Shown: piece by piece, positions 1-64,000 of the stretch
Position numbering within the stretch: the first letter of the stretch is position 1
How the letters are laid out: every line of letters begins with the position of its first letter
Origin: Corallococcus sp. AB038B
Lineage (GTDB): Bacteria > Myxococcota > Myxococcia > Myxococcales > Myxococcaceae
Length of the DNA: 64,000 nt
Reading direction: 5' to 3'
Assembly: GCF_003668955.1 (NCBI RefSeq)
Contig: NZ_RAWO01000002.1
Location: 215,605 to 279,604 of the forward strand
Notes under the pieces: model-generated
What the model saw: only the letters and a program-made list of their open reading frames with translations
Told to the model about the DNA's origin: nothing
Databases searched by the model: none
Position numbers and translations under genes: made by a program

Positions 1-695
1 GGCACAAGCTGTTGCCGGTGCCGTCGCCGTTCTGCCACTTCCGGGGCGCGGTGATGCTCTACGACCCGCAGACGCGGGTGCTCTTCACGGGCGACCTCTT
101 CGGCGGCCTCACGGACAGCAAGGCGCAGGGCCTGTGGGCGGAGGAGTCCGACTGGACGGGCATCCGGGCGTTCCATCAAATCTACATGCCGGTGAACTCG
201 GCGCTGGTGCGCGCGGTGGCGGCCATCCGGAAGCTCACGCCCGCGGTGGAGATGATCGCCCCGCAGCACGGCCGCGTCATCCGGGGCAAGCTGGTGCAGC
301 AGTTCCTGGAGCGCATGGAGCGGCTCCAGGTGGGCCTGGACATCATCGACGAGGCGCAGGACCGCACGCACCTGCAGGCCTGGAGCGCGGTGATTGACCG
401 GGTGCTGAACCTGGCGCGCGGCTACCTGGGTGATTCGGTGGAGGCGAAGCTCACCGCGAGCGATCAGCTGTCGGACACGGCGAAGTTCAATGGCAAGCGG
501 CTGGAGGTGAGCCGCATGGGCAAGTGGACGCTGGAGCACGTGGTGGAAGTGCTCTGCCAGGGCGAACCCACGGAGATTTCGGGCCCCATCATGGTGGAGG
601 CCACCATCGCCGCCGCTGAATACAACCTGCCCACGCCCCACCTGGACATCGAAGGCGCAGGCGCGCCGGCCCCCGTCTCGCTGCTGGAGTCGTGA
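1..695 (+). CDS. MBL-fold metallo-hydrolase-like protein, C-terminal part (5' end outside window)
   Basis: Reading frame is open to the window start (no stop upstream of the TTG at 12). Carries 'FTGDLFGG' and 'IAPQHGRVI', resembling the distal metal-binding motifs of a metallo-beta-lactamase fold. Strong GC3 bias. Confidence 0.5.
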   Translation, partial: HKLLPVPSPFCHFRGAVMLYDPQTRVLFTGDLFGGLTDSKAQGLWAEESDWTGIRAFHQIYMPVNSALVRAVAAIRKLTPAVEMIAPQHGRVIRGKLVQQFLERMERLQVGLDIIDEAQDRTHLQAWSAVIDRVLNLARGYLGDSVEAKLTASDQLSDTAKFNGKRLEVSRMGKWTLEHVVEVLCQGEPTEISGPIMVEATIAAAEYNLPTPHLDIEGAGAPAPVSLLES

Positions 696-708
696 GAGGG
701 GAGGGCGG

Positions 709-1743
709 GTGCATTCCAAGGACCGTGACAGCGGAGGGTTGACCTACCTGGGCCCGGATGCGCTGAACGCGCGGCCGGGCAACGCCGTGGCAGAGGACGG
801 CTCGGAGCCGACGCTGCCGCAGGTGCGGACGCCCGTGTCTCCGGGCGGCACGTTGATCCAGGGCGCGGTGACGCCGCAGCCCCTGGTGCCCACGAGCCAG
901 GGCCTTGTCCCCGGGCAGGTGGTGGCGGGACGCTACCGGGTGGAGAAGTGGCTGGGGGTGGGTGGGACGTCGGCGGTGTATCAGGCGCTGGATTCGAAGA
1001 AGCACCAGCGCGTGGCGCTCAAGGTGTTGGCGGTGCCGTATGCCGACGAGGCGATGGTGACGCGCTTCCGCCAGGAGGTGGACCACGCCCGGGCGCTGGA
1101 GCACGTGAACATCCTGCATGTGTTTGACGTGGGCTCGGATGGGGACCGGCACTACCTGACGGTGGAGCTGCTGGAGGGCAGGGACCTGCGTCAGGTGATG
1201 ATGGAGGGGCGGCCTACGTTGGCCAATGCCTTGCGGTGGCTGACGCACGCCACGGTGGCGCTGGAGCACGCGCACGCGCAAGGGGTGCTGCACCGGGACG
1301 TGAAGCCCGGGAACCTGTTCATCACGCGCACGGGCGTGCTGAAGCTGATGGATTTCGGGCTCGCCAAGAGCGCGCATGTGATGGGCAACACGGCGCAGGG
1401 GGCGACGCTGGGGACGCCGGAGTACATGGCGCCGGAGCAGGTGACAGGTGTGCCCGTGTCGCCGGCCACGGACCTGTATGCCCTGGGTGTGGTGGCGTAC
1501 GAGCTGCTCACCGGGCAGCTGCCGTTCCGTCACGCGCAGCCTGTTCCGCTGATGCTGATGCACGTGCAGGAGACGCCTGTGCCTCCGAGGAAGCGGCGTC
1601 CAGAGCTGCCGGAAGCTTTCGAGCAGGTCGTCCTCACGCTGATGCGGAAGCGACCCGAGGAGCGTTACGCGAGTGCAACGGTGCTGCGCGCTGAACTGGC
1701 GAAGCTGTGGCCGCTGGCACTCCAGCACGGGCGCGCGTTATAG
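709..1743 (+). CDS. Serine/threonine protein kinase (Hanks-type)
   Basis: Gly-rich loop 'LGVGGTSAVYQA', 'ALKVL' Lys, catalytic loop 'HRDVKPGNL', 'DFGLAK', 'GTPEYMAPE'. GTG start with upstream GAGGG; stop TAG at 1741-1743. Confidence 0.85.
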   Translation: MHSKDRDSGGLTYLGPDALNARPGNAVAEDGSEPTLPQVRTPVSPGGTLIQGAVTPQPLVPTSQGLVPGQVVAGRYRVEKWLGVGGTSAVYQALDSKKHQRVALKVLAVPYADEAMVTRFRQEVDHARALEHVNILHVFDVGSDGDRHYLTVELLEGRDLRQVMMEGRPTLANALRWLTHATVALEHAHAQGVLHRDVKPGNLFITRTGVLKLMDFGLAKSAHVMGNTAQGATLGTPEYMAPEQVTGVPVSPATDLYALGVVAYELLTGQLPFRHAQPVPLMLMHVQETPVPPRKRRPELPEAFEQVVLTLMRKRPEERYASATVLRAELAKLWPLALQHGRAL

Positions 1744-1771
1744 GAGGGCTCATCCGCAGGGGGGGGCCTCC

Positions 1772-2152
1772 ATGTCTGTCAAATTCAATCACACGATCAT
1801 CGCCGCGAAGGACAAGGTCGCGTCCGCGCAATTCCTGGCGGAGTTGCTCGGGCTTCCGGAGCCCAAGCCCTTCGGTCACTTCCAGGTGGTGAAACTGACG
1901 GACGGCGCGTCGCTCGACTACGTCACCACTCAGGACGCGATCCACGGGCAGCACTACGCGTTCCTGGTGACGGAGGAAGTCTTCGATTCGTTGATAGCGA
2001 AGATCCGCGACCGGAAGATCCAGCATTGGGCCGACCCGCGCGGCCAGCATGAGAATCAAATCAACACCCATGACGGAGGCCGCGGGGTCTACTTCCAGGA
2101 CCCCAGCGGCCATTACATGGAGGCCATCACCGTGCCCTACGGCGGTTGGTGA
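1772..2152 (+). CDS. VOC/glyoxalase-bleomycin-resistance family protein
   Basis: ATG at 1772 ('MSVKFNHTIIAAKD...') inside the longer track ORF 1673-2152. A 126-aa product typical of small VOC-fold proteins; GC3 bias. Confidence 0.7.
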   Translation: MSVKFNHTIIAAKDKVASAQFLAELLGLPEPKPFGHFQVVKLTDGASLDYVTTQDAIHGQHYAFLVTEEVFDSLIAKIRDRKIQHWADPRGQHENQINTHDGGRGVYFQDPSGHYMEAITVPYGGW

Positions 2153-2208
2153 TACTTTCTCGGGGCGCGGCCCAGGCTGACGCACACCTCGAGCAGGAGC
2201 ACTCCGTC

Positions 2209-3660
2209 ATGGCTGGCAGCTTCGATGTTCTCATCATTGGCAACGGGGTCCTGGGCCTGTCCACCGCCAATGCCCTGGTTGCCCGGGACCCGGAGATCCG
2301 GGTCGCCGTCATCGGCCCCCAGGCACGGACCTACGGTGCCTCGCCGGCGGCCGGCGCGATGATGGGATGTTTCGGTGAAATCACCCGGGCGTCCGTGGCT
2401 GGGAAATACGGCCCCATCAAGCTGGGGCTGGGCCTCCAGGCCCGCAAGCTGTGGCCCACGTGGCTCGAAGGTCTCAACGCGCGGCTCCCGGAGGCGGACC
2501 GGCTGGCCATTACGCCCGGCACCTTCGTCGTGGCCAACAACCGCTCCGGGCTCATCGAGGATGAGAACTTCACCGTGATGCGCCGCACGCTCCAGCAGTA
2601 CCAGGAGCGCTTCGAGGACGTGGACCCCCTCCACATCACTGGCATGCACCCGGCCGGGGACAGCCGCCCCACCGCCGCGCTCTTCATTCCGGATGAGGGC
2701 TCCCTGGACTCCAGCCGCCTGCTGGCGGGCCTGGCCGGCGCCGCGGTGCGCTCGTCGCGCGTCTCCTTCCTGGAGGACACCGTCAGCGGGTTGCTCGTGG
2801 AGGGTGGCCGCGCCGTGGGCGTGCAGTTGGCGGATGGCCAGACGCTGAACGCGAAGCACGTGCTGCTCGCCTCGGGCGTGCAGAGCCAGAAGGTGTTGGA
2901 TTCGCTGCCGGACCTGGCCCGGCGCGTGCCTCGACTGCTGCCCGGCATGGGCACGTCGCTGGTGTTGGAGACCACGGACTTCCCCCTCAACCCCAGCGTC
3001 ATCCGCACGCCCAACCGCGCCTTCGCCTGCGGCCTGCACGTCGTGCCCCGGGGCGCCAACCGCGTCTACGTGGGTGCCACCAACAACACGATGCTCGCGC
3101 CGGCGGACCGGCCCACCGTGTCGGACGTGTTCTTCCTGATGGACTGCATGATGGAGCAGATCCACCAGGGCTATCAGAACGCGAAGCTCATCTCCACGGC
3201 GGTGGGCAACCGCCCCATCGCCATCGACACGCTGCCGCTCATCGGCGGGACGTCGGTGGAGGGCCTGTGGATCGCCTCCGGTACCTACCGCGACGGGCTG
3301 TTCCTCTCTCCGCTCGTGTCGCAGCACATGGCCGGCCTCATCCTGGGACAGGGCGGCCTGATGGAGAATGTCTTCCCTCCCGAGCGCAAGCCCATCAACC
3401 GCTTCACGCGCGAGGAGGCCATGGAGGAGACGGCGCGGCACTACGCCGCGGCCGGTTGGGAGCATGGCATCCGCATCCCCAAGGTCGGCTGGCACGAGAC
3501 GTTCGCCCGCATGTTCAAGCGCACCATCACCACCGTCTACGAGGAGATTGGCACCGACTACGTGCTGCCGCCGGAGTTCGTCTACGTCGTGGACAACGAC
3601 CGCGAGCGCATGGTGCCGTACTTCCGCGATTACTACCGGAGCGTGGACGCCGCCTGGTAG
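2209..3660 (+). CDS. FAD-dependent oxidoreductase (D-amino-acid/glycine oxidase DAO family) with ~100-aa C-terminal extension
   Basis: N-terminal Rossmann motif 'DVLIIGNGVLGLSTA' directly after the ATG at 2209. DAO-like length with an extra C-terminal tail. Convergent with the biosynthetic operon, with stop codons only 14 bp apart. Confidence 0.8.
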   Translation: MAGSFDVLIIGNGVLGLSTANALVARDPEIRVAVIGPQARTYGASPAAGAMMGCFGEITRASVAGKYGPIKLGLGLQARKLWPTWLEGLNARLPEADRLAITPGTFVVANNRSGLIEDENFTVMRRTLQQYQERFEDVDPLHITGMHPAGDSRPTAALFIPDEGSLDSSRLLAGLAGAAVRSSRVSFLEDTVSGLLVEGGRAVGVQLADGQTLNAKHVLLASGVQSQKVLDSLPDLARRVPRLLPGMGTSLVLETTDFPLNPSVIRTPNRAFACGLHVVPRGANRVYVGATNNTMLAPADRPTVSDVFFLMDCMMEQIHQGYQNAKLISTAVGNRPIAIDTLPLIGGTSVEGLWIASGTYRDGLFLSPLVSQHMAGLILGQGGLMENVFPPERKPINRFTREEAMEETARHYAAAGWEHGIRIPKVGWHETFARMFKRTITTVYEEIGTDYVLPPEFVYVVDNDRERMVPYFRDYYRSVDAAW

Positions 3661-3674
3661 CGGCGCCCCCGGAG

Positions 3675-5234
3675 CTACTCCGCCTCGCGGGCGAGCTGGA
3701 TGAGCGCGTCGGCCAGCGCGGCCATGTGTTCGGGCCGCGAGGCCGGATTGATGAAGACGGCCCGCAGGTACAGGTGGCCACTGGCGTGCCGGTAGCAGCT
3801 CACCGCGAACTTCCGGCTCTGCATCAGCCGTGACAGCAGCGCGTCGTTGCGTGCGTTCTCCCTTGCGAGCTCCTCGGGTGTCTCGCTGGCGGCCTTCGGG
3901 CGGAGGCGGAAGGCGAGCATGTTCATGGTCGGCGTGTCGGGGAAGAGCTCGAAGCAACCGCTCTTCTTCAGGCGCCGCGTGAAGTCCCGGGCGAGCGCGA
4001 AGAGGTGGTCCACGAGCCGGCCGTAGCCATCACGGCCGAAGTGGCGCAACAGCAGCCAGGCGCCCAGCGAGTTGAGTGCGCGCGAGCCGTCCAGCGTCAC
4101 CTCGCCCAGGTCGGACACCTCGCTCGTGACGAAGTAGTCCAGGCTCACCTTGCCCAGCAGCGTGAGCAGCCGCGCGTCGCGCACCAGCAGGCCGCCCAGT
4201 TGCGCGTTGAGGCCCAGCACCTTGTGGGGATCCAGCGTGACGGTGTCCGCGCCCTGGAGACCGTCGAGCAGGCCCCGGTGGCGCTGGGAGAAGAGCAGCA
4301 GGCTGCCGTGGGCGGCGTCCACGTGGACGAGCGCGCCGTGCTGATGAGCCAGCCGCATGCCCTCGCGCAATGGGTCGACGGCGCCCACTCCCGAGCTCCC
4401 CGCGGTCAGCACCACCACGGCGGGGAGCTGGCCCTGGCGCCGCGCCTCCACCAGCGCGGCCTCCAGGGCGATGGGACACAACCGGTCCTGGCCGTCGGTG
4501 GGAACGCGGTGCAGTCCCGCGTCTCCCAGCCCCAGCTGGCGGACGGCGGCGAAGATGCTGGGGTGCGAGGCCTCGGACGCGAAGACGCGCATCCCTCGGT
4601 GGCCCGTGCGGGACAGCGCCTCCACGAGTCCCAGCGCGTTGACGTCTGCCCCGGCGCGGCGCAGCGCTTCGTTGCGCAGGATGAGCAGCGCCTGGAAGTT
4701 GGATTGCGTCCCGCCGGACGTGAAGCAGCCTCCGGCCTGGGGGACGTCCGGAAACGCGAGGGACGTGAGCCAGCCGAGGACCTGTCGCTCGACGAACGTG
4801 CCCGAGCGCGCGGACGAGAAGGTGATGGGGTCCTGCGCCAGGGCGCGGATGAGCAGACCGCTGAAGACGGAGTAGTCCGTGGGCGGGACGTCCAGCTGCG
4901 CGAACCACGTGGGCGAGCGCTTGTCACGTCCGTGGGGCATCACGTGTTCGGCGACGTCCGCGAGGATGGCCTCGATGGGTTGCCCCTGCTCCGGCAGCGG
5001 CGCTTCGAAGGCCCTGGCGATGAGGCGGGCGGGGATAGGCGGGGGGACGGGGCTTCCGGCTGGGGCCCGCAGTCGCTGAAGCGCGAGGGCGACAAAGCCC
5101 TCCATGCGTGCGCGGACTTCGTCCTCGGGCAGGGCCTCGAAGGCGGCACGCAGGGCCGGGGGCAGCTCCGGGTAGGAGGGCTCGGTGACGTCGTCGTGGA
5201 TCATCGCGGCGGGGGTCACTCGTGTCGCACTCAA
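3675..5234 (-). CDS. PLP-dependent group II amino-acid decarboxylase (DABA/glutamate/aromatic decarboxylase family)
   Basis: 'TLDPHKVLG' PLP-lysine motif, 'TSGGTQSN' and overall fold II decarboxylase similarity. The track start TTG at 5234 overlaps the NRPS-PKS stop (TTGA); in-frame alternatives are GTG 5219 and ATG 5204. Last gene of the operon. Confidence 0.85.
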   Translation of the reverse strand: MSATRVTPAAMIHDDVTEPSYPELPPALRAAFEALPEDEVRARMEGFVALALQRLRAPAGSPVPPPIPARLIARAFEAPLPEQGQPIEAILADVAEHVMPHGRDKRSPTWFAQLDVPPTDYSVFSGLLIRALAQDPITFSSARSGTFVERQVLGWLTSLAFPDVPQAGGCFTSGGTQSNFQALLILRNEALRRAGADVNALGLVEALSRTGHRGMRVFASEASHPSIFAAVRQLGLGDAGLHRVPTDGQDRLCPIALEAALVEARRQGQLPAVVVLTAGSSGVGAVDPLREGMRLAHQHGALVHVDAAHGSLLLFSQRHRGLLDGLQGADTVTLDPHKVLGLNAQLGGLLVRDARLLTLLGKVSLDYFVTSEVSDLGEVTLDGSRALNSLGAWLLLRHFGRDGYGRLVDHLFALARDFTRRLKKSGCFELFPDTPTMNMLAFRLRPKAASETPEELARENARNDALLSRLMQSRKFAVSCYRHASGHLYLRAVFINPASRPEHMAALADALIQLAREAE

Positions 5235-8200
5235 GGCGTCTCTCCTCCCACGCGGGAAGGCGGGGATGGGGGCTCATCGGGTTGAACGGGGGCGGCGGGC
5301 AGGTGGGCTCGTGCAGGCGCGGCGTGCTCCAACAGCGGCGCGAGGACGCGCGCGAGCCCTTCCACCTGCGGGGGATGCAGCAGCGTGTAGTGGTCGCCAG
5401 GGACAGGGATGACGTCCAGGCGGGGAGTGAGTGCGTCCCAGCCGCGCGCGTCCGGATTGCCCGAGTCCGCGCCGACGATGAGCGTGAGGGGCACCGGAAG
5501 CGGAGTGAGCGTGTGCCTTGCGCGCGCGCGGACGTTGGCGGTGAAGACGCGGAGCAGGATGCGCAGCTCCTCCAGTCCGGACTCCGCGGAGAAGAGGCCG
5601 GTCCGCTGACCTTCGGCATACAGGTGGTGCAGCAGCGCCTCCGGTCCGCCCTCGATGACCTCCGCGGGAAGGCGGGGAGGCAGCCCGGCGAGGCGGGCCA
5701 GATCCAGCGCGAAGTGGAGGGCCAGCTCCGAGTCGTCATCCTCCATGGCGGCGTGGGCCGGGCTGGGCTCGATGAGGGCGAGCAGCTCCACGGCTTCACC
5801 GGCCTGATGGAGGTGGCGCGCCATCTCCGCCGCGATGACGGTGCCGAGCGACCAGCCTCCCAGTCGATAGGGGCCGTGAGGCTGGGCGGATCGGAGCGCC
5901 GCGACGTAGTGCCGGGCCATGGCGTCGATGGAGTCCAGTGGCGGAAGCCGGCCGTCGAGGCCCTGTGCCTGGAGTCCGTAGACGGGCTGCTCCGGGCCCA
6001 GCCGCCGCGCGAGGTCCGCGAAGGCGAGGACGTTGCCGCCCGCTGGGTGGACGCAGAAGAAGGGCGGGCGTGTCCCTCCGCGCTGGATGACGACGAGCGA
6101 GGACGTTGGGGCGGGCCCGCCATCGAGAACGGCCGCGAGCTGTTCGACAGTCGGGGCCTGGAAGAGCGCGGCGAGCGGGAGGCTCTTGCCGGTCCGCGCG
6201 CGGATGCTCGCGGCCATACGGACGGCGAGCAGTGAGTGGCCACCCGACGCGAAGAAGTCGTCGTGGATGCCGACCTGTTCCTTGTGGAGCAGCTCCGCCC
6301 AGAGCGTGGCCAGTAGCGCCTCCGTGGGAGTGCGCGGGGCGACGTAGTCGGAGGTGGCGCGGGCGTCTGGAGGCGGCAGTGCTCTGCGGTCGAGCTTTGC
6401 CTGGGCGGTGAGAGGCAAGGCGTCCAGGTGCACGAAGGCGGAGGGCACCATGTACTCGGGGAGGTGCCGCAGGAGGAAGGCGCGCAGGCTGGCGGCGGAG
6501 AGTGTGTCCGGAGCGGTCACGTAGGCGACGAGGCGCTTGTCGCCGGGGACATCCTCGCGAAGTAGGACTGCGGCCTGGTGCACGTCGGGGTGGATCAGCA
6601 GGGCGGCTTCGACTTCGGGCAACTCGATGCGGAAGCCGCGCAGCTTCACCTGGGAGTCGAGGCGGCCGAGGAACTCGAGCGAGCCGTCTGGGCGCCAGCG
6701 GGCCTTGTCACCGGTGCGGTAGAGGCGCGCGCCGGGCGTGGAGGAGAAGGCGTCAGGGAGGAAGCGCTCGGCGGTGAGGGCAGGCTGCTCGAGGTAGCCG
6801 CGCGCGAGGCCGTCACCGCCGATGAAGAGTTCACCGGGCAGGCCGACGGGAAGCGGAATGCCGTGGGCGTCGAGGATGTAGACGCGAGTATTGGCCAGGG
6901 GCTTTCCGATGGGCAGCGAGGCACCGGGGAACGTGGTGTCACGGAGGTGGAAGGCCGTGGCGAAGACGGTGGACTCGGTGGGGCCGTAGCCGTTGGTGAC
7001 GGGGAGTTGGAGGGAGTCGAGCACACGGCGCGCATGAGGAAGCGAGACGACGTCGCCTCCGGTGAGCAGGTGCTTGAGGGGGCGCAGGCCTTCGATGTGG
7101 CCGTCGACCATCTGGGAAAAGAGGCCGGAGGTGAGCCAGAGGGTGGTGATGGAGGCGCGTTGAATCAGTGCGCCCAGCTCTTCGAGGGATGGAGGAGAGG
7201 GTGGGGCGATGACGAGACGTGAGCCGTGAAGCAGGGCGCCCCAGATCTCGAAGGTTGAAGCATCGAAGGAGATGGGGGCGAGGAGCAGGAAGGACGCGTC
7301 GGGCCCGAAGTGAGTGAGGCCTGTGCTGAAGAGGGTGCGAAGGACGGCGCGATGAGGAGTGCCGACACCCTTGGGCCTGCCGGAGGATCCGGAGGTGAAG
7401 TCGATATACGCGAGGCTCAGTGGCAGGGCGGAAGGCGCAGGGGCATGGGTGGGCAGGCCCTCCAGCGCGACGTCCTCCAGCACCACGGTGCTCAAGGACT
7501 CGGGCAGCTTCGCCAGGAGTGCACGAGACGTGAGGAGGACACGCGGACGGGCGTCCTCCACCATGGCCGCGAGACGCTCGCGCGGATAGCTGGGATCCAA
7601 CGGCACATAGGCGCCACCGGCCTTGAGGATGGCGAGGAGGCCGACGACGAGCTCCAGCGAGCGGTCCAACGCGATGGCCACGCGCGAGTCGGTGGTGACG
7701 CCGAGACCGCGCAGGTGGTGGGCAAGGCGGTTGGCCTGCGCATCCAGCTGCCGGTAGGTGAGGCGCGCCACTCCGCACTCAAGTGCGAGTTTCTCGGGGA
7801 AGCGGGCGACGACCTGGGCGAAGACTTCAGGAAGGGTGGAGTCCTGCGGGTAGCTGGCCTCGGTGTTGTTCCACTCGACGAGCACCTGACGACGCTCGTC
7901 CTCTCCGAGCATGGAGACGGAGGCCAGAGGCGCGTCGAGCCGTGCCAGCAGTGCGTCCACGAGGAGGCCGAAGTGCGCGGCCATGCGCGAGGCGGTGCTC
8001 ACTTCGAAGAGGTCGGTGTTGAAGCCGAGTGCTCCCTGAAAGCCCTCGGGAGTGTCGGAGAGGATGAGCTGCAATTCGAACTTGGAGGTGGAGCCGTCCA
8101 CGTCCATGGGATGCAGTGAGAGGGCCTGCTCACGAATAGGCGCGGCGGGAGCGTTCTGCAGGGCGAAGAGGACCTGGAAGAGCGGGGCGCGGCTCATGTC

Positions 8201-11200
8201 GCGCGTGGGGTGAAGCTCTTCCACCAGCCGTTCGAAGGGGACGTCTTGATGGGCGTAGGCCCCCAGCGCCGTCTCCTTCACCTGTCGCAGCAAGTGAACG
8301 AACGACTTCTGCCCATCCACCTGGATGCGCAGTGCCAGCGTGTTGACGAAGAATCCGATGAGGCCTTCGAGCTCCCCGCGCTGACGTCCTGCGATGGGCG
8401 AGCCGACGGTGACGTCCTCCTGGCCGGAGTAGCGGGAGAGGAGCACCTGGAAGGAACCCAGCAGCAGCATGAAGGGCGTGACGCCCTCCTGGAGGCTCAG
8501 GGCCTTGAGCTGGCGGGACGTCTCGGCCGGCAGGACGACGGGCACCTGAGCGCCGTTGGAGGACTGCACGAGAGGCCGGGGCTTGTCCGTGGGCAGCTCC
8601 AGCGGAGCGGCGCCGGAGAGCTGCTGCTTCCAGTACTCCAGTTGCGCCTGGAGGACGTCACCTTGCAGCCACTGCCGCTGCCATACGGCGTAGTCGGCGT
8701 ACTGCACGGGCAGTGGCGGCAGCGGCGATGGCCTACCCTGGGAGAAGGCTTCGTAGAGGGCGGCCACTTCGCGCACCAGCACGCCCATGGACCAACCGTC
8801 GGAGACGATGTGGTGCAGCGTGAGCGCGAGCACGTGCTCGGTGGAGCCCAGGCGCCAGAGCTTCGCGCGGGCCAGGGGACCGGAGTCGAGCTGGAAGGGC
8901 CGTGAGGCTTCCTCGTGCAGCTGCGGCTCCAGGGGCAGGGCACCCGGCTCCACGACAACGAGCGGCAAATGCGCCGTGGCAGAGATGCGCTGCAGCGGCT
9001 GGCCTTCGTGCTGGACGAAGGTGGTGCGCAGGGCTTCGTGACGGCGCACCAACTCATCAAGCGCGCTGCGCAGGGAGGCTTCATCCAGGGGGCCCACCAG
9101 CCGCACGAAGGTGGGCATGTGGTAGGCGGCGCTCAGCGGTTGCAACTGGTCGATGAACCAGAGGCGCTGCTGGGCGAAGGAGAGGGGCAAGTCGCCGTCG
9201 CGCGGGACGGGACGCAGGGCGGGGGCCTGCGTGCGCGCGGCGGAGTCGATGCGCGCCGCGAGCGCGGCCACGGTGGGTGCTTCGAAGAGCGCTCGCACCG
9301 GCAGCTCCACTTCCAGCGCGGAACGGATCCGGGAGACGAGCTGGGTCGCAAGCAGCGAGTGGCCTCCCAGTTCGAAGAAGTGATCGTGAATTCCGATGCC
9401 TTCCCGGCCCAGGACCTTCTCCCAGAGAGAGACCAGCTGGGTCTCCAGCGCGTTGCGCGGGGGCTCGCGGGTCGCGGAGCCGCGTGGGGCTTCCGGTGCG
9501 GGCAGCGCCTTGCGGTCCACCTTGCCGTGGGCAGACAGCGGCAAGGCCTTCATCGCCACGAAGGCGGACGGCACCAGGTACTCCGGCAGCCGCTGGCGCA
9601 GGTGGTCTCGCAGCCGCGCGGTGTCCAGTTCCGGGGGCACGACGTAGGCCACCAGTCGCTTGTCTCCGGGGACGTCCTCGCGCACCAGCACGGTTGCCTC
9701 GGTGACGTCGGCGTGCTCGCGCAGCACCGCCTCCACTTCGCCCGGTTCGATGCGGAAGCCGCGCAGCTTCACCTGGAAGTCCATGCGCCCCAGGAACCTC
9801 AGCGTGCCGTCCTCGCTCCAGCACACGCGGTCCCCGGAGCGGTACAGCCGCTCGCCTGGGGACGCCGCGAAGGGATGCGGCACGAAGCGTTCCGCGGTGA
9901 GGGCTGGCCGCCCCAGGTAGCCCCGCGCCAGACCGTCACCGCCAATGTACAGCTCGCCTGGCACCCCCACCGGGACCGGCTGCATCGCCGCATCCAGCAC
10001 ATAGACCTGGGTGTTGGCGATGGGCCGGCCGATGGGCACGGAGCTGCCCACCGCGTCTCCGGGAGCCATCACGTGGCAGGTGGTGAAGGTCGTGCTCTCC
10101 GTGGGGCCGTAGCCGTTCACGAGGCCGCGCGACTGGGCCAGCCGCTCGCGAACCCGTGGCACGGGGAGCACATCGCCTCCGGCGAGGAGCTGCGCCACGG
10201 CCGCGAGGGCTTGGGGCTGCTCCTGCTGCATCTGGTCGAAGAGCGCCGCCGTCAGCCAGAGCACCGACACCCGATGCCGGAGCAGGGCCTGGCCCAGCTC
10301 CTCCAGCGACGGAACCGCCTGGGGAAAGAGCACCAACCGGCCGCCGTGCAACAGCGCACCCCAGATCTCCAGGGTCGACGCGTCGAACGCAAGCGGCGCG
10401 AGCTGCAACACGATCTCAGCGGGCCCCAGCTTCACGAAGCGCGAGCCGATCAACAGCCGCACCACGCCTCGGTGGGGAATGGCCACGCCCTTGGGCGTCC
10501 CCGTCGAACCCGACGTGTAGGTGACATACGCCAGCTGATCCGCACGGACGGGCGCGTGCGGCGCCTCCACCGGCTGACGTGCAATCCGTTCCCCGTCGGA
10601 GTCAAGGCACACCACCGGGCGCGAGGACTTCGGAAGCACCGGCGTCAGGGACTGCTGCGTGAGCACCGCCGCCACATCCGAATCCGCGAGCAGAAACGCC
10701 AACCGCTGGGGCGGGTAGGAAGGATCCAGCGGCACGTAGCAGCCACCGGCCTTGAGGATGCCCAGCAGTCCCACCACCAAATCCACGTTCCGGTGGAGAC
10801 AGACCCCGATGCGCGGCTCCGGACCCAGGCCCAGCGTCAGCAGGAAGCGCGCGAGCTGATTCGCACGCGCATCCAGCTGCCGATAGGTGAGCGTCGCCCC
10901 GGCTGCCTCGACGGCGACGGCGTCCGGAGTTCGCAGCGACTGTTCGTGGAAGAGCGAGTGGATGCTGGCGTCGCGTGGGTAGTCGGAAGCGGTGGTGTTC
11001 CACTCCACGAGCACCTGGCGCCGCTCGTCCTCTCTGAGCATGGAGACCGAGGCCAGGGGCGCGTCGGGCCGTGTCAGCAGCGCGTCCACGAGGCGGCCGA
11101 AGTGCGTGGCCATGCGCGAGGCGGTGCTCGCGTCGAATAGGTCGGTGTTGAAGGCGAGCGTGCCCCGGAAGCCCTCGGGGGTGTCGGAGAGGATGAGCTG

Positions 11201-14200
11201 CAATTCGAACTTGGAGGTCGCGGTGTCCGCCTCCAAGGGGTGCAGCGACAGGGCCTGGCTTTGAAGAGGCTCCGTGCCGGGTACGCCTTGCAGGGAGAAG
11301 AGGACCTGGAAGAGCGGAGCGCGGCTCATGTCGCGCGTGGGGTGAAGCTCCTCCACCAGCCGCTCGAAGGGGACGTCCTGATGGGCGTAGGCTCCCAGCG
11401 CCGTCTCCTTCACCTGCGCGAGCAAGGCCCGGAAGGAGAGGTCGGGGGCAACGCGTGCACGAAGCACCAGCGTGTTGACGAAGAATCCGATGAGGTCTTC
11501 GAGCTCCCCGCGCTGACGTCCAGCGATGGGAGAGCCGACGGTGACGTCCTGCTGGCCGGAGTAGCGGGAGAGCAGCACCTGGAAGGCGCTCAGCAGCAGC
11601 ATGAAGGGCGTGACGCCCTCCTGGAGACCCAGGGCCTTGATTCGACTGGACGCCTCGGCTGGCAGGACGACGGGCACCTGCGCGCCGTTGGAGGACTGCA
11701 CGGGAGGCCGGGGCTTGTCCGTGGGCAGCTCCAGCGGAGCGGCGCCGGAGAGCTGCTGCTTCCAGTAGTCCAGTTGCGCCTGGAGGACGTCGCCCTGCAG
11801 CCACTGTCGCTGCCATACGGCGTAGTCGGCGTACTGCACGGGCAGGGGTGGCAACGGCGAAGGCCGGCCCTGGGAGAAGGCCTCGTAGAGGGCGGCCACT
11901 TCGCGCACCAGCACGCCCATGGACCAGCCGTCGGAGACGATGTGGTGCAGCGTGAGCGCGAGCACGTGCTCGGTGGAGCCCAGGCGCCAGAGCTTCGCGC
12001 GGGCCAGGGGACCTGCGTCGAGCTGGAAGGGCCGCGAGGCCTCCTCGTGCAGCTGCGGCTCCAAGGGAAGGGCACCCGGCTCCACGACGACGAGCGGCAG
12101 CTGAGCCGTGGCGGCGATGCGCTGAAGCGGTTGGCCTTCGTGCTGGACGAAGGTGGTGCGCAGGGCTTCGTGACGACGCACCAGTTCGTCGAGCGCGCGT
12201 CGCAGCGAGGCTTCATCCAAAGGGCCCACCAGCCGCACGAAGGTGGGCATGTGGTAGGCGGCGCTCAGTGGCTGCAACTGGTCGATGAACCAGAGGCGCT
12301 GCTGGGCGAAGGAGAGGGGCGGGTCGCCGTCGCGAGGAACAGGGCGCAGGGCGGGAGCTTGCGTGCGCGCGGCGGAGTCGATGCGCGCCGCGAGCGCGGC
12401 CACGGTGGGCGCTTCGAAGAGCGCTCGCACCGGCAGCTCCACCTCGAAGGTCTGCCGCACCCGCGAGACCACCTGCGTCGCCAGCAACGAGTGACCACCG
12501 AGCGCGAAGAAGTCCTCCTCCACGCTGATCCGCTCCGTGCGCAACAGCCCGGCCCACAGGGCCGCGAGCCGTTCCTCGGTGGGGGTTCGCGGGGCGATGA
12601 AGGTCGCTTCGCGGGTCGTTTCTTCAGGCCCGGGCAGGGCCTTGCGATCCAACTTGCCGTTCGAGGTGAGCGGCATCGCTTCCAGGTACACGAAGGCGGC
12701 AGGCACCATGTAGGCCGGCAGCCGCTCCTGGAGGAATGCGCGCAGTTCCCCGGCGGACACGGGCTCCGCCGCACTCACGACGTAGGCCACGAGCCGCGTG
12801 TCCCCGGGCATGTCCTCGCGCGCCACGACCCAGGCCTCACGTACGGCGGGGTGTTCGCTCAGGGCCGCGGTGACTTCTCCCGGCTCAACACGGAAGCCGC
12901 GCACCTTCACCTGGAAGTCGGCGCGACCGATGAACTCCACGCGTCCGTCCGGCAGCCAGCGCACCCGATCCCCGCTGCGGTACATGCGCGCGCCTGGGAC
13001 GGGGCTGTGCACGTCTGGCAGGTAGCGCTCCGCCGTCAGCTCCGGCCTGCCGAGATAGCCGCGCGTTACCTGCGCGCCGCCGATGAACAGCTCGCCCGGG
13101 ACGCCCACGGGCACGGGCCGCAGCCTTTCGTCCAGGACATACAACCGCGTGTACGCCAGGGCTTGGCCCAGCGGCACCGGTGCCTGGGGCCGGACCTCCA
13201 CCGGACCCGCGATCACCCCCACGGTCGTCTCCGTGGGGCCGTAGTGGTTGAACAGCTCGCAGTCTGGCGCCAGCGCGCGCAACTGCTCCAGCAGGGCCGG
13301 CGAGGAGGACTCACCTCCCAGCACCAGCTTCTTCCGGGGCAGGATGTGGCGGGGCTCGGCCGCTGTCAGCAGTGCGGCCAGGTGCGATGGAACGATCTTC
13401 ATGCAGTCCACCGCGTGGCGCTGGAAGTACGCGGCCACCTCCGCGGGACTGCTGGCCAGCTCCTGCGGCAGCACGTGAAGCAGGCCTCCCGTGCACAGCG
13501 CGGGGAAGAGCACCGTGTTGCCCAGGTCCGCGGCGAAGGTGGAGAGGAGCGCGAAGCTTGCGCACTCCTCCAGCCGCAGCCTTTCGGTGGCGGCCCGCAC
13601 GTACTGGAAGAGCTGGGCATGCTCCACGGCCACGCCCTTGGGTCGGCCCGTGCTGCCCGACGTGAAGAGGACGTAGGCCAGTGACCGCGCGGTGGCTCCG
13701 TGGACGGGAGCTTCCCGTGGCTGGGCCGCGAGCACCTGCGCGTCCGTGTCCATCCGCACCACGTGCGCCGCCAGCGAAGTGAAGGCCTCCGCGTGACGAG
13801 ACGCTGTCACGACGACGGGCGCGGCGATCTCCTCCACCAGGGCCCGCAGTCGCTGCGCGGGTTGGGACGGCTCCAGCGGGACGTACGCCCCTCCGGCCTT
13901 CCAGACCCCCAACAGAGCCACCACCATGTCCACCGAGCGCTCCAGGCACAGCCCGACGCGCGTCTCGGGCCTCACACCCAGCGAGCGCAGCCGCCACGCC
14001 AGTTGGTTGGCGCGCGTGTCCAGCGCTCCATACGTGAGCACCTCACCGGCGCAGGCCACCGCTGGTCGCTCCGGGTGGCGGGCGGCTTGCTCCTCGATGA
14101 GCGTGTGCAGGGGGCATGGTGCGACGAAGGCGTCCTCGGTCGCGTTGAAGCCTTCCATCACCTGCGCGCGTTCCCCGGCGGACAGCAGGGACAGGTCGCC

Positions 14201-17200
14201 CACGGGCGCATCCGGCGCGGCGAGCGCGGTCTCCGTCAACGTGCGCAGGTGTTCGCCCATGCGGGTGATGGTGGCCGCGTCGAACAGGTCCGTCCGGTAG
14301 AGGATCTCTCCGGCCAGGCCCTCGGGTGTCTCCGCAAGTGAGAGGTTCAGGTCGAACTTCGCCGCGACGACGTCCGACTCCACTGGACTCAGCTCCAGCG
14401 CGGATGCGCCCCCCTCCACCTGGATGGCCGCGTCCGGTGTGTTCCTCAGCGTGAACATCACCTGGAAGAGAGGGGAGTGACGAAGGGAGCGCTGTGGCTG
14501 GAGCTCCTCGACGAGCTTCTCGAAGGGGAGGTGCTGGTGCTCGAAGGCCGAGAGCGTGGTGGCCCTCACTTGGGCAAGCAGCTGACGGAACGACGAGCGC
14601 GGCTCCACGTGGGAGCGAAGGACGAGGGTGTTGACGAAGAAGCCGATGAGGCCTTCGGTTTCGGAGCGGGTGCGGCCCGCGATGGGAGCGCCGACGCTGA
14701 TGTCGAGCTGGCCGGAGTAGCGGGACAGGAGCAGCTGCCAGAGGGCGAGCAGGGCCATGAAGGGAGTGGCGCCTTGCTGCTGGCAGAAGTCGAGGAGGCT
14801 GGAGGTGAGGGGCTGGGGAAGATGGAAGGGGACCCACGCGCCGCGAGAGGACTGGACGGCGGGACGCGGCCTGTCGGTGGGTAGCTCAAGGAGCGCGGGG
14901 GCACCGGAGAGTTGCTGGCGCCAGAAGTCGAGGTGGCGCGAGAGGACGTCGCCTTGCAGCCACAGCCGCTGCCACGCGGCGAAGTCGGCGTACTGGAGGG
15001 AAAGGGGCGGCAGGGGTGAAGGCCTGCTCTGGGAGAAGGCCGCGTAGAGGGATGCGACCTCACGCACGAGCAGGGCCATGGACCAGCCGTCGGAGACGAT
15101 GTGGTGCATCGTCACCACCAGCACGTGCTCCTCCGCGCCGACTCGCAGCAGCAGGGCTCGCAGCAGCGGACCCTCCGCCAGATTGAACGGGCGTTGGGTC
15201 TCTGCTTCGGCGCATTGCCGGACGCGCTCCGAGTCCGAAGCGTCCGACAAGTCCACCTCTGGCAGAGCGAACTCCGTGGGAGGCTGGATGATCTGCACGG
15301 GCTCGCCGTCCTGCGTGGCGAAGACGGTGCGCAGGGCTTCGTGACGTTCGACGAGCCCGCTGAAGGCCCTGCCCAGCGCTCCCCGGTCCAGGCGTCCGCG
15401 GATCCGCAGCACCGTGGGGATGTTGTAGGCGGTGCCTCCGGGTTCGATTTGCTCGATGAGCCACAGGCGCTGCTGCGCGAAGGACAGCGGCAGGGCGCCC
15501 GTGCGTGGCACTGGCAGAAGGGGCGGAGCCCGCGATGCGTCCTCGGGGCGGGCCGCGTCCAGCCGGCGTGCGAGCGCCGCGAGCGTCGGGGCTTCGAAGA
15601 GGGCTTGCAGCGCCAGCTCGACGCCGAAGTCCGCGCGGATGCGGGAGACGAGCTGTGTGGCCAGCAGCGAATGGCCTCCCAACTCGAAGAAGTGATCCTC
15701 CGAGCCCACTTGCTCCACCTGGAGCAGCGGCTTCCAGAGCGCCGCGAGCCGCTCCTCCGTGGGCGTGCCCGGGGGCACGTGGCCCGGAGCGCCGCTCGCG
15801 CGGAGCTCGGGTGAAGGCAGGGCCCTTCGGTCCACCTTGCCACTAGAGGTGAGCGGCAACGCATCCAGCACGACGAGCGTCGCGGGCACCATGTACTCGG
15901 GCAGACGCTGCTGGAGGAACACGCGCAGCGCGGCCACGTCCAGAGGCCCGTCCCCGTTCGCCACCACGTACGCGACCAGCCTGGGCAGCCCCGGTGCATC
16001 CTCGCGCACCAGCGCCACGGCCTGGAGGACCGCCGCGTGCGCTTGCAGCGCGGCCTCCACCTCTCCCAGCTCGATGCGGAAGCCTCGCAGCTTCACCTGG
16101 AAGTCGGTCCGGCCCAGGTACTCGAGGTCTCCCTTCTGCCTCCAGCGCACGCGGTCGCCAGTGCGGTACATCCTCGCGCCGGGCTCGGTGCCGAAGGGAT
16201 CAGGGAGGAAGCGCCCGGCGGTGAGGTCCGGACGGCCCAGGTAGCCCCGGGCCAATCCCACGCCTCCGATGAACAACTCTCCCGGCACGCCCACGGGCAC
16301 CGGACGCAGGTGCGCATCCAGCACGTAGAGCCGAGTGTTGGGCCACGGCTTGCCGATGCCGGGCGCGTCGGCGTGGACTGGCCCTGGCGTGATGGAGGCG
16401 CAGACGGTGGCTTCGGTGGGACCGTAGGCGTTGAGCAGGGTGCGGCCCTCACTCCAGCACCGGGCAATCTCCGGCGACAGGGCCTCGCCCGCGGAGATGA
16501 CGGTGCGCAGGCTCGCGAGGTTCTCCGACGTTAGCTGCGCCAGTACCGACGGCGTCAGCGTGACCGCGGTGATCTCCTGCTCGGTCAACAGCGCGCGCAG
16601 CGGCGCGTCCGGCAGCAGCCGCTCCCGAGGGGCCAGCACCAGCGTGGCACCCGCGAGCAGTGGCGCGAAGGTCTCCAGGATGGCGGCATCGAAGGTCGGG
16701 GACGCGAACTGGAGGACGCGGCTTTCAGAGGACAGTTCATGCGCTCGGATCGCCGCGAGCACCGAATTGCACAGCCCCCGGTGCGCGAGGAGCGTGCCCT
16801 TGGGCCGTCCGGTGCTGCCCGAAGTGTAGATGACGTAGGCCAGGTTCCCGGCGTGGACCTCCACCGCCGGTGGCGTCGTGGGGCGGCGCGAGATGGCGGC
16901 CGCGTCGGCGTCGAAACAGCACGGCACGCAGGACGAGGACAGGGGCAGCACGTCCAGCAGCGCGTCCTGGGTCAGCAGCACCTGGAGCCCCGAGTCCTCC
17001 AGCATCAGCGCGAGCCGCGCGGTGGGATGGGCGGGATCCAGGCAGAGGAAGGCGCCTCCCGCCTTGAGGATGGCGAGCATTCCCACCACGCCCTCCACCG
17101 AGCGCTCCACGCACAGCCCCACGATGACCTCGGGGCCCACCCCCAGCGCGCGCAGGTGGTGCGCGAGTTGATTGGCGCGCGCGTCCAGCTGGCGGTACGT

Positions 17201-20200
17201 GAGGTGTTGCGTCTCGAAGACGACCGCCCGCGCGTCTGGCGTGCTGCGGACCTGCGCCTCGAACAGCGTGTGCAGGCTCGCGTCGCGCGGGAAGTCCGCG
17301 TCGCTGGTGTTCCACTGCACCAGCAACTCGTGGCGCTCGGCGTCCGTGAGCAGGGGCAGCTCGGACAGCCGCAGATGGGGGCTTCGCAGCGCCCCCTCCA
17401 TCAGCACGTGCAGATGGGTGACCAGGCGCCGTGCCGTCTCCGGGCGGAACAGGTCGCTGGCGTACTCCAGCGTGCCCGTCAGGCCTCGCGGCGTGTCGGT
17501 GAGCACCAGCGTCAAGTCGAAGCGGCCCGTGCCGCCCTCGATGGGAATGGGCTCGAAGCGCAGCCCCGGCGCCTCCAGCGTGCCCATGGGCATGTTCTGG
17601 AACGTGAAGTTCACCTGGAAGAGCGGCGAGCGCGAGGGATCCCGCTCCGGCCGCAACGCCTCGACGAGCTTCTCGAAGGGCAGGTCCTGGTGGGCGTGCG
17701 CCTCCAGGGTCGTGTCGCGCACGCGGGCAAGCAGCTCGCGGAACGTGGGGTCCGCGTGCAGGCGAGTGCGGTACACCAGCGTGTTCACGAAGAAGCCGAT
17801 GAGCGCTTCCTGCTCCGCGAAGCGGCGGCCGGCCATCGCGCTGCCGACGCTCACGTCGTCCTGTCCTGCGTAGCGGCTGAGCAGGGCCTGGAATCCGGCC
17901 AGCAGGGCCATGAACGGGGTCACGCCTTCGGCCTGGCACAACGCCGCCAGGGACTCGGAGAGCGCGCGCGGCAGGGCGACGGGCACTGCGTCGCCACGGA
18001 AGGACGCCACCGGCGGACGCGGGAAGTCGGTGGGCAGCGTCAGGAACGCGGGGGTGCCTTCCAACTGCTGACGCCACCAGCGGATCCGCGACTCCAGGGC
18101 CTCCCCCCGAAGCCACGCGCGCTGCCACGCGGCGTGGTCGGCGTACTGCACCGGCAGCGGGGCCAGCAGGGAGGGCTGCCCGGACGCGAAGGCCTGGTAG
18201 AGGGCCACCATCTCCCGGACCAGCACGCCCAGCGACCAGCCGTCGGAGACGATGTGGTGCATCGTCACCACCAGCACGTGCCGCGCCTCCGCGAGCCGGA
18301 TCCGCACCGCGCGCAGCAGCGGCCCCGCGGCGAGGTCGAACGGACGCAGTTGCTCTTCCGCCGCGAGCCGGTGTGCCTCCGCTTCGGGCGCGTCGTGGGA
18401 CGACACGTCCATCACCGCCAGCCGGAAGTCCGCCGGCGGGTGGATGCGCTGCAGGGGCGCTCCGCCGTCCGCGTGGAAGGTGGTGCGCAGTGCTTCGTGC
18501 CGGCGGACGAGCTCCGTGAAGGCCTGCTCTAGAGCCGCCGTGTCGACGCGGCCCTCCATCCGGAGGGCGGACGGCATGTTGTAGGCGCTGCCTCCCGGGT
18601 GGAGCTGATCGAGGAACCAGAGGCTCTGCTGGGAGAAGGACAGCGGCAGGGGCTGTCCATCGCGAGGCACCGGCGTCAGCGGCGGGAGGATGTTCGCGGG
18701 AGCGCCAGCAGCGGTCGCGGCGTCCACGCGCTCCGCGAGCTTCGCGGGCGTGGGCGCTTCGAAGAAGGCGCGCAGGGGCAGCTCCACGGCGAAGGCGGAC
18801 CTCACGCGCGCGAGCACCTGGGTGGCCAGCAGCGAATGTCCGCCCAGCTCGAAGAAGTCATCGTCCACGCCGAGCGCGTCGATGCCCAGCATCTCCTGCC
18901 ACAGCTCCACCACGCGGCGCTCGCTGTCGCCACGGGGCGCCACGTACGGAGTCGCCAGGGGAGGGCGGGGATGCCGTCCTGTGTCCTGGGAACCGCTAGC
19001 CGGATCCGGCGCCGTCCCGGAGTTCCCACCGGCATCCGGCTCCTCCGCGCGCGGCGGGCCCTGGGAGATCCACCAGCGTCCTCCTTGCCCCGAGGCGGCG
19101 AGCAGACCCAGCCACACCGGGATGACCTCCTCCCGCCACGCATCCAGGTCGACCACGTACCAGCGTGGGCCCGGGCCCCGGTTCTGTTGCGCCGCGAAGG
19201 TGTCCATCGAGGCATGCGCGGCGGCCAGCACGCCACGGCCCACGCCGCCCACCACGGCCGTCAGCGAAGAACACACCGTTACGAAGTCCGGAGCACGCCC
19301 CTGGAGCGCTCCGGCCAGCGCGCCCAGCACGCCCACTCGGGAGCGGAAGACAGGCGCCCACGCCTCATCCGTGGCGTCCGCCAGGGATTGCCTGACCGCG
19401 CCCGCCGTGCCCTGCGGCAAGAAGAAGACGCCGTGGATCGCGCCGAAGCGGGCCTCGGCTGCGAGCAGCCCTTGGAGGAGCGGTTCGGGATCACCCGCGC
19501 CCATCGGAGCGAGGAGCACGCCCTGGGCCCCCATGCGCTCGAGATCCCCGAGGCGCTCCAGGTGGGACGCCTGAGGCACGGTGTCGGTCAACAGCACCAG
19601 CCTCGCCCGCGCGGTGGTGGAGAGCGCTTCGGCCAGAGCGAGGCCTCCGGCCTCCAGGTCTCCCATGATCAGGTACACGCCGCTCTGGCGCAGGGGGGAG
19701 GCCGCCGTGCGCGACGCGACGACCGGCTCGAAAGACTCCGTGAAGCGGTGCGGTCCGCGCAGCGCGACCACGGCTGGTGCGCCCGCGCCCAACTCCGCTA
19801 CCAGCTGCTCCGCCCAGCGTGGACCTTCCTCCGGCCGTGGCGGGCTCACGTCGATGGCGCGGCAGCGCAGCCCCGGGTACTCCTGGGACAGCACCCGGCA
19901 CACGCCGGACGCGGTGGCCTGCCAGGCGCGCAGGGGCTCCTCGCCCGTCACATCCTGGGCGCCACACGTGATCACGGCCAGCGTCACGGGCCGCGCGGCT
20001 GCGGCCGGCCCCAACCGCCGCGCGAGCTCCAGCAGTCCGTGAAGCACGCGGTCCACCGCGCCCGAGCCCTCCTCCGGGGACAGAGGCCACAGGAACGCGA
20101 CGTGGTCCGGTCCTCCACCGGCAGCCAGCCGTTCCTCGAGCGGCGCCCATGTCGCGTCCAATCCCAGCGCGAGGACGTCCGCGCCCCGCGCCTCCATCAG

Positions 20201-23047
20201 CCGCGCGATGCTTCCACCAAGCGCGTTCGCATCCTCCATCACCAGCCAGCGCTGATCATCGAAGCGGGGGACGGGAGCGCCCGCGATGCGCTGCCACGTG
20301 GGCACCGCGCACTCGAGCGCGGGGGGGACGTCCTCGCGGGGGACCTCGGACACGGCGAAGGCCGGAAGCCGGGCACCTGGAACAGACGCGACCGCGAGCA
20401 GGTCGAAGCGCTCCCGCTGGAAGGGGTAGGGCGGCAGCGGAACGCGGCGGCGGGGCTCCTTGCCGTACAGCTTCGCCAGGTCGATGGATGCACCGGCCAG
20501 CCAGAGCCGCGCGGCGGTCTCCGTCAGGTGCAGGTGGGCGTCCTGTCCGTCGCGTGGGCGTGGCAGCGACGTGAGGGCGGTGGGGGGATTGCCCGGGGGC
20601 GCGCACTGCCGGACGAACGTTCCCAGGGCCTGGCCCGGACCGACTTCCAGATAGAGCCGCTCCGTGCTCCCGAGCAGCGTGGTCGCGGCCTGCGCGAAGC
20701 GGACGGGTTCGCGCAGGTGGCGCGCCCAGGTTCGTGGATCCGTGGCCTGCGCGGCGGTGATCCACGTCCCGGTCAGGCTGGAGACGTACGGCCGCTTCGG
20801 CGGCGACAGACGGACGCGCGAAAGCTCCTGGAGGAAGCCCTCCACCATCGGCGCCACGGCCTCCGAGTGGAACGCGTGCAGGGCGCGGACTCGCCGGGTG
20901 CTCACGTCCCTGGCGGCCAGCGTCGCCTCCAGCGCCTCCAATGCCTGGATGGGCCCAGCCACCACGACCAGCGCGGGTGCGTTCACCGCCGCGACGGAAA
21001 CCCCTGGTGGCAGCAGCGGCGCGAGTGCGTCCTCTGGCAGGGACACCGACAGCATGCCGCCGGGAGGCAGCGCATCCATGAGGCGCCCGCGCGCGGCCAC
21101 CAGCGCCAGCGCGTCCGGGAGCGAGAACACGCCCGCGAGGCACGCGGCCACGTACTCGCCCGTGCTGTGGCCGACCATGGCCTCCGGCTCCACGCCGAAC
21201 GAACGCCACAGCTGCGCGAGCGCGTACTCCACCGCGAACATCGCGGGCTGCGCGAAGGTCATCCGCTCCAGCAGCGCCTCCGCCTCATTCGGTGCCTGAT
21301 CCGGAAACAGCACGGAGCGCAGGTCCTGGCCCAGGTGCGGGGTCAGCGCGTCGCGGCACGCGTCCAGATGCTTGCGGAAGACGGGCTCCGCTTCGTACAG
21401 CGCGCGGCCCATGTCCACGTGGTGGCTGCCGTGGCCTGGGAAGAGGAACACCACGGGGCGGCGAGCGTTCACGCTCGAGCCCCCCAGGTGGCGCCGTGGA
21501 TCCGCCAGCGCGGCCCGCGCATCCTCCAGGTCCCGGCAGAGCAGCGCGCGCCGGTGCTCATGCGTGCGGCGGCCCCGCTGGAGCGTGGACGCGACGTCCG
21601 CCAGCTCCAGTCCCGGCGTGCGCTCCAGGTGCGCGGCGAGCCGGGACGTGGCCTCCTCCAGCGCCCGGGGCGTGCGCGCGGACAGCGGAAGCACGTGCCA
21701 CGCGCGCCGGGTTCCGGCGGCCTTCGCGCGCGGCGGCTCCTCCAGCACCACGTGGACGTTGGTGCCCCCCAGGCCGAACGAGCTGACCCCGGCCCGGCGC
21801 TTCACCGCCCCGTCCCACGGCCTGGGCTCGGCGGTGACGAAGAAGGGGCCGCCGTCGAAGTCGATGGAGGGGTTGGGCTGCTGGAAGTGGGGCGTGGGAG
21901 GGATGACCGCGTGCTTCAGGGCCAGCACCGTCTTGAGCAGCCCCGCCACGCCCGCGGCGGAGTCCAGGTGGCCGATGTTCGCCTTCACGGTGCCCAGCAC
22001 GCAGCGCCGCGTGCCCGAGCGCGCGCCACCGAAGGCCTGGTTGAGCGCGGCGACCTCCACCGGGTCGCCCAGGGCCGTCGCCGTGCCGTGCCCCTCTACG
22101 TACTGCACGTCCTCCGGCTCCACGCCCGCGACGCCCAGCGCCTCCGCGATGGCGGCCGCCTGGCCCTCCACGCTGGGCGCGGTGAAGCCCGCCTTGGCGG
22201 AGCCGTCGTTGTTGACGGCCGACCCCAGGATGACCGCGTGGACGGTGTCCCGGTCCCGCACCGCCTCCGACAGGCGCTTGAGCACCACCACGCCCACGCC
22301 CGAGCCGAAGATGGTGCCCTGCGAACGAGCGTCGTACGCGCGGCACAGCCCGTCCGGGGAGATGATCATCCCTGGCTGGTACGCGTACCCGGCCGCCTGC
22401 GGGAACGCCACGGAGACGCCGCCCGCGAGCGCCATCTCGCACTCGCCCGACAGGAGGCTCTGACAGGCCAGGTGCACCGCCACCAGCGCGCTGGAACAGC
22501 CCGTCTGCACGGTGGCGCTCGGCCCGCGCAGGCCCAGGCGGTGCGAGGTGCGTGTGGCGACGAAGTCCTTGTCGTTGGCGAGCGACAGGTTGTACAGGCC
22601 CACCGTCTGCAACAGCTCTGGACGCCGCAGGAGCGCCTGGAACAGGTACGAGCTGGTGCTGGTGCTCGCGAAGGCGGCGATGGCCTCGGGGAAGCGCTCC
22701 GGGTCGTAGCCGGCGTCCTCCAGGGCCTCCAGCGCCGTCTCCATGAAGACGCGCTGCTGCGGATCCAGCACCTCCGCCTCGCGCGGGCTGTAGCCGAAGT
22801 ACCCCGCGTCGAAGTGCGTGGGCCCGTCCAGTGGATACGCGGCGCGCACCCAGTCCGGCCGCTCGCGCTGGGCACGGGGCACACCGGCCTGCTCCAGGTC
22901 CGCCGCGGTCAGCTCGCGCCGGGAGTGCACGCCGCGCCGGAGGTTGTCCCAGAAGGCGTCGAGCGTGGGAGCGCCCGGAAAGCGTCCCGACATGCCGACG
23001 ATGGCGATGCGCTCCACCGTGTCCGCCGTCTCCTCAGACATCCGCAT
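5231..23047 (-). CDS. Hybrid PKS-NRPS megasynthetase (5938 aa): KS-AT-KR*-ACP, then four C-A-T modules, then TE
   Basis: KS has 'TGCSSALVA' Cys184, 'EGHGTAT' and 'NIGH'. AT has 'GHSTGEY' and the malonyl-type 'HAFH'. KR-like domain is degenerate (see findings). ACP 'LGGHSLLATQ'. Four C domains carry 'HHIVSDGWS', four A domains 'YTSGSTGxPKG...NxYGPTE...GELxIGG', four PCPs 'GGHSLLA'. C-terminal TE 'GGWSLGTVIA'. ATG at 23047 overlaps the upstream NRPS gene by 14 nt. Confidence 0.95.
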   Translation of the reverse strand: MRMSEETADTVERIAIVGMSGRFPGAPTLDAFWDNLRRGVHSRRELTAADLEQAGVPRAQRERPDWVRAAYPLDGPTHFDAGYFGYSPREAEVLDPQQRVFMETALEALEDAGYDPERFPEAIAAFASTSTSSYLFQALLRRPELLQTVGLYNLSLANDKDFVATRTSHRLGLRGPSATVQTGCSSALVAVHLACQSLLSGECEMALAGGVSVAFPQAAGYAYQPGMIISPDGLCRAYDARSQGTIFGSGVGVVVLKRLSEAVRDRDTVHAVILGSAVNNDGSAKAGFTAPSVEGQAAAIAEALGVAGVEPEDVQYVEGHGTATALGDPVEVAALNQAFGGARSGTRRCVLGTVKANIGHLDSAAGVAGLLKTVLALKHAVIPPTPHFQQPNPSIDFDGGPFFVTAEPRPWDGAVKRRAGVSSFGLGGTNVHVVLEEPPRAKAAGTRRAWHVLPLSARTPRALEEATSRLAAHLERTPGLELADVASTLQRGRRTHEHRRALLCRDLEDARAALADPRRHLGGSSVNARRPVVFLFPGHGSHHVDMGRALYEAEPVFRKHLDACRDALTPHLGQDLRSVLFPDQAPNEAEALLERMTFAQPAMFAVEYALAQLWRSFGVEPEAMVGHSTGEYVAACLAGVFSLPDALALVAARGRLMDALPPGGMLSVSLPEDALAPLLPPGVSVAAVNAPALVVVAGPIQALEALEATLAARDVSTRRVRALHAFHSEAVAPMVEGFLQELSRVRLSPPKRPYVSSLTGTWITAAQATDPRTWARHLREPVRFAQAATTLLGSTERLYLEVGPGQALGTFVRQCAPPGNPPTALTSLPRPRDGQDAHLHLTETAARLWLAGASIDLAKLYGKEPRRRVPLPPYPFQRERFDLLAVASVPGARLPAFAVSEVPREDVPPALECAVPTWQRIAGAPVPRFDDQRWLVMEDANALGGSIARLMEARGADVLALGLDATWAPLEERLAAGGGPDHVAFLWPLSPEEGSGAVDRVLHGLLELARRLGPAAAARPVTLAVITCGAQDVTGEEPLRAWQATASGVCRVLSQEYPGLRCRAIDVSPPRPEEGPRWAEQLVAELGAGAPAVVALRGPHRFTESFEPVVASRTAASPLRQSGVYLIMGDLEAGGLALAEALSTTARARLVLLTDTVPQASHLERLGDLERMGAQGVLLAPMGAGDPEPLLQGLLAAEARFGAIHGVFFLPQGTAGAVRQSLADATDEAWAPVFRSRVGVLGALAGALQGRAPDFVTVCSSLTAVVGGVGRGVLAAAHASMDTFAAQQNRGPGPRWYVVDLDAWREEVIPVWLGLLAASGQGGRWWISQGPPRAEEPDAGGNSGTAPDPASGSQDTGRHPRPPLATPYVAPRGDSERRVVELWQEMLGIDALGVDDDFFELGGHSLLATQVLARVRSAFAVELPLRAFFEAPTPAKLAERVDAATAAGAPANILPPLTPVPRDGQPLPLSFSQQSLWFLDQLHPGGSAYNMPSALRMEGRVDTAALEQAFTELVRRHEALRTTFHADGGAPLQRIHPPADFRLAVMDVSSHDAPEAEAHRLAAEEQLRPFDLAAGPLLRAVRIRLAEARHVLVVTMHHIVSDGWSLGVLVREMVALYQAFASGQPSLLAPLPVQYADHAAWQRAWLRGEALESRIRWWRQQLEGTPAFLTLPTDFPRPPVASFRGDAVPVALPRALSESLAALCQAEGVTPFMALLAGFQALLSRYAGQDDVSVGSAMAGRRFAEQEALIGFFVNTLVYRTRLHADPTFRELLARVRDTTLEAHAHQDLPFEKLVEALRPERDPSRSPLFQVNFTFQNMPMGTLEAPGLRFEPIPIEGGTGRFDLTLVLTDTPRGLTGTLEYASDLFRPETARRLVTHLHVLMEGALRSPHLRLSELPLLTDAERHELLVQWNTSDADFPRDASLHTLFEAQVRSTPDARAVVFETQHLTYRQLDARANQLAHHLRALGVGPEVIVGLCVERSVEGVVGMLAILKAGGAFLCLDPAHPTARLALMLEDSGLQVLLTQDALLDVLPLSSSCVPCCFDADAAAISRRPTTPPAVEVHAGNLAYVIYTSGSTGRPKGTLLAHRGLCNSVLAAIRAHELSSESRVLQFASPTFDAAILETFAPLLAGATLVLAPRERLLPDAPLRALLTEQEITAVTLTPSVLAQLTSENLASLRTVISAGEALSPEIARCWSEGRTLLNAYGPTEATVCASITPGPVHADAPGIGKPWPNTRLYVLDAHLRPVPVGVPGELFIGGVGLARGYLGRPDLTAGRFLPDPFGTEPGARMYRTGDRVRWRQKGDLEYLGRTDFQVKLRGFRIELGEVEAALQAHAAVLQAVALVREDAPGLPRLVAYVVANGDGPLDVAALRVFLQQRLPEYMVPATLVVLDALPLTSSGKVDRRALPSPELRASGAPGHVPPGTPTEERLAALWKPLLQVEQVGSEDHFFELGGHSLLATQLVSRIRADFGVELALQALFEAPTLAALARRLDAARPEDASRAPPLLPVPRTGALPLSFAQQRLWLIEQIEPGGTAYNIPTVLRIRGRLDRGALGRAFSGLVERHEALRTVFATQDGEPVQIIQPPTEFALPEVDLSDASDSERVRQCAEAETQRPFNLAEGPLLRALLLRVGAEEHVLVVTMHHIVSDGWSMALLVREVASLYAAFSQSRPSPLPPLSLQYADFAAWQRLWLQGDVLSRHLDFWRQQLSGAPALLELPTDRPRPAVQSSRGAWVPFHLPQPLTSSLLDFCQQQGATPFMALLALWQLLLSRYSGQLDISVGAPIAGRTRSETEGLIGFFVNTLVLRSHVEPRSSFRQLLAQVRATTLSAFEHQHLPFEKLVEELQPQRSLRHSPLFQVMFTLRNTPDAAIQVEGGASALELSPVESDVVAAKFDLNLSLAETPEGLAGEILYRTDLFDAATITRMGEHLRTLTETALAAPDAPVGDLSLLSAGERAQVMEGFNATEDAFVAPCPLHTLIEEQAARHPERPAVACAGEVLTYGALDTRANQLAWRLRSLGVRPETRVGLCLERSVDMVVALLGVWKAGGAYVPLEPSQPAQRLRALVEEIAAPVVVTASRHAEAFTSLAAHVVRMDTDAQVLAAQPREAPVHGATARSLAYVLFTSGSTGRPKGVAVEHAQLFQYVRAATERLRLEECASFALLSTFAADLGNTVLFPALCTGGLLHVLPQELASSPAEVAAYFQRHAVDCMKIVPSHLAALLTAAEPRHILPRKKLVLGGESSSPALLEQLRALAPDCELFNHYGPTETTVGVIAGPVEVRPQAPVPLGQALAYTRLYVLDERLRPVPVGVPGELFIGGAQVTRGYLGRPELTAERYLPDVHSPVPGARMYRSGDRVRWLPDGRVEFIGRADFQVKVRGFRVEPGEVTAALSEHPAVREAWVVAREDMPGDTRLVAYVVSAAEPVSAGELRAFLQERLPAYMVPAAFVYLEAMPLTSNGKLDRKALPGPEETTREATFIAPRTPTEERLAALWAGLLRTERISVEEDFFALGGHSLLATQVVSRVRQTFEVELPVRALFEAPTVAALAARIDSAARTQAPALRPVPRDGDPPLSFAQQRLWFIDQLQPLSAAYHMPTFVRLVGPLDEASLRRALDELVRRHEALRTTFVQHEGQPLQRIAATAQLPLVVVEPGALPLEPQLHEEASRPFQLDAGPLARAKLWRLGSTEHVLALTLHHIVSDGWSMGVLVREVAALYEAFSQGRPSPLPPLPVQYADYAVWQRQWLQGDVLQAQLDYWKQQLSGAAPLELPTDKPRPPVQSSNGAQVPVVLPAEASSRIKALGLQEGVTPFMLLLSAFQVLLSRYSGQQDVTVGSPIAGRQRGELEDLIGFFVNTLVLRARVAPDLSFRALLAQVKETALGAYAHQDVPFERLVEELHPTRDMSRAPLFQVLFSLQGVPGTEPLQSQALSLHPLEADTATSKFELQLILSDTPEGFRGTLAFNTDLFDASTASRMATHFGRLVDALLTRPDAPLASVSMLREDERRQVLVEWNTTASDYPRDASIHSLFHEQSLRTPDAVAVEAAGATLTYRQLDARANQLARFLLTLGLGPEPRIGVCLHRNVDLVVGLLGILKAGGCYVPLDPSYPPQRLAFLLADSDVAAVLTQQSLTPVLPKSSRPVVCLDSDGERIARQPVEAPHAPVRADQLAYVTYTSGSTGTPKGVAIPHRGVVRLLIGSRFVKLGPAEIVLQLAPLAFDASTLEIWGALLHGGRLVLFPQAVPSLEELGQALLRHRVSVLWLTAALFDQMQQEQPQALAAVAQLLAGGDVLPVPRVRERLAQSRGLVNGYGPTESTTFTTCHVMAPGDAVGSSVPIGRPIANTQVYVLDAAMQPVPVGVPGELYIGGDGLARGYLGRPALTAERFVPHPFAASPGERLYRSGDRVCWSEDGTLRFLGRMDFQVKLRGFRIEPGEVEAVLREHADVTEATVLVREDVPGDKRLVAYVVPPELDTARLRDHLRQRLPEYLVPSAFVAMKALPLSAHGKVDRKALPAPEAPRGSATREPPRNALETQLVSLWEKVLGREGIGIHDHFFELGGHSLLATQLVSRIRSALEVELPVRALFEAPTVAALAARIDSAARTQAPALRPVPRDGDLPLSFAQQRLWFIDQLQPLSAAYHMPTFVRLVGPLDEASLRSALDELVRRHEALRTTFVQHEGQPLQRISATAHLPLVVVEPGALPLEPQLHEEASRPFQLDSGPLARAKLWRLGSTEHVLALTLHHIVSDGWSMGVLVREVAALYEAFSQGRPSPLPPLPVQYADYAVWQRQWLQGDVLQAQLEYWKQQLSGAAPLELPTDKPRPLVQSSNGAQVPVVLPAETSRQLKALSLQEGVTPFMLLLGSFQVLLSRYSGQEDVTVGSPIAGRQRGELEGLIGFFVNTLALRIQVDGQKSFVHLLRQVKETALGAYAHQDVPFERLVEELHPTRDMSRAPLFQVLFALQNAPAAPIREQALSLHPMDVDGSTSKFELQLILSDTPEGFQGALGFNTDLFEVSTASRMAAHFGLLVDALLARLDAPLASVSMLGEDERRQVLVEWNNTEASYPQDSTLPEVFAQVVARFPEKLALECGVARLTYRQLDAQANRLAHHLRGLGVTTDSRVAIALDRSLELVVGLLAILKAGGAYVPLDPSYPRERLAAMVEDARPRVLLTSRALLAKLPESLSTVVLEDVALEGLPTHAPAPSALPLSLAYIDFTSGSSGRPKGVGTPHRAVLRTLFSTGLTHFGPDASFLLLAPISFDASTFEIWGALLHGSRLVIAPPSPPSLEELGALIQRASITTLWLTSGLFSQMVDGHIEGLRPLKHLLTGGDVVSLPHARRVLDSLQLPVTNGYGPTESTVFATAFHLRDTTFPGASLPIGKPLANTRVYILDAHGIPLPVGLPGELFIGGDGLARGYLEQPALTAERFLPDAFSSTPGARLYRTGDKARWRPDGSLEFLGRLDSQVKLRGFRIELPEVEAALLIHPDVHQAAVLLREDVPGDKRLVAYVTAPDTLSAASLRAFLLRHLPEYMVPSAFVHLDALPLTAQAKLDRRALPPPDARATSDYVAPRTPTEALLATLWAELLHKEQVGIHDDFFASGGHSLLAVRMAASIRARTGKSLPLAALFQAPTVEQLAAVLDGGPAPTSSLVVIQRGGTRPPFFCVHPAGGNVLAFADLARRLGPEQPVYGLQAQGLDGRLPPLDSIDAMARHYVAALRSAQPHGPYRLGGWSLGTVIAAEMARHLHQAGEAVELLALIEPSPAHAAMEDDDSELALHFALDLARLAGLPPRLPAEVIEGGPEALLHHLYAEGQRTGLFSAESGLEELRILLRVFTANVRARARHTLTPLPVPLTLIVGADSGNPDARGWDALTPRLDVIPVPGDHYTLLHPPQVEGLARVLAPLLEHAAPARAHLPAAPVQPDEPPSPPSRVGGETP
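5234..6103 (-). other. Type I thioesterase (TE) release domain (aa ~5649-5938)
   Basis: 'GGWSLGTVIAAE' GxSxG nucleophile elbow, C-terminal 290 aa, downstream 'GDHYTLL' His region. Confidence 0.7.
6128..9202 (-). other. NRPS module 4 (C-A-T; aa ~4616-5640), A-domain code D-A-F-W-L-G-G-V (Val/Ile-like)
   Basis: 'FDASTFEIW', 'TTLWLTSGLF', 'LLTGGD', 'NGYGPTESTV'. Confidence 0.55.
7948..9307 (-). repeat. Intragenic direct repeat copy A (PCP3 C-terminus + C4 domain)
   Basis: aa 4581-4841 are nearly identical to aa 3537-3797, and similarity continues to aa ~5034. The same duplication shows in the out-of-frame shadow ORFs 8497-9084 versus 11590-12216 and 8210-8905 versus 11342-12030. Confidence 0.8.
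9263..12346 (-). other. NRPS module 3 (C-A-T; aa ~3568-4595), A-domain code D-A-L-W-L-G-G-T (Val-like)
   Basis: 'FDASTLEIW', 'VLWLTAALF', 'LLAGGD', 'NGYGPTESTT'. Confidence 0.55.
11080..12439 (-). repeat. Intragenic direct repeat copy B (PCP2 C-terminus + C3 domain)
   Basis: Partner of copy A. Offset is exactly 3132 bp (1044 codons), one module length. Confidence 0.8.
12398..15505 (-). other. NRPS module 2 (C-A-T; aa ~2515-3550), A-domain code D-L-T-K-V-G-H-V (Asp-like)
   Basis: A4 motif region 'STFAADLGNTV' has a 2-aa insertion, but the code matches the canonical Asp code DLTKVGHI. 'NHYGPTETTV'. Confidence 0.55.
15563..18652 (-). other. NRPS module 1 (C-A-T; aa ~1466-2495), A-domain code D-A-L-T-I-A-A-V (aromatic-like)
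   Basis: Stachelhaus positions read by aligning to GrsA motifs A4 'FDAAILETF' through A5 'NAYGPTEATV'. Confidence 0.55.
18728..23047 (-). other. PKS module KS-AT-KR*-ACP (approximate boundaries; aa 1-1440)
   Basis: Residue counting of the translated ORF: KS aa ~13-436, AT ~531-830, KR-like ~1100-1300, ACP Ser ~1405. Boundaries +/- 30 bp. Confidence 0.7.
19178..19270 (-). other. Degenerate KR active-site segment ('GVGRGVLAAAHASMDTFA' in place of 'GQxNYAAANAFLDALA')
   Basis: Alignment of aa 1260-1290 to the canonical KR motif: catalytic Tyr becomes Leu, Asn becomes His. The NADPH-binding Gly motif is also atypical ('MGDLEAGGLALA'). Confidence 0.5.
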
Positions 23048-26000
23048 CCCCGTCCAGCTCCAGGTCCGCGTCGTCGTCCGAGTCCCGCGCGGGTGCGGCC
23101 ACCGTCTTGCGAGCGAAGGCCTGTCGCCGGCGAGACCGGTCGCGTCCGGACTTCGCCCCGCTGTCGGATCCGCCGCCCTGCGCCAGGCGTTCCGCCAGGG
23201 CCCGGACCGTGGAGTGCTGGAAGAGCACCGTCAGCGGCAGCTCCACGCCCAGCTCCGCGCGCAGCCGCTGGTGCAGCCGCAGCGCGAGCAGCGAGTTGCC
23301 GCCCAGCTCGAAGAACGGATCATCCAGGCCCACGCGCTCCACCTGGAGCACGTCGCTCCAGAGCCGGGCCAGTTGCTCCTCCCGCTCCGTGCGCGGAGCC
23401 TCGAACGTTCGCCCCGATTCCAGCTGACCCGCAGTGGGTGGCGGAAGCGCGCGCACGTCCAGCTTGCCGTTGGCGGTGAGGGGGAACGCGGGCACGGAGA
23501 CGAAGGCGGAGGGCACCATGTGCGGCGGGAGCCGCTCCAGGAGGAACGCGTGCAGCGCCGTCGCGGTGGGTGGTTGTCCCGCCGTGGCCGGGACGAGCCA
23601 CGCGACGAGCCGCTGGCCCCCCGCGGGCGTGTCCTGGATGAGCACGGCGGCCTCTTCCACCGAGGCGTGCTGGCGGAGCGCCGCCTCGATTTCCCCCAGC
23701 TCGATGCGGAAGCCCCGCAGCTTCACCTGTCCATCGAGCCGGCCCAGGAACTCCAGCTCCCCGTCCTGCCGCCAGCGCACGCGGTCTCCCGTGCGGTAGA
23801 GGCGCGCGCCCGGCTCGGACGCGTACGGATCCGGCACGAAGCGCTCGGCCGTGGTGCCCGGCAGGTTCAGGTAACCCCGCGCGAGGCCCACGCCGCCCAC
23901 GCACAGCTCTCCGGGGACTCCCACTGGCACCGGCGACAGCCGCGCGTCCAGCACGTACACGCGCACATTGGGGATGGGGCGGCCCAGCGGCGGCGCGCGG
24001 CCCTCCGGCCGGACCTCCGTCGCGGTGGCTGTCACCGTCACCTCCGTGGGCCCGTAACCGTTGATGAAGCGGCGGCCCTCGCCCCAGCGCGACACCAGCT
24101 CCGCGGTGCATGCCTCGCCACCGGAGAAGACGGTGCGCAGCGAGGGCAGGCCCGTGGCGTCGGTGGCCGCGAGCGCAGTGGGCGTGGCGTTGAGCACGGT
24201 GATGGCCTGTTGCTTCAGCAGCTGGTGCAGCGGCTCGCCGGGCATCAGTCGCTCCACCGGCGCCAGGCACAAGGTGCCGCCGGCCGTGAGGGTGGCGAAG
24301 ATCTCCTCCACGGACACATCGAAGCCGGGATTGGAGAACTGGAGCACGCGCGAGGCCGGGCCCAGCTCGCTGACGCGCGCCTCGTGCACCACCAGGTTGC
24401 AGGCCGCGCGGTGCGTGGCCACGACGCCCTTGGGCTGGCCCGTGGAGCCAGAGGTGTAGATGACGTACGCGGGGCCGTCCGGCAGGGGCGCTCCAGGGGG
24501 CGCCCGCGAGGTGTCCGCATCCGGCACCCCATCCTCGAAGCACACCGTGCGCGCGCCCGGAGCGGAGGGCAGTCCCGCGAGCAGGGTCCGGTGGGCCAGC
24601 AGCACCTTCACGGCGGAGTCCTGGAGCATGAAGGCCAGCCGCGCCGCGGGATAGGTGGGATCCAACGGGACATAGGCACCGCCCGCCTTGAGCGTCGCGA
24701 GCATGCCCACCACCATGTCGAACGAGCGCGCGGCGCACAGCCCCACGTACGCCTCCGGCCCCACGCCCAACCCGCGCAGGTGCCAGGCCCACTGGTTGGC
24801 GCGCGCATCCAGCTGCCGGTAGCTCAGCGATTGGCCCTCGAAGGTGAGCGCGGGCGCGTAGGGCGTGCGGTGCGCCTGGGCTTCGAAGAGGGTGTGCAGA
24901 CCGTCCTCTTGGGGGTAGGGCGCGGAAGTGCCGCTCCACGCCCCCAGCAACTGTTCGCGCTCGTTTGGGGTGAGCAGGGGCAGCCGAGACAGGCGCTCGT
25001 GCGGCGTGGCCAGTGCTCCCTCCAGAAGGCGGATCAGGTGCGCCAACATCCGGCGGACGGTGCCGGGTTCGAACAGGTCCGTGGGGTACTCCGCGGTGAG
25101 GCGCAGTCCCTGGGGCAGGTCCTCGGCGATGAGCGTCAGGTCGAACTGGGCGGAAGCCGTGTCCACCGGACGCGCCTCCAGTTGAAGGCCCGGCACCTCC
25201 AGGGGCGGCAGCGGTGCGTTCTGGAGGACGAACATCGCCTGGAAGAGGGGCGCGCGGCTCGGGTCGCGACCGGGCTTGAGGGCGTCCACCAGCCGCTCGA
25301 AGGGAAGCTCCTCGCGAGCGAAGGCATCGAGCGCCACCGGCTGGAGACGCGCCAGCAGCTCCCGGAAGGACGGGGCACCTGAAAGGTCCGTCCGCAGGAC
25401 GACCGTGTTGACGAACAGGCCGATGAGCCCCTCCAGCTCCGCGCGGGGGCGGTTGGCCACGGGCGTTCCGACGGCGAGGTCCTCCTGACCGGTGTAGCGG
25501 TGGAGCAGGGTCTGGAACACCGCCAGCAGGGTGACGAACAGCGTGCGGCCTTCCTTGCGGGCGAACGCCTTGAGGTCCGCGGTGAGCGCGGTGGGCAGTT
25601 CCACCGCTTCGCGCGCGCCGCGAGTGCCCAGCACCGCCGGACGCGGCTTGTCCGTGGGCAGCTCCAGCAACGCGTGGGGGTCGATGCGCTCGCGCCACCA
25701 GGCGAGCCGTGCATCCGCCTCTTCGCCCTGCTGGGCCCGACGCTGCCAGCTGGCGTAGTCGCCGTACTGCAGCGGAAGCGGCGGCAGCTCGGGAGCCTTG
25801 CCCTCCTGGAAGGCCGCGTAGAGCGCCGTCAACTCGCGGACGACGACGCCCATGGACCAGGCGTCTGACACCCCGTGGTGCATGGCGAAGAGGAGCAGGT
25901 GCTCGCGCGCGGACAGCTGGAAGAGGCGCGCCCGGAACAGCGGACCCCGTTCCAGGTCGAAGGGCTCACGGGCCACCTCCGCGACGCGCTGGACGGCCCG

Positions 26001-26378
26001 GGCCTCCCGTTCTGATTGAGGAAGCGCCTGCAGGTCCTCCAGGGGGAGTGCCGCCTCCAGCGTGGGTGCGACGACCTGCACGGGCCGCCCGTCCGCCAGA
26101 GAGAAGGTGGTGCGCAGCGCCTCATGGCGGATCACCAGCGCCTGGAGCGCGCGCTGGAGCACCGGCGCCTGGAGCTCGCCCAAAAGCCGCACGGCCACCG
26201 GCATGTTCAGCGCCGAGCCCCCGGGGCTCCACTGTTCGAGGAACCACATCCGTTCCTGCGCGAAGGAGAGCGGAGCGCGCCTGGGGGCCGCGACCTTCTC
26301 CTGGAGGAGCTTCGCCAGCAGGGCCCGCTTGTCGTCCGAGGGTGACGTCATGGTTTCCATCATCGCCCTGGAGGGCAT
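23034..26378 (-). CDS. NRPS loading module: N-terminal (starter-type) C domain, A domain, PCP, acidic C-terminal docking tail
   Basis: C 'MHHGVSDAWS'; A 'YTSGSTGQPKG', 'NGYGPTE', 'GELCVGG'; PCP 'LGGNSLLAL'. C-terminus 'DSDDDADLELDGDADV'. Stop TGA 23034-23036 lies 14 nt inside the next gene. Alternative in-frame ATGs at codons 6, 7 and 10. A-domain code D-V-E-N-F-G-G-V. Confidence 0.9.
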   Translation of the reverse strand: MPSRAMMETMTSPSDDKRALLAKLLQEKVAAPRRAPLSFAQERMWFLEQWSPGGSALNMPVAVRLLGELQAPVLQRALQALVIRHEALRTTFSLADGRPVQVVAPTLEAALPLEDLQALPQSEREARAVQRVAEVAREPFDLERGPLFRARLFQLSAREHLLLFAMHHGVSDAWSMGVVVRELTALYAAFQEGKAPELPPLPLQYGDYASWQRRAQQGEEADARLAWWRERIDPHALLELPTDKPRPAVLGTRGAREAVELPTALTADLKAFARKEGRTLFVTLLAVFQTLLHRYTGQEDLAVGTPVANRPRAELEGLIGLFVNTVVLRTDLSGAPSFRELLARLQPVALDAFAREELPFERLVDALKPGRDPSRAPLFQAMFVLQNAPLPPLEVPGLQLEARPVDTASAQFDLTLIAEDLPQGLRLTAEYPTDLFEPGTVRRMLAHLIRLLEGALATPHERLSRLPLLTPNEREQLLGAWSGTSAPYPQEDGLHTLFEAQAHRTPYAPALTFEGQSLSYRQLDARANQWAWHLRGLGVGPEAYVGLCAARSFDMVVGMLATLKAGGAYVPLDPTYPAARLAFMLQDSAVKVLLAHRTLLAGLPSAPGARTVCFEDGVPDADTSRAPPGAPLPDGPAYVIYTSGSTGQPKGVVATHRAACNLVVHEARVSELGPASRVLQFSNPGFDVSVEEIFATLTAGGTLCLAPVERLMPGEPLHQLLKQQAITVLNATPTALAATDATGLPSLRTVFSGGEACTAELVSRWGEGRRFINGYGPTEVTVTATATEVRPEGRAPPLGRPIPNVRVYVLDARLSPVPVGVPGELCVGGVGLARGYLNLPGTTAERFVPDPYASEPGARLYRTGDRVRWRQDGELEFLGRLDGQVKLRGFRIELGEIEAALRQHASVEEAAVLIQDTPAGGQRLVAWLVPATAGQPPTATALHAFLLERLPPHMVPSAFVSVPAFPLTANGKLDVRALPPPTAGQLESGRTFEAPRTEREEQLARLWSDVLQVERVGLDDPFFELGGNSLLALRLHQRLRAELGVELPLTVLFQHSTVRALAERLAQGGGSDSGAKSGRDRSRRRQAFARKTVAAPARDSDDDADLELDGDADV

Positions 26379-26641
26379 GAAAACGTTGAGAACCCCGCGA
26401 ATGTCTCACGAAACATCCGGGGCTCCGACAAGCCGCTGGATCTCCCCCTTCACGGCGACTTTTCGACCCAGGGGAGGGGGCTCTTGCAGTCGCAGCGAAA
26501 CGGTGTTTCCGGCCGAGTGGCCTCCCACCGGGCCCTCTCAGGGTGAGGGGAGGGATGTCTGTTATTGATGTGTGGCTTTGCGGTGGAGAAAAGTCGCCGG
26601 GCACGCCCGTAGGCACGGTGGTCCGGGTAGACTCCGGAGCC

Positions 26642-28036
26642 ATGGGTGCCGCGTCGAACTCCCCCGGAGGGAAGAATGCGCTCTTGCGCGGCCTTCCTTC
26701 CATTGAACAACTCTTGCGTCGACCGTCGTTGGAGTCCCGGCTCGCGAACCTTCCCCATGCCCGCGCCGTCGCGGCACTGCGGCTCGCCGTTGAACGTGTG
26801 CGCGCAAGGTTGCTCGGGGGGGACCCGCGTCCTTTCGAGGACGCGGACGTGGAGGCGGCGCTCGCGTCCCTGGCCACGCCGAACCTCCGGCGCGTGATCA
26901 ACGCCACCGGCGTCGTGCTCCACACGAACCTCGGCCGCGCACCGCTCGCTCCAGAAGCCGTGGAGCGAGTTGTCGCCGTGGCCCGGGGCTACTCCAACCT
27001 CGAATACGACCTGGACGAAGGCGAACGCGGCAGCCGCTACGCTCCGCTCATCGGCCTCCTGCGCACGCTCACCGGCGCGGAGGACGCCATCGTGGTCAAC
27101 AACTGCGCGGGGGCCGTGCTCCTCATCCTCGCCGCGCTAGCCTCCGGCCGTGAGTGCGTTGTGTCCCGCGGCGAGCTCGTCGAAATCGGCGGAGGCTTCC
27201 GCATCCCGGACGTCATGCGCCAGTCCGGCGCGAAGCTCGTCGAAGTGGGCACCACCAACCGCACCCGCCGCGCGGACTACGCCAACGCACTGAGTCCAGA
27301 CACCGGCCTCATCGTGAAGGTCCACCGCTCCAACTTCGCGCTCGTCGGCTTCACGGAAGAGGCGCCCCTGACGGAGCTCACCGAGTTGGGACGCTCCCGT
27401 GACGTGCCCGTGTTCCAGGACCTGGGCTCCGGCGCACTCATTCCGCTGTCCGGCCCAGGCCTCACCCCGGAGCCCACCGTGGGCCAGGCCATCCGGGACG
27501 GCGCGGACGTCGTTGCCTTCTCCGGCGACAAGCTCCTCGGCGGCCCCCAGGCCGGCGTCATCGTTGGCCGCGCGGACCTGCTCCAGCGCATCAAATCCCA
27601 CCCGCTCACACGTGCGCTGCGTGTCGACAAGATGACGGTCGCGGCCCTGGAGGCGACGCTGGAGCTGTACCGGGATGGCCGCGCGGACGCGGTCCCCACC
27701 CAAAGCCTGCTCACCCAGCAACCGGCTTTGTTGCGATCCCGTGCCGAACGCCTGGCGGCCCTGCTCGCGGCGCACGGCGTCGAGGGCCGGGTCGTGTCCG
27801 TGGACGGACAAGTAGGTGGAGGTGCCATGCCGCTGTCCCGGTTGCCTTCCTACGCTTGCAGCCTCACCGTAGAAGCGCCGAAAGTATTCCTGGAACGTCT
27901 GCGCGAAGCCGAGGTGCCCGTTATTGGCAGGATTGCGGATGACGAGGTCGTTCTCGACGTCCGGTGTCTCTCAGAGGAGGACCTGGGGCAGGTCGCGCAG
28001 GCTGTGGCGGCCGCCCGTTCGGGAAGCCAGCCATGA
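26642..28036 (+). CDS. selA: L-seryl-tRNA(Sec) selenium transferase
   Basis: 464 aa from the ATG at 26642 ('[28 protein letters not shown]'). Motifs '[40 protein letters not shown]' contain the SelA PLP-lysine region. The track ORF extends upstream to 26543. Confidence 0.85.
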   Translation: [464 protein letters not shown]

Positions 28037-28626
28037 TCAACAGCGCCGTGCTCGTTTTAAACCGGTACTACCAACCGGTTCACGTGACGTCAGTCAAACG
28101 GGCCTTTTCCCTGCTGTATCAGGGCGTCGCCAAAGCCATCGACGAACAGTACCGGCTGTATGAGTTCGAGGACTGGGCCGCCCTCAGCGCCACCCAGGAC
28201 AGCATCACCACCATCGACCGCACCATCCGCGTGCCGCGCGTCCTCGTGCTCGGCGCGTATGACCACCTGCCTCGCGCCAAGGTGCGCTTCTCGCGCCTCA
28301 ACATCTACGCGCGCGACAACGACACCTGCCAGTACTGCGCGAAGCAGCTGCCCCGCAGCGAGCTCAACCTGGACCACGTCAGCCCCCGCACCCAGGGCGG
28401 AAAGACGACGTGGGAGAACGTCGTGTGCTCCTGCGTGCCCTGCAACCTGAAGAAGGGCGGGCGCACTCCGGAACAGGCCGGGATGCGGCTGCTCAAGAAG
28501 CCCGTACGCCCGCGCTGGACGCCGCTGTTCCGTGGCGCCATCCGCAAGATCACCTACCGGGAGTGGCTGCCGTTCCTCCACCTCGCGGATGTGTCGTACT
28601 GGAACGTCGAGCTGCTCGACGAGTGA
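28033..28626 (+). CDS. HNH endonuclease
   Basis: ATG 28033 overlaps the selA stop (ATGA). Carries 'CQYCAK...LNLDHVSPRTQGGKTTWENVVCSCVPCNLKKGG', a CxxC...H-N-H...CxxC zinc-finger HNH core. Confidence 0.8.
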   Translation: MINSAVLVLNRYYQPVHVTSVKRAFSLLYQGVAKAIDEQYRLYEFEDWAALSATQDSITTIDRTIRVPRVLVLGAYDHLPRAKVRFSRLNIYARDNDTCQYCAKQLPRSELNLDHVSPRTQGGKTTWENVVCSCVPCNLKKGGRTPEQAGMRLLKKPVRPRWTPLFRGAIRKITYREWLPFLHLADVSYWNVELLDE

Positions 28627-28718
28627 CAGCGAACGGCTCCCCGGCCGCCTGCTCCCCGAGCCTCCGGGCTCCGGGGCGCGGGCTTCGGGCGCTACAGGGT
28701 CGGCCGTGAAATGGCGGG

Positions 28719-29795
28719 GTGTCGACTCGGGCGGTAGGACGGGCTTTGATGCGAGCCTTCGTGAAGCCCGCCCCCCTGCCTCCATCCGCTCCCGCCCCAC
28801 TGGCTGGCACCTCGCCGCGTGCAGCCAATGACGCATCGCCCTCGGGACCCGCGGGCCTCGCGCGGCGCTCCCGCGCGCGGCGGATCATCGCGGTGGGCGG
28901 TGGCAAGGGCGGCATCGGCAAGTCGATGGTGTCCGCCAACCTGGGTGTCGCGCTCGCGCAGGCAGGCCAGAAGGTGCTGCTCGTGGACGCCGACCTGGGC
29001 GGCGCCAACCTGCACACCTGCCTGGGCGTGGGCCCTCCAGAGTCCACGCTGTCGGACTTCCTCCGCCGTGGGAAGGCCAACCTCGAAGAGGTGATGGTCT
29101 CCACCGGCGTGCCCGGGCTGTCGCTGATCGCCGGCGCACAGGACTCGCTGGACGCGGCGAACCTCAAGTACGCGCAGAAGCAGAAGCTCTTGCGCACGCT
29201 GCTGTCGCAGACGACGGCGGACTACCTCATCCTGGACCTGGGCGCGGGCACCAGCTTCAACACGCTCGACTTCTTCCTCATCGCGGACCACGGCCTGCTC
29301 GTCGTGCTGCCGGAGCCCACGTCCGTGGAGAACGCGTACCGCTTCGTCAAGGCGGCCTTCTTCCGCAAGCTCCAGCAGACGGAGGCGCGCTACGGCATCC
29401 AGGACATGGTCGAGGGCGCGCTGTCCACCCGCGAGGGCGCCCTGCGGACGCTGCACGACATCGTCGCGCAGGTGCGGCGCAAGGCCCCTTCCGACGCGGA
29501 GCGGCTGGAGCGCGAGCTGGCGGCGTTCCACGTGCGGCTCGTCGTGAACCAGGCTCGCACGGACGCGGACGAGAAGGTCGGCGCCGCGATGGTGTCCGCG
29601 TGGAAGAAGTTCTTCGGCATCGACATGGATGACCTGGGCGCCCTGCGCCACGACGATGAAGCGTGGCGCGCGGTGCGCAAGCGCAAGCCGGTGCTCCTCG
29701 AGCGGCCCGATTCGCCCGTATCCCAGGGACTCCAGCGCATCGCAGCGCGTATCCTGACGCTCGACGGCATTTCCCCCGAGTCCGCCATCCCATGA
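28719..29795 (+). CDS. ParA/MinD-family P-loop ATPase with ~60-aa Pro/Ala-rich N-terminal extension
   Basis: Deviant Walker A 'IAVGGGKGGIGKS', 'LLVDADLGGANL'. GTG 28719 start (alternative ATG 28749). Stop overlaps the next gene (ATGA at 29792). Confidence 0.8.
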   Translation: MSTRAVGRALMRAFVKPAPLPPSAPAPLAGTSPRAANDASPSGPAGLARRSRARRIIAVGGGKGGIGKSMVSANLGVALAQAGQKVLLVDADLGGANLHTCLGVGPPESTLSDFLRRGKANLEEVMVSTGVPGLSLIAGAQDSLDAANLKYAQKQKLLRTLLSQTTADYLILDLGAGTSFNTLDFFLIADHGLLVVLPEPTSVENAYRFVKAAFFRKLQQTEARYGIQDMVEGALSTREGALRTLHDIVAQVRRKAPSDAERLERELAAFHVRLVVNQARTDADEKVGAAMVSAWKKFFGIDMDDLGALRHDDEAWRAVRKRKPVLLERPDSPVSQGLQRIAARILTLDGISPESAIP

Positions 29796-31543
29796 AGCCC
29801 TTCGCGCAGCAGACCTACTACGAGATCCTGGAGGTGCCGCCCACGGCGAGCGACGCGGACATCCGCGCGGCCCACCAGCGCCTGATGGAGCTGTATTCGC
29901 CGGATTCCATCGCGGTGTACGCGCTGGGGGATCCGGATCAGGTGGAAGCGCTGCGTGACCGGATGAACGAAGCGATGGAGATGCTCACCGACGCGGACCT
30001 GCGCGTCGAGTATGACCGCTCCATCGGGCTGACCACGGAGCGGCTGGCGAAGGCCGCCGCGACGGCGGAGGCCGCGGGCGCGGTGGACTCGGCCGCGCGT
30101 GTCGCGGAGGCCCTGGCCACCGCGGCGGCGGCGCTGGCGAAGGCCGCGGGCGCGGTGGATGCCGAAAGGCTGGAGGCGGAGTCGCGACTGAAGGCCGCGA
30201 CGTCCGTGAACGACGATGAAGGGGAGGCGGCTCGCGCGAGCGGGACGCCTGGAAAGAGCGAGGAGCGGATGCGGGGTGAGGAGTCGACGCGGCAGGAGTC
30301 CTCGGGGCTGGACGCGCCAGGCGTGCCCTCCGAGCCGGTGATGGTGGGTGGCGTGGCGGTGGTGGAGGCCTTCCGTGCCTCGTTCACCCGGAGCCTGTCG
30401 TTCGTCTACGTCCCCGCGAGTCCGCTGCGCGGCCAGGGCAGGGGAGCCACCGAAGCGCCGGCCCCCGCCGTGGACGTGAAGTCCTCCATTGCAGAGAACG
30501 CGCCGGCTGCCTCGGCACCCAGGGCCGAGGCGCCTGGCCCGGTCGAGCCCCCTGCCAATGCGGTCGCGTCGCCTGCGGAAGCCGTGCCTCCGGCCGGATC
30601 CGTTTCCGCGCCCGCGAGCTCCTCCGTCGAGCCCCCGGAAGCCGCGGAGCCTTCCGCGGCGGTCGCCCCAGACCGCGTTGAGGCCTTCGATGCGCCTGTT
30701 GCCTCCGAGGCAACAGAGGTCCCGGCTCCCCAGCCCGTGACGGACCCCCATCCCGTGGCCGCGTCGCCCGTGGCCGAGGTCAGCGCCACTCCCGCCGCGC
30801 CGCTCACGCCGGAAGAGAGCGCCACGCCCTCCGCGCTGGTTGCCGCGACTCACGTGCCTGAAGCGGGCGCCGCGCCGGAAGCCAGCGCCGCGCCCCAGGC
30901 CCCGGAGACCGGAGCCGTGGCCGCCAGCCCCGCGCCCGCCTCCGACGCGGCGGCGGTGACGACCACCCAGGGCGAGTCGGATCCGAACCCCGCTCCGGGC
31001 ACTCCGACCCTGGACTCCAGTACGACCGCGCTGGCCCGGATCCCCGCCACCGGGGCCTCCCGCGCCGCCGTTCGGCCCCTGACGTCGTCTCGCCCTGGCG
31101 ACTCGCGTCCGCCGCAGAAGGGCCCCACGGGGCCGGGCACCGTGAAGGGCCCCACGGTCCGCAAGCTCGGGGACGCCCAGGTCCTGGCTCAGGACTCCGC
31201 CATCGCGACCGCCGAGTCCGCGCTGGCCCAGGTGGCCGCCAAGGTCCGCGAGGCCCGTCCCCGGGGCGTGGACATCCCCTCGGATGCAGAGTTCAACGGC
31301 GAACTGCTCCGCCGCGTCCGCGAGGCCCGCGGCCTCTCCATCCAGCAGCTGGCCGACCGCACCCGCATCTCCGTGCGTCACCTGGAGAACGTGGAGGCGG
31401 ACCGCTACACCGCGCTCCCCACCACCGTGTATCTGCGCGGCATCCTCATGAACCTCGCCCGAGAGCTGGGCCTGGACCCCCTGCGCGTGTCCAAGAGCTA
31501 CCTCGCGCTGTTCTCCGAGAAACCCGCCAAGTCGGGCCGTTGA
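29792..31543 (+). CDS. J-domain (DnaJ-like) protein with Pro/Ala-rich linker and C-terminal RodZ/XRE-type helix-turn-helix
   Basis: N-terminus 'QTYYEILEVPPTASDADIRAAHQRLMELYSPD' is a J domain without the HPD tripeptide (it has 'YSPD'). ~350 aa follow that are rich in Pro/Ala/Glu/Ser. C-terminus 'GLSIQQLADRTRISVRHLENVEADRYTALPTTVYLRGIL' is an HTH. Confidence 0.7.
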   Translation: MKPFAQQTYYEILEVPPTASDADIRAAHQRLMELYSPDSIAVYALGDPDQVEALRDRMNEAMEMLTDADLRVEYDRSIGLTTERLAKAAATAEAAGAVDSAARVAEALATAAAALAKAAGAVDAERLEAESRLKAATSVNDDEGEAARASGTPGKSEERMRGEESTRQESSGLDAPGVPSEPVMVGGVAVVEAFRASFTRSLSFVYVPASPLRGQGRGATEAPAPAVDVKSSIAENAPAASAPRAEAPGPVEPPANAVASPAEAVPPAGSVSAPASSSVEPPEAAEPSAAVAPDRVEAFDAPVASEATEVPAPQPVTDPHPVAASPVAEVSATPAAPLTPEESATPSALVAATHVPEAGAAPEASAAPQAPETGAVAASPAPASDAAAVTTTQGESDPNPAPGTPTLDSSTTALARIPATGASRAAVRPLTSSRPGDSRPPQKGPTGPGTVKGPTVRKLGDAQVLAQDSAIATAESALAQVAAKVREARPRGVDIPSDAEFNGELLRRVREARGLSIQQLADRTRISVRHLENVEADRYTALPTTVYLRGILMNLARELGLDPLRVSKSYLALFSEKPAKSGR

Positions 31544-31583
31544 CCGGGAGTTGGCCAGACCCCCTCCCGTGCGACGGGAAAAG

Positions 31584-31613
31584 TTGACTCGCACGGGGTG
31601 GGTGCCTAAGTAG
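31584..31613 (+). promoter_or_regulatory. Candidate sigma-70-like promoter (TTGACT - 17 nt - TAAGTA) directly abutting the ATG at 31621
   Basis: Perfect -35 hexamer at 31584-31589, a 17-nt spacer, and a weak -10 at 31607-31612. The start codon lies 8 nt after the -10, implying a leaderless or very short-leader transcript. Confidence 0.3.
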
Positions 31614-31620
31614 TGGCACG

Positions 31621-31884
31621 ATGACGGAAGAGGAAAAGGTCAAGGCGATGCGACTCGCTCGCGCGATCGCCTCCGATATCTCGCTCTACAACGAGCAGAA
31701 GATCATCAAGGGCATCGAGCAGGACAACCTTTTCGAGGTCCTCAAGGAGGAACTGGAAGAGGGGCGAGCGCTCTACAAGAGCCGCGTGAGCGCGGAAATC
31801 AGCACCCAGGCGAACTTCTTCGAGCGTGCCATCAACGACATCGTGTTGCGCTCCAAGGCGCACGTGAAGTCGAAGATCTGGTAG
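31621..31884 (+). CDS. Small acidic hypothetical protein (87 aa)
   Basis: ORF with strong GC3 bias, 'MTEEEKVKAMRLARAIASDISLYNEQKIIKGIEQDN...'. Sits between the J-domain gene and the pseudouridine synthase gene. Confidence 0.55.
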   Translation: MTEEEKVKAMRLARAIASDISLYNEQKIIKGIEQDNLFEVLKEELEEGRALYKSRVSAEISTQANFFERAINDIVLRSKAHVKSKIW

Positions 31885-31895
31885 CGCCCTCCGCC

Positions 31896-32921
31896 GTGGC
31901 CGCACCCGACACGCGCGAGCACCGTGCCCTCCCCGAAGCCCGGGGTGAGCGACTGGATGCGTACATGGCCCGCGCGTTCCCGGACCTCACGCGCTCCCGC
32001 CTCCAGGGCCTCATCGCCGACGGCCACGTGCTGTCGGACGGCAAGCCCGGCAAGACCGCGCAGCGTCTGCGCGGAGGCGAGCTGCTGGTCCTCCACATCC
32101 CCGCACCCGTCGCGGCCATCCCGCAGGCGGAAGCCCTGCCCGTGTCCGTACTGCACGAGGACCGCGACCTCGTCGTCGTGGACAAGGCCGCCGGCATGGT
32201 GGTGCACCCGGGCGCGGGCCACGCGTCCGGCACGCTCGTCAACGCGCTCCTGCACCGCGTGAAGGACCTGGCCGGCGTGGGCGGCGAGCTGCGCCCCGGC
32301 ATCGTCCACCGCCTGGACAAGGACACCACCGGCTGCCTCGTCGTCGCCAAGCACGAGCAGGCGCTGGTGGCGCTCCAGAAGGCCTTCAAGACGCGCGAGG
32401 TCCAGAAGACGTACCTGGCCCTGGTGCACGGCGTGCCGCCCGCGGAAGGGCGCATCGAGACGCTCTACGGCCGCCACCCCATCCACCGGCAGAAGTTCAC
32501 CGGCAAGGTGAAGGAGGGCAAGACCGCCATCACCCTGTTCCGCGTGCGCGAGGCCTTCGACGGCGCCGCGCTGGTGGAGGTGGACCTGCTCACCGGCCGC
32601 ACGCATCAGATCCGCGTCCATCTGGCGGAAGCCGGACACCCGCTCTTGTGCGACGCGCTCTACGGCGCCGGCCGCAAGGCGAAGGGCGCGGTGGCGGAAG
32701 CCCAGGAGGCGGTGGGCCGTCAGGCGCTGCACGCGTGGCGCCTGGCCTTCGAGCACCCGCGCACCCACAAGGCGCTGGACCTGGAAGCCCCCCTCCCGGA
32801 GGACTTCCAGAAAGCGCTCACGCGCCTGCGCGAGGCGAGCGTCCCCGCGGGCCCGCCCACGAAGGCGAAGCCCGCGGCGAAGAAGCCGGCGGCGAAGAAG
32901 GCTACAGGCCGGAAACGCTGA
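31896..32921 (+). CDS. RluA-family 23S rRNA pseudouridine synthase (RluD-like, S4 + catalytic domain)
   Basis: Catalytic 'HRLDKDTTGCLVVAKH' and S4-like N-terminus. GTG start at 31896. Confidence 0.85.
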   Translation: MAAPDTREHRALPEARGERLDAYMARAFPDLTRSRLQGLIADGHVLSDGKPGKTAQRLRGGELLVLHIPAPVAAIPQAEALPVSVLHEDRDLVVVDKAAGMVVHPGAGHASGTLVNALLHRVKDLAGVGGELRPGIVHRLDKDTTGCLVVAKHEQALVALQKAFKTREVQKTYLALVHGVPPAEGRIETLYGRHPIHRQKFTGKVKEGKTAITLFRVREAFDGAALVEVDLLTGRTHQIRVHLAEAGHPLLCDALYGAGRKAKGAVAEAQEAVGRQALHAWRLAFEHPRTHKALDLEAPLPEDFQKALTRLREASVPAGPPTKAKPAAKKPAAKKATGRKR

Positions 32922-34212
32922 TCTGCTGCTGGCGGCGGGAGAGGACCTTGATGGGCTGGATGGCCATCACCCGCATGAAGACGGACAGCAGCTCCGGGTC
33001 GAACTTCTGGCGCATCTCCGTCCACATCAGCATCAGCGCCACCTCCGGGCCGTACGCGTCCCGGTAGGGCCTGCGGGAGGTGAGCGCGTCGTACGCGTCG
33101 CAGATGGCGATGATCTTCGCGTACACCCCCAGGTTCGTCTTGGGGATGATCATCTGGATGTTGCCGCGCGCGTCCCGCACCGCGGTGCCGTAGTCCGTCT
33201 TGTGCTCGAACGTCGTCACCACGCGCAGGAGCGTGGAGCGGCTGAAGCCCTTCTCCATCAGGATGTTGCGCACGCTGATGAGCGGGGCGCGGGCCACCGT
33301 CGTCTTCTCGTCCGCGGTGAGCGCGCCGCGCTTGGTGGCCAGCTCCTCCGGCAGCGTCGTCATGCCCGCGTCGTGGAAGAGCGCGATGTAGCCCAGGTCG
33401 CGCAGCTGCGGCTTGGTAAGGCCCAGCTCCGCGCCGAACACGATGCACATCAGCGCCACGTTCACCTGATGGTAGACGAGGTAGTCCTCCTCGCGCTTCT
33501 GCGTCGTCATGCCCAGGAAGTGGGTGCGCTGATCGTAGGAGATGTCCACGAAGTCCTGCACCAGGCGCAGCGCCCGCGACGAGCCGATGGGCTTCCCCGC
33601 GCGCACGGACTCCAGGTACTTCTGCAGGAAGAACACCGCGCGGGCGTACACGGTCATCGCGTACTTCTTGCGGTCGACCTTCTGGTCGCCCGGGTTGTCC
33701 ATGTCCTTGTTCAGCTTCTCCTTCAGCTTGGAGAACTTCGCCACGCGCATGTTGAGGAGCTTGCGCCCCTGCAGGCCGTCCTCCTCCGCGGTGGAGGACT
33801 GCTCCTTGCTGAAGATCCAGACGAAGTTCTTCAGCTCCTGCGTGGTGACGGGCTTGGTCAGCGTGATGCCGCCCACGTCCTTGGCGCGCAGCTCCGACAG
33901 CAGGTAGCGCTGGTTCTCGATGGAGTTGAGGTCCACCTTCACCAGCATGCCGTTCAGGTAGAACGAGTCCTTGACGCCCGTCAGCTCCAGCCGGCCTTCC
34001 TTGCCGATGATCTGGTTGATGATGTCCTGGAGCTGGTGGAGCGGCTTTTCGAAAACGGCGTTCTCCGGGTCATACATCTTCACCGAGCGCACCAGCATGT
34101 AGAGGCCGGCGAGCATGGAGCGCGACAGGTTCTGGAGCTTCTCGTTGTGCTCTCGACCGTACTCGCCCAGGTTTTCGTCCTGGGTCTGATTGATCTTCAG
34201 ATTGTCGGCCAT
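32902..34212 (-). CDS. HD-GYP domain c-di-GMP phosphodiesterase-like protein
   Basis: 'HDAGMTTLPEEL', 'AICDAYDALTSRRPYRDA' and 'GYP'-type C-terminus. ATG at 34212 ('MADNLKINQ'); the track ORF extends spuriously to 34410. Its 3' end overlaps the convergent rluD-like gene by 20 nt. Confidence 0.8.
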   Translation of the reverse strand: MADNLKINQTQDENLGEYGREHNEKLQNLSRSMLAGLYMLVRSVKMYDPENAVFEKPLHQLQDIINQIIGKEGRLELTGVKDSFYLNGMLVKVDLNSIENQRYLLSELRAKDVGGITLTKPVTTQELKNFVWIFSKEQSSTAEEDGLQGRKLLNMRVAKFSKLKEKLNKDMDNPGDQKVDRKKYAMTVYARAVFFLQKYLESVRAGKPIGSSRALRLVQDFVDISYDQRTHFLGMTTQKREEDYLVYHQVNVALMCIVFGAELGLTKPQLRDLGYIALFHDAGMTTLPEELATKRGALTADEKTTVARAPLISVRNILMEKGFSRSTLLRVVTTFEHKTDYGTAVRDARGNIQMIIPKTNLGVYAKIIAICDAYDALTSRRPYRDAYGPEVALMLMWTEMRQKFDPELLSVFMRVMAIQPIKVLSRRQQQISVSGL

Positions 34213-34216
34213 GGTG

Positions 34217-35983
34217 TCAGCTCGCCTCTTCCGGCAGCGCCGAGTCCCCGAACAGGGCCTTGCGCGTCTGGTACATCGCCTTGCGGGCCGCGGTGAGGAC
34301 GTCCAAGGGCTGCGCCTTGTCCTCCAACACGCCCTGCAACATCTTGTAGGACTGGATGGAACCCGCGCCGCCCAGGCCCGTAATCGCCAGCAGCTTGTCC
34401 TCCAGCACACGCCGCTTGTTCAGCAGTGACGGCTTCACCGTCAGCAACTGCTGCATCATCGACAGCGCGGCGGGCAGGTTGGTGGCCCCGATGGCCGCGT
34501 AGAAGGCGGCCTTCTCGTCGGATGTCTTCTTGTCCCAGCTCGACTCGCGCACCTGCCGCACCAGGTCCGTGAAGGCCCGCTCGCGGTCGAACTCCGGCAG
34601 CAGCTTCGCGGCCAGCATGCGCACCTGCGCGACGCCGTCGGTGAGCGCATCCAGGATGATGCGCCGGGCCTCCGCCGTGCGGCCCCGCCCGATGATCTGC
34701 ATGACCTCCAGCTTCACCACCAGGTTGGGGCTCTTCATCACCTGGCCGAACATCTTCACCCGCTCCGGGTGGTTGCTCTTCTCCAGGATGTAGACCATGT
34801 CGCGCACCGTCTGCGGCCGGTCCGACAAGAGGCGCGCGACGAAGGGCTCCGGCAGGTCTCGCGCGAACGTGGCCAGCACGTCGCCAATGAGCAGGCGGTT
34901 CTCCGGCAGTTCAATCGTCTCCAACACGCTGAGCAGCGGCAGCACCGAGTCCACGCCCAGCGCCTGCAGGTAGCGCGTCACGTCCTGCGGCTGCCGCGTG
35001 CGCGTCGTCTTCAGCGACTCGCCCAGCCGCGTGAGGCGCTGCTCCTCGCCCATCTTGTGGAGGAAGTTGTTGAGCATGCGCCCCAGGTCCTCGCCGCCTT
35101 CGCGCTGGGAGAGCGCGCGCAGCTTGAGGACGATCTGGTTCACCGTGGCGAAGTCGTCCTGGAGCAGCAGCATGTCCAGCAGCTGCAGGAAGATCTCCTC
35201 CAGCAGCGCCGCGTCATCCACGCCGCCTTCCACCACCTGGAACACCGCGCCCACCAGCTTGGGAAAGAGGCGCGCGTTCTCCTCCTCGGTGATGTCGCGC
35301 TGGATGCGGGCCTTCAGGTCGTCCGAGGCGTGCCGGCCGCCCACGACGAGGCCGCGGATCTGCTCCACGCCGTCCAGCTTCGCGTCCAGGTCCTCCGCGG
35401 ACACGCGCGCGAAGCGCAGGAAGTCATCCGAGTTCGTCTGGAGGCGGGAGTAGAGGTAGCCCACCACCTTGTCCACCTCCACCTGGACCTCGTCCTCGGA
35501 GGCGCCCTCCATGGAGAAGCCCTCCACCACCACGTACTCCACCTGCTGCATGCCCGCGCGCCACAGCTGCGCGAGCACGTCGTCCGCGCCGCGCTCCGGC
35601 TCCGACAGCGCGATGAGCGTGAGGGTGACCAGCTCCTCCAGCGGCAGCCCCGGCCGGAAGATGAGCTGGCGGATGCCGTCGCGGAAGAACTTGTAGGGCA
35701 GCGGCGACTCTTCGGAGAAGAGCGGCTCGCCGTGCAGCATGAAGTTCTGCTGCTCCACCTTCAGCGAGAGCGGTCCGAACTTCTCCGTGTACGTGGAGAT
35801 GGCCTCCAGCGCCTTGGAGAGGAACTCCGGGAAGCGCGCCTCGTTGTGGCGGTACATGCCAATCTGCTTGATGCCCTTGAGCAGGTGGAACGCGAACGTC
35901 TTCGCCAACTCCACCTTTTCGCGGACCTCCGGTGACTGCTCCGGCTCCGCGGTCGCGTCCGTGACTTTCTGGGGCTGTGCCAT
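34217..35983 (-). CDS. Conserved hypothetical alpha-helical repeat (HEAT/ARM-like) protein, operonic with HD-GYP
   Basis: ATG at 35983 ('MAQPQKVTDA') preceded by AGGAT. The stop lies 4 nt upstream of the HD-GYP start. 588 aa, predicted all-helical. Confidence 0.6.
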   Translation of the reverse strand: MAQPQKVTDATAEPEQSPEVREKVELAKTFAFHLLKGIKQIGMYRHNEARFPEFLSKALEAISTYTEKFGPLSLKVEQQNFMLHGEPLFSEESPLPYKFFRDGIRQLIFRPGLPLEELVTLTLIALSEPERGADDVLAQLWRAGMQQVEYVVVEGFSMEGASEDEVQVEVDKVVGYLYSRLQTNSDDFLRFARVSAEDLDAKLDGVEQIRGLVVGGRHASDDLKARIQRDITEEENARLFPKLVGAVFQVVEGGVDDAALLEEIFLQLLDMLLLQDDFATVNQIVLKLRALSQREGGEDLGRMLNNFLHKMGEEQRLTRLGESLKTTRTRQPQDVTRYLQALGVDSVLPLLSVLETIELPENRLLIGDVLATFARDLPEPFVARLLSDRPQTVRDMVYILEKSNHPERVKMFGQVMKSPNLVVKLEVMQIIGRGRTAEARRIILDALTDGVAQVRMLAAKLLPEFDRERAFTDLVRQVRESSWDKKTSDEKAAFYAAIGATNLPAALSMMQQLLTVKPSLLNKRRVLEDKLLAITGLGGAGSIQSYKMLQGVLEDKAQPLDVLTAARKAMYQTRKALFGDSALPEEAS

Positions 35984-36183
35984 GAATCCTGGAAGAATCC
36001 GGAGGGGGCGGAAGGCCCCGGTGGGGGGAGCCTGGAGTGTACTCCCGTCCAGGTCCGGCTCCCAATTCGACAACTGCCCAGAATCCAGGGGGTTGGCGTG
36101 ACACCTGGGCAACATGGGGCGGACTGGCGGTGAAGCCCCGGTGTGTTACGCAAGGAGTCCCTTTGCAGCCTGGAGTCCCGTCC

Positions 36184-36516
36184 ATGAAGCGACTGGCCGC
36201 GTCCGCCCTGGTCCTGGCGTCCCTCACGGGCTGCTTCCGCATGAGCGTGCGCAGTCCGGCGCCGCGGGATGGCGCACCGGAGGCCCAGACGGGTGTGAGC
36301 CTGGTGGAGGGGCTGACGACGTCCAACGTGGCCGCGGCGGAGTGCAGGCATGGCCTGTCGCGGGTGGACGTGTACTGGCCGTGGTGGAGCCCGTTCGTCT
36401 ACGCCTTCACCTTCGGCATCGTGACGCCGCTGCGAGCGGAATACGTCTGCGCGAAGGGGTCGGCGAACGCTGCCGGCGGCGACACGGAGGTGCCGCCGTC
36501 GGTGCCCGGGCTGTGA
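36184..36516 (+). CDS. Small lipoprotein (110 aa)
   Basis: 'MKRLAASALVLASLTGC' signal peptide with lipobox LTGC. ATG at 36184. Confidence 0.65.
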   Translation: MKRLAASALVLASLTGCFRMSVRSPAPRDGAPEAQTGVSLVEGLTTSNVAAAECRHGLSRVDVYWPWWSPFVYAFTFGIVTPLRAEYVCAKGSANAAGGDTEVPPSVPGL

Positions 36517-36522
36517 CGGAAA

Positions 36523-36549
36523 CCTCCCCGCGAGCACGAAGCGGGGAGG
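36523..36549. terminator. Perfect 9-bp GC-rich hairpin (CCTCCCCGC-N9-GCGGGGAGG) between convergent genes
   Basis: Lies between the lipoprotein stop (36516) and the OPT stop (36563). No clear U-tract on either side. Confidence 0.45.
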
Positions 36550-36562
36550 GTGCTTCAAGCCG

Positions 36563-39028
36563 TCAGTGCGACGGCGGCGGGGCTTCCGCGCCGCTCTTGC
36601 CCTTGACGGCCGAGCGGAACAGGACCGCGGTGAGGACGGCGAAGAACGCCAGGCCCCAGACGTTGGACCACGTCGGGTGCGCCAGCTCGCTCTCGCCCAC
36701 GGCGTTGAGGAAGGAGCCCACCGCGCCTTCATGCCCGAAGAGGGCGGGCAGGTTGATGGCGCGCGTCCAGGCCCCGTCGCTGGCGATTTCCAGGAACGCG
36801 ATGAGCACGCCCGCGATGGAGCCGCCCGCGATGTAGCCGGAGGACATCAGCGTGCCGGGAGAGAACTCGGACTCCGCCGCGCTGCCGCCGCGCAGCTTGT
36901 CCACGAAGTGGCGCACCATGCCGCCCACGAAGATGGGGGCGCTGCTGCTGATGGGCAGGTACACGCCCACCGCGAAGGGCAGCGAGGACACGCCGCACAG
37001 CTCCAGCATCAGCGCGATGAAGACGCCCAGCAGCACCAGGTCCCACGGCAGCCGCTGCGTAAGGATGCCGTCGATGATGAGCGCGAACAGCTGCGCCTTG
37101 GGCGCGGAGTAGCGGGTGAGCGTCTGGCCCTCGTACTCGCTGATGCGGCCGCCGATGCCCGGGTCCACCACGTACTGGATGGTGCCCTGGTCATCCACCA
37201 GGTAGCGGCCGGCGGGCACGGGCGTGTCCGCGCCGCGCACGAAGCCTTCCTTGTAGATGCGGTCCGGACCGGCGGTGATGGCGCCCGCGTCCGACAGCTT
37301 CAGCGACGGGCCGTTGGCCGGCGCCAGCGTGAGGCCGGACAGCTGCTCGGGCGGCATCGGGCGCCAGCTGCGCAGCTCCAGCGCTCCGTCCACCGGCGTC
37401 GCGTCCAGGCGCTCCGCCCACAGCGAGCGCTTGAGCTTTTCGGGCGTCATGCCGCGCTGGGTGAGCGCGTCCTGGGACACCGCCCAGCGCCAGGTGTGCT
37501 GGGTGCGCGTCTCCTGCGTCAGCTCCGTCACCTGCACGCCCGGGTGCGCTTCCGGGATGACCGCGGTAGCGCCCTGGTTGAGCAGCACCAGCACCAGGCC
37601 GATGAACATGGCGCTGGTGAGCACGCCGACGAAGAGGGCGATCTGCTGCTTCTTGGGCGTGCCGCCCACGAGGAACGCCGTCTTCAGGTCCTGCGCGGTG
37701 GTGCCGCCGTTGGACGCGGCGATGCCCACGATGGCCGCCGTGGTGAGCGCCATGAAGCGGTCCGGCGACGACGTCCAGCCGAACAGCAGGTACACGAGGC
37801 AGGTGACGAGCAGCGTGGCCACCACCATGCCGGAGATGGGGTTGGACGAGGAGCCAATCTCACCGGTGATGCGCGCGCTCACCGTCACGAAGAAGAAGCC
37901 GAAGATGACGATGAGGATGGCGGAGATGAAGTTCACGTGCAGCGGCGGCGCCAGCCAGATGGCGAGGATGAGCAGCGCGCTGCCCACCAGCACCACCGTG
38001 ATGGGCAGGTCCTGATCCGTGCGCAGCACCGTGGGCAGGGCCCCCTTCGTGCCCGACTGGCGCAGCGTCTCCACGCTGCGCTTGAAGGCGCCCACGATGG
38101 TGGGCAGGGAGCGGATGAGGCTGATGAGGCCGCCCGTCGCCACCGCGCCCGCGCCAATGTAGAGCACGTACGCGTTGCGGATCTGATCCGGCGACATGTC
38201 CTTGATGAGCATCCCGTTGTGCACCAGCAGCGGCGTCTCCATGCCGCTGCCGAAGAAGGAGATCATCGGGATGAGGATGAGGTAGCTGAGCACGCCGCCG
38301 GCGAAGGTGATGCCCGCCACGCGAGGCCCGATGATGTAGCCCACGCCCAACAGCTCCGGGGACACCTCCGTGGAGAGCGTCGCGGCCTTGAGCCCCTTGA
38401 TGGGCGTGCCGATGGCCTCCTTGAAGAGCTTCATCCCGGAGTAGGCGAACTTGTAGACGCCGCCGATGATGAAACCCAGGATGACCGTGCGCGCGTTGGT
38501 GCCGCCCTGCTCGCCGACGATGAGCACGTCCGCGCTGGCGGTGCCCTCCGGGTAGGTGAGCTTGCCGTGCTCCTGGACGATGAGGCCCTGGCGCAGGGGA
38601 ATCATCATCAGCACGCCCAGCACGCCGCCCAGCGCGGCGGTGAGGAACGCGTGCGTGAGGCTGATGTCGTAGCCCAGGATGAGCAGCGCGGGCAGCGCCG
38701 CCGCCACGCCGAACGCGAGCGACTCACCCGCGGAGCCCGTCGTCTGGACGATGGTGTTCTCCAGGATGCTGGAGCGCCCCAGGGCCCGGAAGATGGCGAT
38801 GGAGAGCACCGCCACCGGGATGGACGCGGACACCGTGAGGCCGACCTTGATGGCCAGGTACACGGACGACGCCGCGAACACGATGCCCAGCACCGACCCG
38901 AGCACCAGGCCACGGATGGTCAGCTCCGTGGGCGACTGCTCGGGGGGCACATAGGGTTTGTGCGGGGCACCATGCGCCTCCGCGAGAGGGACGCGATCAT
39001 CGACGACCGGCGGGGAACCGTGGGACAA
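36563..39028 (-). CDS. OPT-family oligopeptide transporter
   Basis: Many TM helices and OPT signature regions ('GLTVSASIPVAVLSIAIFRA', 'VGYIIGPRVAGITFAGG') with a large (~200 aa) extracytoplasmic insert. The track start is TTG at 39028; GTG alternatives lie downstream. Confidence 0.85.
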   Translation of the reverse strand: MSHGSPPVVDDRVPLAEAHGAPHKPYVPPEQSPTELTIRGLVLGSVLGIVFAASSVYLAIKVGLTVSASIPVAVLSIAIFRALGRSSILENTIVQTTGSAGESLAFGVAAALPALLILGYDISLTHAFLTAALGGVLGVLMMIPLRQGLIVQEHGKLTYPEGTASADVLIVGEQGGTNARTVILGFIIGGVYKFAYSGMKLFKEAIGTPIKGLKAATLSTEVSPELLGVGYIIGPRVAGITFAGGVLSYLILIPMISFFGSGMETPLLVHNGMLIKDMSPDQIRNAYVLYIGAGAVATGGLISLIRSLPTIVGAFKRSVETLRQSGTKGALPTVLRTDQDLPITVVLVGSALLILAIWLAPPLHVNFISAILIVIFGFFFVTVSARITGEIGSSSNPISGMVVATLLVTCLVYLLFGWTSSPDRFMALTTAAIVGIAASNGGTTAQDLKTAFLVGGTPKKQQIALFVGVLTSAMFIGLVLVLLNQGATAVIPEAHPGVQVTELTQETRTQHTWRWAVSQDALTQRGMTPEKLKRSLWAERLDATPVDGALELRSWRPMPPEQLSGLTLAPANGPSLKLSDAGAITAGPDRIYKEGFVRGADTPVPAGRYLVDDQGTIQYVVDPGIGGRISEYEGQTLTRYSAPKAQLFALIIDGILTQRLPWDLVLLGVFIALMLELCGVSSLPFAVGVYLPISSSAPIFVGGMVRHFVDKLRGGSAAESEFSPGTLMSSGYIAGGSIAGVLIAFLEIASDGAWTRAINLPALFGHEGAVGSFLNAVGESELAHPTWSNVWGLAFFAVLTAVLFRSAVKGKSGAEAPPPSH

Positions 39029-39098
39029 GCAGGCACTCCTGACAGGAAATCAGGGGGCCCGTTCTAGCAGGGTCTCCGCCGGGGCGCGAAAACAGCCC

Positions 39099-39986
<888 letters not shown>

Positions 39987-40404
39987 GGATGGATTCTCCA
40001 AATCGGGCCTCCTGCCGCGGCGGAGGCGCTTGAAAGGTGCTCTGGGTTCAAGTCCTACAACTTGACGTGTCTGCCCTGAGCAACCGGGATGCCAACCAGG
40101 GTTGGATGTATTCGCGTGTGTCTCCGAGGGGTTGGAAGGCGCAGATGGGCGTCCCCTGGCAACGGTCTGTAACCGTTACCCGTGGCCGGTAGGAAAACCG
40201 CGGGTCTGCGAGGGGAGAAAATGCACGGCGCGGTGCCCTCGAGCGCACGTCGCCATGACGTTCGCGAATGGGGTTTCGTGAAACGCTTAATGGCGACGGG
40301 TGGCGGCTGTGGAGACATTTCTCCACCTCGGCCGGGCGTTCCTGGGGAGGGCGAGCGACCGGCGACGGAAGCCCGCTTCCATCCAGAGGGCACTTCTCTT
40401 CCGC

Positions 40405-42474
40405 TCAGGAGGCGCGGGCGGTAGGGCCCGCCTGTCCGGCCGGCTTTACTGCTCGACGGGCGGCTTCCGCCTCCAGCGCGCGGCGCAAGGTGGCGAGCAG
40501 GTGCTCGGCCTCTCCCTCGCGCAGGGCACGGCCGCCGAAGCGGGCCTCCAGGTAGCGGCGGGTGAGGGGCGTCAACGCCAGCGCCAGCGGATGACCTTCA
40601 CGCGCCAGTCGCGTGGTCAGGTCCTCCAGCGTCTCGTGTTCAAAGCGCGGCACATGGGCCTTTTGGAGCACCACGTCCACCCGGTCGAGGAAGCGCGTGG
40701 CCTCCAGCACCGGGGCGCGGCCCGTCCAGCGGGAGACGAAGCGGCCCGCGCGCCAGACCACAAAGGCCACGACGGCGGCCGTCACCCACGCGCGGGGCGG
40801 GGGCAGGCGGCTGGGGCCTTCGTTCGTTGGAGCGCCGGGCGCACGGCGCGGCGGGCGGACCAGGGCGCTCGCCAGTTCGAACTGGTCGCGGAAGGAGTAG
40901 TCGACGACGGAGTTGCGCCAGCGCGACTCCACCGCTTCATAGAGCGCGAGCACCTTCTCCAGCAGCGCGGAGCCCTGGCTCGTGCGGTTCGACGGCGGCG
41001 TCGCGTCCACGGTGACGAAGCCCCGCCCCGGGACGAGCACATGCGTCCAGGCGTGCGCGTCGCCCGCGCGCACCAGGTAGCCGCCGTCCATGCGCGCGCC
41101 GCCATAGAAGCCCGTGGCGAGCCGGGCCCCGATGCCCTGTGTGCGCAGCATCAACGTGAGCGCGGTGGCGAAGTGCTCGCAGTGGCCCGCCTTGCGCACG
41201 AAGAGGAACTCCGCCAGCGGATCCTCCGGGGTGCCTGCCTGGTCCAGCGTGTACCCGTAGTCCCGCTGCAGGAAGCTGGCGAGCTTGCGCGCGGCGGCCA
41301 GCGGCTCCCTCTCTCCCTGGAGCACCTGCGCCGCGAGCTGCGCGACACGCGCATCCAGGTGCTCGGGCAGCGCCAGGAGTTGGTCGCGCTCCGCCTGGAC
41401 CAGGCCGTCGGACATGCCCTTCTTCGCGTCCGGCGGCAGGCTGTAGGCCTCGTAGGTGTACGAGGGCGCGGTGACGGTGAAGCGCACCTCGCCCCCGCCC
41501 TGGAGTTGCACCGGGCTGTTCCGGGTGCCGGTGGGCGTGTGGGCCATGGCGTTGCCCAGGCGCGAGGGCATCTCCAGGGCAATCAGTGTGCGGGCGCCGT
41601 ACGCGGGCAGCAGCTCGATGCGCTGGTGGAGGAGCGTGTCGCTGGCGGGGCGCAGGGTGATCTGCCGCTCCGTCTGCTGCGCGCCGACGACGTTCGTCCA
41701 CTCCATGCCGTCGAAGGTGTCGTAGGTGCGGCCCACCCAGTAGGCGTCCAGCGCTTCGCGGCCCGGATCCGGCGTGAGCGTGGCGCGCAGCACCACGCGC
41801 GGGTTGCCCTTGATGGTGCCCGCGCCGCCCAGCCGCACGGTGTTGGAGTAGCCCGCGCTGCTCACCGCGCCGAAGCCCGGCGCCGAACGCGGCCCCACCA
41901 TGGCCCAGTTGAGGCGGGGGAAGAGGACGAAGAAGGCCACCGCGCCGGCCACCGCGAACATCACGCCCACGGACAGCGGTCGCAGCACCGCGCGCACCGG
42001 CACGGGCTCGCCGTCCGGTACCGCCGCCTCCACCACGCCCAGCGCCAGCGCCAGGCTGGCCAGCACCCCGAAGGCGATGAGGCACAGCGCGTACGTCATG
42101 TCGCCCGACAGCGCCGCGCCACCGGCCACCATCAAGAGGCCCGTCAGGTGCGTCTGTCCATCCGCCGCGGCGTCCGGCGTGGACAGCATCCGCTGCGCGG
42201 CGATGAGGCTCGCGAAGGCGCACGCCGCCACCACCGCGTTCATCGCGCCGGCCGTCAGCTGGAGGCCCAGGAGCACCGCGGCGATCAGCAGCCCCAGCGC
42301 GGACAGGCGGGAGAAGCGCGCGACGAGCCGCACGTCGCACAGCGCCAGCACCAGTGCTCCGATGAAGACGCCCAGCACCCACACGGGGAGCTGGCCGGAC
42401 ATGGCCATCGCGGCGAAGGCGAAGCCCACCGCCAGGTCGCGCAGGGCGAGCCGCAGCCTCAAGGGGCGCTTCAC
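40405..42474 (-). CDS. Transglutaminase-like (TgpA/DUF3488 + transglutaminase core) membrane protein
   Basis: N-terminal multi-TM domain and the Cys protease core 'RKAGHCEHFATALTLMLRTQGIGARLATGF'. GTG at 42474 overlaps the DUF58 stop (GTGA); the track ORF starts at GTG 42525. Confidence 0.8.
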   Translation of the reverse strand: MKRPLRLRLALRDLAVGFAFAAMAMSGQLPVWVLGVFIGALVLALCDVRLVARFSRLSALGLLIAAVLLGLQLTAGAMNAVVAACAFASLIAAQRMLSTPDAAADGQTHLTGLLMVAGGAALSGDMTYALCLIAFGVLASLALALGVVEAAVPDGEPVPVRAVLRPLSVGVMFAVAGAVAFFVLFPRLNWAMVGPRSAPGFGAVSSAGYSNTVRLGGAGTIKGNPRVVLRATLTPDPGREALDAYWVGRTYDTFDGMEWTNVVGAQQTERQITLRPASDTLLHQRIELLPAYGARTLIALEMPSRLGNAMAHTPTGTRNSPVQLQGGGEVRFTVTAPSYTYEAYSLPPDAKKGMSDGLVQAERDQLLALPEHLDARVAQLAAQVLQGEREPLAAARKLASFLQRDYGYTLDQAGTPEDPLAEFLFVRKAGHCEHFATALTLMLRTQGIGARLATGFYGGARMDGGYLVRAGDAHAWTHVLVPGRGFVTVDATPPSNRTSQGSALLEKVLALYEAVESRWRNSVVDYSFRDQFELASALVRPPRRAPGAPTNEGPSRLPPPRAWVTAAVVAFVVWRAGRFVSRWTGRAPVLEATRFLDRVDVVLQKAHVPRFEHETLEDLTTRLAREGHPLALALTPLTRRYLEARFGGRALREGEAEHLLATLRRALEAEAARRAVKPAGQAGPTARAS

Positions 42475-43451
42475 GCCGCCTCCCGGGAGTCCGTCCCTGC
42501 GTCCACGCCCTCGAAGCCCACCCACGCGAGCGCCTGGAGGATGCGCCGCTCCTGCGAAGCCCCCGCCGCGGGCCGCAGCGCGCGCTCCGGCAACTGGAGG
42601 CCGACCTCATGTCCCGCGTCCAGCAACTGGTGCGCCTGGGCGGCGACCTCTTCACACCGGCGCTCCAGCGCGTCGCCCGTGAGGCCCGTCTCCAGCGCGA
42701 GCTTCCAGATGCGGCGCTCCTCGCGCTCGCGCTCCACCTTCAGGAGGCGCCCCGCCGCGGCGCTCTTCAGCCAGTGGATGCGGCGCGCGTCCTCGTTCGG
42801 GGCAAGCTCGCGCAGGCCCGCCACATCGCCGGTGCCGTCCAGGTGGCGCGGGCTGCCTGACTCGCCCCGGGGGCCCTTCTCCGCGGGCCCCGGTTCCTTG
42901 CAGGCGTAGCCGCGGCGCGGATACACGAGCAGCGTCCCCTCCAGGGAGAACACGCGCGTCTTGGCGAACAGGCCCAGGGGCCACGTGGTGGTGACGCGCA
43001 CGCCGGACAGACGCACGGGGCCCCGGTGTGGCGCGGCCAGGTCCGCCCGGACGATGTGCTCACTGCCCGCGGACAGGTGCCCCAGCTTCCCGGTGCCGGT
43101 GAGCGGCGAGAGGTCCTCGGAGAACGTCAGCGCGAAGCCGTGGCCCTTCTTGCGCGACACCGCCCAGCGGTAGGCGAAGGGCTCGCGCGCGAAGGCCGCG
43201 TCCGCGCCCACCCGGCGCACCGTCAGGTCGCGCAGGCAGCGCTCCGACAGCACGCCGGACACCACCACCATGCTGAGCAGCAGGCCCAGCAGCAGGTAGA
43301 GCAGGTTGTTGCCCGTGTTGAGCGCGCCCAGCCCCACGCCGAACGTCACCACCAGGTACGTGCGGCCCGTCTTCGTCACCGACAGCGTGCGCGGCGGACG
43401 AAGGAGGGCGCGCAGCCGCGCCTTGAGAGGGGGGCGGGCTTGAGCCTTCAC
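42471..43451 (-). CDS. DUF58 (VWA-like) protein, MoxR partner
   Basis: GTG at 43451 overlaps the MoxR stop (GTGA). TM hairpin 'LVVTFGVGLGALNTGNNLLYLLLGLLLSMVVVSGV' followed by a DUF58 core. Confidence 0.7.
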   Translation of the reverse strand: MKAQARPPLKARLRALLRPPRTLSVTKTGRTYLVVTFGVGLGALNTGNNLLYLLLGLLLSMVVVSGVLSERCLRDLTVRRVGADAAFAREPFAYRWAVSRKKGHGFALTFSEDLSPLTGTGKLGHLSAGSEHIVRADLAAPHRGPVRLSGVRVTTTWPLGLFAKTRVFSLEGTLLVYPRRGYACKEPGPAEKGPRGESGSPRHLDGTGDVAGLRELAPNEDARRIHWLKSAAAGRLLKVEREREERRIWKLALETGLTGDALERRCEEVAAQAHQLLDAGHEVGLQLPERALRPAAGASQERRILQALAWVGFEGVDAGTDSREAA

Positions 43452-44428
43452 CGGGGCGCCGCCACCTTGCGGGCGATCTCCTCCACCAGGTGCGCTGCCT
43501 CGTCCCGCGCGGACACGCCCTGCACGGCGCTCCTCAAGAGCACGCGGTGCGCCCAGCAGGGCACCAGCATGGCGCGCACGTCGCCGGGGGTGACGAAGTC
43601 GCGCCCCTCCCACAAAGCCTGTGCCCGGGCCGCGGACCCCAGCGCCAGCACCGCGCGGGTGGACGCGCCGCGCTCCAGGTCGCCGTGCTCGCGCGTGGCC
43701 CGCGCCAGCCGCACCACGTAATCCGCCACCGTCGCGTCCAGCTTCACGTCCTGGGTGAACTCACGCAGCGACGCCAGCTCCTCCGGCCCCGTCACCGCCT
43801 CCACCGACGGCAGCGGGGACGCCGCGCCGCGCGTGGTGAGCAGGCGCGCCTCCACATCCGGCGCCGGGTGGCCCAGCGACAGGCGCACGAGGAAGCGATC
43901 CAGCTGCGAGTCCGGCAGCGGATAGGTGCCGGAGAAGTCCACCGGGTTCTGGGTGGCCACCACCGTGAAGGGCGAGGGCAGCGCGTGGGTCTGGCCGTCC
44001 AGCGACACCTGGCCCTGGGCCATGCCCTCCAGGAGCGCGGATTGGGTGCGCGGGGGCGCGCGGTTGAGCTCGTCCGCCAGCACCAGCTGACGGAACAGCG
44101 GCCCGGGCCGGAAGGAGAAGGTGGCCGTCTGCGCGTGGAACACCTGCGCGCCCAGGATGTCCGTCGGCAGCAGGTCCGCGGTGAACTGGATGCGGGCGAA
44201 GGACAGGGCGCACGCTCGGGCCAGGGCCTCCGCCAGCGTCGTCTTGCCCACGCCGGGCATGTCCTCCAGCAGCAGGTGCCCGCCGGCCACCACGCAGGTG
44301 ACGACGCGCCGCACCTCCTCCGGTTTTCCCTGCACGGCGCGGCCAAGCTGGGCGGCGAGCCGCTCCATCACCGCGCGCGCGGAAGCAGGGGAGGGAACTG
44401 GACCGAGGACGCGAGCGGGCTGGGTCAT
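43448..44428 (-). CDS. MoxR-family AAA+ ATPase
   Basis: Walker A 'GVGKTTLAEALA', 'LADELNRAPPRTQSALLEGM', 'VVATQNPVDFSGTYPLPDSQLDRF'. Confidence 0.9.
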   Translation of the reverse strand: MTQPARVLGPVPSPASARAVMERLAAQLGRAVQGKPEEVRRVVTCVVAGGHLLLEDMPGVGKTTLAEALARACALSFARIQFTADLLPTDILGAQVFHAQTATFSFRPGPLFRQLVLADELNRAPPRTQSALLEGMAQGQVSLDGQTHALPSPFTVVATQNPVDFSGTYPLPDSQLDRFLVRLSLGHPAPDVEARLLTTRGAASPLPSVEAVTGPEELASLREFTQDVKLDATVADYVVRLARATREHGDLERGASTRAVLALGSAARAQALWEGRDFVTPGDVRAMLVPCWAHRVLLRSAVQGVSARDEAAHLVEEIARKVAAPR

Positions 44429-44564
44429 CTAGGCGCGGACTCTAGCCCAGGCAAACGCCCGCCGGCACCCCTCCAGGCCGCCCGTGTTCCACGCCGGATG
44501 CCCGCTTGCCTTGGAGGCGCGGGCACTTGCCGGGGATGCACACGGCCCGGAGGGCCCTTCCTCC

Positions 44565-44891
44565 TCAGACGGAGAGGATGTCCTCGGGCGTGTAGTACGC
44601 CCGGTGCGTCGTCGGCGAGGCCAGCACGCCGAAGTAGCGGAACATCCGCTCGTGGTGCGTCGCCAGCCCGCGCAGCTGCACGGCGCCGTCCTTCAGGCCG
44701 TGGGTCAGGACGCCCACCGCGCTGTCCTTGAACTCACGCAGGTGCGCGAAGTCCAGGACCACCTCGCTCTGGCCCAGCGCCTGGAGCGAGTTGCGCAGCT
44801 CCTGGGCCGTGCGGCCGTCCAGCGTTCCTTCCAGGCGCAGCGTGATCCGACCCGCCGCCTCCTCCTCCCGATGAATCTGAAGCCCCGTCAT
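44565..44891 (-). CDS. STAS-domain protein (anti-sigma-factor antagonist-like)
   Basis: 108 aa from ATG 44891 ('MTGLQIHREEEAAGRITLRLEGTLDGRTAQELRNSLQALGQSEVVLDF...'), a SpoIIAA-like fold pattern. The track ORF extends to 45146. Confidence 0.65.
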   Translation of the reverse strand: MTGLQIHREEEAAGRITLRLEGTLDGRTAQELRNSLQALGQSEVVLDFAHLREFKDSAVGVLTHGLKDGAVQLRGLATHHERMFRYFGVLASPTTHRAYYTPEDILSV

Positions 44892-45111
44892 GATCCGCGC
44901 TCCCGCTAAGGTGTGCACGTGTGTGCCACCCGCGATGTGATGGCGGCTGCCGCACGTTTCCGGACCACAGGGGTGGTCCGGGTTCCCACCGCAGGGTGGG
45001 GGTGCACAGCCGGAGCCGAACAGTGCATCTTCACCGGCGATCAGGTCAGTGCCGGGCATGCAACTTCGGCTGGAGTGTTGGCGACCGGGCGGAGCGCATG
45101 TCACGCAGCGG

Positions 45112-45849
45112 TCAACCCTTGCGGTCGGCTGTCGGCTGCTCGGCACGCAGGCTGATGGCGCGCTCCTGCTGGGCCTTCAGCTTGCGGAACTCCTTCACGA
45201 CCTTGGCGGGGTAGCCGGCCATGAACTTCACCCGGTTTTCCTTCTTGGCCAGGATGCGCTTGGCCAGCCCGGGACCCGCGTTGTAGGCGACGAGCGCGCC
45301 CTCCACGGAGCCGAAGCGGCTGATGAGGTCCGCCAGGTACGCGGTGCCCAGGTTCACGTTCGTCTCGAAGTCGAACAGGTTGGTGTGGCGGCCCAGCCGC
45401 CAGCCGGACTTCTCCGCCAGGTACTTGCCCGTGTCCGGCATCACCTGCATGAGGCCCATGGCGCCCACGCCGGACACCGCGTAGTTGTTGAAGGACGACT
45501 CGCAGCGGATCAGCGCCACCACCAGCAGCGGATCCAGGTTGTTGCGCTCCGCCTCGCGGACGATGGAGACCGCCAGCCGGCGCTGCTGCCGCTCCGGGAG
45601 CCCGGAGGCGCGCACGGCCTCGGCCACGCCCATCTGCTCCGCGCGGAGGTAGTCCGCCTCGTCCTCATAGTGCTGCAGCCGAGCCAGGGCGGCCTTGAGC
45701 TGTGCGTCCTTCTCCGCCAGCTGCGCCCTCAGGGCCGCGACGTCCGGCGCTTCCCCCTGCGCACCCACCGGAACCTGCACCGGGAACGCCACCGCGTTCG
45801 TCCCCATCAGCACCACCGCCGCCGCCATCGCCACCGTCCAACCCCTCAT
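45112..45849 (-). CDS. Lytic transglycosylase (SLT domain) with signal peptide
   Basis: 'LIRCESSFNNYAVSGVGAMGLMQVMP' SLT catalytic region (ES...GLMQ...AYNAG). ATG 45849 'MRGWTVAMAAAVVLMGTNAVA'. Confidence 0.8.
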   Translation of the reverse strand: MRGWTVAMAAAVVLMGTNAVAFPVQVPVGAQGEAPDVAALRAQLAEKDAQLKAALARLQHYEDEADYLRAEQMGVAEAVRASGLPERQQRRLAVSIVREAERNNLDPLLVVALIRCESSFNNYAVSGVGAMGLMQVMPDTGKYLAEKSGWRLGRHTNLFDFETNVNLGTAYLADLISRFGSVEGALVAYNAGPGLAKRILAKKENRVKFMAGYPAKVVKEFRKLKAQQERAISLRAEQPTADRKG

Positions 45850-46082
45850 CACGCCCTCCCCTGGCGCCCAACCACTCGCGCCCGCTGACTCGCCCACACC
45901 CAGCGGCTAAGCAGGCAACGTGCCAGCGTACGTAGCGTGCGCCAGCTGCCTCACGGATCCTTAAGAGAGGGGCTGAAACAGGGCTGGCATGGCCCACGGC
46001 ATCCGGAAAAAATGCCCGGCCTGGGAAGTTTGTTTCCCAACCTGACCCTGCAGAAAGCTCCACCTGTTGCCGCGGTGCCTCC

Positions 46083-46098
46083 GCGTTCCTAGCTTGCG
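46083..46098 (+). promoter_or_regulatory. Conserved 16-nt motif GCGTTCCTAGCTTGCG, copy 1 (upstream of small membrane protein gene)
   Basis: Exact 16-mer shared with 47573-47588. Embedded in a TTGCCG-N17-TAGCTT arrangement. Confidence 0.35.
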
Positions 46099-46153
46099 CC
46101 CGGTCTGATTATCCGAGGCCCTGTGTGGCGGGAGGCGTGGCGTGTACTGGACC

Positions 46154-46300
46154 ATGGGCATCATCTTGATGGTGTTGTGGGTGATGGGGCTGATCACCGG
46201 TTCAACGGAGGGGCAGTGGGTGCACCTGCTCCTGGTGTTCTCGCTCATCGCGTTCGTGCTGGCCGTCGCGTCGCTGGGGCGCCGGCGGGGGCTGGCATGA
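46154..46300 (+). CDS. lmo0937-family small membrane protein (48 aa), not in ORF track
   Basis: 'MGIILMVLWVMGLITGSTEGQWVHLLLVFSLIAFVLAVASLGRRRGLA' has two TM segments and a basic tail. Its stop overlaps the next gene's ATG (ATGA at 46297). Confidence 0.5.
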   Translation: MGIILMVLWVMGLITGSTEGQWVHLLLVFSLIAFVLAVASLGRRRGLA

Positions 46301-46866
46301 ACCTGCCGGAGCTGGACATGGCGTGGCTGGAGCTGCCGCGGGACAAGGCGGGCTTCGTGCGGCGCGAATGTCCCCGCTGCCAGCGCTCCTTCAAGACGCG
46401 GCCCAGCCGCCACGACGCGGGGATGCTGCAGCGGCTGCTCGCGGGCTACTTCCCCTTCGAAAACCTCCACGAGGCGTACACGCCCGAGGAGCTGCCCGCG
46501 TGGCACTGCCTGTACTGCGGCCACCGCGCGCTGCCGGACGCGTGGCTCACGCCGGATCAGTCCGCGCACGTGGAGCAGATGGCGCGCGCGTGGGCGAACC
46601 ACGTGCGGTACGAGCAGCTGGCGTACGTGCAGCGCACGCTGTCCCAGAACCCGCGGCCCACCTTCATCTCCGTGGCGCCGGAGCCGCTGCCCCGGCCGCT
46701 GCCTCCGGACGAGGAGATGCTGCGCACGCTCCCCATGGTCTGTTGCGGGGACGAGGTGCAGGCCCAGTGGGAATGGGATCTGCCGATGGTCTGTCCGCGC
46801 TGCGGCGCGCACCACGGCGGGCTTTCGGGCCGCCACCAGGTGCAGCTGGAGTTCGTGCACGAGTAG
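46297..46866 (+). CDS. Cys4 zinc-ribbon hypothetical protein
   Basis: ATG 46297 ('MNLPELDMAWLELPRDKAGFVRRECPRCQRSF...WHCLYCGH...MVCPRCGAHHGG') carries CxxC...CxxC...CxxC. The track ORF 46123-46866 is an upstream extension. Confidence 0.6.
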   Translation: MNLPELDMAWLELPRDKAGFVRRECPRCQRSFKTRPSRHDAGMLQRLLAGYFPFENLHEAYTPEELPAWHCLYCGHRALPDAWLTPDQSAHVEQMARAWANHVRYEQLAYVQRTLSQNPRPTFISVAPEPLPRPLPPDEEMLRTLPMVCCGDEVQAQWEWDLPMVCPRCGAHHGGLSGRHQVQLEFVHE

Positions 46867-46906
46867 TGGACGGGCAGGGCGCGCGGAGGGCAGGCTCCTT
46901 CGCGCG

Positions 46907-47560
46907 ATGAAGCCGTTCCCCCCGGTCCGGGTGGTGTTGCTGGCCTTGCTCCTGTTGGGACCGGCCGCCGCCCATGCCCACGAAATAGAGGTCGCGCCCG
47001 CAGCGGTGGACGGCTTCGCCGGCTGGGTGGGCGAGGGCATCCGCCACATCCTGGCCGGGGCGGATCATCTCCTGTTCCTCCTGGCGGTGCTGCTGGTGGG
47101 CGGCTCGTTCCGGCGGATCCTCTTGTTGGTGACGTCCTTCACGCTGGCGCACTCGCTGACGCTGGGGCTCACGGCCCTGGGCGTGGTGACGCTGGGCGCG
47201 CGGGGCACGCGGTGGGCCGAGGCCGCGATCGCCGCTTCCATCCTCTACATGGCGCTGGAGAACCTGCTTCTGCGCCAGCACGGGCACCGCGCGGGGCTGA
47301 CCTTCCTGTTCGGCCTGGTGCATGGGCTGGGCTTCGCGAGCGTGCTCGGCGGCTACGGGGTGGGGACGGACGTGGTGCCGGCGCTCCTGGGCTTCAACCT
47401 GGGGGTGGAGATGGGGCAGGCGGTGGTGGTGGCCTTCCTGGTTCCCGTGCTGCGAATCGTTCAGCGCAGGCCCCGTTTGCACTCGAGGGTTGTGCGCCTG
47501 TCGTCCATTGGCCTCGCGGGAGTGGGGCTTTATTGGATGGTTGCTCGCGCGGTCGGTTGA
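46907..47560 (+). CDS. HupE/UreJ-family (Ni/Co) transporter
   Basis: Signal peptide then 'AHAHEIE', 'LAGADHLLFLLAVLLVG', 'FTLAHSLTLGL', 'GLVHGLGFASVLG', the characteristic HupE/UreJ His-rich TM motifs. Confidence 0.8.
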   Translation: MKPFPPVRVVLLALLLLGPAAAHAHEIEVAPAAVDGFAGWVGEGIRHILAGADHLLFLLAVLLVGGSFRRILLLVTSFTLAHSLTLGLTALGVVTLGARGTRWAEAAIAASILYMALENLLLRQHGHRAGLTFLFGLVHGLGFASVLGGYGVGTDVVPALLGFNLGVEMGQAVVVAFLVPVLRIVQRRPRLHSRVVRLSSIGLAGVGLYWMVARAVG

Positions 47561-47572
47561 ATTGCACCAACA

Positions 47573-47588
47573 GCGTTCCTAGCTTGCG
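47573..47588 (+). promoter_or_regulatory. Conserved 16-nt motif GCGTTCCTAGCTTGCG, copy 2 (upstream of 47616 gene)
   Basis: Exact repeat of copy 1. Embedded in TTGAAT-N17-TAGCTT, 27 nt before the ATG. Confidence 0.35.
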
Positions 47589-47615
47589 TCTCACGAGGGT
47601 GGGGGAGGGACGCTG

Positions 47616-48089
47616 ATGGGAGCGAGGCATACCCGGCTGGCAGCCGCACTGGCCGCCGCGTGGGAAGCAGAAGTGGTGTCGGCCCGTCGTATGACGGGGC
47701 TGGCGGAGCGCATGAACGACGCGCGGGTCCGGGCGCGCCTGATGGTGCTGGCCGCCTTCTGCCGCGCCCATGCATCACGGCTCCTGGCCCGCCTGGCGGC
47801 GCTGGGACGAGGGCCGTTGCCGGTGCCTCCAGAGGAAATCGATCTGGATCCGGACACGGTGCTGGAACTGCGACGGGAGGGGGCCTTCGCTCGAGCATCG
47901 GCCGCGCGCTACGAGACAACCGCGGAGATGGCGCGCCAGCACGCGGACCTGTCATCCGCCTGGGTGTGCGAGCTGAACCGGACCGAGGAGCAGGATCGGG
48001 CCCGGGAGCTGCTCGCCCTGGCGGAAGGGGCCCTGGCGGCGGTGCGACGGGGCGAGTCCCAGGCCGTCGCGGCTCCCGCGGATTCCTGA
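47616..48089 (+). CDS. Hypothetical helical protein (157 aa)
   Basis: ATG at 47616 preceded by a GGGGGAGGGA ribosome-binding site. GC3 bias, predicted helical bundle. Confidence 0.55.
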   Translation: MGARHTRLAAALAAAWEAEVVSARRMTGLAERMNDARVRARLMVLAAFCRAHASRLLARLAALGRGPLPVPPEEIDLDPDTVLELRREGAFARASAARYETTAEMARQHADLSSAWVCELNRTEEQDRARELLALAEGALAAVRRGESQAVAAPADS

Positions 48090-48156
48090 GGGGGCGGAAA
48101 GAGGGCCGGGCGCGGGGAATGCGCTCGGTCGGTGACAGTCCTGGCGTCTTGGGCGT

Positions 48157-48939
48157 ATGAATCCGCCCATGGCGAAGGAGAGCTACAACGATCTCATCTT
48201 CCAGCTCGGCGACCTGGCCCGGGACGTCCTCCCGGGCAAGCCGAACTGCCCCCGCTCCATGGAACGCGTCTACCGCGCCGAAGAGGTGCTGGAGGCGCGC
48301 CGGGACGAGCTGGCGGCGCTGGAAGCGGAGATGAACGACGAGGACGTGGCCTATCAGGACTTCCAGGCGCAGCACGAGGATGACTGCGGCGCCCAGAAGG
48401 AGATCACCGGCCGGTTCCAGAAGGCCGTGACGGCGGTGGAAGGCAAGGTGAAGGGGCTGCGCAAGACGCTGGCCACCCGCCGCGCCGACCTGCGCTACGC
48501 CATCGTGGGCCTGAAGAAGCTGGAGGCGAAGCTCGCGGACCTGGAGATGACCACCCAGGATCCGGTGAAGCTGGACGCCGCCAAGCAGAACCTCAAGAAG
48601 AACCGCATCGCCCAGATGCGCCTGGCGCGCGAGGTCGAGGACTGGGAGTCCCAGCTGGCGGCCTCCCTCACGCCCACCCCCGGCCAGCCCGGCGCGGCCG
48701 GCATCCTGGCGCACAAGCGCCTGATCGAGCTGGAGGACGCCGCGGAAGAGCAGAAGACGCAGCACGACGCCCGGATGGCGGAGCTCGACCAGTCCATCGC
48801 CACCAAGGAGGAGGAGATCAAGGGCGCGGAAGATTATCTGGATCAGGCCCTGTTCCTCCTCGGCGAAGAGGTGTATGCCCAGCGCATCGCGGACGGGCAG
48901 CTCAACCCCTTCTACAAGCGGTTGGACGTCGCGCAGTGA
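48157..48939 (+). CDS. Coiled-coil hypothetical protein (260 aa)
   Basis: Heptad-rich Glu/Lys/Leu sequence ('EAEMNDEDVAYQDFQAQHED...KKLEAKLADLEM'). GC3 bias. Confidence 0.6.
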   Translation: MNPPMAKESYNDLIFQLGDLARDVLPGKPNCPRSMERVYRAEEVLEARRDELAALEAEMNDEDVAYQDFQAQHEDDCGAQKEITGRFQKAVTAVEGKVKGLRKTLATRRADLRYAIVGLKKLEAKLADLEMTTQDPVKLDAAKQNLKKNRIAQMRLAREVEDWESQLAASLTPTPGQPGAAGILAHKRLIELEDAAEEQKTQHDARMAELDQSIATKEEEIKGAEDYLDQALFLLGEEVYAQRIADGQLNPFYKRLDVAQ

Positions 48940-48961
48940 GGGGTACGCCCACCCTTGGTGC

Positions 48962-48990
48962 TTGACGTTGAGGACGTGTTTGCTATCTTG
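48962..48990 (+). promoter_or_regulatory. Candidate promoter of rplC paralog (TTGACG - 16/17 nt - TATCTT)
   Basis: -35-like hexamer 48962-48967 and -10-like 48984-48989, ~95 nt upstream of the GTG start. Confidence 0.3.
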
Positions 48991-49082
48991 CGCCGCTTCC
49001 TGGCGGCCGCAGGTACGCGTGTAGGCCAGTTCATTGAATTCATTGGGCTTTCAGCGCCACGGGCGCTCGCTGTGAGGACGAC

Positions 49083-49751
49083 GTGAAGGGTCTGATTGGC
49101 AAGAAGATCGGCATGACCCAGGTGTTCAACGACGAGGGCAACCTCGTTCCGGTGACGGTCATCGACGTCAACACCTGTCTGGTGGTCGGCAAGCGCACCC
49201 CGGAGAAGGATGAGTACTCCGCGGTGACCGTGGGCTTCGGCGAAATCCGCGAGAAGCTCTTGAACAAGCCGGAGCTCGGCTTCTTCAAGAAGGCCAGCGC
49301 CACGCCGCGCCGTCATCTGCGCGAGTTCCGCGTCACGGCCGAAGAGGCCGCGGGTTTCAACGTGGGCGACGCCGTCAAGGCGGACATGTTCACCAAGGGC
49401 GAGCTGGTGGACGTCACCGGCGTGACCAAGGGTCGCGGCTTCTCCGGCGTCATGCGCCGCTGGAGCTTCAAGGGTTCGCAGACCAAGACCCACGGTACGC
49501 ACGAGTATCAGCGTCACCCGGGCGCCATCGGTCAGCGTAAGACGCCGGGCCGTACGTACCCGAACAAGAAGATGCCGGGTCACTACGGCGTCGATCGCGT
49601 CACCACGCAGAACCTGACCGTGGTGGACGTGGACGTGGAGAAGGGCCTCGTGCTCGTGAAGGGCGCGGTCGCCGGCCACAACGACGGCATCGTCATCGTG
49701 CGTCCCTCCATCAAGGTGGCCATGCGCGCGCAGCACAAGGCCGCGCGCTGA
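49083..49751 (+). CDS. rplC: 50S ribosomal protein L3 (stand-alone copy, outside an S10 operon)
   Basis: 'MKGLIGKKIGMTQVFNDEGNLVPVTVIDV...GVTKGRGFSGVMRRWSFKGSQTKTHGTHEYQRHPGAIGQRKTPGRTYPNKKMPGHYG...LVLVKGAVAG' is full-length L3. GTG start. No flanking ribosomal genes. Confidence 0.9.
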   Translation: MKGLIGKKIGMTQVFNDEGNLVPVTVIDVNTCLVVGKRTPEKDEYSAVTVGFGEIREKLLNKPELGFFKKASATPRRHLREFRVTAEEAAGFNVGDAVKADMFTKGELVDVTGVTKGRGFSGVMRRWSFKGSQTKTHGTHEYQRHPGAIGQRKTPGRTYPNKKMPGHYGVDRVTTQNLTVVDVDVEKGLVLVKGAVAGHNDGIVIVRPSIKVAMRAQHKAAR

Positions 49752-49768
49752 TTCGCAGCCACTGACGC

Positions 49769-49792
49769 CGGGGCGCTTCACCGCGCCCCGTT
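49769..49792 (+). terminator. GC hairpin CGGGGCGC-ttcacc-GCGCCCCG followed by TT, 18 nt after rplC stop
   Basis: Perfect 8-bp stem with a 6-nt loop. Weak U-tract. Confidence 0.45.
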
Positions 49793-50081
49793 CGACGCCC
49801 CGCTTCCGGCACCTTCGGGTTGCCGGGCGGGGCGTTCGTCGTTTCCGGGGGCGGTGTCCGCGCGTGCTCGCGGGGGCTGAGGCCTCGCATCCGTGCGGAA
49901 ACGTTGAGTGCTGGTCGCCCTGGGGGCAAAGGGCGAAAACTTTACCGACTGCCGCTGGGATCCGCTTGCGGTGAATGGGCGCCGTGCTCACATCGCTGTC
50001 CCACGCCGGAGCCTCGCCGTCCAAGCAGACGGGTTGCCATCCGGATCACCCAACGGCCCACCCCCGGGCCGGGCAGGAGAT

Positions 50082-50900
50082 ATGAACGCACGCACGCTTC
50101 GCGTCTTCGCCGCGCTGAGCCTCTCGTTGACGGCTCTCGGCGCCGCCGCACAGGAAGACGGCGTCCTGGACTCGGCGGTCGTCCGCAATCGGCTCTACAA
50201 GCCCGCGGGCCATCCGGAGGTGTCCCTGTCCGTGGGCCTGCCAGTGCAGACGCACCTGACGGCGCACTACTTCTTCGACGTCGGGCTGGCCTACAACCTG
50301 TTCGACACGTTCGCGCTGGAAGCGCGCGCGGGCTACGCCGCCAGCCGCCACACGGGCCTGGCGCGCTCCATCTCCGAGTCCTTCCTGGACCGCGAGGACA
50401 AGCGCGTCACGGACGAGCTGGAGGACATGTGGCGGATGGGCCTGCACGGCGTCATCGGCGCGCGGTGGGCTCCCATCTACGGGAAGATCAGCCTCGTCGC
50501 GGACATCCCGGTGCACTTCCAGACGTACCTCTGGGCGGGCGGCGGCCTCACCAACCTGAAGCGCCAGTCCGTCATCCAGTGCTCCCAGGTGGTGGATCGG
50601 GCCGCGGGCGTCTGTGACAACCGCACGGCCGTGGATGACCGGGGCAGCGCCACGGAGAACTACTGGGTGAAGGAGTCGCGGGTGGCGCCGGTGGTGTCCG
50701 CCGCGCTGGGCTTCCGCTTCTTCATCAAGGAGCAGCACGGCATCCGGCTGGAGCTGCGCGACTGGATCTTCAAGGACAGCTACCGCGTGAACCTGCTGCG
50801 CGACGACTGGGAGGCCGGCAATCCCACCGGCGAGCCCGCCGGCAGCCCGGGCCTCACGCACCTGGTGCAGTTCGACCTCGGCTACACCTTCTCCTTCTGA
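50082..50900 (+). CDS. nfsA: Outer-membrane beta-barrel protein, NfsA/GltA-family
   Basis: Signal peptide 'MNARTLRVFAALSLSLTALGAAAQ', alternating amphipathic strands, C-terminal '...LGYTFSF'. First gene of an 8-gene A-H syntenic block; the symbol is inferred from contiguity, since the Glt paralogs are split over two loci. Confidence 0.6.
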   Translation: MNARTLRVFAALSLSLTALGAAAQEDGVLDSAVVRNRLYKPAGHPEVSLSVGLPVQTHLTAHYFFDVGLAYNLFDTFALEARAGYAASRHTGLARSISESFLDREDKRVTDELEDMWRMGLHGVIGARWAPIYGKISLVADIPVHFQTYLWAGGGLTNLKRQSVIQCSQVVDRAAGVCDNRTAVDDRGSATENYWVKESRVAPVVSAALGFRFFIKEQHGIRLELRDWIFKDSYRVNLLRDDWEAGNPTGEPAGSPGLTHLVQFDLGYTFSF

Positions 50901-50909
50901 CCCATTCCT

Positions 50910-52106
50910 ATGCGACCCTTCCGTTCCATCGCGCTCCTCGTCGCCGCGGTGCCTGCCCTCGCGTTCGCGCAAGGCGCCTCCCCGGCGCAGCCGCCGGCCG
51001 CTCCGGGTCCGGATGCGACCGCGCCGGCTTCTCCTTCACCGGCTGAACCGCCGGAGCGCCAGCGCACCGAGCGCGACGCGCCGGCAGTGCCCCAGTCCAT
51101 TCCCGAGGCCGCGCCGGCCACGCCGTCCGCGCCCGCCGTCACCGGTGAGGACGACGCGGACAGCGCGCCGGCTGCCCAGGCTCCGGCCGCCACTGCGCCC
51201 ACGGACGCGCCGGTGCTGGACACCGGCGAAGCGCCGCGCACCACGGACGCGCAGCAGCAGCGGCTGGTGAATGGCGCGCCGCTCTACAACCCGAACGTCA
51301 ACGTCCACATCGTCCAGAAGAAGCGCTTCGCGGACGAGGGCAAGCACGAGCTGGTGCTGTACCCCGGCGTCGTGCAGGTGAACGGCAAGTTCACCAACCA
51401 CGTGGGCACCGGGCTGAACTACGTCTACCACCTGCAGGAGAACTTCGCCCTCCAGGTGGGCGGCCAGTACAACTGGTACTCCGACGAGAGCGACTTCAAC
51501 CTGGAGCTCATCGACAAGGTGCGCGAGCAGGCCCAGGCCGCGTCGTCGCTCCTGCTCCAGTGGGGGGCGTACGCGGGCGTCGAAGTCACGCCGCTCTACG
51601 GCAAGTTCGCCTTCTTCAATAACTCGCTGGCGCAGTTCAGCGTGGTGCTCAGCGGCGGCGCGGGCATCGGCAAGACGCGCCACCTCATCCGCCCGGAAGT
51701 GGCGAACGAGGTGGAGGGGCAGACGTTCCAGGTGCCCGCGCGCTTCGGCGACACGGGCAACAAGTTCCTGGGTGAGGTGGGTGGCGGCTTCCGCGTGCAG
51801 TTCGGTGAGCACTACGCCCTGCGCCTGGAGGTGCGCGACCTCATCTACACCGCGCGAGTGGACAAGGTGGATGGCTGCAACCTGGCGGACTTCGAGGCGC
51901 TGGAGGCCGCGCGTGCCGCCAACCAGCCCTTCGACGGTCTCAGCCTGAGTGGCAGCTGCAAGGTGGCTAAGTTCGACGGCGTGGACCCGAAGACGAAGAA
52001 GAACTACCGCGAGGACATCATCCTCGGGAGGGACCTCGTCGCCGAGCCTTCGTCGGACGTCCTCAACAACGTCAGCTTCTACGCTGGCTTCTCGGTGCTC
52101 TTCTAA
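50910..52106 (+). CDS. nfsB: Outer-membrane beta-barrel protein with Pro/Ala-rich N-terminal region, NfsB/GltB-family
   Basis: Signal peptide, ~110-aa PA-rich linker, barrel ending '...YAGFSVLF'. Paralogous to the preceding gene, 9 bp downstream of it. Confidence 0.6.
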   Translation: MRPFRSIALLVAAVPALAFAQGASPAQPPAAPGPDATAPASPSPAEPPERQRTERDAPAVPQSIPEAAPATPSAPAVTGEDDADSAPAAQAPAATAPTDAPVLDTGEAPRTTDAQQQRLVNGAPLYNPNVNVHIVQKKRFADEGKHELVLYPGVVQVNGKFTNHVGTGLNYVYHLQENFALQVGGQYNWYSDESDFNLELIDKVREQAQAASSLLLQWGAYAGVEVTPLYGKFAFFNNSLAQFSVVLSGGAGIGKTRHLIRPEVANEVEGQTFQVPARFGDTGNKFLGEVGGGFRVQFGEHYALRLEVRDLIYTARVDKVDGCNLADFEALEAARAANQPFDGLSLSGSCKVAKFDGVDPKTKKNYREDIILGRDLVAEPSSDVLNNVSFYAGFSVLF

Positions 52107-52108
52107 CC

Positions 52109-53647
52109 ATGTCCCGACTGCTCCGACTCCTCGTCGTCCTCGGGCCCCTCGCCGTGTCCTCGGTGGCCCTCGCCCAGCAGGACGTGGGCACCTACAACCG
52201 CGCGCTCTCCGCCTTCAACGAAGGCAAGCTCGACACCGCGGCCCCCCTCTTCGCGCAGCTGGCGGAAGGGGAGGACGCGGACCTGAAGGGCAAGGCCGAG
52301 TTCTACCTGGCGCAGACCTTCGCCAAGAAGGACCTGCCCGTCGCGGCCTTCATCTCCTACGCGGCCATCGTCAACGCCGGCCCCGCGCACCCCTCGTACC
52401 TCAAGGCCATCGAGGGGCTGGTGGACATGCAACAGCGGCTGGATGAGCAGAACCTCATCCCCAGCATCCTCAACCAGGCCTACACCGACGAGGTGCGCGA
52501 CCGCTGGGTCACGCTGCCCAAGGAGGTGCTCGCGCGCATCAACTACCTGGTCGGCACCGCCAGCCAGCGCCGCATGCGCTTCGAAGAGTCCCGCTCGCTC
52601 CTGGAGGCCGTGCCCGCCGACAGCCGCGTCTACGCGAAGGCCCGCTACCTGTTGGGCACCGTGCTCGCGGACCCGCGCTTCCCGGGGCGTCCCGGGGAAG
52701 GGGAGACGCTGGACAAGGAGGCCATCGCCGCGGTCCAGGCCGTGCTCAACACCAAGGAGCCGCAGGTGGAGCTGCCGGAGACGCGCGAGCTGGCGCTGCT
52801 GGCGCTGGGCCGCGTGCACTACCGTCGCGGTGAGTACGCGGACGCGGTGAAGGCGTACGAAGGCGTGCCCCGTTACGCTCGCTTCTGGGACCAGGCCCTG
52901 TTCGAGAACGGCTTCGCCCGCTTCCAGAACGAGGACTTCGGCGGTGCGCTGGGCAGCCTCCAGGCGCTGCACGCGCCGCAGTTCGAGGGCGCCTTCCAGC
53001 CCGAGTCGTGGATCCTCAAGGCGACCGTCTATTACTACTCGTGCCTCTACGACGAGGTGAAGACGACGCTCGCCGCGTTCGACGAGCGCTATGGCCCCAT
53101 GGCCAAGCAGCTGGAGCCCTTCACCGGCGAGGACGTGGCGCCCATCCAGGCCTTCAACCTGGTGGCCTCCGAGAACCGCCGCCTGCCGCGCGCCGTCTAC
53201 CTGTGGATCCGCAACAACGAGCGCATCCGTGAAGTGATGCGGACCCTGTCGCGCGTGGACCAGGAGAAGCGCGCCATCAGTGAAGGGCCGTGGCGCGGGA
53301 CGCCGTTCGCCGCGCAGACGGTGGCGTCGCTCGAGGACATCCGCACCACGCTGCTCCAGGTGGGCGGAACGCTGGCGAAGAACCGCATCAAGGAGGCCGC
53401 GGACAACCTCCGCACCTTCTCCGACCAGGCGGAGATCATCCGCGTGCAGACGGCGCTGGATGAGAAGGACCTCTTCTCCGAGGGCGTGGACCAGAAGGCG
53501 CTGCTCACCCGCCAGACGCTCTACCGCCCGAAGATGCCCGGCGCGGCGTGGAACTACTGGCGCTTCCAGGGCGAGTTCTGGATCGACGAAATTGGCTACT
53601 ATCAGTACACGCTCAAGCGGGGCTGCCCCGCACGGCAAGAGAAGTAG
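52109..53647 (+). CDS. nfsC: Periplasmic TPR-repeat protein, NfsC/GltC-family
   Basis: Signal peptide 'MSRLLRLLVVLGPLAVSSVALAQQ', TPR-like helical repeats. ATG 52109 lies 2 nt after the nfsB stop. Confidence 0.6.
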   Translation: MSRLLRLLVVLGPLAVSSVALAQQDVGTYNRALSAFNEGKLDTAAPLFAQLAEGEDADLKGKAEFYLAQTFAKKDLPVAAFISYAAIVNAGPAHPSYLKAIEGLVDMQQRLDEQNLIPSILNQAYTDEVRDRWVTLPKEVLARINYLVGTASQRRMRFEESRSLLEAVPADSRVYAKARYLLGTVLADPRFPGRPGEGETLDKEAIAAVQAVLNTKEPQVELPETRELALLALGRVHYRRGEYADAVKAYEGVPRYARFWDQALFENGFARFQNEDFGGALGSLQALHAPQFEGAFQPESWILKATVYYYSCLYDEVKTTLAAFDERYGPMAKQLEPFTGEDVAPIQAFNLVASENRRLPRAVYLWIRNNERIREVMRTLSRVDQEKRAISEGPWRGTPFAAQTVASLEDIRTTLLQVGGTLAKNRIKEAADNLRTFSDQAEIIRVQTALDEKDLFSEGVDQKALLTRQTLYRPKMPGAAWNYWRFQGEFWIDEIGYYQYTLKRGCPARQEK

Positions 53648-53692
53648 GCAAGTAGGAGCCGGTCGCACCCGGCCGCCATGAGCAGCACCCAA

Positions 53693-53734
53693 GAGGCCCC
53701 GCCACCGTGCGTTTGTCACGGGGGACGGGGCCTC
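53693..53734 (+). other. Nested hairpin (outer 9-bp GAGGCCCCG/CGGGGCCTC, inner 5-bp CCGTG/CACGG) in nfsC-nfsD intergenic region
   Basis: Read directly. Followed by TTCGCGTGATGTT. Possible attenuator or RNA-processing structure. Confidence 0.35.
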
Positions 53735-53906
53735 TTCGCGTGATGTTGAGTCCTGGAAGGTGGCTCGGCGTGATCGCGTACGCCGGGGCACAAGGCACGT
53801 TCCGGGCCACTTCTCAATCTGGGTACCCGCGTCTACTTTCCGTCGTCCCTCCCAATTGGGCAGAAGTTTTCCCAGGCAGGCGAGGCGCGGTTCTCCAGGA
53901 GCTCGC

Positions 53907-56900
53907 ATGAAGGTGGTTCTTCGGTTCGGTGCACTGGCGGTGGGCGTCGCGCTCGCGGCTGGTGGGGTGGGGGAGGCGGCGGAGGAGACGGCACCGCCGC
54001 GGAAGGTGGCGACGAAGAAGTCCTCTTCGAAGGCAGCGGCCAAGAAGGCCGAGGCCGCGAGCAAGAAGGACAAGGAGGAGGCGAAGAAGGCGGAGCTGCC
54101 GCCCGGCGTGGCGCCCCAGGACATGCGCAAGGGCCCGGCGCGGGTGAAGCCCGCCACGGCCAAGTTCGCGGACATGCCGCGCATCGCGGACTCCAAGAAG
54201 GACGCGCTCGCGGACAAGAAGCGCGACGAGGCCATTGAAGGCTTCAAGCGCCTCATCCCCAAGCTGCAGGAGACCTCCACGCAGAAGGCGGAGATGCAGT
54301 ACCGCCTGTCGGAGCTCTACTGGGAGAAGTCCAAGTACCTCTACCAGCTGGAGATGGAGAAGTTCCTCACGGCGGAGAAGGCCTACGACGCCGCCGTGGC
54401 GCGCGGTGAGAAGGCGACCGCGCCGGAGCAGGACCACCGCGACTCCGAGCGCTACCGCGCGGAGACGATGCGCATCTACGAGGCCATCCTCAGCGAGTAC
54501 CCGGACTACCCGGCCCGCGACGAGGTCCTCTTCTCCCTGGGCTACAACCTCTACGACCTCAACCGCCGCGCGGACGCGGTGGCTCGGTACGAGGAGCTGA
54601 TCCGCGACTTCCCGAAGTCGCAGTTCGTCCCGGACGCGTACATCCAGCTGGGCAACCACTACTTCGAGAACAACAAGCTCGCGCCCGCGAAGGAGAACTA
54701 CGAGAAGGCGCGCGCCTCCGGTGTTCCGAAGATCTACGCCTACGCCACCTACAAGCTGTCCTGGTGTGACTTCAACGCGGGCGACCTGGACGCGGGCCTG
54801 AAGAAGCTCCACGAGGTGGTGGACTACGCCAGCCAGCGCGGCGAGGAGCTGGGCGACCTGCGCACGGAGGCCCTCAACGACCTCACCGTGTTCTACGTCC
54901 AGCTGGATCAGCCGAAGGAGGCGCTCGCCTACTTCAAGCAGAAGGCTCCGGCCAAGCGTCAGGGCCGGCTGCTCGCGAAGACGGCGGCGGGCCTGGTGGA
55001 CGCGGGTCACTTCGACAGCGCCATCCTGGTGTACCGCACGCTCATCGACGACTCGCCCATGGGCGCGAACGCGCCGGAGTACCAGCAGGCGGTGGTGCGT
55101 GCGTTCGAGGGCCTGCGCCAGCGTCAGCAGGTCCGCAAGGAGATGAAGCGGATGGTGGACCTCTACCGCCCCGGTGGCGAGTGGTGGACCTCCAACGCCA
55201 GCAACGCGGGCGTGTTGCGCAACGCCTTCAGCGTCACCGAAGAGGCCATGCGCGTGATGGTCACCGAGTACCACCAGGAGGCGCAGAAGACGCGCCAGGT
55301 GGAGACCTACCGGCTCGCGCGCGACATCTACAAGCAGTACGTGGACGCGTTCGCCTCCAGCGACAATCCGGAGTTCGTGGCGGACTCCGCCTTCAACATC
55401 CGCTTCTTCTACGCGGAAATCCTCTGGGCCCTGGAGGAGTGGGAGGCCGCCGCCGGTGAGTACGACGCCGTGGTGGCGTTCAAGATTCCGGACCGCGACT
55501 CCGCGAAGGAGGTCTCCAACGAGGCCTACCGCAAGAGCGCCTCGTACAACGCGGTGCTCGCGTACGACAAGCTCGTCAAGATCGAGCGCGGCCAGCTCTC
55601 CAAGAGCGACCTGAAGGACGGCCAGAAGGTCGACGAGAAGAAGGACAAGGGCGACGTCGCCAAGCAGAAGCTGGTGAAGCGCGACGCCAAGGAGCAGGCG
55701 GAGCAGTCCCTCACCAAGTTCGAGGACCGTCTGGTCGCCGCGTGCGACACGTACAACAACCTCTACCCGGGCAACCAGGATGAGATCGACCTGCGCTACC
55801 AGGCCGCCGTCATCCTCTACGACCGCGCGCACTTCGTGGACGCGGCCCGCCGCTTCGGGGAGATCATCGAGAAGTTCCCGGAGGAGCGCCGCTCGCGCGA
55901 CGCCGCGGACCTGACCATGTACGTGCTGGAGAGCCGCGAGGAGTGGCAGGAGCTCAACACGCTCTCGCGTAAGTTCCTGGGCAACAAGAAGCTGTCCAAG
56001 CCCGGTTCGGACTTCGCCCTGCGCGTGTCCCGCGTCGTGGAGGGCAGCCAGTACAAGTACGTGGATGAGGTCGTCTACAAGAAGGAGAAGAACCCGGCGA
56101 AGGCCGCCGAGGAGTTCCTCACCTTCGTGACGGAGTTCCCCAAGTCGGAGAACGCGGACCGCGCGCTCACCTACGCGATGGTCATCGCGCAGGAGGCCGG
56201 TGAAGTCGACAAGGGCATCATCGCTGGCGAGCGCGTCCTCAAGGAGTACCCGAACAGCAGCTTCGAGCTGAAGACGCGCTACACGCTGTCCGGCCTCTAC
56301 GAGAAGGTCGCCGAGTTCAAGAAGGCCGCGGCCATGTCCGAGTCCTTCGTGGCCGAGTACGACGCGGCCATCAAGGCCCGCGAGACGCAATCGAAGAAGG
56401 GCAAGGAGAAGGCCAAGGCCACCACCGTCGCGAAGAAGGACGACACGCCGGGCGCCGTGGAGGACGTGGAGTCCAAGCGCTCGCAGAAGGCCGCCGAGCT
56501 CAAGGCGCAGGTGGACGCGGCGGGCGAGTGGGTGGCGGATGCCCTCTTCAACGCGGGCGTCTGGTACGACGGCCTGGGCGAGTCCCAGAAGGCCGTCACC
56601 GCGTGGAACAACTACCTGGCGCGCTTCAAGGACCGCAAGGACGTGCCGCAGGTGGCCTTCTCCATCGGCCTGGTCTGGGAGAAGGAGAAGAAGTGGGGCG
56701 ACGCGGCCCGCGCCTTCAACCGGTTCGTGGAGGACTACGGCCGCGACTCGCGCACCGCCGCGGGGCAGGCGTACCTGGCGCGGTACCACGAGCTGCTCTC
56801 GTACCAGAAGCTGAAGGACGTGCGCGGTCAGGAGAAGGCGCAGGACGAACTGGTGCGCGGCTGGAACAAGCTCGCGGAGGGCGTGCGCAAGGACACCGCG

Positions 56901-57560
56901 GTGCTCAACGCGTACGGCCACGCGCGCTTCCTGGCGCTGGAGCCCACGTGGAAGCGCTTCGCGGACATCAAGTTCACGCGCGTCTCCACCATCCGCCGCG
57001 ACCTGACGAACAAGCAGAAGGAGATGCAGCGCGTGGAGAAGGAGTACGCGGCGGTGCTCGCCACGGGCTCCGGCGAGTGGGGCATCGCGGCGCTGACCCG
57101 CATCGGCCTCGCGTACGCGGACTTCGCTCGCAACATCATGGACTCGCCGGATCCGTCCGGTCTGGATGAAGAGCAGCTCAGCATGTACCGCGGCGAGCTG
57201 GAGAACCTGGCGCTTCCGCTGGAGGACAAGTCCAGCGAGGCCCTGGAGAAGGGTCTCCAGAAGGCCTACGAACTGGGCATCTACAGCGAGTGGACCCTGG
57301 CCGCGCAGGATCAGATCAACCGCCTGCGCCCGGGTGCCTACGCCCAGGTGAAGCCGGTGACGTACCGGGGCAGCAGTGATTCGCGCATCGCCTCGGGCGT
57401 GCTGAAGGACCTCAACGGCCCCATCAGCGCCTCCGTGGATCCGAAGCCCGCCGCGCCGGAAACCGTGCCCGCAGAGGGCACGAAGCCGGCCGCCACACCG
57501 GAGGGCTCGGAGCCCGCGAAGTCTGAGCCCACCGCGTCGCTCGAGGGGGTGCGGCCGTGA
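53907..57560 (+). CDS. nfsD: Large TPR-repeat protein (1217 aa), NfsD/GltD(AgmU)-family
   Basis: ATG 53907 'MKVVLRFGALAVGVALAAGG' (signal/anchor), Lys/Ala-rich segment, then TPR-like repeats throughout. Size matches the ~1.2-kDa-aa AgmU/NfsD class. Confidence 0.6.
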   Translation: MKVVLRFGALAVGVALAAGGVGEAAEETAPPRKVATKKSSSKAAAKKAEAASKKDKEEAKKAELPPGVAPQDMRKGPARVKPATAKFADMPRIADSKKDALADKKRDEAIEGFKRLIPKLQETSTQKAEMQYRLSELYWEKSKYLYQLEMEKFLTAEKAYDAAVARGEKATAPEQDHRDSERYRAETMRIYEAILSEYPDYPARDEVLFSLGYNLYDLNRRADAVARYEELIRDFPKSQFVPDAYIQLGNHYFENNKLAPAKENYEKARASGVPKIYAYATYKLSWCDFNAGDLDAGLKKLHEVVDYASQRGEELGDLRTEALNDLTVFYVQLDQPKEALAYFKQKAPAKRQGRLLAKTAAGLVDAGHFDSAILVYRTLIDDSPMGANAPEYQQAVVRAFEGLRQRQQVRKEMKRMVDLYRPGGEWWTSNASNAGVLRNAFSVTEEAMRVMVTEYHQEAQKTRQVETYRLARDIYKQYVDAFASSDNPEFVADSAFNIRFFYAEILWALEEWEAAAGEYDAVVAFKIPDRDSAKEVSNEAYRKSASYNAVLAYDKLVKIERGQLSKSDLKDGQKVDEKKDKGDVAKQKLVKRDAKEQAEQSLTKFEDRLVAACDTYNNLYPGNQDEIDLRYQAAVILYDRAHFVDAARRFGEIIEKFPEERRSRDAADLTMYVLESREEWQELNTLSRKFLGNKKLSKPGSDFALRVSRVVEGSQYKYVDEVVYKKEKNPAKAAEEFLTFVTEFPKSENADRALTYAMVIAQEAGEVDKGIIAGERVLKEYPNSSFELKTRYTLSGLYEKVAEFKKAAAMSESFVAEYDAAIKARETQSKKGKEKAKATTVAKKDDTPGAVEDVESKRSQKAAELKAQVDAAGEWVADALFNAGVWYDGLGESQKAVTAWNNYLARFKDRKDVPQVAFSIGLVWEKEKKWGDAARAFNRFVEDYGRDSRTAAGQAYLARYHELLSYQKLKDVRGQEKAQDELVRGWNKLAEGVRKDTAVLNAYGHARFLALEPTWKRFADIKFTRVSTIRRDLTNKQKEMQRVEKEYAAVLATGSGEWGIAALTRIGLAYADFARNIMDSPDPSGLDEEQLSMYRGELENLALPLEDKSSEALEKGLQKAYELGIYSEWTLAAQDQINRLRPGAYAQVKPVTYRGSSDSRIASGVLKDLNGPISASVDPKPAAPETVPAEGTKPAATPEGSEPAKSEPTASLEGVRP

Positions 57561-57601
57561 AGACGAACCACAGCATCGACATCAGCAGCCAGTTGAAGGG
57601 G

Positions 57602-59014
57602 ATGGGGACGACGGGGATGAACGGCTTTCGCACCAAGCGCATGTTCCTGGCGGGGGCCTTCGCCTTCGCCTTCACCACGGCCTGCGCCACGGGCCCCAGG
57701 CCCACGCCCGTCGCGATGAACGCGGTGGAGAAGCCCGCCGTCACGGTCCCCGCCGCCGCGCCCCCTTCCGCTCCGGCGGAGAAGGGCGACGCGGACGGCC
57801 AGTTCGCGCAGGCCCTGAAGGCCTACGAGGCTGGGGACCTGGAAGCCGCTCGCAAGGGCTTCGAGGCCGTCGTCTCCCATGAGCCCAAGGCGCTCAACGC
57901 GCGCTTCAACCTGGGCGTCATCGCGGAGAAGCAGGGCCGCCCGGCGGACGCCCGCGTGGCGTACGAGCAGGTGCTCGCCTTGAACCCGGCGCACACGCCG
58001 TCCGTGATGAACCTGGGGCTGATGCACCGGCACGCGGGCCAGCTGGACGAGGCCCTCGCGCTGTACACGAAGGCGCTCCAGACGCCGGGCCATGAACACG
58101 ACGAGCCCGTGCTCAACGCGCTGGCCGCGACGTACCGGCTGGCGGGCAAGCTGGATGAAGCCGAGGCCACCGGCCGGCGCGTGCTCGCGCGCAGCAAGGA
58201 CAACCCGGAGGCGTACAAGACGCTGGCGCTGGTGGCGTACGACCGCGGCCAGTACCGCCTGGCGGAGCTGCTGGTCATCAACGCGCGCAAGGTGGCGCAG
58301 GACGACCCGGCCATCTCCAACACGCTGGGGATGATCTACCTGAAGATGGATGACCGCCCGCGCGCCCTGGCCCAGTTCCAGAAGGCCGTGTCGCTGGATG
58401 ACAACTTCGCGCCCGGCCACCTCAACCTGGGCGCCCTGGCGCTGAGCTACCGCGACTACGCGGGCGCGGAGAAGGCCTTCACCAAGGCCCTGTCCCTGGA
58501 GCCGGACGGCCTGGAGGGCCAGCTGTACCTGGCGTACGCGCTGGACGGGCAGAAGGGCCTGGATCCGAAGAAGGGCGTGGCCGCGGGCGAGGCGTTCGAG
58601 AAGGTGCTCGCGCGCTCCGCGGACAAGCCGGAGGCGGTGTGCGGCGCGGGCTGGGCGTACGCGACCGAGCGCGGGGGCTTCGAGAAGGCCATCGCGTTCC
58701 TGGACCGCTGCAAGGAGCTGTCGTCCACGACGGATCAGGACAAGCAGCTCATCACCGCCAAGGTGAACGGCCTGCAGAACATGCTCAAGAACCCGCCGCC
58801 GGCTCCGGCTCCGGCCGCCACCGCGGAGGCCGAGGGCGAGGAGAAGAAGGACGCCGCCGCCACCGGGGGCGCGGGCTCGTCCATGATGAACCAGCTGCCC
58901 CAGGACACCAGCGCTCCCGAGCAGGAGGCTCCGGCGGAAGCGCCGGCTGCCCCCGCGTCCGACGATGCGTCCGGCAATGGACAGACGGCTCCGACGCCTG
59001 CTCCGACGCCCTGA
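57602..59014 (+). CDS. nfsE: TPR lipoprotein, NfsE/GltE(AglT)-family
   Basis: Lipoprotein signal '...KRMFLAGAFAFAFTTAC' and TPR repeats. The upstream GTG 57557 overlaps the nfsD stop (GTGA), but the signal peptide requires a start at ATG 57602 or 57617. C-terminal Pro/Ala-rich tail. Confidence 0.55.
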   Translation: MGTTGMNGFRTKRMFLAGAFAFAFTTACATGPRPTPVAMNAVEKPAVTVPAAAPPSAPAEKGDADGQFAQALKAYEAGDLEAARKGFEAVVSHEPKALNARFNLGVIAEKQGRPADARVAYEQVLALNPAHTPSVMNLGLMHRHAGQLDEALALYTKALQTPGHEHDEPVLNALAATYRLAGKLDEAEATGRRVLARSKDNPEAYKTLALVAYDRGQYRLAELLVINARKVAQDDPAISNTLGMIYLKMDDRPRALAQFQKAVSLDDNFAPGHLNLGALALSYRDYAGAEKAFTKALSLEPDGLEGQLYLAYALDGQKGLDPKKGVAAGEAFEKVLARSADKPEAVCGAGWAYATERGGFEKAIAFLDRCKELSSTTDQDKQLITAKVNGLQNMLKNPPPAPAPAATAEAEGEEKKDAAATGGAGSSMMNQLPQDTSAPEQEAPAEAPAAPASDDASGNGQTAPTPAPTP

Positions 59015-59173
59015 AGAAACAACAGTCGTCCCAGCGGGGAGGACGAGAACTTTCTTCCCGCCTTTAGCCGCCCAGGTGCAAGCGACCGGGCGGCTCCCTT
59101 AGAATCCAGGGACTTGGAGTTGGTGCGAGCCCTGCAATGGAATTCGCGAAGCGGGCCTCGGCGGAGACATCAC

Positions 59174-59458
59174 ATGAAACGACTGCTGGCAGCGATGGTG
59201 ATGGTGGGGGGGCTGGGGGTGGCGGCTCCCGCCCTGGCGCAGGACGGCAAGGACTCGGTGAAGATCATCCAGGAGGAGGATCGCACCGTGTACCGCAAGA
59301 AGACGGTGATTGATTTCACGGATGTGGCGGTGGAGGGCGAGCTCACGAAGCCGGAAGGCTCCTACGTCCTCAACCGCAAGAAGACGGATTTCCAAAGCCT
59401 CATCAAGGTCCGGGAGAACTTCGACCCGGAGCTTCAGAAGTCGGCGGACAATCTCTAG
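59174..59458 (+). CDS. nfsF: Small secreted protein (94 aa), NfsF/GltF-family
   Basis: ATG 59174 with GGAGAC upstream. Signal peptide 'MKRLLAAMVMVGGLGVAAPALAQ'. Confidence 0.5.
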   Translation: MKRLLAAMVMVGGLGVAAPALAQDGKDSVKIIQEEDRTVYRKKTVIDFTDVAVEGELTKPEGSYVLNRKKTDFQSLIKVRENFDPELQKSADNL

Positions 59459-59514
59459 ACAGCACAGGTGGCGTTGAACGTTTTCGGGACGGGAAGGGAA
59501 GAAGGAAGAACTTC

Positions 59515-61584
59515 ATGGCGGCGGCGAGAAAAAACGGTTTGACGCTTCGAATCACCACCCCGGACGGCTCCATCCAGGAGACGGTTTCGGAGGCGGAGAG
59601 TGTCATCGTGGGGTCGGGCGCCCAGGCGGCGGTGAAGATTCAGGATCCGCGCGTGTCCAACCTCCACGTGATGCTGAAGGTGGACAACGATGGCTCCGTG
59701 ACGGCCATCGATCTGGGCAGTGAAGGCGGCACCCAGGTGTCCGGGCAGAAGCTCATCATCCCCACGGCGCTCAAGCCCGGGGACGTGCTCACGGTGGGCA
59801 CATCAAGGGTGGAGGTGCTCTTCGGTGAGGTGCCCCGGCCGGTGGCTCCGGCGGCGGCGGTGGCGCAGCCCGGCGTGTTCCAGCAGCGGCCGGTGATGCC
59901 TCCGGCGCCTCCGGTGGCCCATTCGGCTCCGGTGTCGCACGCGGCTCCGGTGCCTCCCAACATGCGGCAGGCTCCGCCTCAGCGGCCCGCGATGAGCGCG
60001 GCGCCCACCAACGTGGTGGGCACGGTGAGCACGCCGCGCTCCGCTCCGGCGGGCGCGCTGGGCACGCAGGTGTCCCAGAACGTGACGTCCACCCCGGTGT
60101 TCGGCCCTCCGCCGCCTCCGGTGGCTGCGCGCAAGGCCACGCCGCCCCAGGTGGCCGCGGCCCGCAAGCCGCAGCCTCCGCCGCACCTGCAGGAGCCTCT
60201 GCCCCGGGACGCGCAGCCCACGCCCGACGCGAAGGTGCTCCAGGTGTCCATGCTCTGGGGCGACCAGATGCTGGAGGTCCAGCACTTCAAGGACGGCGCA
60301 CCGGTCACCATCGGCGAGGGCGCGAAGAACACCTTCACCGTCTTCTCTCCGCAGGTGGGCAAGCGCCACGTGCTAGCGGTGAGCAAGGGCGACAAGGTAG
60401 AGCTGCGCGCTCCGGCGGGCTCCGGCGTCTTCGTCACCAACAATGGCGATGTCCGCACGAAGGACGCGCTGCGCGCCGCGGGTCAGCTCAACAACGCCAC
60501 GTCGGAACAGGAGCAGCTCTTCACGCTGGGCCTGCATGACCGTGCGGAGGTGTCGCTGGGCACGGTGGCGTTCGTGATGCGCTACGTGAAGCCGTCGCCG
60601 GCCATCCTGGCGACGTCGCTGTCGGACCGCGACTTCGGCTTCTTCAAGATCGCCGCCATCTGCATCCTCGCGGCGGCGGCGTTCGTCGCGGCCATGCTGC
60701 TGACGCCGCACACGGAGACGAAGTCCGCGGACGACGTCTTCGAGTCCCAGCAGCGCGTGGCCAAGTTCCTCATCACCCCGGAGAAGAAGGTGGAGGCGAA
60801 GAAGCTCCAGCTCTCCGGCGTGGAGGAGGGGGCCAAGGCCAAGGACGAAGAGGGCAAGTTCGGCAAGGAGGAGGCGAAGCAGGAGGAGGCCGCGCCCTCC
60901 AAGCCGGGCACCCAGGTGGTGGACAAGTCCAAGAAGGAGAAGGACCGCCAGGTGGTGGGCAAGGTCGGTCTGCTCGGCGCGCTCAAGGGCATGAAGGGTG
61001 GCGCTTCCGACGTGTTCGGTCCGGGCGGCATCGGCACCGGCATCAACAACTCGCTGGGCGGCCTCAAGGGCGGCGCGGCCATGGGTGACGCGCACGGCGT
61101 GGGCGGCCTGGGTTCGCGTGGCACGGGCAACGGCGGTGGTGGCACGGCGCTGGGCATCGGCGGCCTGGGCACCCAGGGCAATGGCCGGGGCACGGGCGGA
61201 TCCGGCGGCATCGACCTGGGCGGCCGTGGCAAGTCCGTCACCAAGGTCATCCCCGGCAAGACGACGGTGATTGGCGGCCTGGACAAGGACGTCATCGCCA
61301 AGGTCATCCGGCGGCACCAGAATGAAATCAAGTACTGCTACGAGTCGGAGCTGAACAAGAACCCGTCGCTGGCCGGCAAGGTCGCGGTGGCCTTCACCAT
61401 CGACCCGGCGGGCGCGGTGGCGGACGCCAGCGTGTCCGAGTCCACGCTGGGCAGCTCTCCCGCGGAGCAGTGCATGATCTCCCGCATCCGCCGCTGGAAG
61501 TTCCCGGAGCCCAAGGGCGGCGGCGTGGTGAACGTGACGTACCCCTGGCTGTTCTCGCCCTCGGGTGCGGACGCCGCTGAGTAG
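59515..61584 (+). CDS. nfsG: FHA-domain / TM / Gly-rich / TonB-C-like protein, NfsG/GltG-family
   Basis: N-terminal FHA-like 'VIVGSGAQAAVKIQDPRVSNLHVMLKVDNDGSVTAIDLGSEGGTQVSGQKL', Pro-rich region, TM 'FFKIAAICILAAAAFVAAMLL', Lys/Glu-rich then Gly-rich low complexity, C-terminal TonB_C-like 'VIAKVIRRHQNEIKYCYESEL...GKVAVAFTIDPAGAV'. Confidence 0.6.
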   Translation: MAAARKNGLTLRITTPDGSIQETVSEAESVIVGSGAQAAVKIQDPRVSNLHVMLKVDNDGSVTAIDLGSEGGTQVSGQKLIIPTALKPGDVLTVGTSRVEVLFGEVPRPVAPAAAVAQPGVFQQRPVMPPAPPVAHSAPVSHAAPVPPNMRQAPPQRPAMSAAPTNVVGTVSTPRSAPAGALGTQVSQNVTSTPVFGPPPPPVAARKATPPQVAAARKPQPPPHLQEPLPRDAQPTPDAKVLQVSMLWGDQMLEVQHFKDGAPVTIGEGAKNTFTVFSPQVGKRHVLAVSKGDKVELRAPAGSGVFVTNNGDVRTKDALRAAGQLNNATSEQEQLFTLGLHDRAEVSLGTVAFVMRYVKPSPAILATSLSDRDFGFFKIAAICILAAAAFVAAMLLTPHTETKSADDVFESQQRVAKFLITPEKKVEAKKLQLSGVEEGAKAKDEEGKFGKEEAKQEEAAPSKPGTQVVDKSKKEKDRQVVGKVGLLGALKGMKGGASDVFGPGGIGTGINNSLGGLKGGAAMGDAHGVGGLGSRGTGNGGGGTALGIGGLGTQGNGRGTGGSGGIDLGGRGKSVTKVIPGKTTVIGGLDKDVIAKVIRRHQNEIKYCYESELNKNPSLAGKVAVAFTIDPAGAVADASVSESTLGSSPAEQCMISRIRRWKFPEPKGGGVVNVTYPWLFSPSGADAAE

Positions 61585-61615
61585 TCCGGGGCGCACTTCG
61601 TAGACTGGAAGACCG

Positions 61616-61655
61616 AAATGGCGTGGACGAAACGGTCCACGCCATTTTCGTTTTT
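61616..61655 (+). terminator. Strong intrinsic terminator: 13-bp perfect stem AAATGGCGTGGAC / GTCCACGCCATTT, loop GAAACG, then TCGTTTTT
   Basis: Read directly, 32 nt after the nfsG stop and ~80 nt before the nfsH start. A-tract upstream and T-tract downstream, so bidirectional-capable. Confidence 0.7.
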
Positions 61656-61733
61656 CCCCGCTGCCGTTTCGTGCCGGGCGTCACTACTGTCCGTGCCACT
61701 GCTGCCAGGCGTGCAAGGGAGCAGGAGGACAAC

Positions 61734-62348
61734 GTGACGGGAGGAGTCGTGAGGAAGTCGCTGCTGTTGGCCGCGCTCGCGCTGGCGACGCCGGCCCTGG
61801 GGGCCACGCCGCCGGAGGGCGTGCCGTTCGAGCCGCGCCGGGGGTTCTTCACCGAGACCGACGTGGGGGTCTTCTTCACGGTGGGCGGCGAGAACAGCTA
61901 CTCCAACGCGCAGTCGTATGTGCAGTTGGGCATTGGCTATGACTTGACGGAGCGGCTGTCGCTGGGCGCCCACTTCGCGCTGGGCTCCTCCGCGCAGAAC
62001 TGCTTCGCGGGCTACCTGCCGGACTCCAACGTCTGCGCGCTGTCCGACAACTTCACCGTGGCCTTCGGCGACCTGACGGCCGCGTACCACGTGCGGCTGG
62101 CCAACCGCTTCTACCTGACGCCCAAGGTGGCGGCGGGCTACACGCGGTTGGATCCGACGCCGGTGGATCCGGACCAGGGCGACCCGGGCCGCTCCATCAA
62201 CGCCTTCAACGCGGGCCTGGGCGTGGGCGTGGAGTACGCCACGTCCTTCGACCACTTCTCCGTGGGCGCGGACCTGCTCGGGCGCTACATCTTCGGGCCC
62301 AACATCATGACGTTCGCGGTGTTCCCGCGCGTGAAGTACACGTTCTAG
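61734..62348 (+). CDS. nfsH: Outer-membrane beta-barrel protein, NfsH/GltH-family
   Basis: GTG 61734 with AGGAGG 5 nt upstream. Signal peptide 'VRKSLLLAALALATPALGA', C-terminal '...PRVKYTF'. Confidence 0.55.
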   Translation: MTGGVVRKSLLLAALALATPALGATPPEGVPFEPRRGFFTETDVGVFFTVGGENSYSNAQSYVQLGIGYDLTERLSLGAHFALGSSAQNCFAGYLPDSNVCALSDNFTVAFGDLTAAYHVRLANRFYLTPKVAAGYTRLDPTPVDPDQGDPGRSINAFNAGLGVGVEYATSFDHFSVGADLLGRYIFGPNIMTFAVFPRVKYTF

Positions 62349-63160
62349 CGAGCCACCTGCCGGGCGTATCCGGCGGGTGTGCAGCCCACGATGCGCCGGA
62401 AGTCGCGGATGAAGTGGGCCTGATCGAAGTAGCCCAGCTCCAGCGCCAGCCGCGCCAGCTCTGGAGGTGGCGTTTCGCGCAGCCGCTCCGCGGCTTCATG
62501 CAAGCGGTAGCGCTGGATGACCCACTTGGGATTCACGCCCACGTAGCGGTTGAACAGCCGCTGCAACGTGCGCAGGCCCGGGCCTCCGGGTGTGAGCAGG
62601 TCCTCCACCTTCGTCACCGCGCGGTCCTCCAGGATGCGCGCGACGAGCCCCTGCACGAGCGCCACGTTCGGATCCGGCGCGGGCATGCGGGCCCGCAGGA
62701 AGGCCTCCGCCAGGGCGATGCGCTCGCGGTCCGCGTCTCGCACGACGTCGGTGGCGAGGATGGCCGCCTCCAGCGTCAGCGCCTCCGGGCCCAGCAACGC
62801 ACCGGGTGAAGCGGTTCGTCGCGTGAGGGCGGACACGGGCGTGCCCACGAAGGGGAAGAAGCCGCCGGGCCGGAACTTGATGCTGAACACGCCGCCCAGC
62901 CCCTCCAGCGTGATGGAGAAGCGGCCCGGGTGCGGGCCTCCCACGCGCGACGTGCCGTCCTGGAAGGCCCAGTGCACGGAGGGGTGGCTGAGGCTCTGCT
63001 GGAGGTAGGGCGGCTGTCCGCGCAGGTCCCATCGCACGGCCCAGAAGTGTTCGACCCACGGGCTCAGGTCCTCCGCGGGCAGGACGCGGACGTGCTCGAA
63101 GTGCCGGGGATCCGGGCGGGGATACAGCAGGCCCCGAGGCTTGCCCGCGTTCGACTCCAC
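62345..63160 (-). CDS. AraC-family transcriptional regulator
   Basis: C-terminal HTH 'LALELGYFDQAHFIRDFRRIVGCTPAGYARQ'. GTG start with GGAGGAGG upstream. Its stop overlaps the nfsH stop by 4 nt (convergent). Confidence 0.8.
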   Translation of the reverse strand: MESNAGKPRGLLYPRPDPRHFEHVRVLPAEDLSPWVEHFWAVRWDLRGQPPYLQQSLSHPSVHWAFQDGTSRVGGPHPGRFSITLEGLGGVFSIKFRPGGFFPFVGTPVSALTRRTASPGALLGPEALTLEAAILATDVVRDADRERIALAEAFLRARMPAPDPNVALVQGLVARILEDRAVTKVEDLLTPGGPGLRTLQRLFNRYVGVNPKWVIQRYRLHEAAERLRETPPPELARLALELGYFDQAHFIRDFRRIVGCTPAGYARQVAR

Positions 63161-63319
63161 CCGCCTTGCCGCCTCCTCCAGGACGTCCGTGTCCTGGCGC
63201 GCTTCTACTACCGCTTCGACGGACGTCGGACAGATGCCCCGGCCTGGCGGGCGGATTCAGCTCCGTCGCTCGTGTGCTCACCCTGAAAGTCACCCTCGCG
63301 GTTCTTTCCAGGTAATCAC

Positions 63320-64000
63320 ATGACCCCCGTTCTCCGTTGCCATGCGCGTGTGTGGGTGCTGGTGCTGTCGTTGCTGTCGGTCCCCGCGCTCGCGCAGGGC
63401 GTCCCGAACCTGCCGTCCGCGGAGGAGTGCTGGGGCCAGTCGCCGGACGCGGACCACGACGGCGTGAGCGACAGCTGCGAGCTCCAGGTGGCCGCGGCCT
63501 TCATGCCCACGCTGTGGATTGCCCAGGGCGAGAAGGGCGTGGCGCGCCGGCCGTACTTCGCGGCGCGGCCGTTGAACTCCGCCCTGCGCACGCTGCGCAT
63601 CTTCTACCTGACCGCGTACTACGAGGACCACGGCATCCCCAGTCTGGGCATCTTCAACGTCTTCGCCCACGACGGGGACTCCGAGTTCCAGGTGCTGGAT
63701 GTGCACTACGCCGACGGCCGCTGGTACCTGGACCAGGCCTTCCTGGCCGCGCACCTGGAGACGGCGTGCGACGCGTCAGGCTGGTACGGCTACGCGCAGC
63801 TCGAGTACGCGGGGGCGTACCGGGGCGCGCCGCGCATCTACGTGGCCGGGAACAAGCACGGCTCGTACAACTCGAAGGCCACCTGCGACCGGGGCTGCTT
63901 CTTCACCGACAGCTGCTCCCAGGGCCGGCAGGAGTCGTTGGATCCCGGCAACCAGCTCGCGGGCCGCAACGTGGGCTCCATCAGCATCCCGCTGATCAAC
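63320..64000 (+). CDS. Secreted hypothetical protein (3' end outside window), not in ORF track
   Basis: ATG 63320 'MTPVLRCHARVWVLVLSLLSVPALAQG' signal peptide. Strong GC3 bias over 227 codons with no stop before the window end. Cys-rich. Confidence 0.6.
   Translation, partial: MTPVLRCHARVWVLVLSLLSVPALAQGVPNLPSAEECWGQSPDADHDGVSDSCELQVAAAFMPTLWIAQGEKGVARRPYFAARPLNSALRTLRIFYLTAYYEDHGIPSLGIFNVFAHDGDSEFQVLDVHYADGRWYLDQAFLAAHLETACDASGWYGYAQLEYAGAYRGAPRIYVAGNKHGSYNSKATCDRGCFFTDSCSQGRQESLDPGNQLAGRNVGSISIPLIN

Follow-up and report, generated by a model that had tools for sequence, protein, structure and literature searches.

Corallococcus sp. AB038B carries a four-gene island in which two synthetase genes (g1 and g2), a gene for a PLP-dependent decarboxylase (g3), and a gene for a DAO-family flavoenzyme lie together (Table 1); all positions refer to the window, i.e., the whole analysed stretch of 64,000 nt. 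Taken as a whole, the island is probably best explained as an NRPS-PKS assembly line combined with amidine tailoring of the Orf1 type and a decarboxylase. Judging from the sequence, the product is likely a pentapeptide that contains a single beta-keto C2 unit and in which a primary amine bears a formimidoyl or iminoacetyl group derived from glycine. No characterised counterpart of the line was found in the literature searched, in agreement with the initial annotation, which had raised the possibility of an orphan cluster.

The pathway that we infer, with its chemistry, acceptor amine, decarboxylase substrate, donor for the first condensation domain (C1), and release mode, would run as follows. 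The C-A-PCP protein g1 would load an amino acid, X1, which C1, inherited from a PKS-to-NRPS interface, probably N-caps with an acyl or aminoacyl donor in trans, because purifying selection still acts on this domain. Next, the KS-AT-ACP module of g2 would add one malonate to X1, and the resulting C2 unit would remain a beta-ketone because the NADPH motif and catalytic Tyr of the KR are gone. Four LCL-type C-A-PCP modules would append a Phe-like residue, Asp, Val, and Val/Ile, all in the L form, and the TE would free the chain as X1-(CO-CH2-CO)-Phe-Asp-Val-Val. The flavoenzyme, whose gene is convergent to the line, would most likely oxidise glycine and pass a C1-N (formimidoyl) or C2-N (iminoacetyl) unit on to a primary amine, either of the product or of one of its precursors, so that an amidine forms; the translationally coupled PLP decarboxylase would act on a free amino acid to provide either a building block or a partner amine.

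Table 1. Features of the four-gene island, in window coordinates.
Feature	Position (nt)	Strand	Evidence
Mobile four-gene block, cluster boundaries	2149..26394		blastn against C. llansteffanensis
Orf1/Fms14-like FAD enzyme, 483 aa (start at Met22 of the long ORF 2146-3660)	2209..3660	+	PF01266
g3, group II PLP-dependent amino-acid decarboxylase, 519 aa, TTG start	3675..5234	-	PF00282, 165 bits
g2, PKS-NRPS, 5938 aa, KS-AT-KR0-ACP-(C-A-PCP)x4-TE	5231..23047	-	Pfam and motifs
Type I thioesterase, g2 aa 5662-5901	5345..6064	-	PF00975, 104 bits; GWSLG ... GDH
Module 6, C5-A5-PCP5, predicted Val/Ile	6098..9232	-	Pfam; Stachelhaus code DAFWLGGVFK
Module 5, C4-A4-PCP4, predicted Val	9233..12367	-	Pfam; Stachelhaus code DALWLGGTFK
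Module 4, C3-A3-PCP3, predicted Asp, C3 of LCL type	12368..15535	-	Pfam; Stachelhaus code DLTKVGHVGK
Module 3, C2-A2-PCP2, predicted Phe-like/aromatic	15548..18685	-	Pfam; Stachelhaus code DALTIAAVCK
ACP, g2 aa 1377-1441	18725..18919	-	PF00550; LGGHSL
Degenerate KR, predicted inactive, g2 aa 1123-1305	19133..19681	-	PF08659, only 58 bits
cis-AT, malonyl-CoA type, g2 aa 533-817	20597..21451	-	PF00698, 178 bits; GHSTG and HAFH
KS plus KS-AT linker, g2 aa 12-499, Cys184/His/His intact	21551..23014	-	PF00109, PF02801, PF16197
g1, C-A-PCP initiation module with N- and C-terminal docking tails, 1114 aa	23034..26378	-	Pfam
A1, resembles the Orn(1) code DMENLGLINK, no clean match	23463..24887	-	Stachelhaus code DVENFGGVTK
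C1, LCL-type condensation domain, N-terminus of the line, g1 aa 35-478	24945..26276	-	Pfam, sequence comparison; HHGVSDA

In the blastn comparison with C. llansteffanensis, window positions 2149-4199 and 25900-26394 matched loci L008 and L002, respectively. The block of the DAO gene, g3, g2, and g1 sits between a VOC gene and SelA in AB038B, C. caeni, and C. exercitus; in the window, the VOC gene ends at 2145 and SelA begins at 26620. In C. llansteffanensis, the VOC gene and SelA are about 15 nt apart in L002 and form an empty site, and the same four genes occupy another site, between a 480-aa hypothetical gene and ODP. The left flank of the window holds ODP, Ser/Thr kinase, VOC, and DAO-family genes. 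The oxidase, kinase, and VOC genes had all been noted there in the initial annotation, but its treatment of the three as border features did not hold for the oxidase: the kinase and VOC genes keep their place in the backbone, whereas the DAO gene, the decarboxylase gene, and the two synthetase genes relocate as one block. Given this relocation in C. llansteffanensis, the DAO-family gene belongs to the cluster.

Orthologues were listed for C. exiguus, C. caeni, C. carmarthensis, C. exercitus, C. llansteffanensis, and AB strains, and the ORFs were intact in the species examined (C. caeni, C. exercitus, and C. llansteffanensis). The dN/dS values ranged from 0.06 to 0.33 across all segments in the comparisons with C. 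caeni and C. exercitus, and against C. llansteffanensis they reached up to 0.33, with 0.47 for the KR. The island is real and intact, and it is predicted to be functional and restricted to the genus. A silent or decaying cluster that makes no product is hardly credible: the altered core motif of C1, the degenerate KR, and a block in which no PPTase, transporter, or regulator gene was found would fit such decay, but approximately 24 kb of intact frames in every examined species, dN/dS well under 1, survival of the block through relocation, and the gain of modules in C. exercitus speak against it.

The line and its decarboxylase are encoded by three co-directional ORFs on the minus strand. The genes g1 and g2 overlap by 14 nt (ATGCGGATGTCTGA), and g2 and g3 share a TTGA overlap in which the TTG start of g3 lies on the stop of g2; their GC3 values (0.88-0.91) are typical for real genes in a genome of 69% GC. 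Pfam returned the order C-A-PCP for g1, KS-AT-KR-ACP-(C-A-PCP)x4-TE for g2, and Pyridoxal_deC (PF00282) for g3, with 5 C, 5 A, 5 PCP, and 1 ACP domains in the line, and the NRPS core motifs HHxxxD(G/A), A3-A10, and GGxS were found with all carrier serines present. The gene arrangement, both junctions, and the domain order with its coupled group II decarboxylase had been read in the same way in the initial annotation. In line with that annotation, the scanned ORFs of the window yielded no E domain, type II TE, or PPTase, and a six-frame scan gave no MbtH motif. With its collinear modules, KS, AT, and ACP motifs, and release domain, the line is predicted to be a modular type I NRPS-PKS hybrid.

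The flavoenzyme aligned with Orf1 (PDB 7XQA/8GRI), which is annotated as N-formimidoyl fortimicin A synthase, at 352 bits (E 4e-104, 39% identity) over its full length (residues 7-498 of 504 against 13-509 of 512), whereas ThiO-type oxidases reached at most 60 bits in alignments that stopped at about residue 400. A C-terminal extension of approximately 110 aa is common to the flavoenzyme and Orf1 and is missing from ThiO glycine oxidase. The protein is a homologue of Orf1 rather than a generic amino-acid oxidase. The glycine-oxidation site is conserved (the FAD motif GNGVLG, GNRP, GTYRDG, R342, and R368), and so is the second site (C281 of the NOS bridge, E426, F316, T298, and N299), which is identical in C. 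llansteffanensis; the roles of C281, E426, F316, T298/N299, R342, and R368 in Orf1 have been described (PMC10156733). Among the nine key residues checked, eight were kept or conservatively replaced (E313 to Asp), the exception being Glu312, which is Ser here, so that the E312/E313 pair of the Orf1 family reads Ser and Asp. In Orf1, Glu312 positions the acceptor and promotes decarboxylation, and the E312A variant yields mainly the N-iminoacetyl product (PMC10156733); with Ser in its place, the flavoenzyme may form another product or act on another acceptor. We predict it to be a glycine-dependent N-formimidoyl/N-iminoacetyl synthase. Its dN/dS (0.12-0.16) equals that of the housekeeping gene SelA, and g1 and g3 are both less conserved.

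The known substrates of Orf1 and Fms14 are aminoglycoside-type molecules, not peptides, and the acceptors named for Orf1 are unhindered terminal CH2-NH2 groups (PMC10156733). Orf1 (BD-12, streptothricin-type) and Fms14 belong to aminoglycoside-type clusters of actinomycetes (PMC10156733), whereas the present gene lies in a myxobacterial NRPS-PKS island. Orf1-like genes adjoined NRPS genes at approximately 10 of 80 metagenome loci, and the closest non-Corallococcus relatives of the Orf1-like protein do not adjoin such genes. We raise, tentatively, the possibility that the island represents the first NRP-polyketide family with a glycine-derived formamidine or carboxyformamidine, or with an imidazole formed via the ketone, installed by a NOS-bridge flavoenzyme. 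If so, the approximately 10 metagenomic loci would point to a broader class of amidinated nonribosomal peptides that is still unexplored, the amidine chemistry of Orf1/Fms14 having so far been documented only on aminoglycoside-type antibiotics.

The g1 protein is identical to RKI01309.1 of Corallococcus sp. AB038B, and its true start is likely Met10 (nt 26351), as in every orthologue. C1 had initially been annotated as a lipo-initiation-type starter C domain; its N-terminal position fits this reading, but its sequence affiliation to characterised starter C domains fails. C1 scored 355 and 258 bits against the elongation-type domains of Txo2 and TycC6 (LCL), respectively, compared with 61, 55, and 128 bits against the starter domains of CDA (C1, 4JN3), RzmA (7C1H), and SrfAA, respectively. 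Its ranking of solved structures was almost equal to that of the internal C3, and its identity to C2-C5 was 48-51%. The CDA PS1, RzmA, and SrfAA starter-C synthetases have the C domain at the N-terminus as here, but C1 falls outside their sequence clade; by these comparisons it classifies as an ordinary LCL-type C domain with an N-terminal docking helix. The core motif is altered (HHGVSDA), with the catalytic His and Asp kept, and its dN/dS of 0.18-0.28 indicates the same constraint as in working C domains.

Since C1 is not of the starter type and the DAO gene is not a border feature, the N-acylated small lipopeptide proposed in the initial annotation is reduced to one of several possibilities, and we consider it unlikely. 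Such a line would use C1 to N-acylate X1 with a fatty acyl-CoA or acyl-ACP, with the decarboxylase as the sole tailoring enzyme and the DAO gene unrelated. The N-terminal position of C1, its catalytic residues, and its purifying selection are consistent with this scheme, and N-capping would be sensible, since a free alpha-amine next to a beta-ketoacyl thioester would be prone to self-cyclisation. The clustering of C1 with LCL elongation domains argues against it, as does the fact that the DAO gene travels with the synthetases and shows stronger conservation than g1 or g3; moreover, no FAAL, acyl-CoA ligase, or ACP/carrier protein to serve C1 was found in the block.

The nearest relatives of C1 are C domains supplied with a polyketide chain by upstream PKS modules, and the g1 docking helix (DDKRALLAKLLQEK) is conserved with homologues that come after PKS modules; no upstream PKS module feeding C1 was found in the cluster. 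Two such relatives lie in Archangium minus (L090) and C. coralloides (L091), in clusters that appear uncharacterised and have the order PKS, PKS, C-A(Ser)-PCP, KS-AT-KR-ACP. Their gene pair C-A-PCP and KS-AT-KR-ACP is homologous to g1 and the N-terminal part of g2, with identities of 57-60% for the C domain (including the docking helix), 68-73% for the KS, and 55-60% for the whole PKS module, and the overlapping junction, both docking tails, and the loss of the KR Tyr (Leu/Val) are common to these clusters and AB038B. Unlike g1, however, their C domain is fed by at least two upstream PKS modules and is followed by a Ser-type A domain (DVWHVSLVDK), and their KR retains the NADPH motif, whereas the Rossmann motif of the AB038B KR is degenerate and two deletions are present. 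The examined flanks of the two clusters held neither a decarboxylase gene nor an Orf1-like gene. It is very unlikely that the g1 helix takes a polyketide from a putative paralogous PKS-NRPS cluster, which would give a two-locus, polyketide-capped peptide: the match of the g1 N-terminus to the PKS-fed proteins of both species, the identity of the C domains, and the wide occurrence of paralogous-type KS-AT-KR-ACP proteins in Corallococcus are compatible with such priming, but the docking residues deviate at several positions, cross-cluster priming is rare, and the helix could be a relic.

The A1 code is shared by the sequences from C. caeni, C. exercitus, C. carmarthensis, and C. exiguus, and its Glu239 and Asn278 hint at a basic X1. 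This idea is weakened by C. llansteffanensis, whose code is DVVNFGGVTK, with Val at position 239 in place of the Glu of the five other checked sequences.

In the PKS module, the KS carries the motifs TGCSS (with the Cys), HGTAT, and NIGH and has the lowest dN/dS among all domains (0.06-0.13). With the AT and ACP motifs also intact, the block conforms to the extension module with a malonyl-type AT and a dead KR described in the initial annotation. The KR has the NADPH motif GGLGxxG changed to GDLEAGG, the catalytic Tyr replaced by Leu (GVLAAAH), two deletions relative to homologues, and a dN/dS of 0.20-0.47; lacking the GGxGxxG motif and the complete catalytic Ser/Tyr set of an active beta-ketoreductase, it is predicted to be inactive. 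In pathways such as those of althiomycin and jamaicamide, unreduced malonate extension of an aminoacyl-PCP gives a gamma-amino-beta-ketoacyl unit that is terminal and cyclises to a pyrrolinone on release, whereas the AB038B unit would be internal and handed to four further NRPS modules. The ketone also allows a reading, in our estimation highly improbable, in which C1 is unused, the alpha-amine of X1 is formimidoylated, and the formamidine N and the ketone close to a 4,5-disubstituted imidazole. Imidazole formation from an alpha-amino ketone and a formamidine is a standard cyclisation and would tie the conserved dead KR to the Orf1-type enzyme, but C1 is constrained like working C domains, the known acceptors are less hindered than an alpha-branched amine, and the decarboxylase would be left without a role.

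The PF00282 score of g3 compares with a cut-off of 27 bits, and its catalytic motifs are intact (the PLP-Lys in DPHK, and HVDAAH with the cofactor-binding Asp). The nearest NCBIfam families were DABA decarboxylase (181 bits, cut-off 900) and PanP (172 bits, cut-off 606), and none of the substrate-defined equivalogs (DABA, Asp/PanP, Lys/DesA, Glu, His, and Tyr) reached its cut-off. The best solved structure was 4RIT, followed by the diaminobutyrate-pathway chains 8ZPI and 2QMA, with the DesA-type 5O5C ranking lower. The gene is kept beside the TE in five Corallococcus species; its closest relatives outside the genus do not adjoin NRPS genes, and no co-occurrence of g3-like and Orf1-like genes was found outside Corallococcus. 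The myxovalargin synthetase of Corallococcus coralloides likewise relies on an amino-acid decarboxylase (arginine to agmatine), with the amine attached by a terminal C domain and a type I TE absent (PMC9853869); the AB038B line differs in ending in a TE accompanied by a group II decarboxylase.

It is quite unlikely that a diamine produced by the decarboxylase (from Dab, Orn, or Lys) captures the peptidyl-TE by aminolysis and that the Orf1-like enzyme makes a terminal formamidine or carboxyformamidine from its distal CH2-NH2. The diamine-forming character of the named families nearest to g3 (DABA, 8ZPI and 2QMA, and DesA-type), the unhindered acceptors of Orf1, and the precedent within Corallococcus of the agmatine that ends myxovalargin (PMC9853869) agree with such a release. 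Set against it are the canonical TE, where myxovalargin has its amine added by a terminal C domain, family scores of g3 that are all far under the cut-offs, and two tailoring genes that were not found together outside Corallococcus. In the preferred pathway, the TE would release the chain, and the decarboxylase would act on a free amino acid.

The Stachelhaus codes of the five A domains bear out the residues named in the initial annotation, namely X, aromatic-like, Asp, Val, and Val/Ile. Every C domain classifies as LCL type, and the E domain is absent. C4 and C5 are 89% identical, and DNA repeats at 3132-nt spacing across modules 5 and 6 show 93-95% identity; module 6 is evidently a recent duplicate of module 5. 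Separately, the line of C. exercitus has gained modules.

The block formed by g1, g2, g3 and a convergent FAD-enzyme gene to the left of g3 (DAO) is a real, intact and orphan NRPS-PKS island. Pfam searches reproduced the domain order of the initial annotation, with C-A-PCP in g1, KS-AT-KR-ACP-(C-A-PCP)x4-TE in g2 and a PF00282 decarboxylase in g3, and the overlapping junctions were likewise found, g1 and g2 sharing 14 nt (ATGCGGATGTCTGA) and g2 and g3 a TTGA overlap. The GC3 values of the three ORFs were 0.88-0.91, and the GC content by codon position followed the pattern of real genes. The g1 product was identical to RKI01309.1 of Corallococcus sp. AB038B; the longest g1 ORF (nt 26378) begins 27 nt upstream of the start common to all orthologues (nt 26351; MTSPSDDKR...), and GenBank holds two versions of the protein for this strain (1114 and 1105 aa).

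Coordinates of the assembly-line genes in the window, and metagenome loci in which Orf1-like (DAO-type) and NRPS genes adjoin
Feature	Location	Strand	Description
g1	23034-26378	minus	ORF, 1114 aa
g2	5231-23047	minus	ORF, 5938 aa
g3	3675-5234	minus	ORF, 519 aa
Orf1-like gene directly adjoining NRPS genes	L131, L132, L138, L148, L156, L158, L159, L162, L166, L168		metagenome contigs

The line had the Cys/His/His set of the KS, all carrier-domain serines, the GWSLG and GDH motifs of the TE, and the GHSTG and HAFH motifs of a malonyl-type AT. Stachelhaus codes were read from an alignment to a fragment of GrsA-PheA whose numbering gives back the known code DAWTIAAICK. The codes of the second to fifth adenylation domains (A2-A5) agreed with the residues first proposed and pointed to a Phe-like residue (DALTIAAVCK), Asp (DLTKVGHVGK), Val (DALWLGGTFK) and Val/Ile (DAFWLGGVFK). 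The code of A1 was DVENFGGVTK, and its Glu239 had suggested a basic residue for X1, the residue loaded by g1; this assignment is a hint only, because C. llansteffanensis has Val at position 239.

The KR proved degenerate, as annotated, with GDLEAGG as its Rossmann motif, Leu in place of the catalytic Tyr and two segments of its homologues deleted. The loss of Tyr was common to the nearest PKS homologues (Archangium and C. coralloides), and more distant homologues retained both GGLGRMG and the catalytic Tyr. Since the KR is degenerate, the C2 unit should stay a ketone. The KS was the most constrained domain (dN/dS 0.06-0.13), and the degenerate KR (dN/dS 0.20-0.47) was the least constrained named domain in the most distant comparison, which argues for the KS-AT block as a working extension module, as had been proposed, rather than a degenerate insertion. 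The predicted core would be X1-(beta-keto C2)-Phe-like-Asp-Val-Val/Ile, all L and freed by the TE; the residues and the inactive KR of the initial proposal are upheld, and its lipo-initiation reading of the first C domain (C1) is not. Such a product would carry a reactive beta-keto amide beside a possibly basic residue, recalling ketone-type protease inhibitors.

C1 had been read as a lipo-initiation starter domain, but it scored 355 bits against Txo2 and 258 bits against TycC6, compared with 61 and 55 bits against the starter domains of CDA synthetase and RzmA, respectively. Among solved structures, Txo2, Txo1 and TycC6 ranked far ahead of starter C domains, and the internal domain C3 gave a near-identical ranking. 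C1 shared 48-51% identity with C2-C5, and its nearest relatives (57-60% identity from the first residues) were C domains from C-A(Ser)-PCP proteins of Archangium minus and C. coralloides. Two PKS genes lie upstream of these proteins and a KS-AT-KR-ACP protein lies downstream, which matches the N-terminal part of g2 at 60 and 55% identity, respectively. The N-terminal helix of g1 (DDKRALLAKLLQEK) and its acidic C-terminal tail were conserved in these relatives. By these sequence comparisons, C1 lies outside the lipo-initiation clade; it is an elongation-type domain from a PKS-to-NRPS interface whose upstream PKS has been lost. The core motif was HHGVSDA (HHAVSDG in C. llansteffanensis), with His-His and Asp kept, and dN/dS was 0.18-0.28, similar to that of C3 (0.23-0.26); C1 is probably still in use, and no donor for it was encoded within the DAO-g3-g2-g1 block. 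C1, with its docking helix, is an evolutionary snapshot: an elongation-type domain left first in its line when the PKS partner was lost, and still under selection.

The window, C. caeni and C. exercitus shared the gene order ODP, kinase, VOC, DAO, g3, g2, g1 and SelA. In C. llansteffanensis, the backbone ran ODP, kinase, three extra genes, VOC and SelA, with VOC and SelA directly adjacent, and DAO-g3-g2-g1 lay on the opposite side of ODP, adjoining genes for a 480-aa hypothetical and a TPR-SLT protein. DAO had been annotated as a border gene; because it relocated together with g1-g3, it belongs to the cluster, and the kinase, VOC and ODP genes lie outside. The block ends were placed at window 2149 and 26394 by blastn. 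The absence of MbtH was borne out, its motif not being found in the window, and no further biosynthetic genes were found in the rest of the window, where 26.5-64 kb held SelA, HNH, ParA, DnaJ-HTH, OPT transporter, sigma factor, TgpA/MoxR and TPR genes that were housekeeping or unrelated.

The top solved-structure match of the DAO protein was 'N-formimidoyl fortimicin A synthase', the Orf1 protein of the BD-12 cluster (352 bits, E 4e-104, full length), compared with at most 60 bits for glycine oxidases. Orf1 oxidises glycine at an FAD site with residues R342 and R368, and its Cys281 carries an oximinoacetate adduct by an N-O-S bridge, with E426, F316 and T298; attack on this adduct by the substrate amine yields an N-formimidoyl or N-iminoacetyl product, and the acceptor is positioned by E312 and E313, the E312A variant giving mainly the iminoacetyl product (Wang et al., PMC10156733). 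At 39% overall identity, the DAO protein had C281, T298, N299, F316, R342, R368 and E426 identical to Orf1 (numbering of Orf1), whereas E312 and E313 were replaced by Ser and Asp, respectively. Identity of the DAO protein was 96.5% with its C. caeni and C. exercitus counterparts and 93% with that of C. llansteffanensis; g1 and g3 were less conserved, at 92-93% in the former comparison and 82-83% in the latter. The dN/dS of DAO, 0.12-0.16, equalled that of SelA. The most distinctive prediction for the island is a putative glycine-derived amidine modification of the Orf1 type. N-formimidoylation alters charge and keeps modifying enzymes from acting on amines, with imipenem and dactimicin as the classic cases, and a natural peptide version would carry this chemistry to a new scaffold.

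NRPS genes adjoined Orf1-like genes in approximately 10 of the 80 metagenome loci, with at least two other architectures among them. The codes DVLKVGSVLK and DSHVIGGV-K recurred among their A domains, and one code (DMENVVAVTK, L156) resembled that of A1. The closest metagenome relatives of the DAO protein (46-52% identity) had uninformative neighbours. A g3-like decarboxylase occurred in none of the 10 contigs, and Orf1-like and g3-like genes were together in none of the 80 genome and 80 metagenome loci outside Corallococcus.

The g3 product retained the PLP lysine in DPHK and the HVDAAH motif. Its nearest models were DABA decarboxylase and PanP, with scores far under their cut-offs, and its best structural relatives were 4RIT and diaminobutyrate-pathway chains, with the DesA-type enzyme ranking lower. 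Relatives outside Corallococcus shared at most 58% identity and had non-NRPS surroundings; homologues at 45-58% identity had fatty-acid-desaturase-like genes as neighbours, formed part of a hydrazine-type cluster, or occurred as a fusion next to a FeeM-like gene, and no substrate was deducible from these neighbourhoods. Action on the finished peptide was rejected, since a free alpha-amine and an alpha-carboxylate on the same residue would occur nowhere in the predicted product; PLP catalysis requires free alpha-amino acids, so g3 should take one of these as its substrate and provide a precursor or an amine. Genes of the fatty-acid-desaturase family recurred by the nearest non-Corallococcus relatives of g3 and near one Orf1-like gene (L086, L009, L088 and L094), and L088 resembled a hydrazine-type small-molecule cluster (Lys/Orn N-oxygenase, cupin-MetRS fusion, two decarboxylases and a short DAO).

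The orphan status first proposed was upheld in that literature on Corallococcus lipopeptides, NRPS-PKS products, decarboxylases, and amidine and formimidoyl peptides gave no fitting compound in its titles and abstracts. Judged from titles and abstracts, coralinone (single corA gene), corallorazines, corramycin and myxovalargin belong to other loci or architectures. Megablast against plasmids returned short generic NRPS matches only. Myxobacteria have many orphan NRPS-PKS clusters, and an assembly line of this kind is by itself unremarkable; what stands out is the association of a putative Orf1-type amidine-forming enzyme with a peptide line, the conserved inactive KR and the record of ongoing evolution.

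Island orthologues at least 81% identical were restricted to a subset of the genus Corallococcus (C. exiguus, C. caeni, C. carmarthensis, C. exercitus, C. llansteffanensis and AB strains). In C. exercitus SDU142 (CP102577.1), g2 encodes 8239 aa rather than 5938 aa, with extra modules, one of which has a Gln-type A domain (DAQDLGVVDK), in a reading that covers the gene on either side of a 4.7-kb middle stretch; the peptides of the family would therefore be expected to differ in length between sister species. Modules 5 and 6 of g2 (window 6098-12367) represent a recent tandem duplication, with 89% protein identity between C4 and C5 and DNA repeats (8328-8900 and 11460-12032) that are 93-95% identical at a spacing of 3132 nt, and their A codes are already different (DALWLGGTFK vs DAFWLGGVFK). 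Between sister species, modules are being gained by duplication and insertion, and within the genus the block as a whole has changed its place.

The loci of Archangium minus (L090) and C. coralloides (L091) belong to a larger PKS-PKS-[C-A(Ser)-PCP]-[KS-AT-KR-ACP] family, paralogous to g1 and the N-terminal part of g2, whose KR likewise lacks the catalytic Tyr; next after the cluster come a 10,891-aa gene in Archangium and MFS transporter and penicillin amidase genes in C. coralloides. At the right border of the island, approximately 225 bp between its end and the SelA homology (26395-26619), without a counterpart in C. llansteffanensis, probably contain the promoter region of g1 and/or SelA. 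The SelA (selenocysteine synthase) gene itself (26543-28036) is followed by HNH, ParA-like and DnaJ-HTH genes; ARAGORN found no tRNA in the 64-kb window, and so no tRNA-Sec there. Further along, the minus strand at 36563-45906 encodes an OPT oligopeptide transporter, a sigma-70 factor, a TgpA-type transglutaminase with a MoxR AAA ATPase, a STAS protein and an SLT transglycosylase, all unrelated to the island.

Follow-up and report, generated by a model that had tools for sequence, protein, structure and literature searches.

Near-identical condensation domains in neighbouring modules of a Corallococcus PKS-NRPS gene and their very probable homogenisation by intragenic gene conversion

The gene and the repeat within it

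We examine here a stretch of 64,000 nucleotides from Corallococcus sp. AB038B (the window), which contains a hybrid PKS-NRPS gene recognised from the list of open reading frames, Pfam domains and core motifs. Two segments of this gene, each with the tail of a T domain and an entire C domain, resemble each other closely, and the following features are needed to describe them.

5231..23047, reverse strand: hybrid PKS-NRPS gene, 5938 aa
23034..26378, reverse strand: C-A-T gene situated upstream in the same cluster, 1114 aa
12488..12490, reverse strand: codon for the phosphopantetheine-bearing Ser3520 of T2
11003..12439, reverse strand: repeat copy A (aa 3537-4015), comprising the T2 tail from 17 aa past Ser3520, the T-C linker and the entire C3 domain to VLVEWN of the C-A linker, with edges set by sliding-window identity
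7874..9307, reverse strand: repeat copy B (aa 4581-5058), comprising the T3 tail, the linker and the entire C4 domain, located 3132 nt further downstream in the gene than copy A
9308..11002, reverse strand: unique spacer between the copies (A3 with the first T3 half), which differs from A4/T4 at the background level (dS 0.99)

The domain order, assigned from Pfam and core motifs, is KS-AT-KR-ACP-C1-A1-T-C2-A2-T-C3-A3-T-C4-A4-T-TE. In the 5938-aa protein the core motifs HHIVSDG, GGHSL and A3 occur four, five and four times, respectively, and the Condensation profile PF00668 scores 778 and 763 bits in the two protein halves, against a cut-off of 30.6. The catalytic HHxxxDG motif is present in both domains of interest, as HHIVSDG at aa 3701 in C3 and at aa 4745 in C4, and a Pfam and motif scan found no epimerisation domain ahead of either. 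C3 and C4 may thus belong to the LCL subtype (L-donor, L-acceptor), and the codes of the adjoining A domains, DALWLGGTFK (A3) and DAFWLGGVFK (A4), suggest a Val-type acceptor for each; an earlier note on this DNA had quoted the same codes as DALWLGGT and DAFWLGGV. That note placed the repeat in modules 3 and 4, which is right for the third and fourth C domains of the protein, but these modules become 4 and 5 when the PKS module is counted. A further C-A-T gene lies upstream, beyond the protein's own module count. Because its C domain is merely 60-62% identical to C1-C4, it stands outside the homogenisation described below.

The closest solved structures are the C-A didomains of the teixobactin synthetases Txo1/Txo2 (PDB 6oyf, 6p1j), and C3 aligns with Txo1 over its full length (E 3.5e-122). 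Like them, C3 is an ordinary elongation C domain followed by a WN.T linker; this likeness is sequence kinship only and is uninformative on the C3/C4 repeat.

The offset between the copies is 3132 nt, the repeat period that had been noticed before, and the near-identity reported for aa 3537-3797 and aa 4581-4841 is borne out by matches at 254 of 261 residues. In the codon-aligned DNA, 1288 of 1437 nt (89.6%) agree over the whole tract, aa 3537-4015, with 3 gap positions, against the ~70% that the earlier note had named as the lower limit for its claim. For aa 3537-3857, called the young tract below, the figure is 897 of 963 nt (93.1%). The tract is discrete. Its sliding-window identity rises abruptly from 0.76 to 0.96 at aa 3535-3537 and drops from 0.89 to ~0.4 at aa 4010-4025, and the DNA identity of the flanks is 62% upstream (T domain) and 59% downstream (A domain). 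The near-identity thus covers ~1.44 kb of each 3.13-kb period, and the feature is therefore not the module-length duplication that it had been taken for. The gradual decay described past 'PVVLPAE' is not seen either, as the identity holds at 89-93% to VLVEWN (~aa 4015) and then stops abruptly, broken on the way by two sharply divergent islands at aa 3858-3875 (52%) and aa 3918-3940 (67%).

We now consider at which level the similarity is maintained. The entire C3 and C4 domains are 89.4% identical in DNA, which is ~14 sd above the nine other C-domain pairs in the window (mean 62.7%, sd 1.9, maximum 65.4%). Purifying or convergent selection on the protein, for similar substrates and with no exchange of DNA, would agree with the Val-type acceptor of both domains and with the low dN/dS of the tract (0.11-0.32). 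Selection at the protein level, however, leaves synonymous sites unpreserved, while third codon positions here are 82% identical, compared to 51-55% in the other pairs. In the young tract, dS between C3 and C4 amounts to 0.22 for the window and 0.07 for C. carmarthensis, far under the 0.74-0.84 of other paralogue pairs (orthologues have 0.17-0.28), and the longest exact runs between the copies reach 86 and 160 nt in these two strains, respectively. The low dS therefore indicates homogenisation at the DNA level and not protein constraint, and we give selection on the protein next to no credence. No sign of GC-biased conversion was found (4 AT>GC vs 9 GC>AT changes), which is a neutral result and not contrary evidence.

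Comparison with two related species

Two orthologous loci were compared, from C. carmarthensis and from C. llansteffanensis, the latter a fragmentary draft. A comparison with orthologous clusters had been proposed in the earlier note, and the C. carmarthensis locus proves to be collinear, with the same modules and 91.7% identity over 15.4 kb; its own C3/C4 copies are 96.5% identical. On the basis of these comparisons, the tract can be divided as follows.

11477..12439, reverse strand: young layer of copy A (T tail, C3 N-lobe and C-lobe to motif C5, aa 3537-3857), 93.1% identical to 8345..9307
8345..9307, reverse strand: young layer of copy B, aa 4581-4901
11297..11422, reverse strand: short stretch of the older layer, aa 3876-3917, 92.9% identical to 8165..8290
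11003..11227, reverse strand: distal older layer of copy A (end of the C-lobe to the C-A linker, aa 3941-4015), 88.9% identical to 7874..8098

The four-taxon informative sites separate these layers. In the young tract, 25 sites group the copies by species and 4 by orthology, while the older tract has 5 and 19, respectively. The A-domain flank keeps its orthologous signal, with 134 orthologue-grouping sites and only 1 of the other kind. Fisher tests give p = 3e-24 for the young tract vs the A domain and p = 2e-6 for young vs older tract. Neighbour-joining bootstraps show the same pattern. For the young tract, the two copies from one genome join each other and not their orthologues, with a support of 100% for C3+C4 of C. 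carmarthensis and a moderate 86% for the window pair. For the older tract, the orthologue pairs are recovered at 73% and 84%, and the four copies together are separated from C. llansteffanensis C3 at 100%; for the A domain and spacer, orthologues join at 100%.

C. llansteffanensis was also used as the outgroup for polarising sites, and since it is ~20% divergent, some homoplasy is possible in the following counts. In the young tract, both paralogues share 11 derived states in the window lineage, compared to 9 for C. carmarthensis, and over the full alignment the numbers are 13 and 12. The 5' edges of the tract differ too, although all of them lie within or adjoin the T domain: in the window strain the tract starts 17 codons downstream of Ser3520, in C. 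carmarthensis it begins earlier, between FF and ELGGHS and thus directly past the FF codons, and an 822-bp contig of C. llansteffanensis starts in the A-T linker. The polarised sites and the edges together point to independent events in separate lineages. It is important to note that the window paralogue dS (0.22) is similar to that of orthologues, so that post-split conversion in this lineage rests on the 11 polarised sites and the 86% bootstrap.

These data bear on the possibility that one recent event duplicated a module (or a T-C segment) and so produced C4 from C3 or the reverse, followed by divergence with no further exchange. The period of exactly one module fits such an event, as do the related, Val-type codes of A3 and A4 and a part of the A3/A4 core that is somewhat closer in protein than other A pairs. 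However, the A3/A4 pair and the first halves of T2/T3 have diverged to the background level (dS ~1), which argues against a recent duplication of the whole module, and the arrangement is the same in C. carmarthensis and C. llansteffanensis, so any duplication must be older than these species. The young-tract copies nonetheless group by genome, those of C. carmarthensis are separated by a far smaller dS (0.07) than orthologues (0.21-0.23), and the tract edges vary between species. We consider the duplication scenario very improbable. Of the two alternatives put forward in the earlier note, recent module duplication finds no support, while gene conversion between the C domains is strongly supported by the dS values, the edges, the grouping by genome and the derived states.

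The draft of C. llansteffanensis is broken at the repeat, in keeping with the previous remark that this is a hotspot for assembly collapse. The last 127 nt of a 2588-bp contig are the first 127 nt of the 822-bp contig, and the last 127 nt of the latter are, with one mismatch, the first 127 nt of the former. Judging from these overlaps, the 822-bp contig would join both ends of the 2588-bp contig as a repeat that the short-read assembler could not separate. Such breakage lends some plausibility to an artefact, in which the assembler duplicated a module or consensus polishing wrongly homogenised two different copies in the window. But the copies differ at 149 of 1437 positions, an orthologue that was assembled independently conserves their position-specific islands, the flanking sequence is unique, and the reading frame runs unbroken across 17.8 kb. 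An artefact is therefore extremely unlikely.

Concerted evolution through intragenic gene conversion is in our judgement very probably the cause of the near-identity of T2(tail)-C3 and T3(tail)-C4. The mechanism would be repeated, non-reciprocal homologous recombination between two paralogous segments of one gene, and at least three age layers of homogenisation are shown. The oldest comprises the entire C domain to VLVEWN, dating from after the split of C. llansteffanensis and before that of the window strain and C. carmarthensis. The younger layer, the first ~1 kb with the second T half, the linker, the N-lobe and the C-lobe to motif C5, was redone in the window lineage and, as a separate event, in C. 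carmarthensis. A third event, which would probably be very recent, is indicated for C. llansteffanensis. Conversion may be tolerated because C3 and C4 do nearly the same job, and the product is predicted to be unchanged between the species since the A codes are identical.

Position-specific islands

Two short patches in the C-lobe have kept different sequences in C3 and C4.

11423..11476, reverse strand: island 1 in C3, aa 3858-3875, VLRARVAPDLSFRALLAQ, directly past motif C5, 52% identical to its C4 counterpart
8291..8344, reverse strand: island 1 in C4, ALRIQVDGQKSFVHLLRQ
11228..11296, reverse strand: island 2 in C3, aa 3918-3940, past motif C7, 67% identical to its C4 counterpart, with a one-codon indel
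8099..8164, reverse strand: island 2 in C4

Island 1 has 21 orthologue-grouping and no species-grouping sites. Its C3 type is found in C. llansteffanensis too, and its C4 version, which is atypical among the five C domains, differs between the window and C. carmarthensis orthologues by a single synonymous change (dN 0). Island 2 would approximately correspond to the latch/bridge of FscG C3 (PMC8097023), an assignment made by offset and not by residue alignment. Both islands remain position-specific across all species compared, and the single positions aa 3678 and aa 3802-3803 are position-specific too.

The islands and these few residues may have persisted because convertants that overwrote them were selected against, and may be what adapts each C domain to its substrate or to the unconverted A domain of its own module. 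One could go further and regard the islands together with aa 3678 and aa 3802-3803 as the minimal determinants of a C domain's place in the assembly line, but this we propose only tentatively. Such determinants might, for example, match the C domain to its own A domain or to the donor chain. The islands have come through three or more rounds of homogenisation, and orthologues conserve them. If the proposal is true, the C3/C4 pair would be a natural map of the C-domain residues that need to travel with the A domain in NRPS engineering.

Known systems and meaning

Medema et al. 2014 (PMC4256081) have described how C and A domains evolve in concert within NRPS clusters, e.g. for daptomycin/A54145/CDA and syringopeptin, with a model in which divergence and homogenisation alternate until functional divergence permits escape. 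As in those cases, internal recombination here homogenises paralogous domains, which then branch by cluster or genome and not by position, and the cycle model can accommodate both the young and the older layer as well as the islands that escaped conversion. The present case differs in that one pair among five C domains takes part and none of the A domains does. Also, the evidence is at the nucleotide level, with dated layers in three close species, while the earlier work used protein trees across compound families.

[quoted passage not shown] 2021, PMC8256042), which are attributed to gene conversion. The tract, with 1437 nt at 89.6%, is a duplicate of >500 bp and >80% identity in the same cluster, GRINS occasionally occur in NRPS modules of hybrid clusters, and the mean absolute GC skew of 0.148 / 0.144 is just below the cut-off (PMC8256042), by which mean absolute GC and TA skew must both exceed 0.15 in 150-nt windows with a 30-nt step and be strongly correlated within the element. 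The TA skew, on the other hand, is only 0.118 / 0.110, the GC-TA correlation is not positive (r 0.04 and -0.42), and the skews fall within the background measured across the gene, 0.116 (sd 0.051) and 0.137 (sd 0.030). The intense, correlated skews of a GRINS element are thus absent, and we find it highly unlikely that the tract is one; some duplicated regions are not GRINS in that study either (PMC8256042).

The tract edges invite comparison with NRPS engineering. On its 3' side, the old layer ends in the C-A linker, at WN(A/T/N)T. This is reportedly the motif at which XUs are fused. The 5' edge lies inside the T domain, in C. carmarthensis between FF and xxGGxS and in the window 17 aa past the Ser, as does the natural recombination breakpoint (XUT) that Bozhueyuek et al. 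(bioRxiv 10.1101/2022.12.02.518901) describe around the GG of FFxxGGxS. The second T half therefore has the same history as the C domain that follows it, in agreement with their report. While XUT/XU exchange occurs between different positions or clusters and alters the product, here neighbouring modules are involved, the predicted product is unaltered, and the unit exchanged is half-T + C and not half-T-C-A-half-T.

Concerted evolution is already known for NRPS genes, and the C3/C4 pair is an ordinary case that establishes no new biological principle, but it is an unusually clear example. It offers a clean, datable natural case of partial-module homogenisation, in which the second T half and the C domain are homogenised and the A domain and a few C-lobe patches are spared. 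The edges coincide with the fusion sites used by engineers, the T-domain core motif and the C-A linker, and thereby give these sites independent natural support. As the copies share ~1 kb at 93-97% identity, the locus is a site of assembly breaks and potentially of module loss or gain by unequal crossing-over. Finally, the unconverted islands are candidate residues for C-A or substrate compatibility.

Gene organization and extent of the repeat

The repeat lies within a single PKS-NRPS gene, and the features considered here are the following.

5231..23047, minus strand: PKS-NRPS ORF of 17.8 kb (5938 aa), the site of the duplicated tract
23034..26378, minus strand: C-A-T gene upstream of the PKS-NRPS gene, with a 14-nt overlap
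3675..5234, minus strand: PLP-dependent decarboxylase downstream of the PKS-NRPS gene, overlapping its stop codon
FAD oxidoreductase gene, divergent from the decarboxylase
11003..12439, minus strand: first copy of the tract, T2 tail and C3
7874..9307, minus strand: second copy, T3 tail and C4

On the basis of Pfam domains and core motifs, the 5938-aa protein has the architecture KS-AT-KR-ACP-C1-A1-T-C2-A2-T-C3-A3-T-C4-A4-T-TE, and the motifs HHIVSDG, GGHSL and SGSxGxPKG occur four, five and four times, respectively. The GC content is 70% and GC3 about 0.9. The first 14 nt of the NRPS gene are also the last 14 nt of the C-A-T gene (23034-23047), and the decarboxylase has a candidate TTG start at 5234, with GGAGGAG before it, that overlaps the NRPS stop as TTGA (5231-5234). 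These overlapping junctions suggest that the C-A-T gene, the NRPS gene and the decarboxylase are translationally coupled. A SelA (L-seryl-tRNA selenium transferase) homologue directly adjoins the cluster (26543-28036, plus strand); scans of the whole 64-kb window for tRNAs and Rfam families were both negative.

The Stachelhaus-type codes are DALTIAAVCK (A1), DLTKVGHVGK (A2), DALWLGGTFK (A3) and DAFWLGGVFK (A4), with DVENFGGVTK in the upstream C-A-T gene. The codes DALWLGGT and DAFWLGGV, quoted in the earlier note, are thus reproduced in A3 and A4, both of which are of the Val type. For the product, the predicted sequence of units is X, a ketide with beta-OH, an aromatic residue, Asp, Val and Val/Ile. 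In the upstream C-A-T protein, the N-terminal C domain carries HHGVSDA (25860-25880, minus strand) instead of the canonical HHxxxDG and has a DNA identity of only 60-62% to C1-C4; it may be of the starter type.

The earlier note described a module-length (3132 bp) duplication with near-identical C domains in modules 3 and 4 and a gradual decay of similarity beyond them. The near-identity itself is confirmed: aa 3537-3797 and aa 4581-4841, which are 1044 aa (3132 nt) apart, agree in 254 of 261 residues. The domains involved are indeed the third and fourth C domains of the protein, but they do not simply correspond to modules 3 and 4. Aligned by codon, the two copies form a high-identity tract that extends from aa 3537 to about aa 4015 (11003..12439 against 7874..9307), with 1288 of 1437 nt identical (89.6%). 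Its 5' edge is located 17 residues past the T2 phosphopantetheine serine and its 3' edge within the VLVEWN motif, where the C-A linker begins. The near-identical part is therefore less than half of the module period, and instead of a gradual decay we find a mosaic tract with an abrupt end.

DNA identity between the two copies along the tract and in its flanks
Segment; position; DNA identity
Upstream flank; T domain; 62%
First 963 nt; aa 3537-3857; 93.1%
Island 1; aa 3858-3875; 52%
Middle stretch; aa 3876-3917; 92.9%
Island 2; aa 3918-3940; 67%
Distal stretch; aa 3941-4015; 88.9%
Downstream flank; A domain; 59%

Over the whole C domains, C3 and C4 have 89.4% DNA identity, while the nine remaining pairings of the window's five C domains have a mean of 62.7% (sd 1.9, max 65.4%). 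The near-identity is thus real and lies far above the background level of the family.

Gene conversion versus module duplication

Nei-Gojobori estimates for the first kilobase (963 nt) give dS 0.22 and dN 0.024 for the C3-C4 pair, compared to dS 0.74-0.84 and dN 0.33-0.37 for the other paralogue pairs. The third-position identity is 82% for C3-C4 versus 51-55% for the other pairs, and exact runs of up to 86 nt are common to the two copies. Selection on the protein as the cause of the similarity is ruled out by these preserved synonymous sites, which imply that the copies have a common DNA ancestry more recent than that of the other modules. The flanks, that is, the first half of T2/T3 on one side and A3/A4 on the other, are saturated at dS of about 1-1.5, which excludes a recent duplication of the whole module. 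The segment common to both copies consists of half a T domain and a C domain. Of the two origins offered in the earlier note, recent module duplication is not supported, given the saturated flanks, while gene conversion is supported by the low dS and by the grouping of the copies by genome seen in comparison with the orthologous locus.

One scan of species-representative genomes gave a single true orthologue, in Corallococcus carmarthensis CA043D (locus L036), which is also the closest genome found; the remaining 79 loci are unrelated NRPS with 46-66% aa identity. Protein searches with pieces of 564 and 179 aa listed only matches below 1000 aa, hence no full-length orthologues, and the useful ones were confined to fragments from C. 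llansteffanensis (P0007 and the cluster mates P0121/P0201). The C. carmarthensis locus is collinear with nt 2319-17760 of the gene at 91.7% DNA identity, with identical modules and A-domain codes. Its contig, NZ_RAWE01000069.1, stops at position 43488, about 24 nt past the last aligned base and before the expected NRPS stop codon, and the comparison thus covers the locus up to that point, without the downstream decarboxylase.

In C. carmarthensis, C3 and C4 are even closer to each other than in the window, with 96.5% identity over the first 963 nt, dS of 0.07 and exact runs of up to 160 nt. The 5' edge of the tract is also earlier there, directly past both Phe codons of the T-domain motif FFxxGGxS. 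The informative sites among the four sequences (C3 and C4 of each strain) change their grouping along the tract.

Informative sites among C3 and C4 of the window strain and of C. carmarthensis
Region; by genome; by position; cross pattern
First kilobase; 25; 4; 3
Island 1; 0; 21; 0
Rest of C-lobe; 5; 19; 2
Start of A domains; 1; 134; 0

Fisher tests that contrast the first kilobase with the A domains and with the rest of the C-lobe give p = 3e-24 and p = 2e-6, respectively. At the protein level, replacements that are species-specific and present in both copies can be seen by eye (QLH/QLR, GSTEH/GPTEH, QGRPS/QGKPS, PAE/TAE, RYSGQ/RYAGQ and QRGELE/QRAELE).

Age layers and assembly of the repeat

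A more distant orthologue is present in the C. llansteffanensis draft GCA_003612055.1, where it is split over a pair of short contigs.

L081, 2588 bp: begins in mid-C3, spans A3 and ends at the T3 core motif; identity to the window 81%
L082, 822 bp: begins in the A-T linker, spans T and ends at motif C4 of a C domain

With this species as outgroup, the genome-grouping sites of the young tract (the first kilobase) are polarised as 11 window-derived, 9 C. carmarthensis-derived and 6 ambiguous; over the full alignment the numbers are 13, 12 and 7. Since substitutions that postdate the split are now found in both copies of each strain, conversion is required in each lineage. Neighbour-joining bootstraps for the young tract group the two window copies at 86% and the two C. 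carmarthensis copies at 100%. In the older C-lobe tract it is the orthologues that pair (73% and 84%), and C. llansteffanensis C3 falls outside all four sequences at 100%, which dates the homogenisation of this layer to after the branching of C. llansteffanensis and before the split of the other two. For the A domain, orthologues group together at 100%, C. llansteffanensis included. The comparisons thus show at least three conversion layers of different ages. The dS of 0.22 for the window pair is close to the orthologue dS, which places the last conversion in the window not long after the species split, and the support for this conversion is weaker than for that of C. carmarthensis.

L081 ends with the same 127 nt with which L082 begins, and the last 127 nt of L082 match the first 127 nt of L081 but for one base, which means that the 822-bp contig flanks the 2588-bp contig on both sides. 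This is the overlap pattern expected of a k=127 short-read assembler at two (nearly) identical copies; it indicates a repeat in two copies that the assembly failed to resolve, and suggests that conversion in C. llansteffanensis was very recent. The expectation that the repeat is a hotspot for assembly collapse is therefore supported by this shattered locus. That the near-identity in the window is itself an assembly artefact is unlikely, as the two copies differ at 149 positions and their position-specific islands are found again in the C. carmarthensis locus, which was assembled independently. A separate feature of L082, at about nt 480-520, is an insertion of some 8 aa (..LPTAAREALEQ..) that both the window and C. 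carmarthensis lack, in the C-domain N-lobe loop before HHxxxDG.

Known recombination systems and the unconverted islands

The 3' edge of the tract falls at WN(A/T/N)T, the conserved C-A linker motif serving as XU fusion site. XUs are fused in the C-A linker (bioRxiv 10.1101/2021.08.23.457306). For T domains, Bozhueyuek et al. describe a recombination breakpoint around the glycine pair of FFxxGGxS, such that the latter half of T has a common history with the downstream C domain (bioRxiv 10.1101/2022.12.02.518901), and the 5' tract edges here are at or near that breakpoint. Concerted evolution of NRPS C and A domains through internal recombination within clusters was reported by Medema et al., whose model alternates divergence with homogenisation in a cycle that domains leave through functional divergence (PMC4256081); the C3/C4 locus fits this cycle.

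Repeats in PKS that are linked to gene conversion are known as GRINS (PMC8256042). By their published definition, with a threshold of 0.15 for mean absolute GC and TA skew, the C3/C4 tract has the length and identity of GRINS, but the mean absolute GC skews (0.148 and 0.144) and TA skews (0.118 and 0.110) of the copies are all below 0.15, and the two skews are uncorrelated and within the gene-wide background (mean absolute GC skew 0.116, sd 0.051). The tract is thus rejected as GRINS and constitutes a non-GRINS duplicated region. The strongest skew of the gene is found in the A4 domain (about 6428-7816, minus strand), with a coding-strand mean GC skew of -0.25 over 1.4 kb; being single-copy, this region is by definition no GRINS repeat. 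A test of low power gave no signal of GC-biased conversion.

Island 1, directly past motif C5, reads VLRARVAPDLSFRALLAQ in C3 and ALRIQVDGQKSFVHLLRQ in C4. Between the copies it is as divergent as among unrelated C domains, while between orthologues it is almost invariant, the C4 version having no amino-acid changes and one synonymous change. The C3 type is present also in C. llansteffanensis. Among the five C domains, the C3 version is typical of the family and the C4 version unique, which rules out derivation from another C domain of the cluster. Island 2 is located past motif C7 and would roughly correspond to the latch/bridge region, as placed by offset from FscG C3 residue numbers (catalytic His, R2906-V2908 and bridge 2923-2944; PMC8097023) and not by alignment. 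Two micro-islands within the young tract are aa 3678 (Ala in C3, Ser in C4) and aa 3802-3803 (RI in C3, QL in C4).

Conversion tracts may have repeatedly missed these spots, or selection may remove convertants that overwrite them. Because the C-terminal subdomain of the C domain bears residues forming the C-A interface (bioRxiv 10.1101/2021.08.23.457306), co-adaptation of the islands to the unconverted A domain would be a reasonable hypothesis.

The feature is a well-resolved new case of an already known kind of event, and the C3/C4 conversion leaves the predicted product unchanged. Some potential lies only in the conserved islands that escaped conversion, which might mark C-domain functions specific to position.

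Follow-up and report, generated by a model that had tools for sequence, protein, structure and literature searches.

The 64,000-nucleotide window of Corallococcus sp. AB038B analysed here encodes a hybrid PKS–NRPS megasynthase with a ketoreductase-like domain (here KR*) in the only PKS module of the assembly line, and the question it raises is whether this domain reduces the β-keto group of the ketide or leaves it in place. The megasynthase is 5,938 aa long (5231..23047, minus strand), and the open reading frame list and its translation, with Pfam for the first 1,500 aa, give the order KS-AT-KR*-T-(C-A-T)x4-TE. Upstream of it is an NRPS gene coding for 1,114 aa (23034..26378, minus strand), with a C-A-T architecture evident from its translation and from Pfam matches to Condensation, AMP-binding and PP-binding. 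The two genes share 14 nt at the start of the megasynthase. The C-A-T protein retains its catalytic motifs, and we infer that it hands an aminoacyl chain to the megasynthase KS. Immediately downstream of the megasynthase is a gene for a PLP-dependent decarboxylase of the DABA decarboxylase or PanP-like type (3675..5234, minus strand), a possible member of the cluster, and convergent with it is a gene for a FAD oxidoreductase of the ThiO/DAO family (2146..3660, plus strand), which is of uncertain membership. A Ser/Thr kinase and SelA are the other neighbours among the window ORFs scanned. The window extends only 5.2 kb downstream of the megasynthase, and no gene for a reductase of the SDR, F420-dependent, aldo-keto-reductase or any other type was found among the ORFs scanned in it.

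The PKS module is otherwise intact in its translation. The KS domain (aa 12–388; 21884..23014, minus strand) has the active site Cys in TGCSS (aa 182–189), and the two His motifs are also there, as EGHGTAT and NIGHLDS. The AT domain (aa 533–817; 20597..21451, minus strand) has the GHSxG motif (as GHSTGE), the Arg, and a HAFHS segment containing HAFH, which we take to be a malonyl-CoA-type motif. The carrier domain T1 (aa 1377–1441; 18725..18919, minus strand) was located by Pfam and has its Ser in a PCP-like GGHSL motif; its best solved relatives are NRPS PCPs. KR* lies between the AT and the carrier (aa ~901–1310; 19118..20347, minus strand), in the Pfam order KS-AT-KR-PP-binding, and appears to be composed of a structural subdomain and a degenerate catalytic subdomain, as judged from profile and PDB alignments and an AF2 model.

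Active site and cofactor site of KR*

The Pfam KR model (PF08659) matches aa 1123–1305 (19133..19681, minus strand) over the full profile length (positions 1–179 of 180), with 58.5 bits against a cut-off of 22.6. Within this match, the segment at 19178..19270 (minus strand) corresponds to aa 1260–1290 of the 5,938-aa ORF and translates to SSLTAVVGGVGRGVLAAAHASMDTFAAQQNR. The original prediction placed a Leu at the catalytic Tyr position and a His at the catalytic Asn position of this segment, and three alignments to solved structures agree with it. One example is the KR of PksJ (4J1Q), where phmmer pairs 'grgVLAAAHasmD' of the window with 'gqaDYAAANsfmD', and the register is the same for the MlnE KR (5D2E) and the NRPS-embedded KR 6ULW. 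A profile that we built from 136 KR catalytic subdomains bearing K/Y/N gives the same register, with a score of 124 bits (E = 3.5e-40) for the window KR.

In place of the Lys-Ser-Tyr(-Asn) active site of a competent A/B-type KR, both the PDB and the profile alignments put Arg1237 (CGA; 19337..19339) at the position of the catalytic Lys, Leu1274 (CTG; 19226..19228) at that of the Tyr, and His1278 (CAT; 19214..19216) at that of the Asn; only the catalytic Ser position is kept, in Ser1260–Ser1261 (19265..19270; all minus strand). The profile alignment was also a means by which a Tyr/Ser/Lys triad elsewhere in the domain could have come to light, and there is none. The interval aa 901–1376 contains no Lys at all, and its four Tyr residues (1057, 1125, 1297, and 1368) are neither at nor near the catalytic column, so that an alternative triad is impossible. 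Tyr occupies this column in ~95% of the 251 nearest KR segments in a 50%-clustered protein library. His for Asn and Arg for Lys also occur among Tyr-retaining relatives in these nearest segments and neither substitution is therefore diagnostic by itself; at the sequence level, the diagnostic features are the absence of the Tyr and the absence of the cofactor site. A scan of 1.84 billion proteins gave no relative above 49% identity, most of those obtained being multi-KR megasynthases, and was used for residue statistics only.

The cofactor site departs from the canonical sequence at several places in the alignments (all minus strand). First, the Rossmann glycine motif, which had been noted as irregular, is indeed degenerate, with GDLEAGG at aa 1129–1135 (19643..19663) in place of GGxGxxG; the surrounding segment is LIMGDLEAGGLALAEAL (aa 1126–1142 of the megasynthase). 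Second, LLTDTVPQASH (aa 1152–1162; 19562..19594) has TDT where a basic GRS or SRR would follow β2, and the loop at this position, which would bind the 2'-phosphate of NADPH, has a deletion of 17–18 aa relative to all relatives. KR* has therefore neither the GGxGxxG nor the basic residues after β2 that mark NADPH binding in a competent A/B-type KR. Third, the GVihaAG motif is replaced by GVFFLPQG (aa 1206–1213; 19409..19432), such that the cofactor motif HxAG becomes FLPQ, and the AD motif is changed to PMG. Finally, the segment after the DxDxW strand, REEVIPVWLGLLAAS (19091..19135), is shortened by ~12 aa compared with clades B and C (see below) and with active relatives. An AF2 model built from a 6-sequence alignment has a β-α-β pattern and is of low confidence (mean pLDDT 61), and a Foldseek search with this low-confidence model gives top matches that are all KR domains (E ~1e-13), with TM scores of only ~0.37–0.40. 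Because of the low confidence of the model, the structural argument rests on the sequence alignment.

Conservation and loss of active-site residues among myxobacterial relatives

The state of KR* is identical in the orthologues of C. carmarthensis, C. exercitus and C. llansteffanensis, which are carried by strains such as C. carmarthensis CA043D and C. exercitus SDU142, the nearest KR matches being those of C. carmarthensis (86%) and C. exercitus (80%). Chance is rejected because the orthologues in these three other Corallococcus genomes carry the same residues, and a sequencing error or frameshift is ruled out, as the reading frame is unbroken and four genomes have this state in common. Identity to the two closest orthologues (L001 and L002) is 87–89% for KR*, compared with 98–99% for the KS and 98% for T1, and identity to L003 is 60–70% for KR* and 94% for the KS. 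The AT is strongly conserved, as are the KS and T1, in which conservation reaches its highest level in the megasynthase, whereas KR* evolves faster than every other part of the module in the clade of the window, with dN/dS relative to the orthologues of 0.19–0.46 against 0.06–0.11 for the KS, a 2–4 times faster rate. KR* is thus under relaxed yet still purifying selection and, because dN/dS is below 1, it appears to be maintained as a folded, non-catalytic domain.

Loss of the Tyr is not confined to this cluster. Two other families of clusters, one in Archangium and Vitiosangium (L004–L007) and a second Corallococcus family (L008–L018 and L023), have Lys changed to Arg, Tyr to Leu or Val, and Asn to His. 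These are different clusters, in which the KR*-bearing line is preceded by a PKS ending in a sulfotransferase domain, and their KR* domains retain the glycine motif, the SRR and the long β2 loop that the window KR* has lost. A neighbour-joining tree joins the window clade to the two other Tyr-less clades, apart from the active K/Y/N myxobacterial KRs. In a neighbour-joining tree bearing on whether the KR* clade nests inside the Arg/Tyr/His subfamily, long-branch attraction to further KRs that lack the Tyr may distort the branching, and we draw no placement from it. The loss of Lys and Tyr, shared as it is with two other families of myxobacterial clusters, looks old, and the sequences suggest that further decay followed in the window's lineage only, with loss of the cofactor site and shortening of the post-DxDxW segment. 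A stepwise decay of a KR would thus be recorded here, with the catalytic residues going first (in three cluster families) and the cofactor site and post-DxDxW segment later. This record is useful for the engineering of KS-AT-KR-T modules, since purifying selection, which acted on the domain all along, suggests that the body of the KR is needed structurally.

Predicted fate of the β-keto group

In the Keatinge-Clay scheme, C1 denotes a KR0 that neither reduces nor epimerises, and C2 one that epimerises without reducing. KR* corresponds to the C1 type, with the KR fold family kept, as judged by Pfam and profile matches, and the reductive machinery lost. A C2-type epimerising KR0 is ruled out, as there is no Tyr and the AT is of malonyl type by its HAFH motif; with malonate as the extender there is no α-substituent for epimerisation. 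We therefore consider KR* to be, probably, a degenerate and redox-dead KR0 that keeps its fold and serves as scaffolding from the AT to the carrier, with the β-keto group expected to leave the module unreduced. This is the structural-only KR0 that was originally proposed, and the sequence tests both support it and extend it to the loss of the catalytic Lys and the NADPH-binding motifs.

The upstream C-A-T protein would provide an aminoacyl chain, probably N-acylated, that is extended with malonate, and the resulting 4-amino-3-oxoacyl thioester on T1 would stay unreduced in cis. The next C domain would then take the β-ketoacyl donor to form a γ-amino-β-keto amide within a pentapeptide-sized product, to be released by the TE. 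Our own reading of the A-domain codes gives X–[C2 ketide]–Phe/Tyr–Asp–Val–Val/Ile as the predicted product. Retention of the β-keto group is the best prediction because there is no reductase gene among the window ORFs scanned.

The same observation bears on an alternative that we regard as unlikely, namely that KR* itself is inactive but an enzyme encoded elsewhere reduces the β-keto group, either on the assembly line or after release, so that the mature product carries a γ-amino-β-hydroxy unit of the statine kind. Pepstatin offers a precedent, as its statine hydroxyls are formed after assembly by the F420H2-dependent PepI and not by a PKS KR (PMC12081711). Only ~5.2 kb is visible past the TE end and a trans-acting reductase could lie elsewhere in the genome, but no gene of the SDR, F420-dependent or aldo-keto-reductase type is among those scanned.

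It seems distinctly improbable that the domain has been repurposed for a non-redox role such as enolisation, cyclisation or partner docking, in the manner of the fungal R* domains, whose SDR fold with Leu for Tyr catalyses Dieckmann cyclisation, although several observations are in keeping with this. The Arg, the Ser-Ser and the His (and the 'AAAH' as a whole) do not vary among three clades whose identity to one another is only ~40–47%; clades B and C, the KR* of Archangium minus (L004) among them, have GGLGRxG and SRR despite having neither the Lys nor the Tyr; and the KR catalytic subdomain of clade B is conserved to roughly the same degree as the KS. Furthermore, a C. coralloides line ends in KS-AT-KR*-T without a TE, and the R* of CpaS, which has the same Tyr to Leu change, depends on Asp and His residues (PMC3202784). 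The invariance of these residues and the conservation in clade B leave room for a non-redox role in the KR* family. A broader form of this idea, to which we give equally little credence, is that the Arg/Ser-Ser/[Leu,Val]/His KR-like domains of hybrid lines in the Myxococcaceae and Archangiaceae constitute a neofunctionalised, non-redox SDR family. Such a family might handle the reactive γ-amino-β-ketoacyl thioester by controlling enolisation, by blocking or promoting lactam or Dieckmann cyclisation, or by TE-less release, and the window copy would then be a late and partly eroded member. However, in the window's clade KR* is the part of the module that changes fastest, it has two deletions, and its cofactor pocket is lost. 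Release chemistry is not needed here because KR* is internal and is followed by four modules and a TE; moreover, R* belongs to the thioester-reductase family and follows the carrier, neither of which is true of KR*.

Two further explanations fare worse. A decayed domain may be a sign that the module around it is decaying too, in which case the whole module would be inactive or skipped and no ketide incorporated; nothing more direct points to this, and we give it a very small chance, as the KS retains its Cys/His/His, the AT its GHSxG, HAFH and Arg, and the T domain its Ser, the KS and T1 are 98–99% identical to those of the two closest orthologues, and the KS has the low dN/dS given above. That KR* is still an NADPH-dependent reductase using unconventional residues is hardly credible. 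Ser1260 is kept, and proton donation by the Arg and the His is conceivable in principle, but Tyr and Lys are both missing, as are the glycine motif, which has been destroyed, the loop for the 2'-phosphate, which has been deleted, and the contacts that the Asp and HxAG would make with the cofactor.

With KR* as a redox-dead KR0, the analysis provides a structure prediction for an uncharacterised, lipopeptide-like Corallococcus product, in which a 4-amino-3-oxoacyl (γ-amino-β-keto) unit is expected. Such a unit is electrophilic, prone to epimerisation, and related to the statine-type pharmacophores of protease inhibitors, and the prediction tells genome miners clearly which mass and NMR features to expect.

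Comparison with known systems

Standard annotation tools flag inactive KRs, which are common; this kind of KR0 is already known, and it is the cluster carrying it that is uncharacterised. A literature search found no paper on the window cluster or on its sulfotransferase-containing relatives, and comparison with the clusters for corramycin (com), myxoglucamide (mxg) and coralinone (corA) showed that their architectures differ from it.

KR* has in common with the C1-type KR0 domains of modular PKSs what appears to be a two-subdomain architecture between AT and carrier, the loss of both the catalytic residues and the NADPH motif, and the same predicted outcome of an unreduced β-keto group. DEBS KR3 and PikKR3 are KR0 domains of the C2 type. 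KR* differs in its lineage, that of KRs from hybrid NRPS–PKS and trans-AT-like modules, its best solved kin being 6ULW, PksJ and MlnE and not DEBS or Tyl, and in being followed by a PCP-type carrier. Active myxobacterial KS-AT-KR-T modules (L019–L022, L025, and L028) have the same architecture, PCP-like carrier and 'AQDVTGEE' structural-subdomain signature, and their KRs are 35–39% identical to the window KR; however, they retain the GGLGRxG, GRS, AD and HSAG motifs and the Lys, Tyr and Asn, all of which are lost in KR*.

Two systems from outside this group share features with the window line. The first is the fungal R* domain of the CpaS type, an SDR-fold domain that has Leu in place of the catalytic Tyr and performs no NAD(P)H chemistry (PMC3202784). 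The window domain has the same replacement at Leu1274, but R* is a terminal, post-carrier domain of the thioester-reductase family that releases tetramic acids, whereas KR* is of the β-ketoreductase family and lies before T1, with four C-A-T modules and a TE still to come after it. The second is CorA (coralinone) of Corallococcus exiguus, with the architecture A-T-C-A-T-KS-AT-ACP-TE. It resembles the predicted window line in that a Corallococcus NRPS passes its chain to a PKS and the β-keto group derived from malonate stays unreduced (PMC10979478), but nothing like a KR is present in CorA and the PKS module comes last there, whereas the window line keeps a dead KR within an internal module.

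Organization of the assembly line

The megasynthase open reading frame (5231..23047, − strand; 5,938 aa) houses the degenerate KR, and a Pfam domain search of its first 1,500 aa identifies a KS (aa 12–388; 21884–23014), an AT (aa 533–817), a KR (aa 1123–1305; KR region 19118–20347) and a carrier domain, T1 (aa 1377–1441), all on the − strand, after which a C domain begins. Reading of the translation shows four C-A-T modules and a TE in the remainder. The C-A-T gene directly upstream (23034..26378, − strand) overlaps it by 14 nt, and the line is therefore C-A-T / KS-AT-KR-T-(C-A-T)x4-TE. Directly past the TE end (2146–5234) there are genes for a PLP decarboxylase resembling DABA decarboxylase or PanP (3675..5234, − strand) and a ThiO-like FAD oxidoreductase (2146..3660, + strand), with a Ser/Thr kinase beyond (709..1743, + strand). 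The top NCBIfam matches of the decarboxylase (L-2,4-diaminobutyrate decarboxylase and PanP aspartate 1-decarboxylase) are both far under cut-off; the two enzymes could provide or tailor a non-standard building block, conceivably that of the first adenylation domain, A0. Housekeeping-type neighbours (26543–28036, + strand; 36563–39028 and 40405–44428, − strand) are a selenocysteine synthase, SelA (26543..28036, + strand), divergent from the cluster, an OPT-family oligopeptide transporter, a TgpA-like transglutaminase and a MoxR-type AAA ATPase.

Judging by its motifs, the PKS module apart from the KR looks functional and condensation-competent, and the upstream NRPS module is intact. The KS has its Cys motif ('TGCSS') and both His motifs ('EGHGTAT' and 'NIGHLDS'), the AT has 'GHSTGE' and 'HAFHS' (which we take to be malonyl-type), the carrier has its Ser motif ('GGHSL') and the following C domain has 'MHHIVSDGWS'. 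T1 is PCP-like, with NRPS PCPs as its closest solved relatives, and it is preceded by a linker (HPRPPLATPYVAPR; carrier plus linker at 18725–18973, − strand) that in our reading resembles NRPS A–T linkers. The top profile match of the KR among solved structures is NRPS-embedded (6ULW). Taken together, these features suggest that the KR-carrier unit shares ancestry with A-KR-PCP depsipeptide modules.

Catalytic and cofactor sites of the KR

The Pfam KR match covers the full profile span and is weak (58.5 bits). In a phmmer search against all solved structures the KR region aligns with PksJ (4J1Q), MlnE (5D2E) and 6ULW, the KR of an NRPS module that selects keto acids, and in all three alignments Leu1274 is opposite the catalytic Tyr and His1278 opposite the Asn; Arg1237 is opposite the catalytic Lys, and Ser1260 is retained. 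The original prediction had placed the same Leu and His within aa 1260–1290 (SSLTAVVGGVGRGVLAAAHASMDTFAAQQNR, the translation of 19178..19270, − strand), and both the position and the substitutions stand. A profile of 136 KR catalytic subdomains with Lys, Tyr and Asn, drawn from the closest relatives found in a 1.84-billion-protein library, could have located a triad elsewhere; it matches at 124 bits (E = 3.5e-40) with high posterior probabilities and keeps the register unchanged. Inspection of the translation finds no Lys in aa 901–1376 and no alternative Lys/Ser/Tyr triad. None of the four Tyr residues there is in the catalytic column, which is Tyr in ~95% of 251 KR segments taken from the closest relatives. 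Tyr1057 belongs to the structural subdomain and Tyr1125 to the conserved β1 'GVY'; Tyr1297 is part of the 'RWY' strand ahead of DxDxW (Phe, Ile or Leu in active relatives), and Tyr1368 falls in the linker toward the carrier. We note that Arg at the Lys and His at the Asn position are also present in a KR subfamily that keeps the Tyr ('AYTAAH'; library segments P0085, P0090, P0116 and P0128), and alone are therefore no evidence of inactivity.

Comparison of the cofactor site, by profile alignment and multiple alignment with relatives, shows further departures. The GGlGgiG of active relatives is GDLEAGG (aa 1129–1135), the Rossmann glycine motif noted originally as irregular; the basic 'GRS/SRR' past β2 is TDT followed by a 17–18-residue deletion; 'aaDv' is 'APMG'; 'GVihaAG' is 'GVFFLPQG'; and the segment after the DxDxW strand is ~12 residues shorter. 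In SDRs and KRs these elements are usually read as the cofactor contacts and part of the lid/substrate region, and the KR therefore lacks both a catalytic apparatus and a recognisable NADPH site. Judged from the alignments, the losses exceed those first described, adding the Lys, the NADPH motifs and two deletions, and canonical NADPH binding and carbonyl protonation would not be possible. An active KR is rejected, as the Lys, Tyr, Asn and NADPH motifs are all missing, and the features of an epimerising C2 KR are not found either. We thus classify the domain, at the level of sequence, as a non-reducing, non-epimerising KR0, in keeping with the structural-only role proposed originally. An AF2 model built on six aligned sequences reaches only modest quality (mean pLDDT 61) and shows two halves with a β-α-β pattern. 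The top Foldseek matches in the PDB are all KR domains (6ULW, 5D2E, 4J1Q, 2FR0, 3MJE and others; E ~1e-13), with TM scores of only ~0.37–0.40 that are too weak for pocket-level statements; the model is consistent with a KR fold.

Relatives, selection and evolutionary history

A single scan of GTDB species-representative genomes yielded 29 loci. C. carmarthensis and C. exercitus have orthologues (KR identity 86% and 80%, respectively) that share the C-A-T / KS-AT-KR-T order and the adjoining SelA, and a third is in C. llansteffanensis (63%), where the contig stops inside the KR; all three have the Arg / Ser-Ser / Leu / His residues and the degenerate glycine motif. Identities to the three loci for KS, AT, T1, KR structural and KR catalytic subdomains are 98, 95, 98, 87 and 88% (L001), 99, 95, 98, 88 and 89% (L002), and 94, 88, –, 70 and 60% (L003). 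Nei–Gojobori dN/dS values against these orthologues are 0.19–0.46 for the KR catalytic and 0.26–0.37 for the KR structural subdomain, 0.06–0.11 for the KS and 0.18–0.27 for the AT. Selection on the KR is relaxed yet still purifying, which fits a folded scaffold free of catalytic constraint. The KR (19118–20347) also has about twice the dS of the KS (21884–23014) against C. carmarthensis and C. exercitus (0.19–0.29 and 0.09–0.11), possibly because codon usage is constrained in the KS or through recombination. For comparison, L019 and L028, the nearest pair with an active KR, are 88% identical in the KS and 78% in the KR catalytic subdomain. In the Archangium and Vitiosangium loci (L004–L007) the catalytic subdomain (~10620–11240), which has neither the Tyr nor the Lys, is conserved to roughly the same degree as the KS (82–93% vs 86–94%); in the window clade no other domain evolves nearly as fast as the KR.

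The Lys→Arg, Tyr→Leu/Val and Asn→His changes are present both in L004–L007 and in a second cluster of many Corallococcus species (L008–L018, L023), and these two clades retain GGLGRxG, SRR and the long β2 loop. A neighbour-joining tree (without bootstrap support) places the three Tyr-less clades together, away from the closest active K/Y/N KRs of myxobacteria. This is most simply read as a single ancient loss of the catalytic residues, with later decay of the cofactor site in the window lineage.

The gene upstream of C-A-T in L004–L007 and L009–L017 ends AT-KR-ACP-sulfotransferase and is CurM-like (features at ~750–2330 and ~2950–3650, and at ~720–2300 and ~2930–3600, respectively). A CurM-like sulfotransferase domain normally uses a β-hydroxyl made by an active KR; this KR also has no triad (Lys→Gln, Tyr→His or Gln, Asn→Ser), and its glycine motif is 'TEGLTGIG' or 'TDGLTGIG'. 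The leading C domain of the window cluster has 'HHGVSDAWS' (25800–25900; C-A-T protein aa ~166–175), that is HHxxxDA and not HHxxxDG. It shares 58–60% identity with the C domains after the sulfotransferase-PKS in related clusters, and the cluster in the window may have arisen by truncation and now begin at this domain.

Predicted product, alternatives and known systems

The leading C domain would N-acylate the aminoacyl chain carried by the first T domain; a γ-amine left free could lactamise onto the thioester. Malonate extension would give a 4-amino-3-oxoacyl-S-T1 that goes unreduced to the next C domain, and the TE would release a predicted acyl?-X-(3-oxo C2 unit)-Phe/Tyr-Asp-Val-Val/Ile. 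Specificity-conferring residues extracted from the A domains give no amino acid for A0 (DVENFGGVTK; X), and we take the others as aromatic and Phe/Tyr-like (A2, DALTIAAVCK), Asp (A3, DLTKVGHVGK), Val (A4, DALWLGGTFK) and Val/Ile-like (A5, DAFWLGGVFK).

The β-keto group may instead be reduced in trans, as by PepI, which reduces β-keto pepstatin intermediates post-assembly (PMC12081711), although a scan of window ORFs turned up no gene of reductase type among those covered. A new non-redox function of the KR-like domain has low probability. By analogy it could resemble fungal R* domains, Dieckmann cyclisation catalysts with a Tyr→Leu change (PMC3202784), and Arg, Ser and His are invariant across the Tyr-less clades; however, in the window clade the domain is internal and is the fastest-evolving, most eroded part of the module. 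The most plausible context for such a role is C. coralloides, where the line ends KS-AT-KR*-T without a TE. In strain KYC2213 (L017, 7232–15816) this end appears to have no R or C domain either, and is followed by MFS transporter (11897–13384) and penicillin-amidase (13381–15816) genes. The motifs and the conservation pattern contradict both skipping of the PKS module and residual reductase activity in the KR.

The cluster is not that of corramycin, myxoglucamide or coralinone, and we found no published description of it. The inactive KR type that it carries is already known. This KR0 lies in a hybrid-type KS-AT-KR-PCP module, and its KR lineage is nearer to trans-AT and NRPS-embedded KRs than to the DEBS or Tyl KRs.
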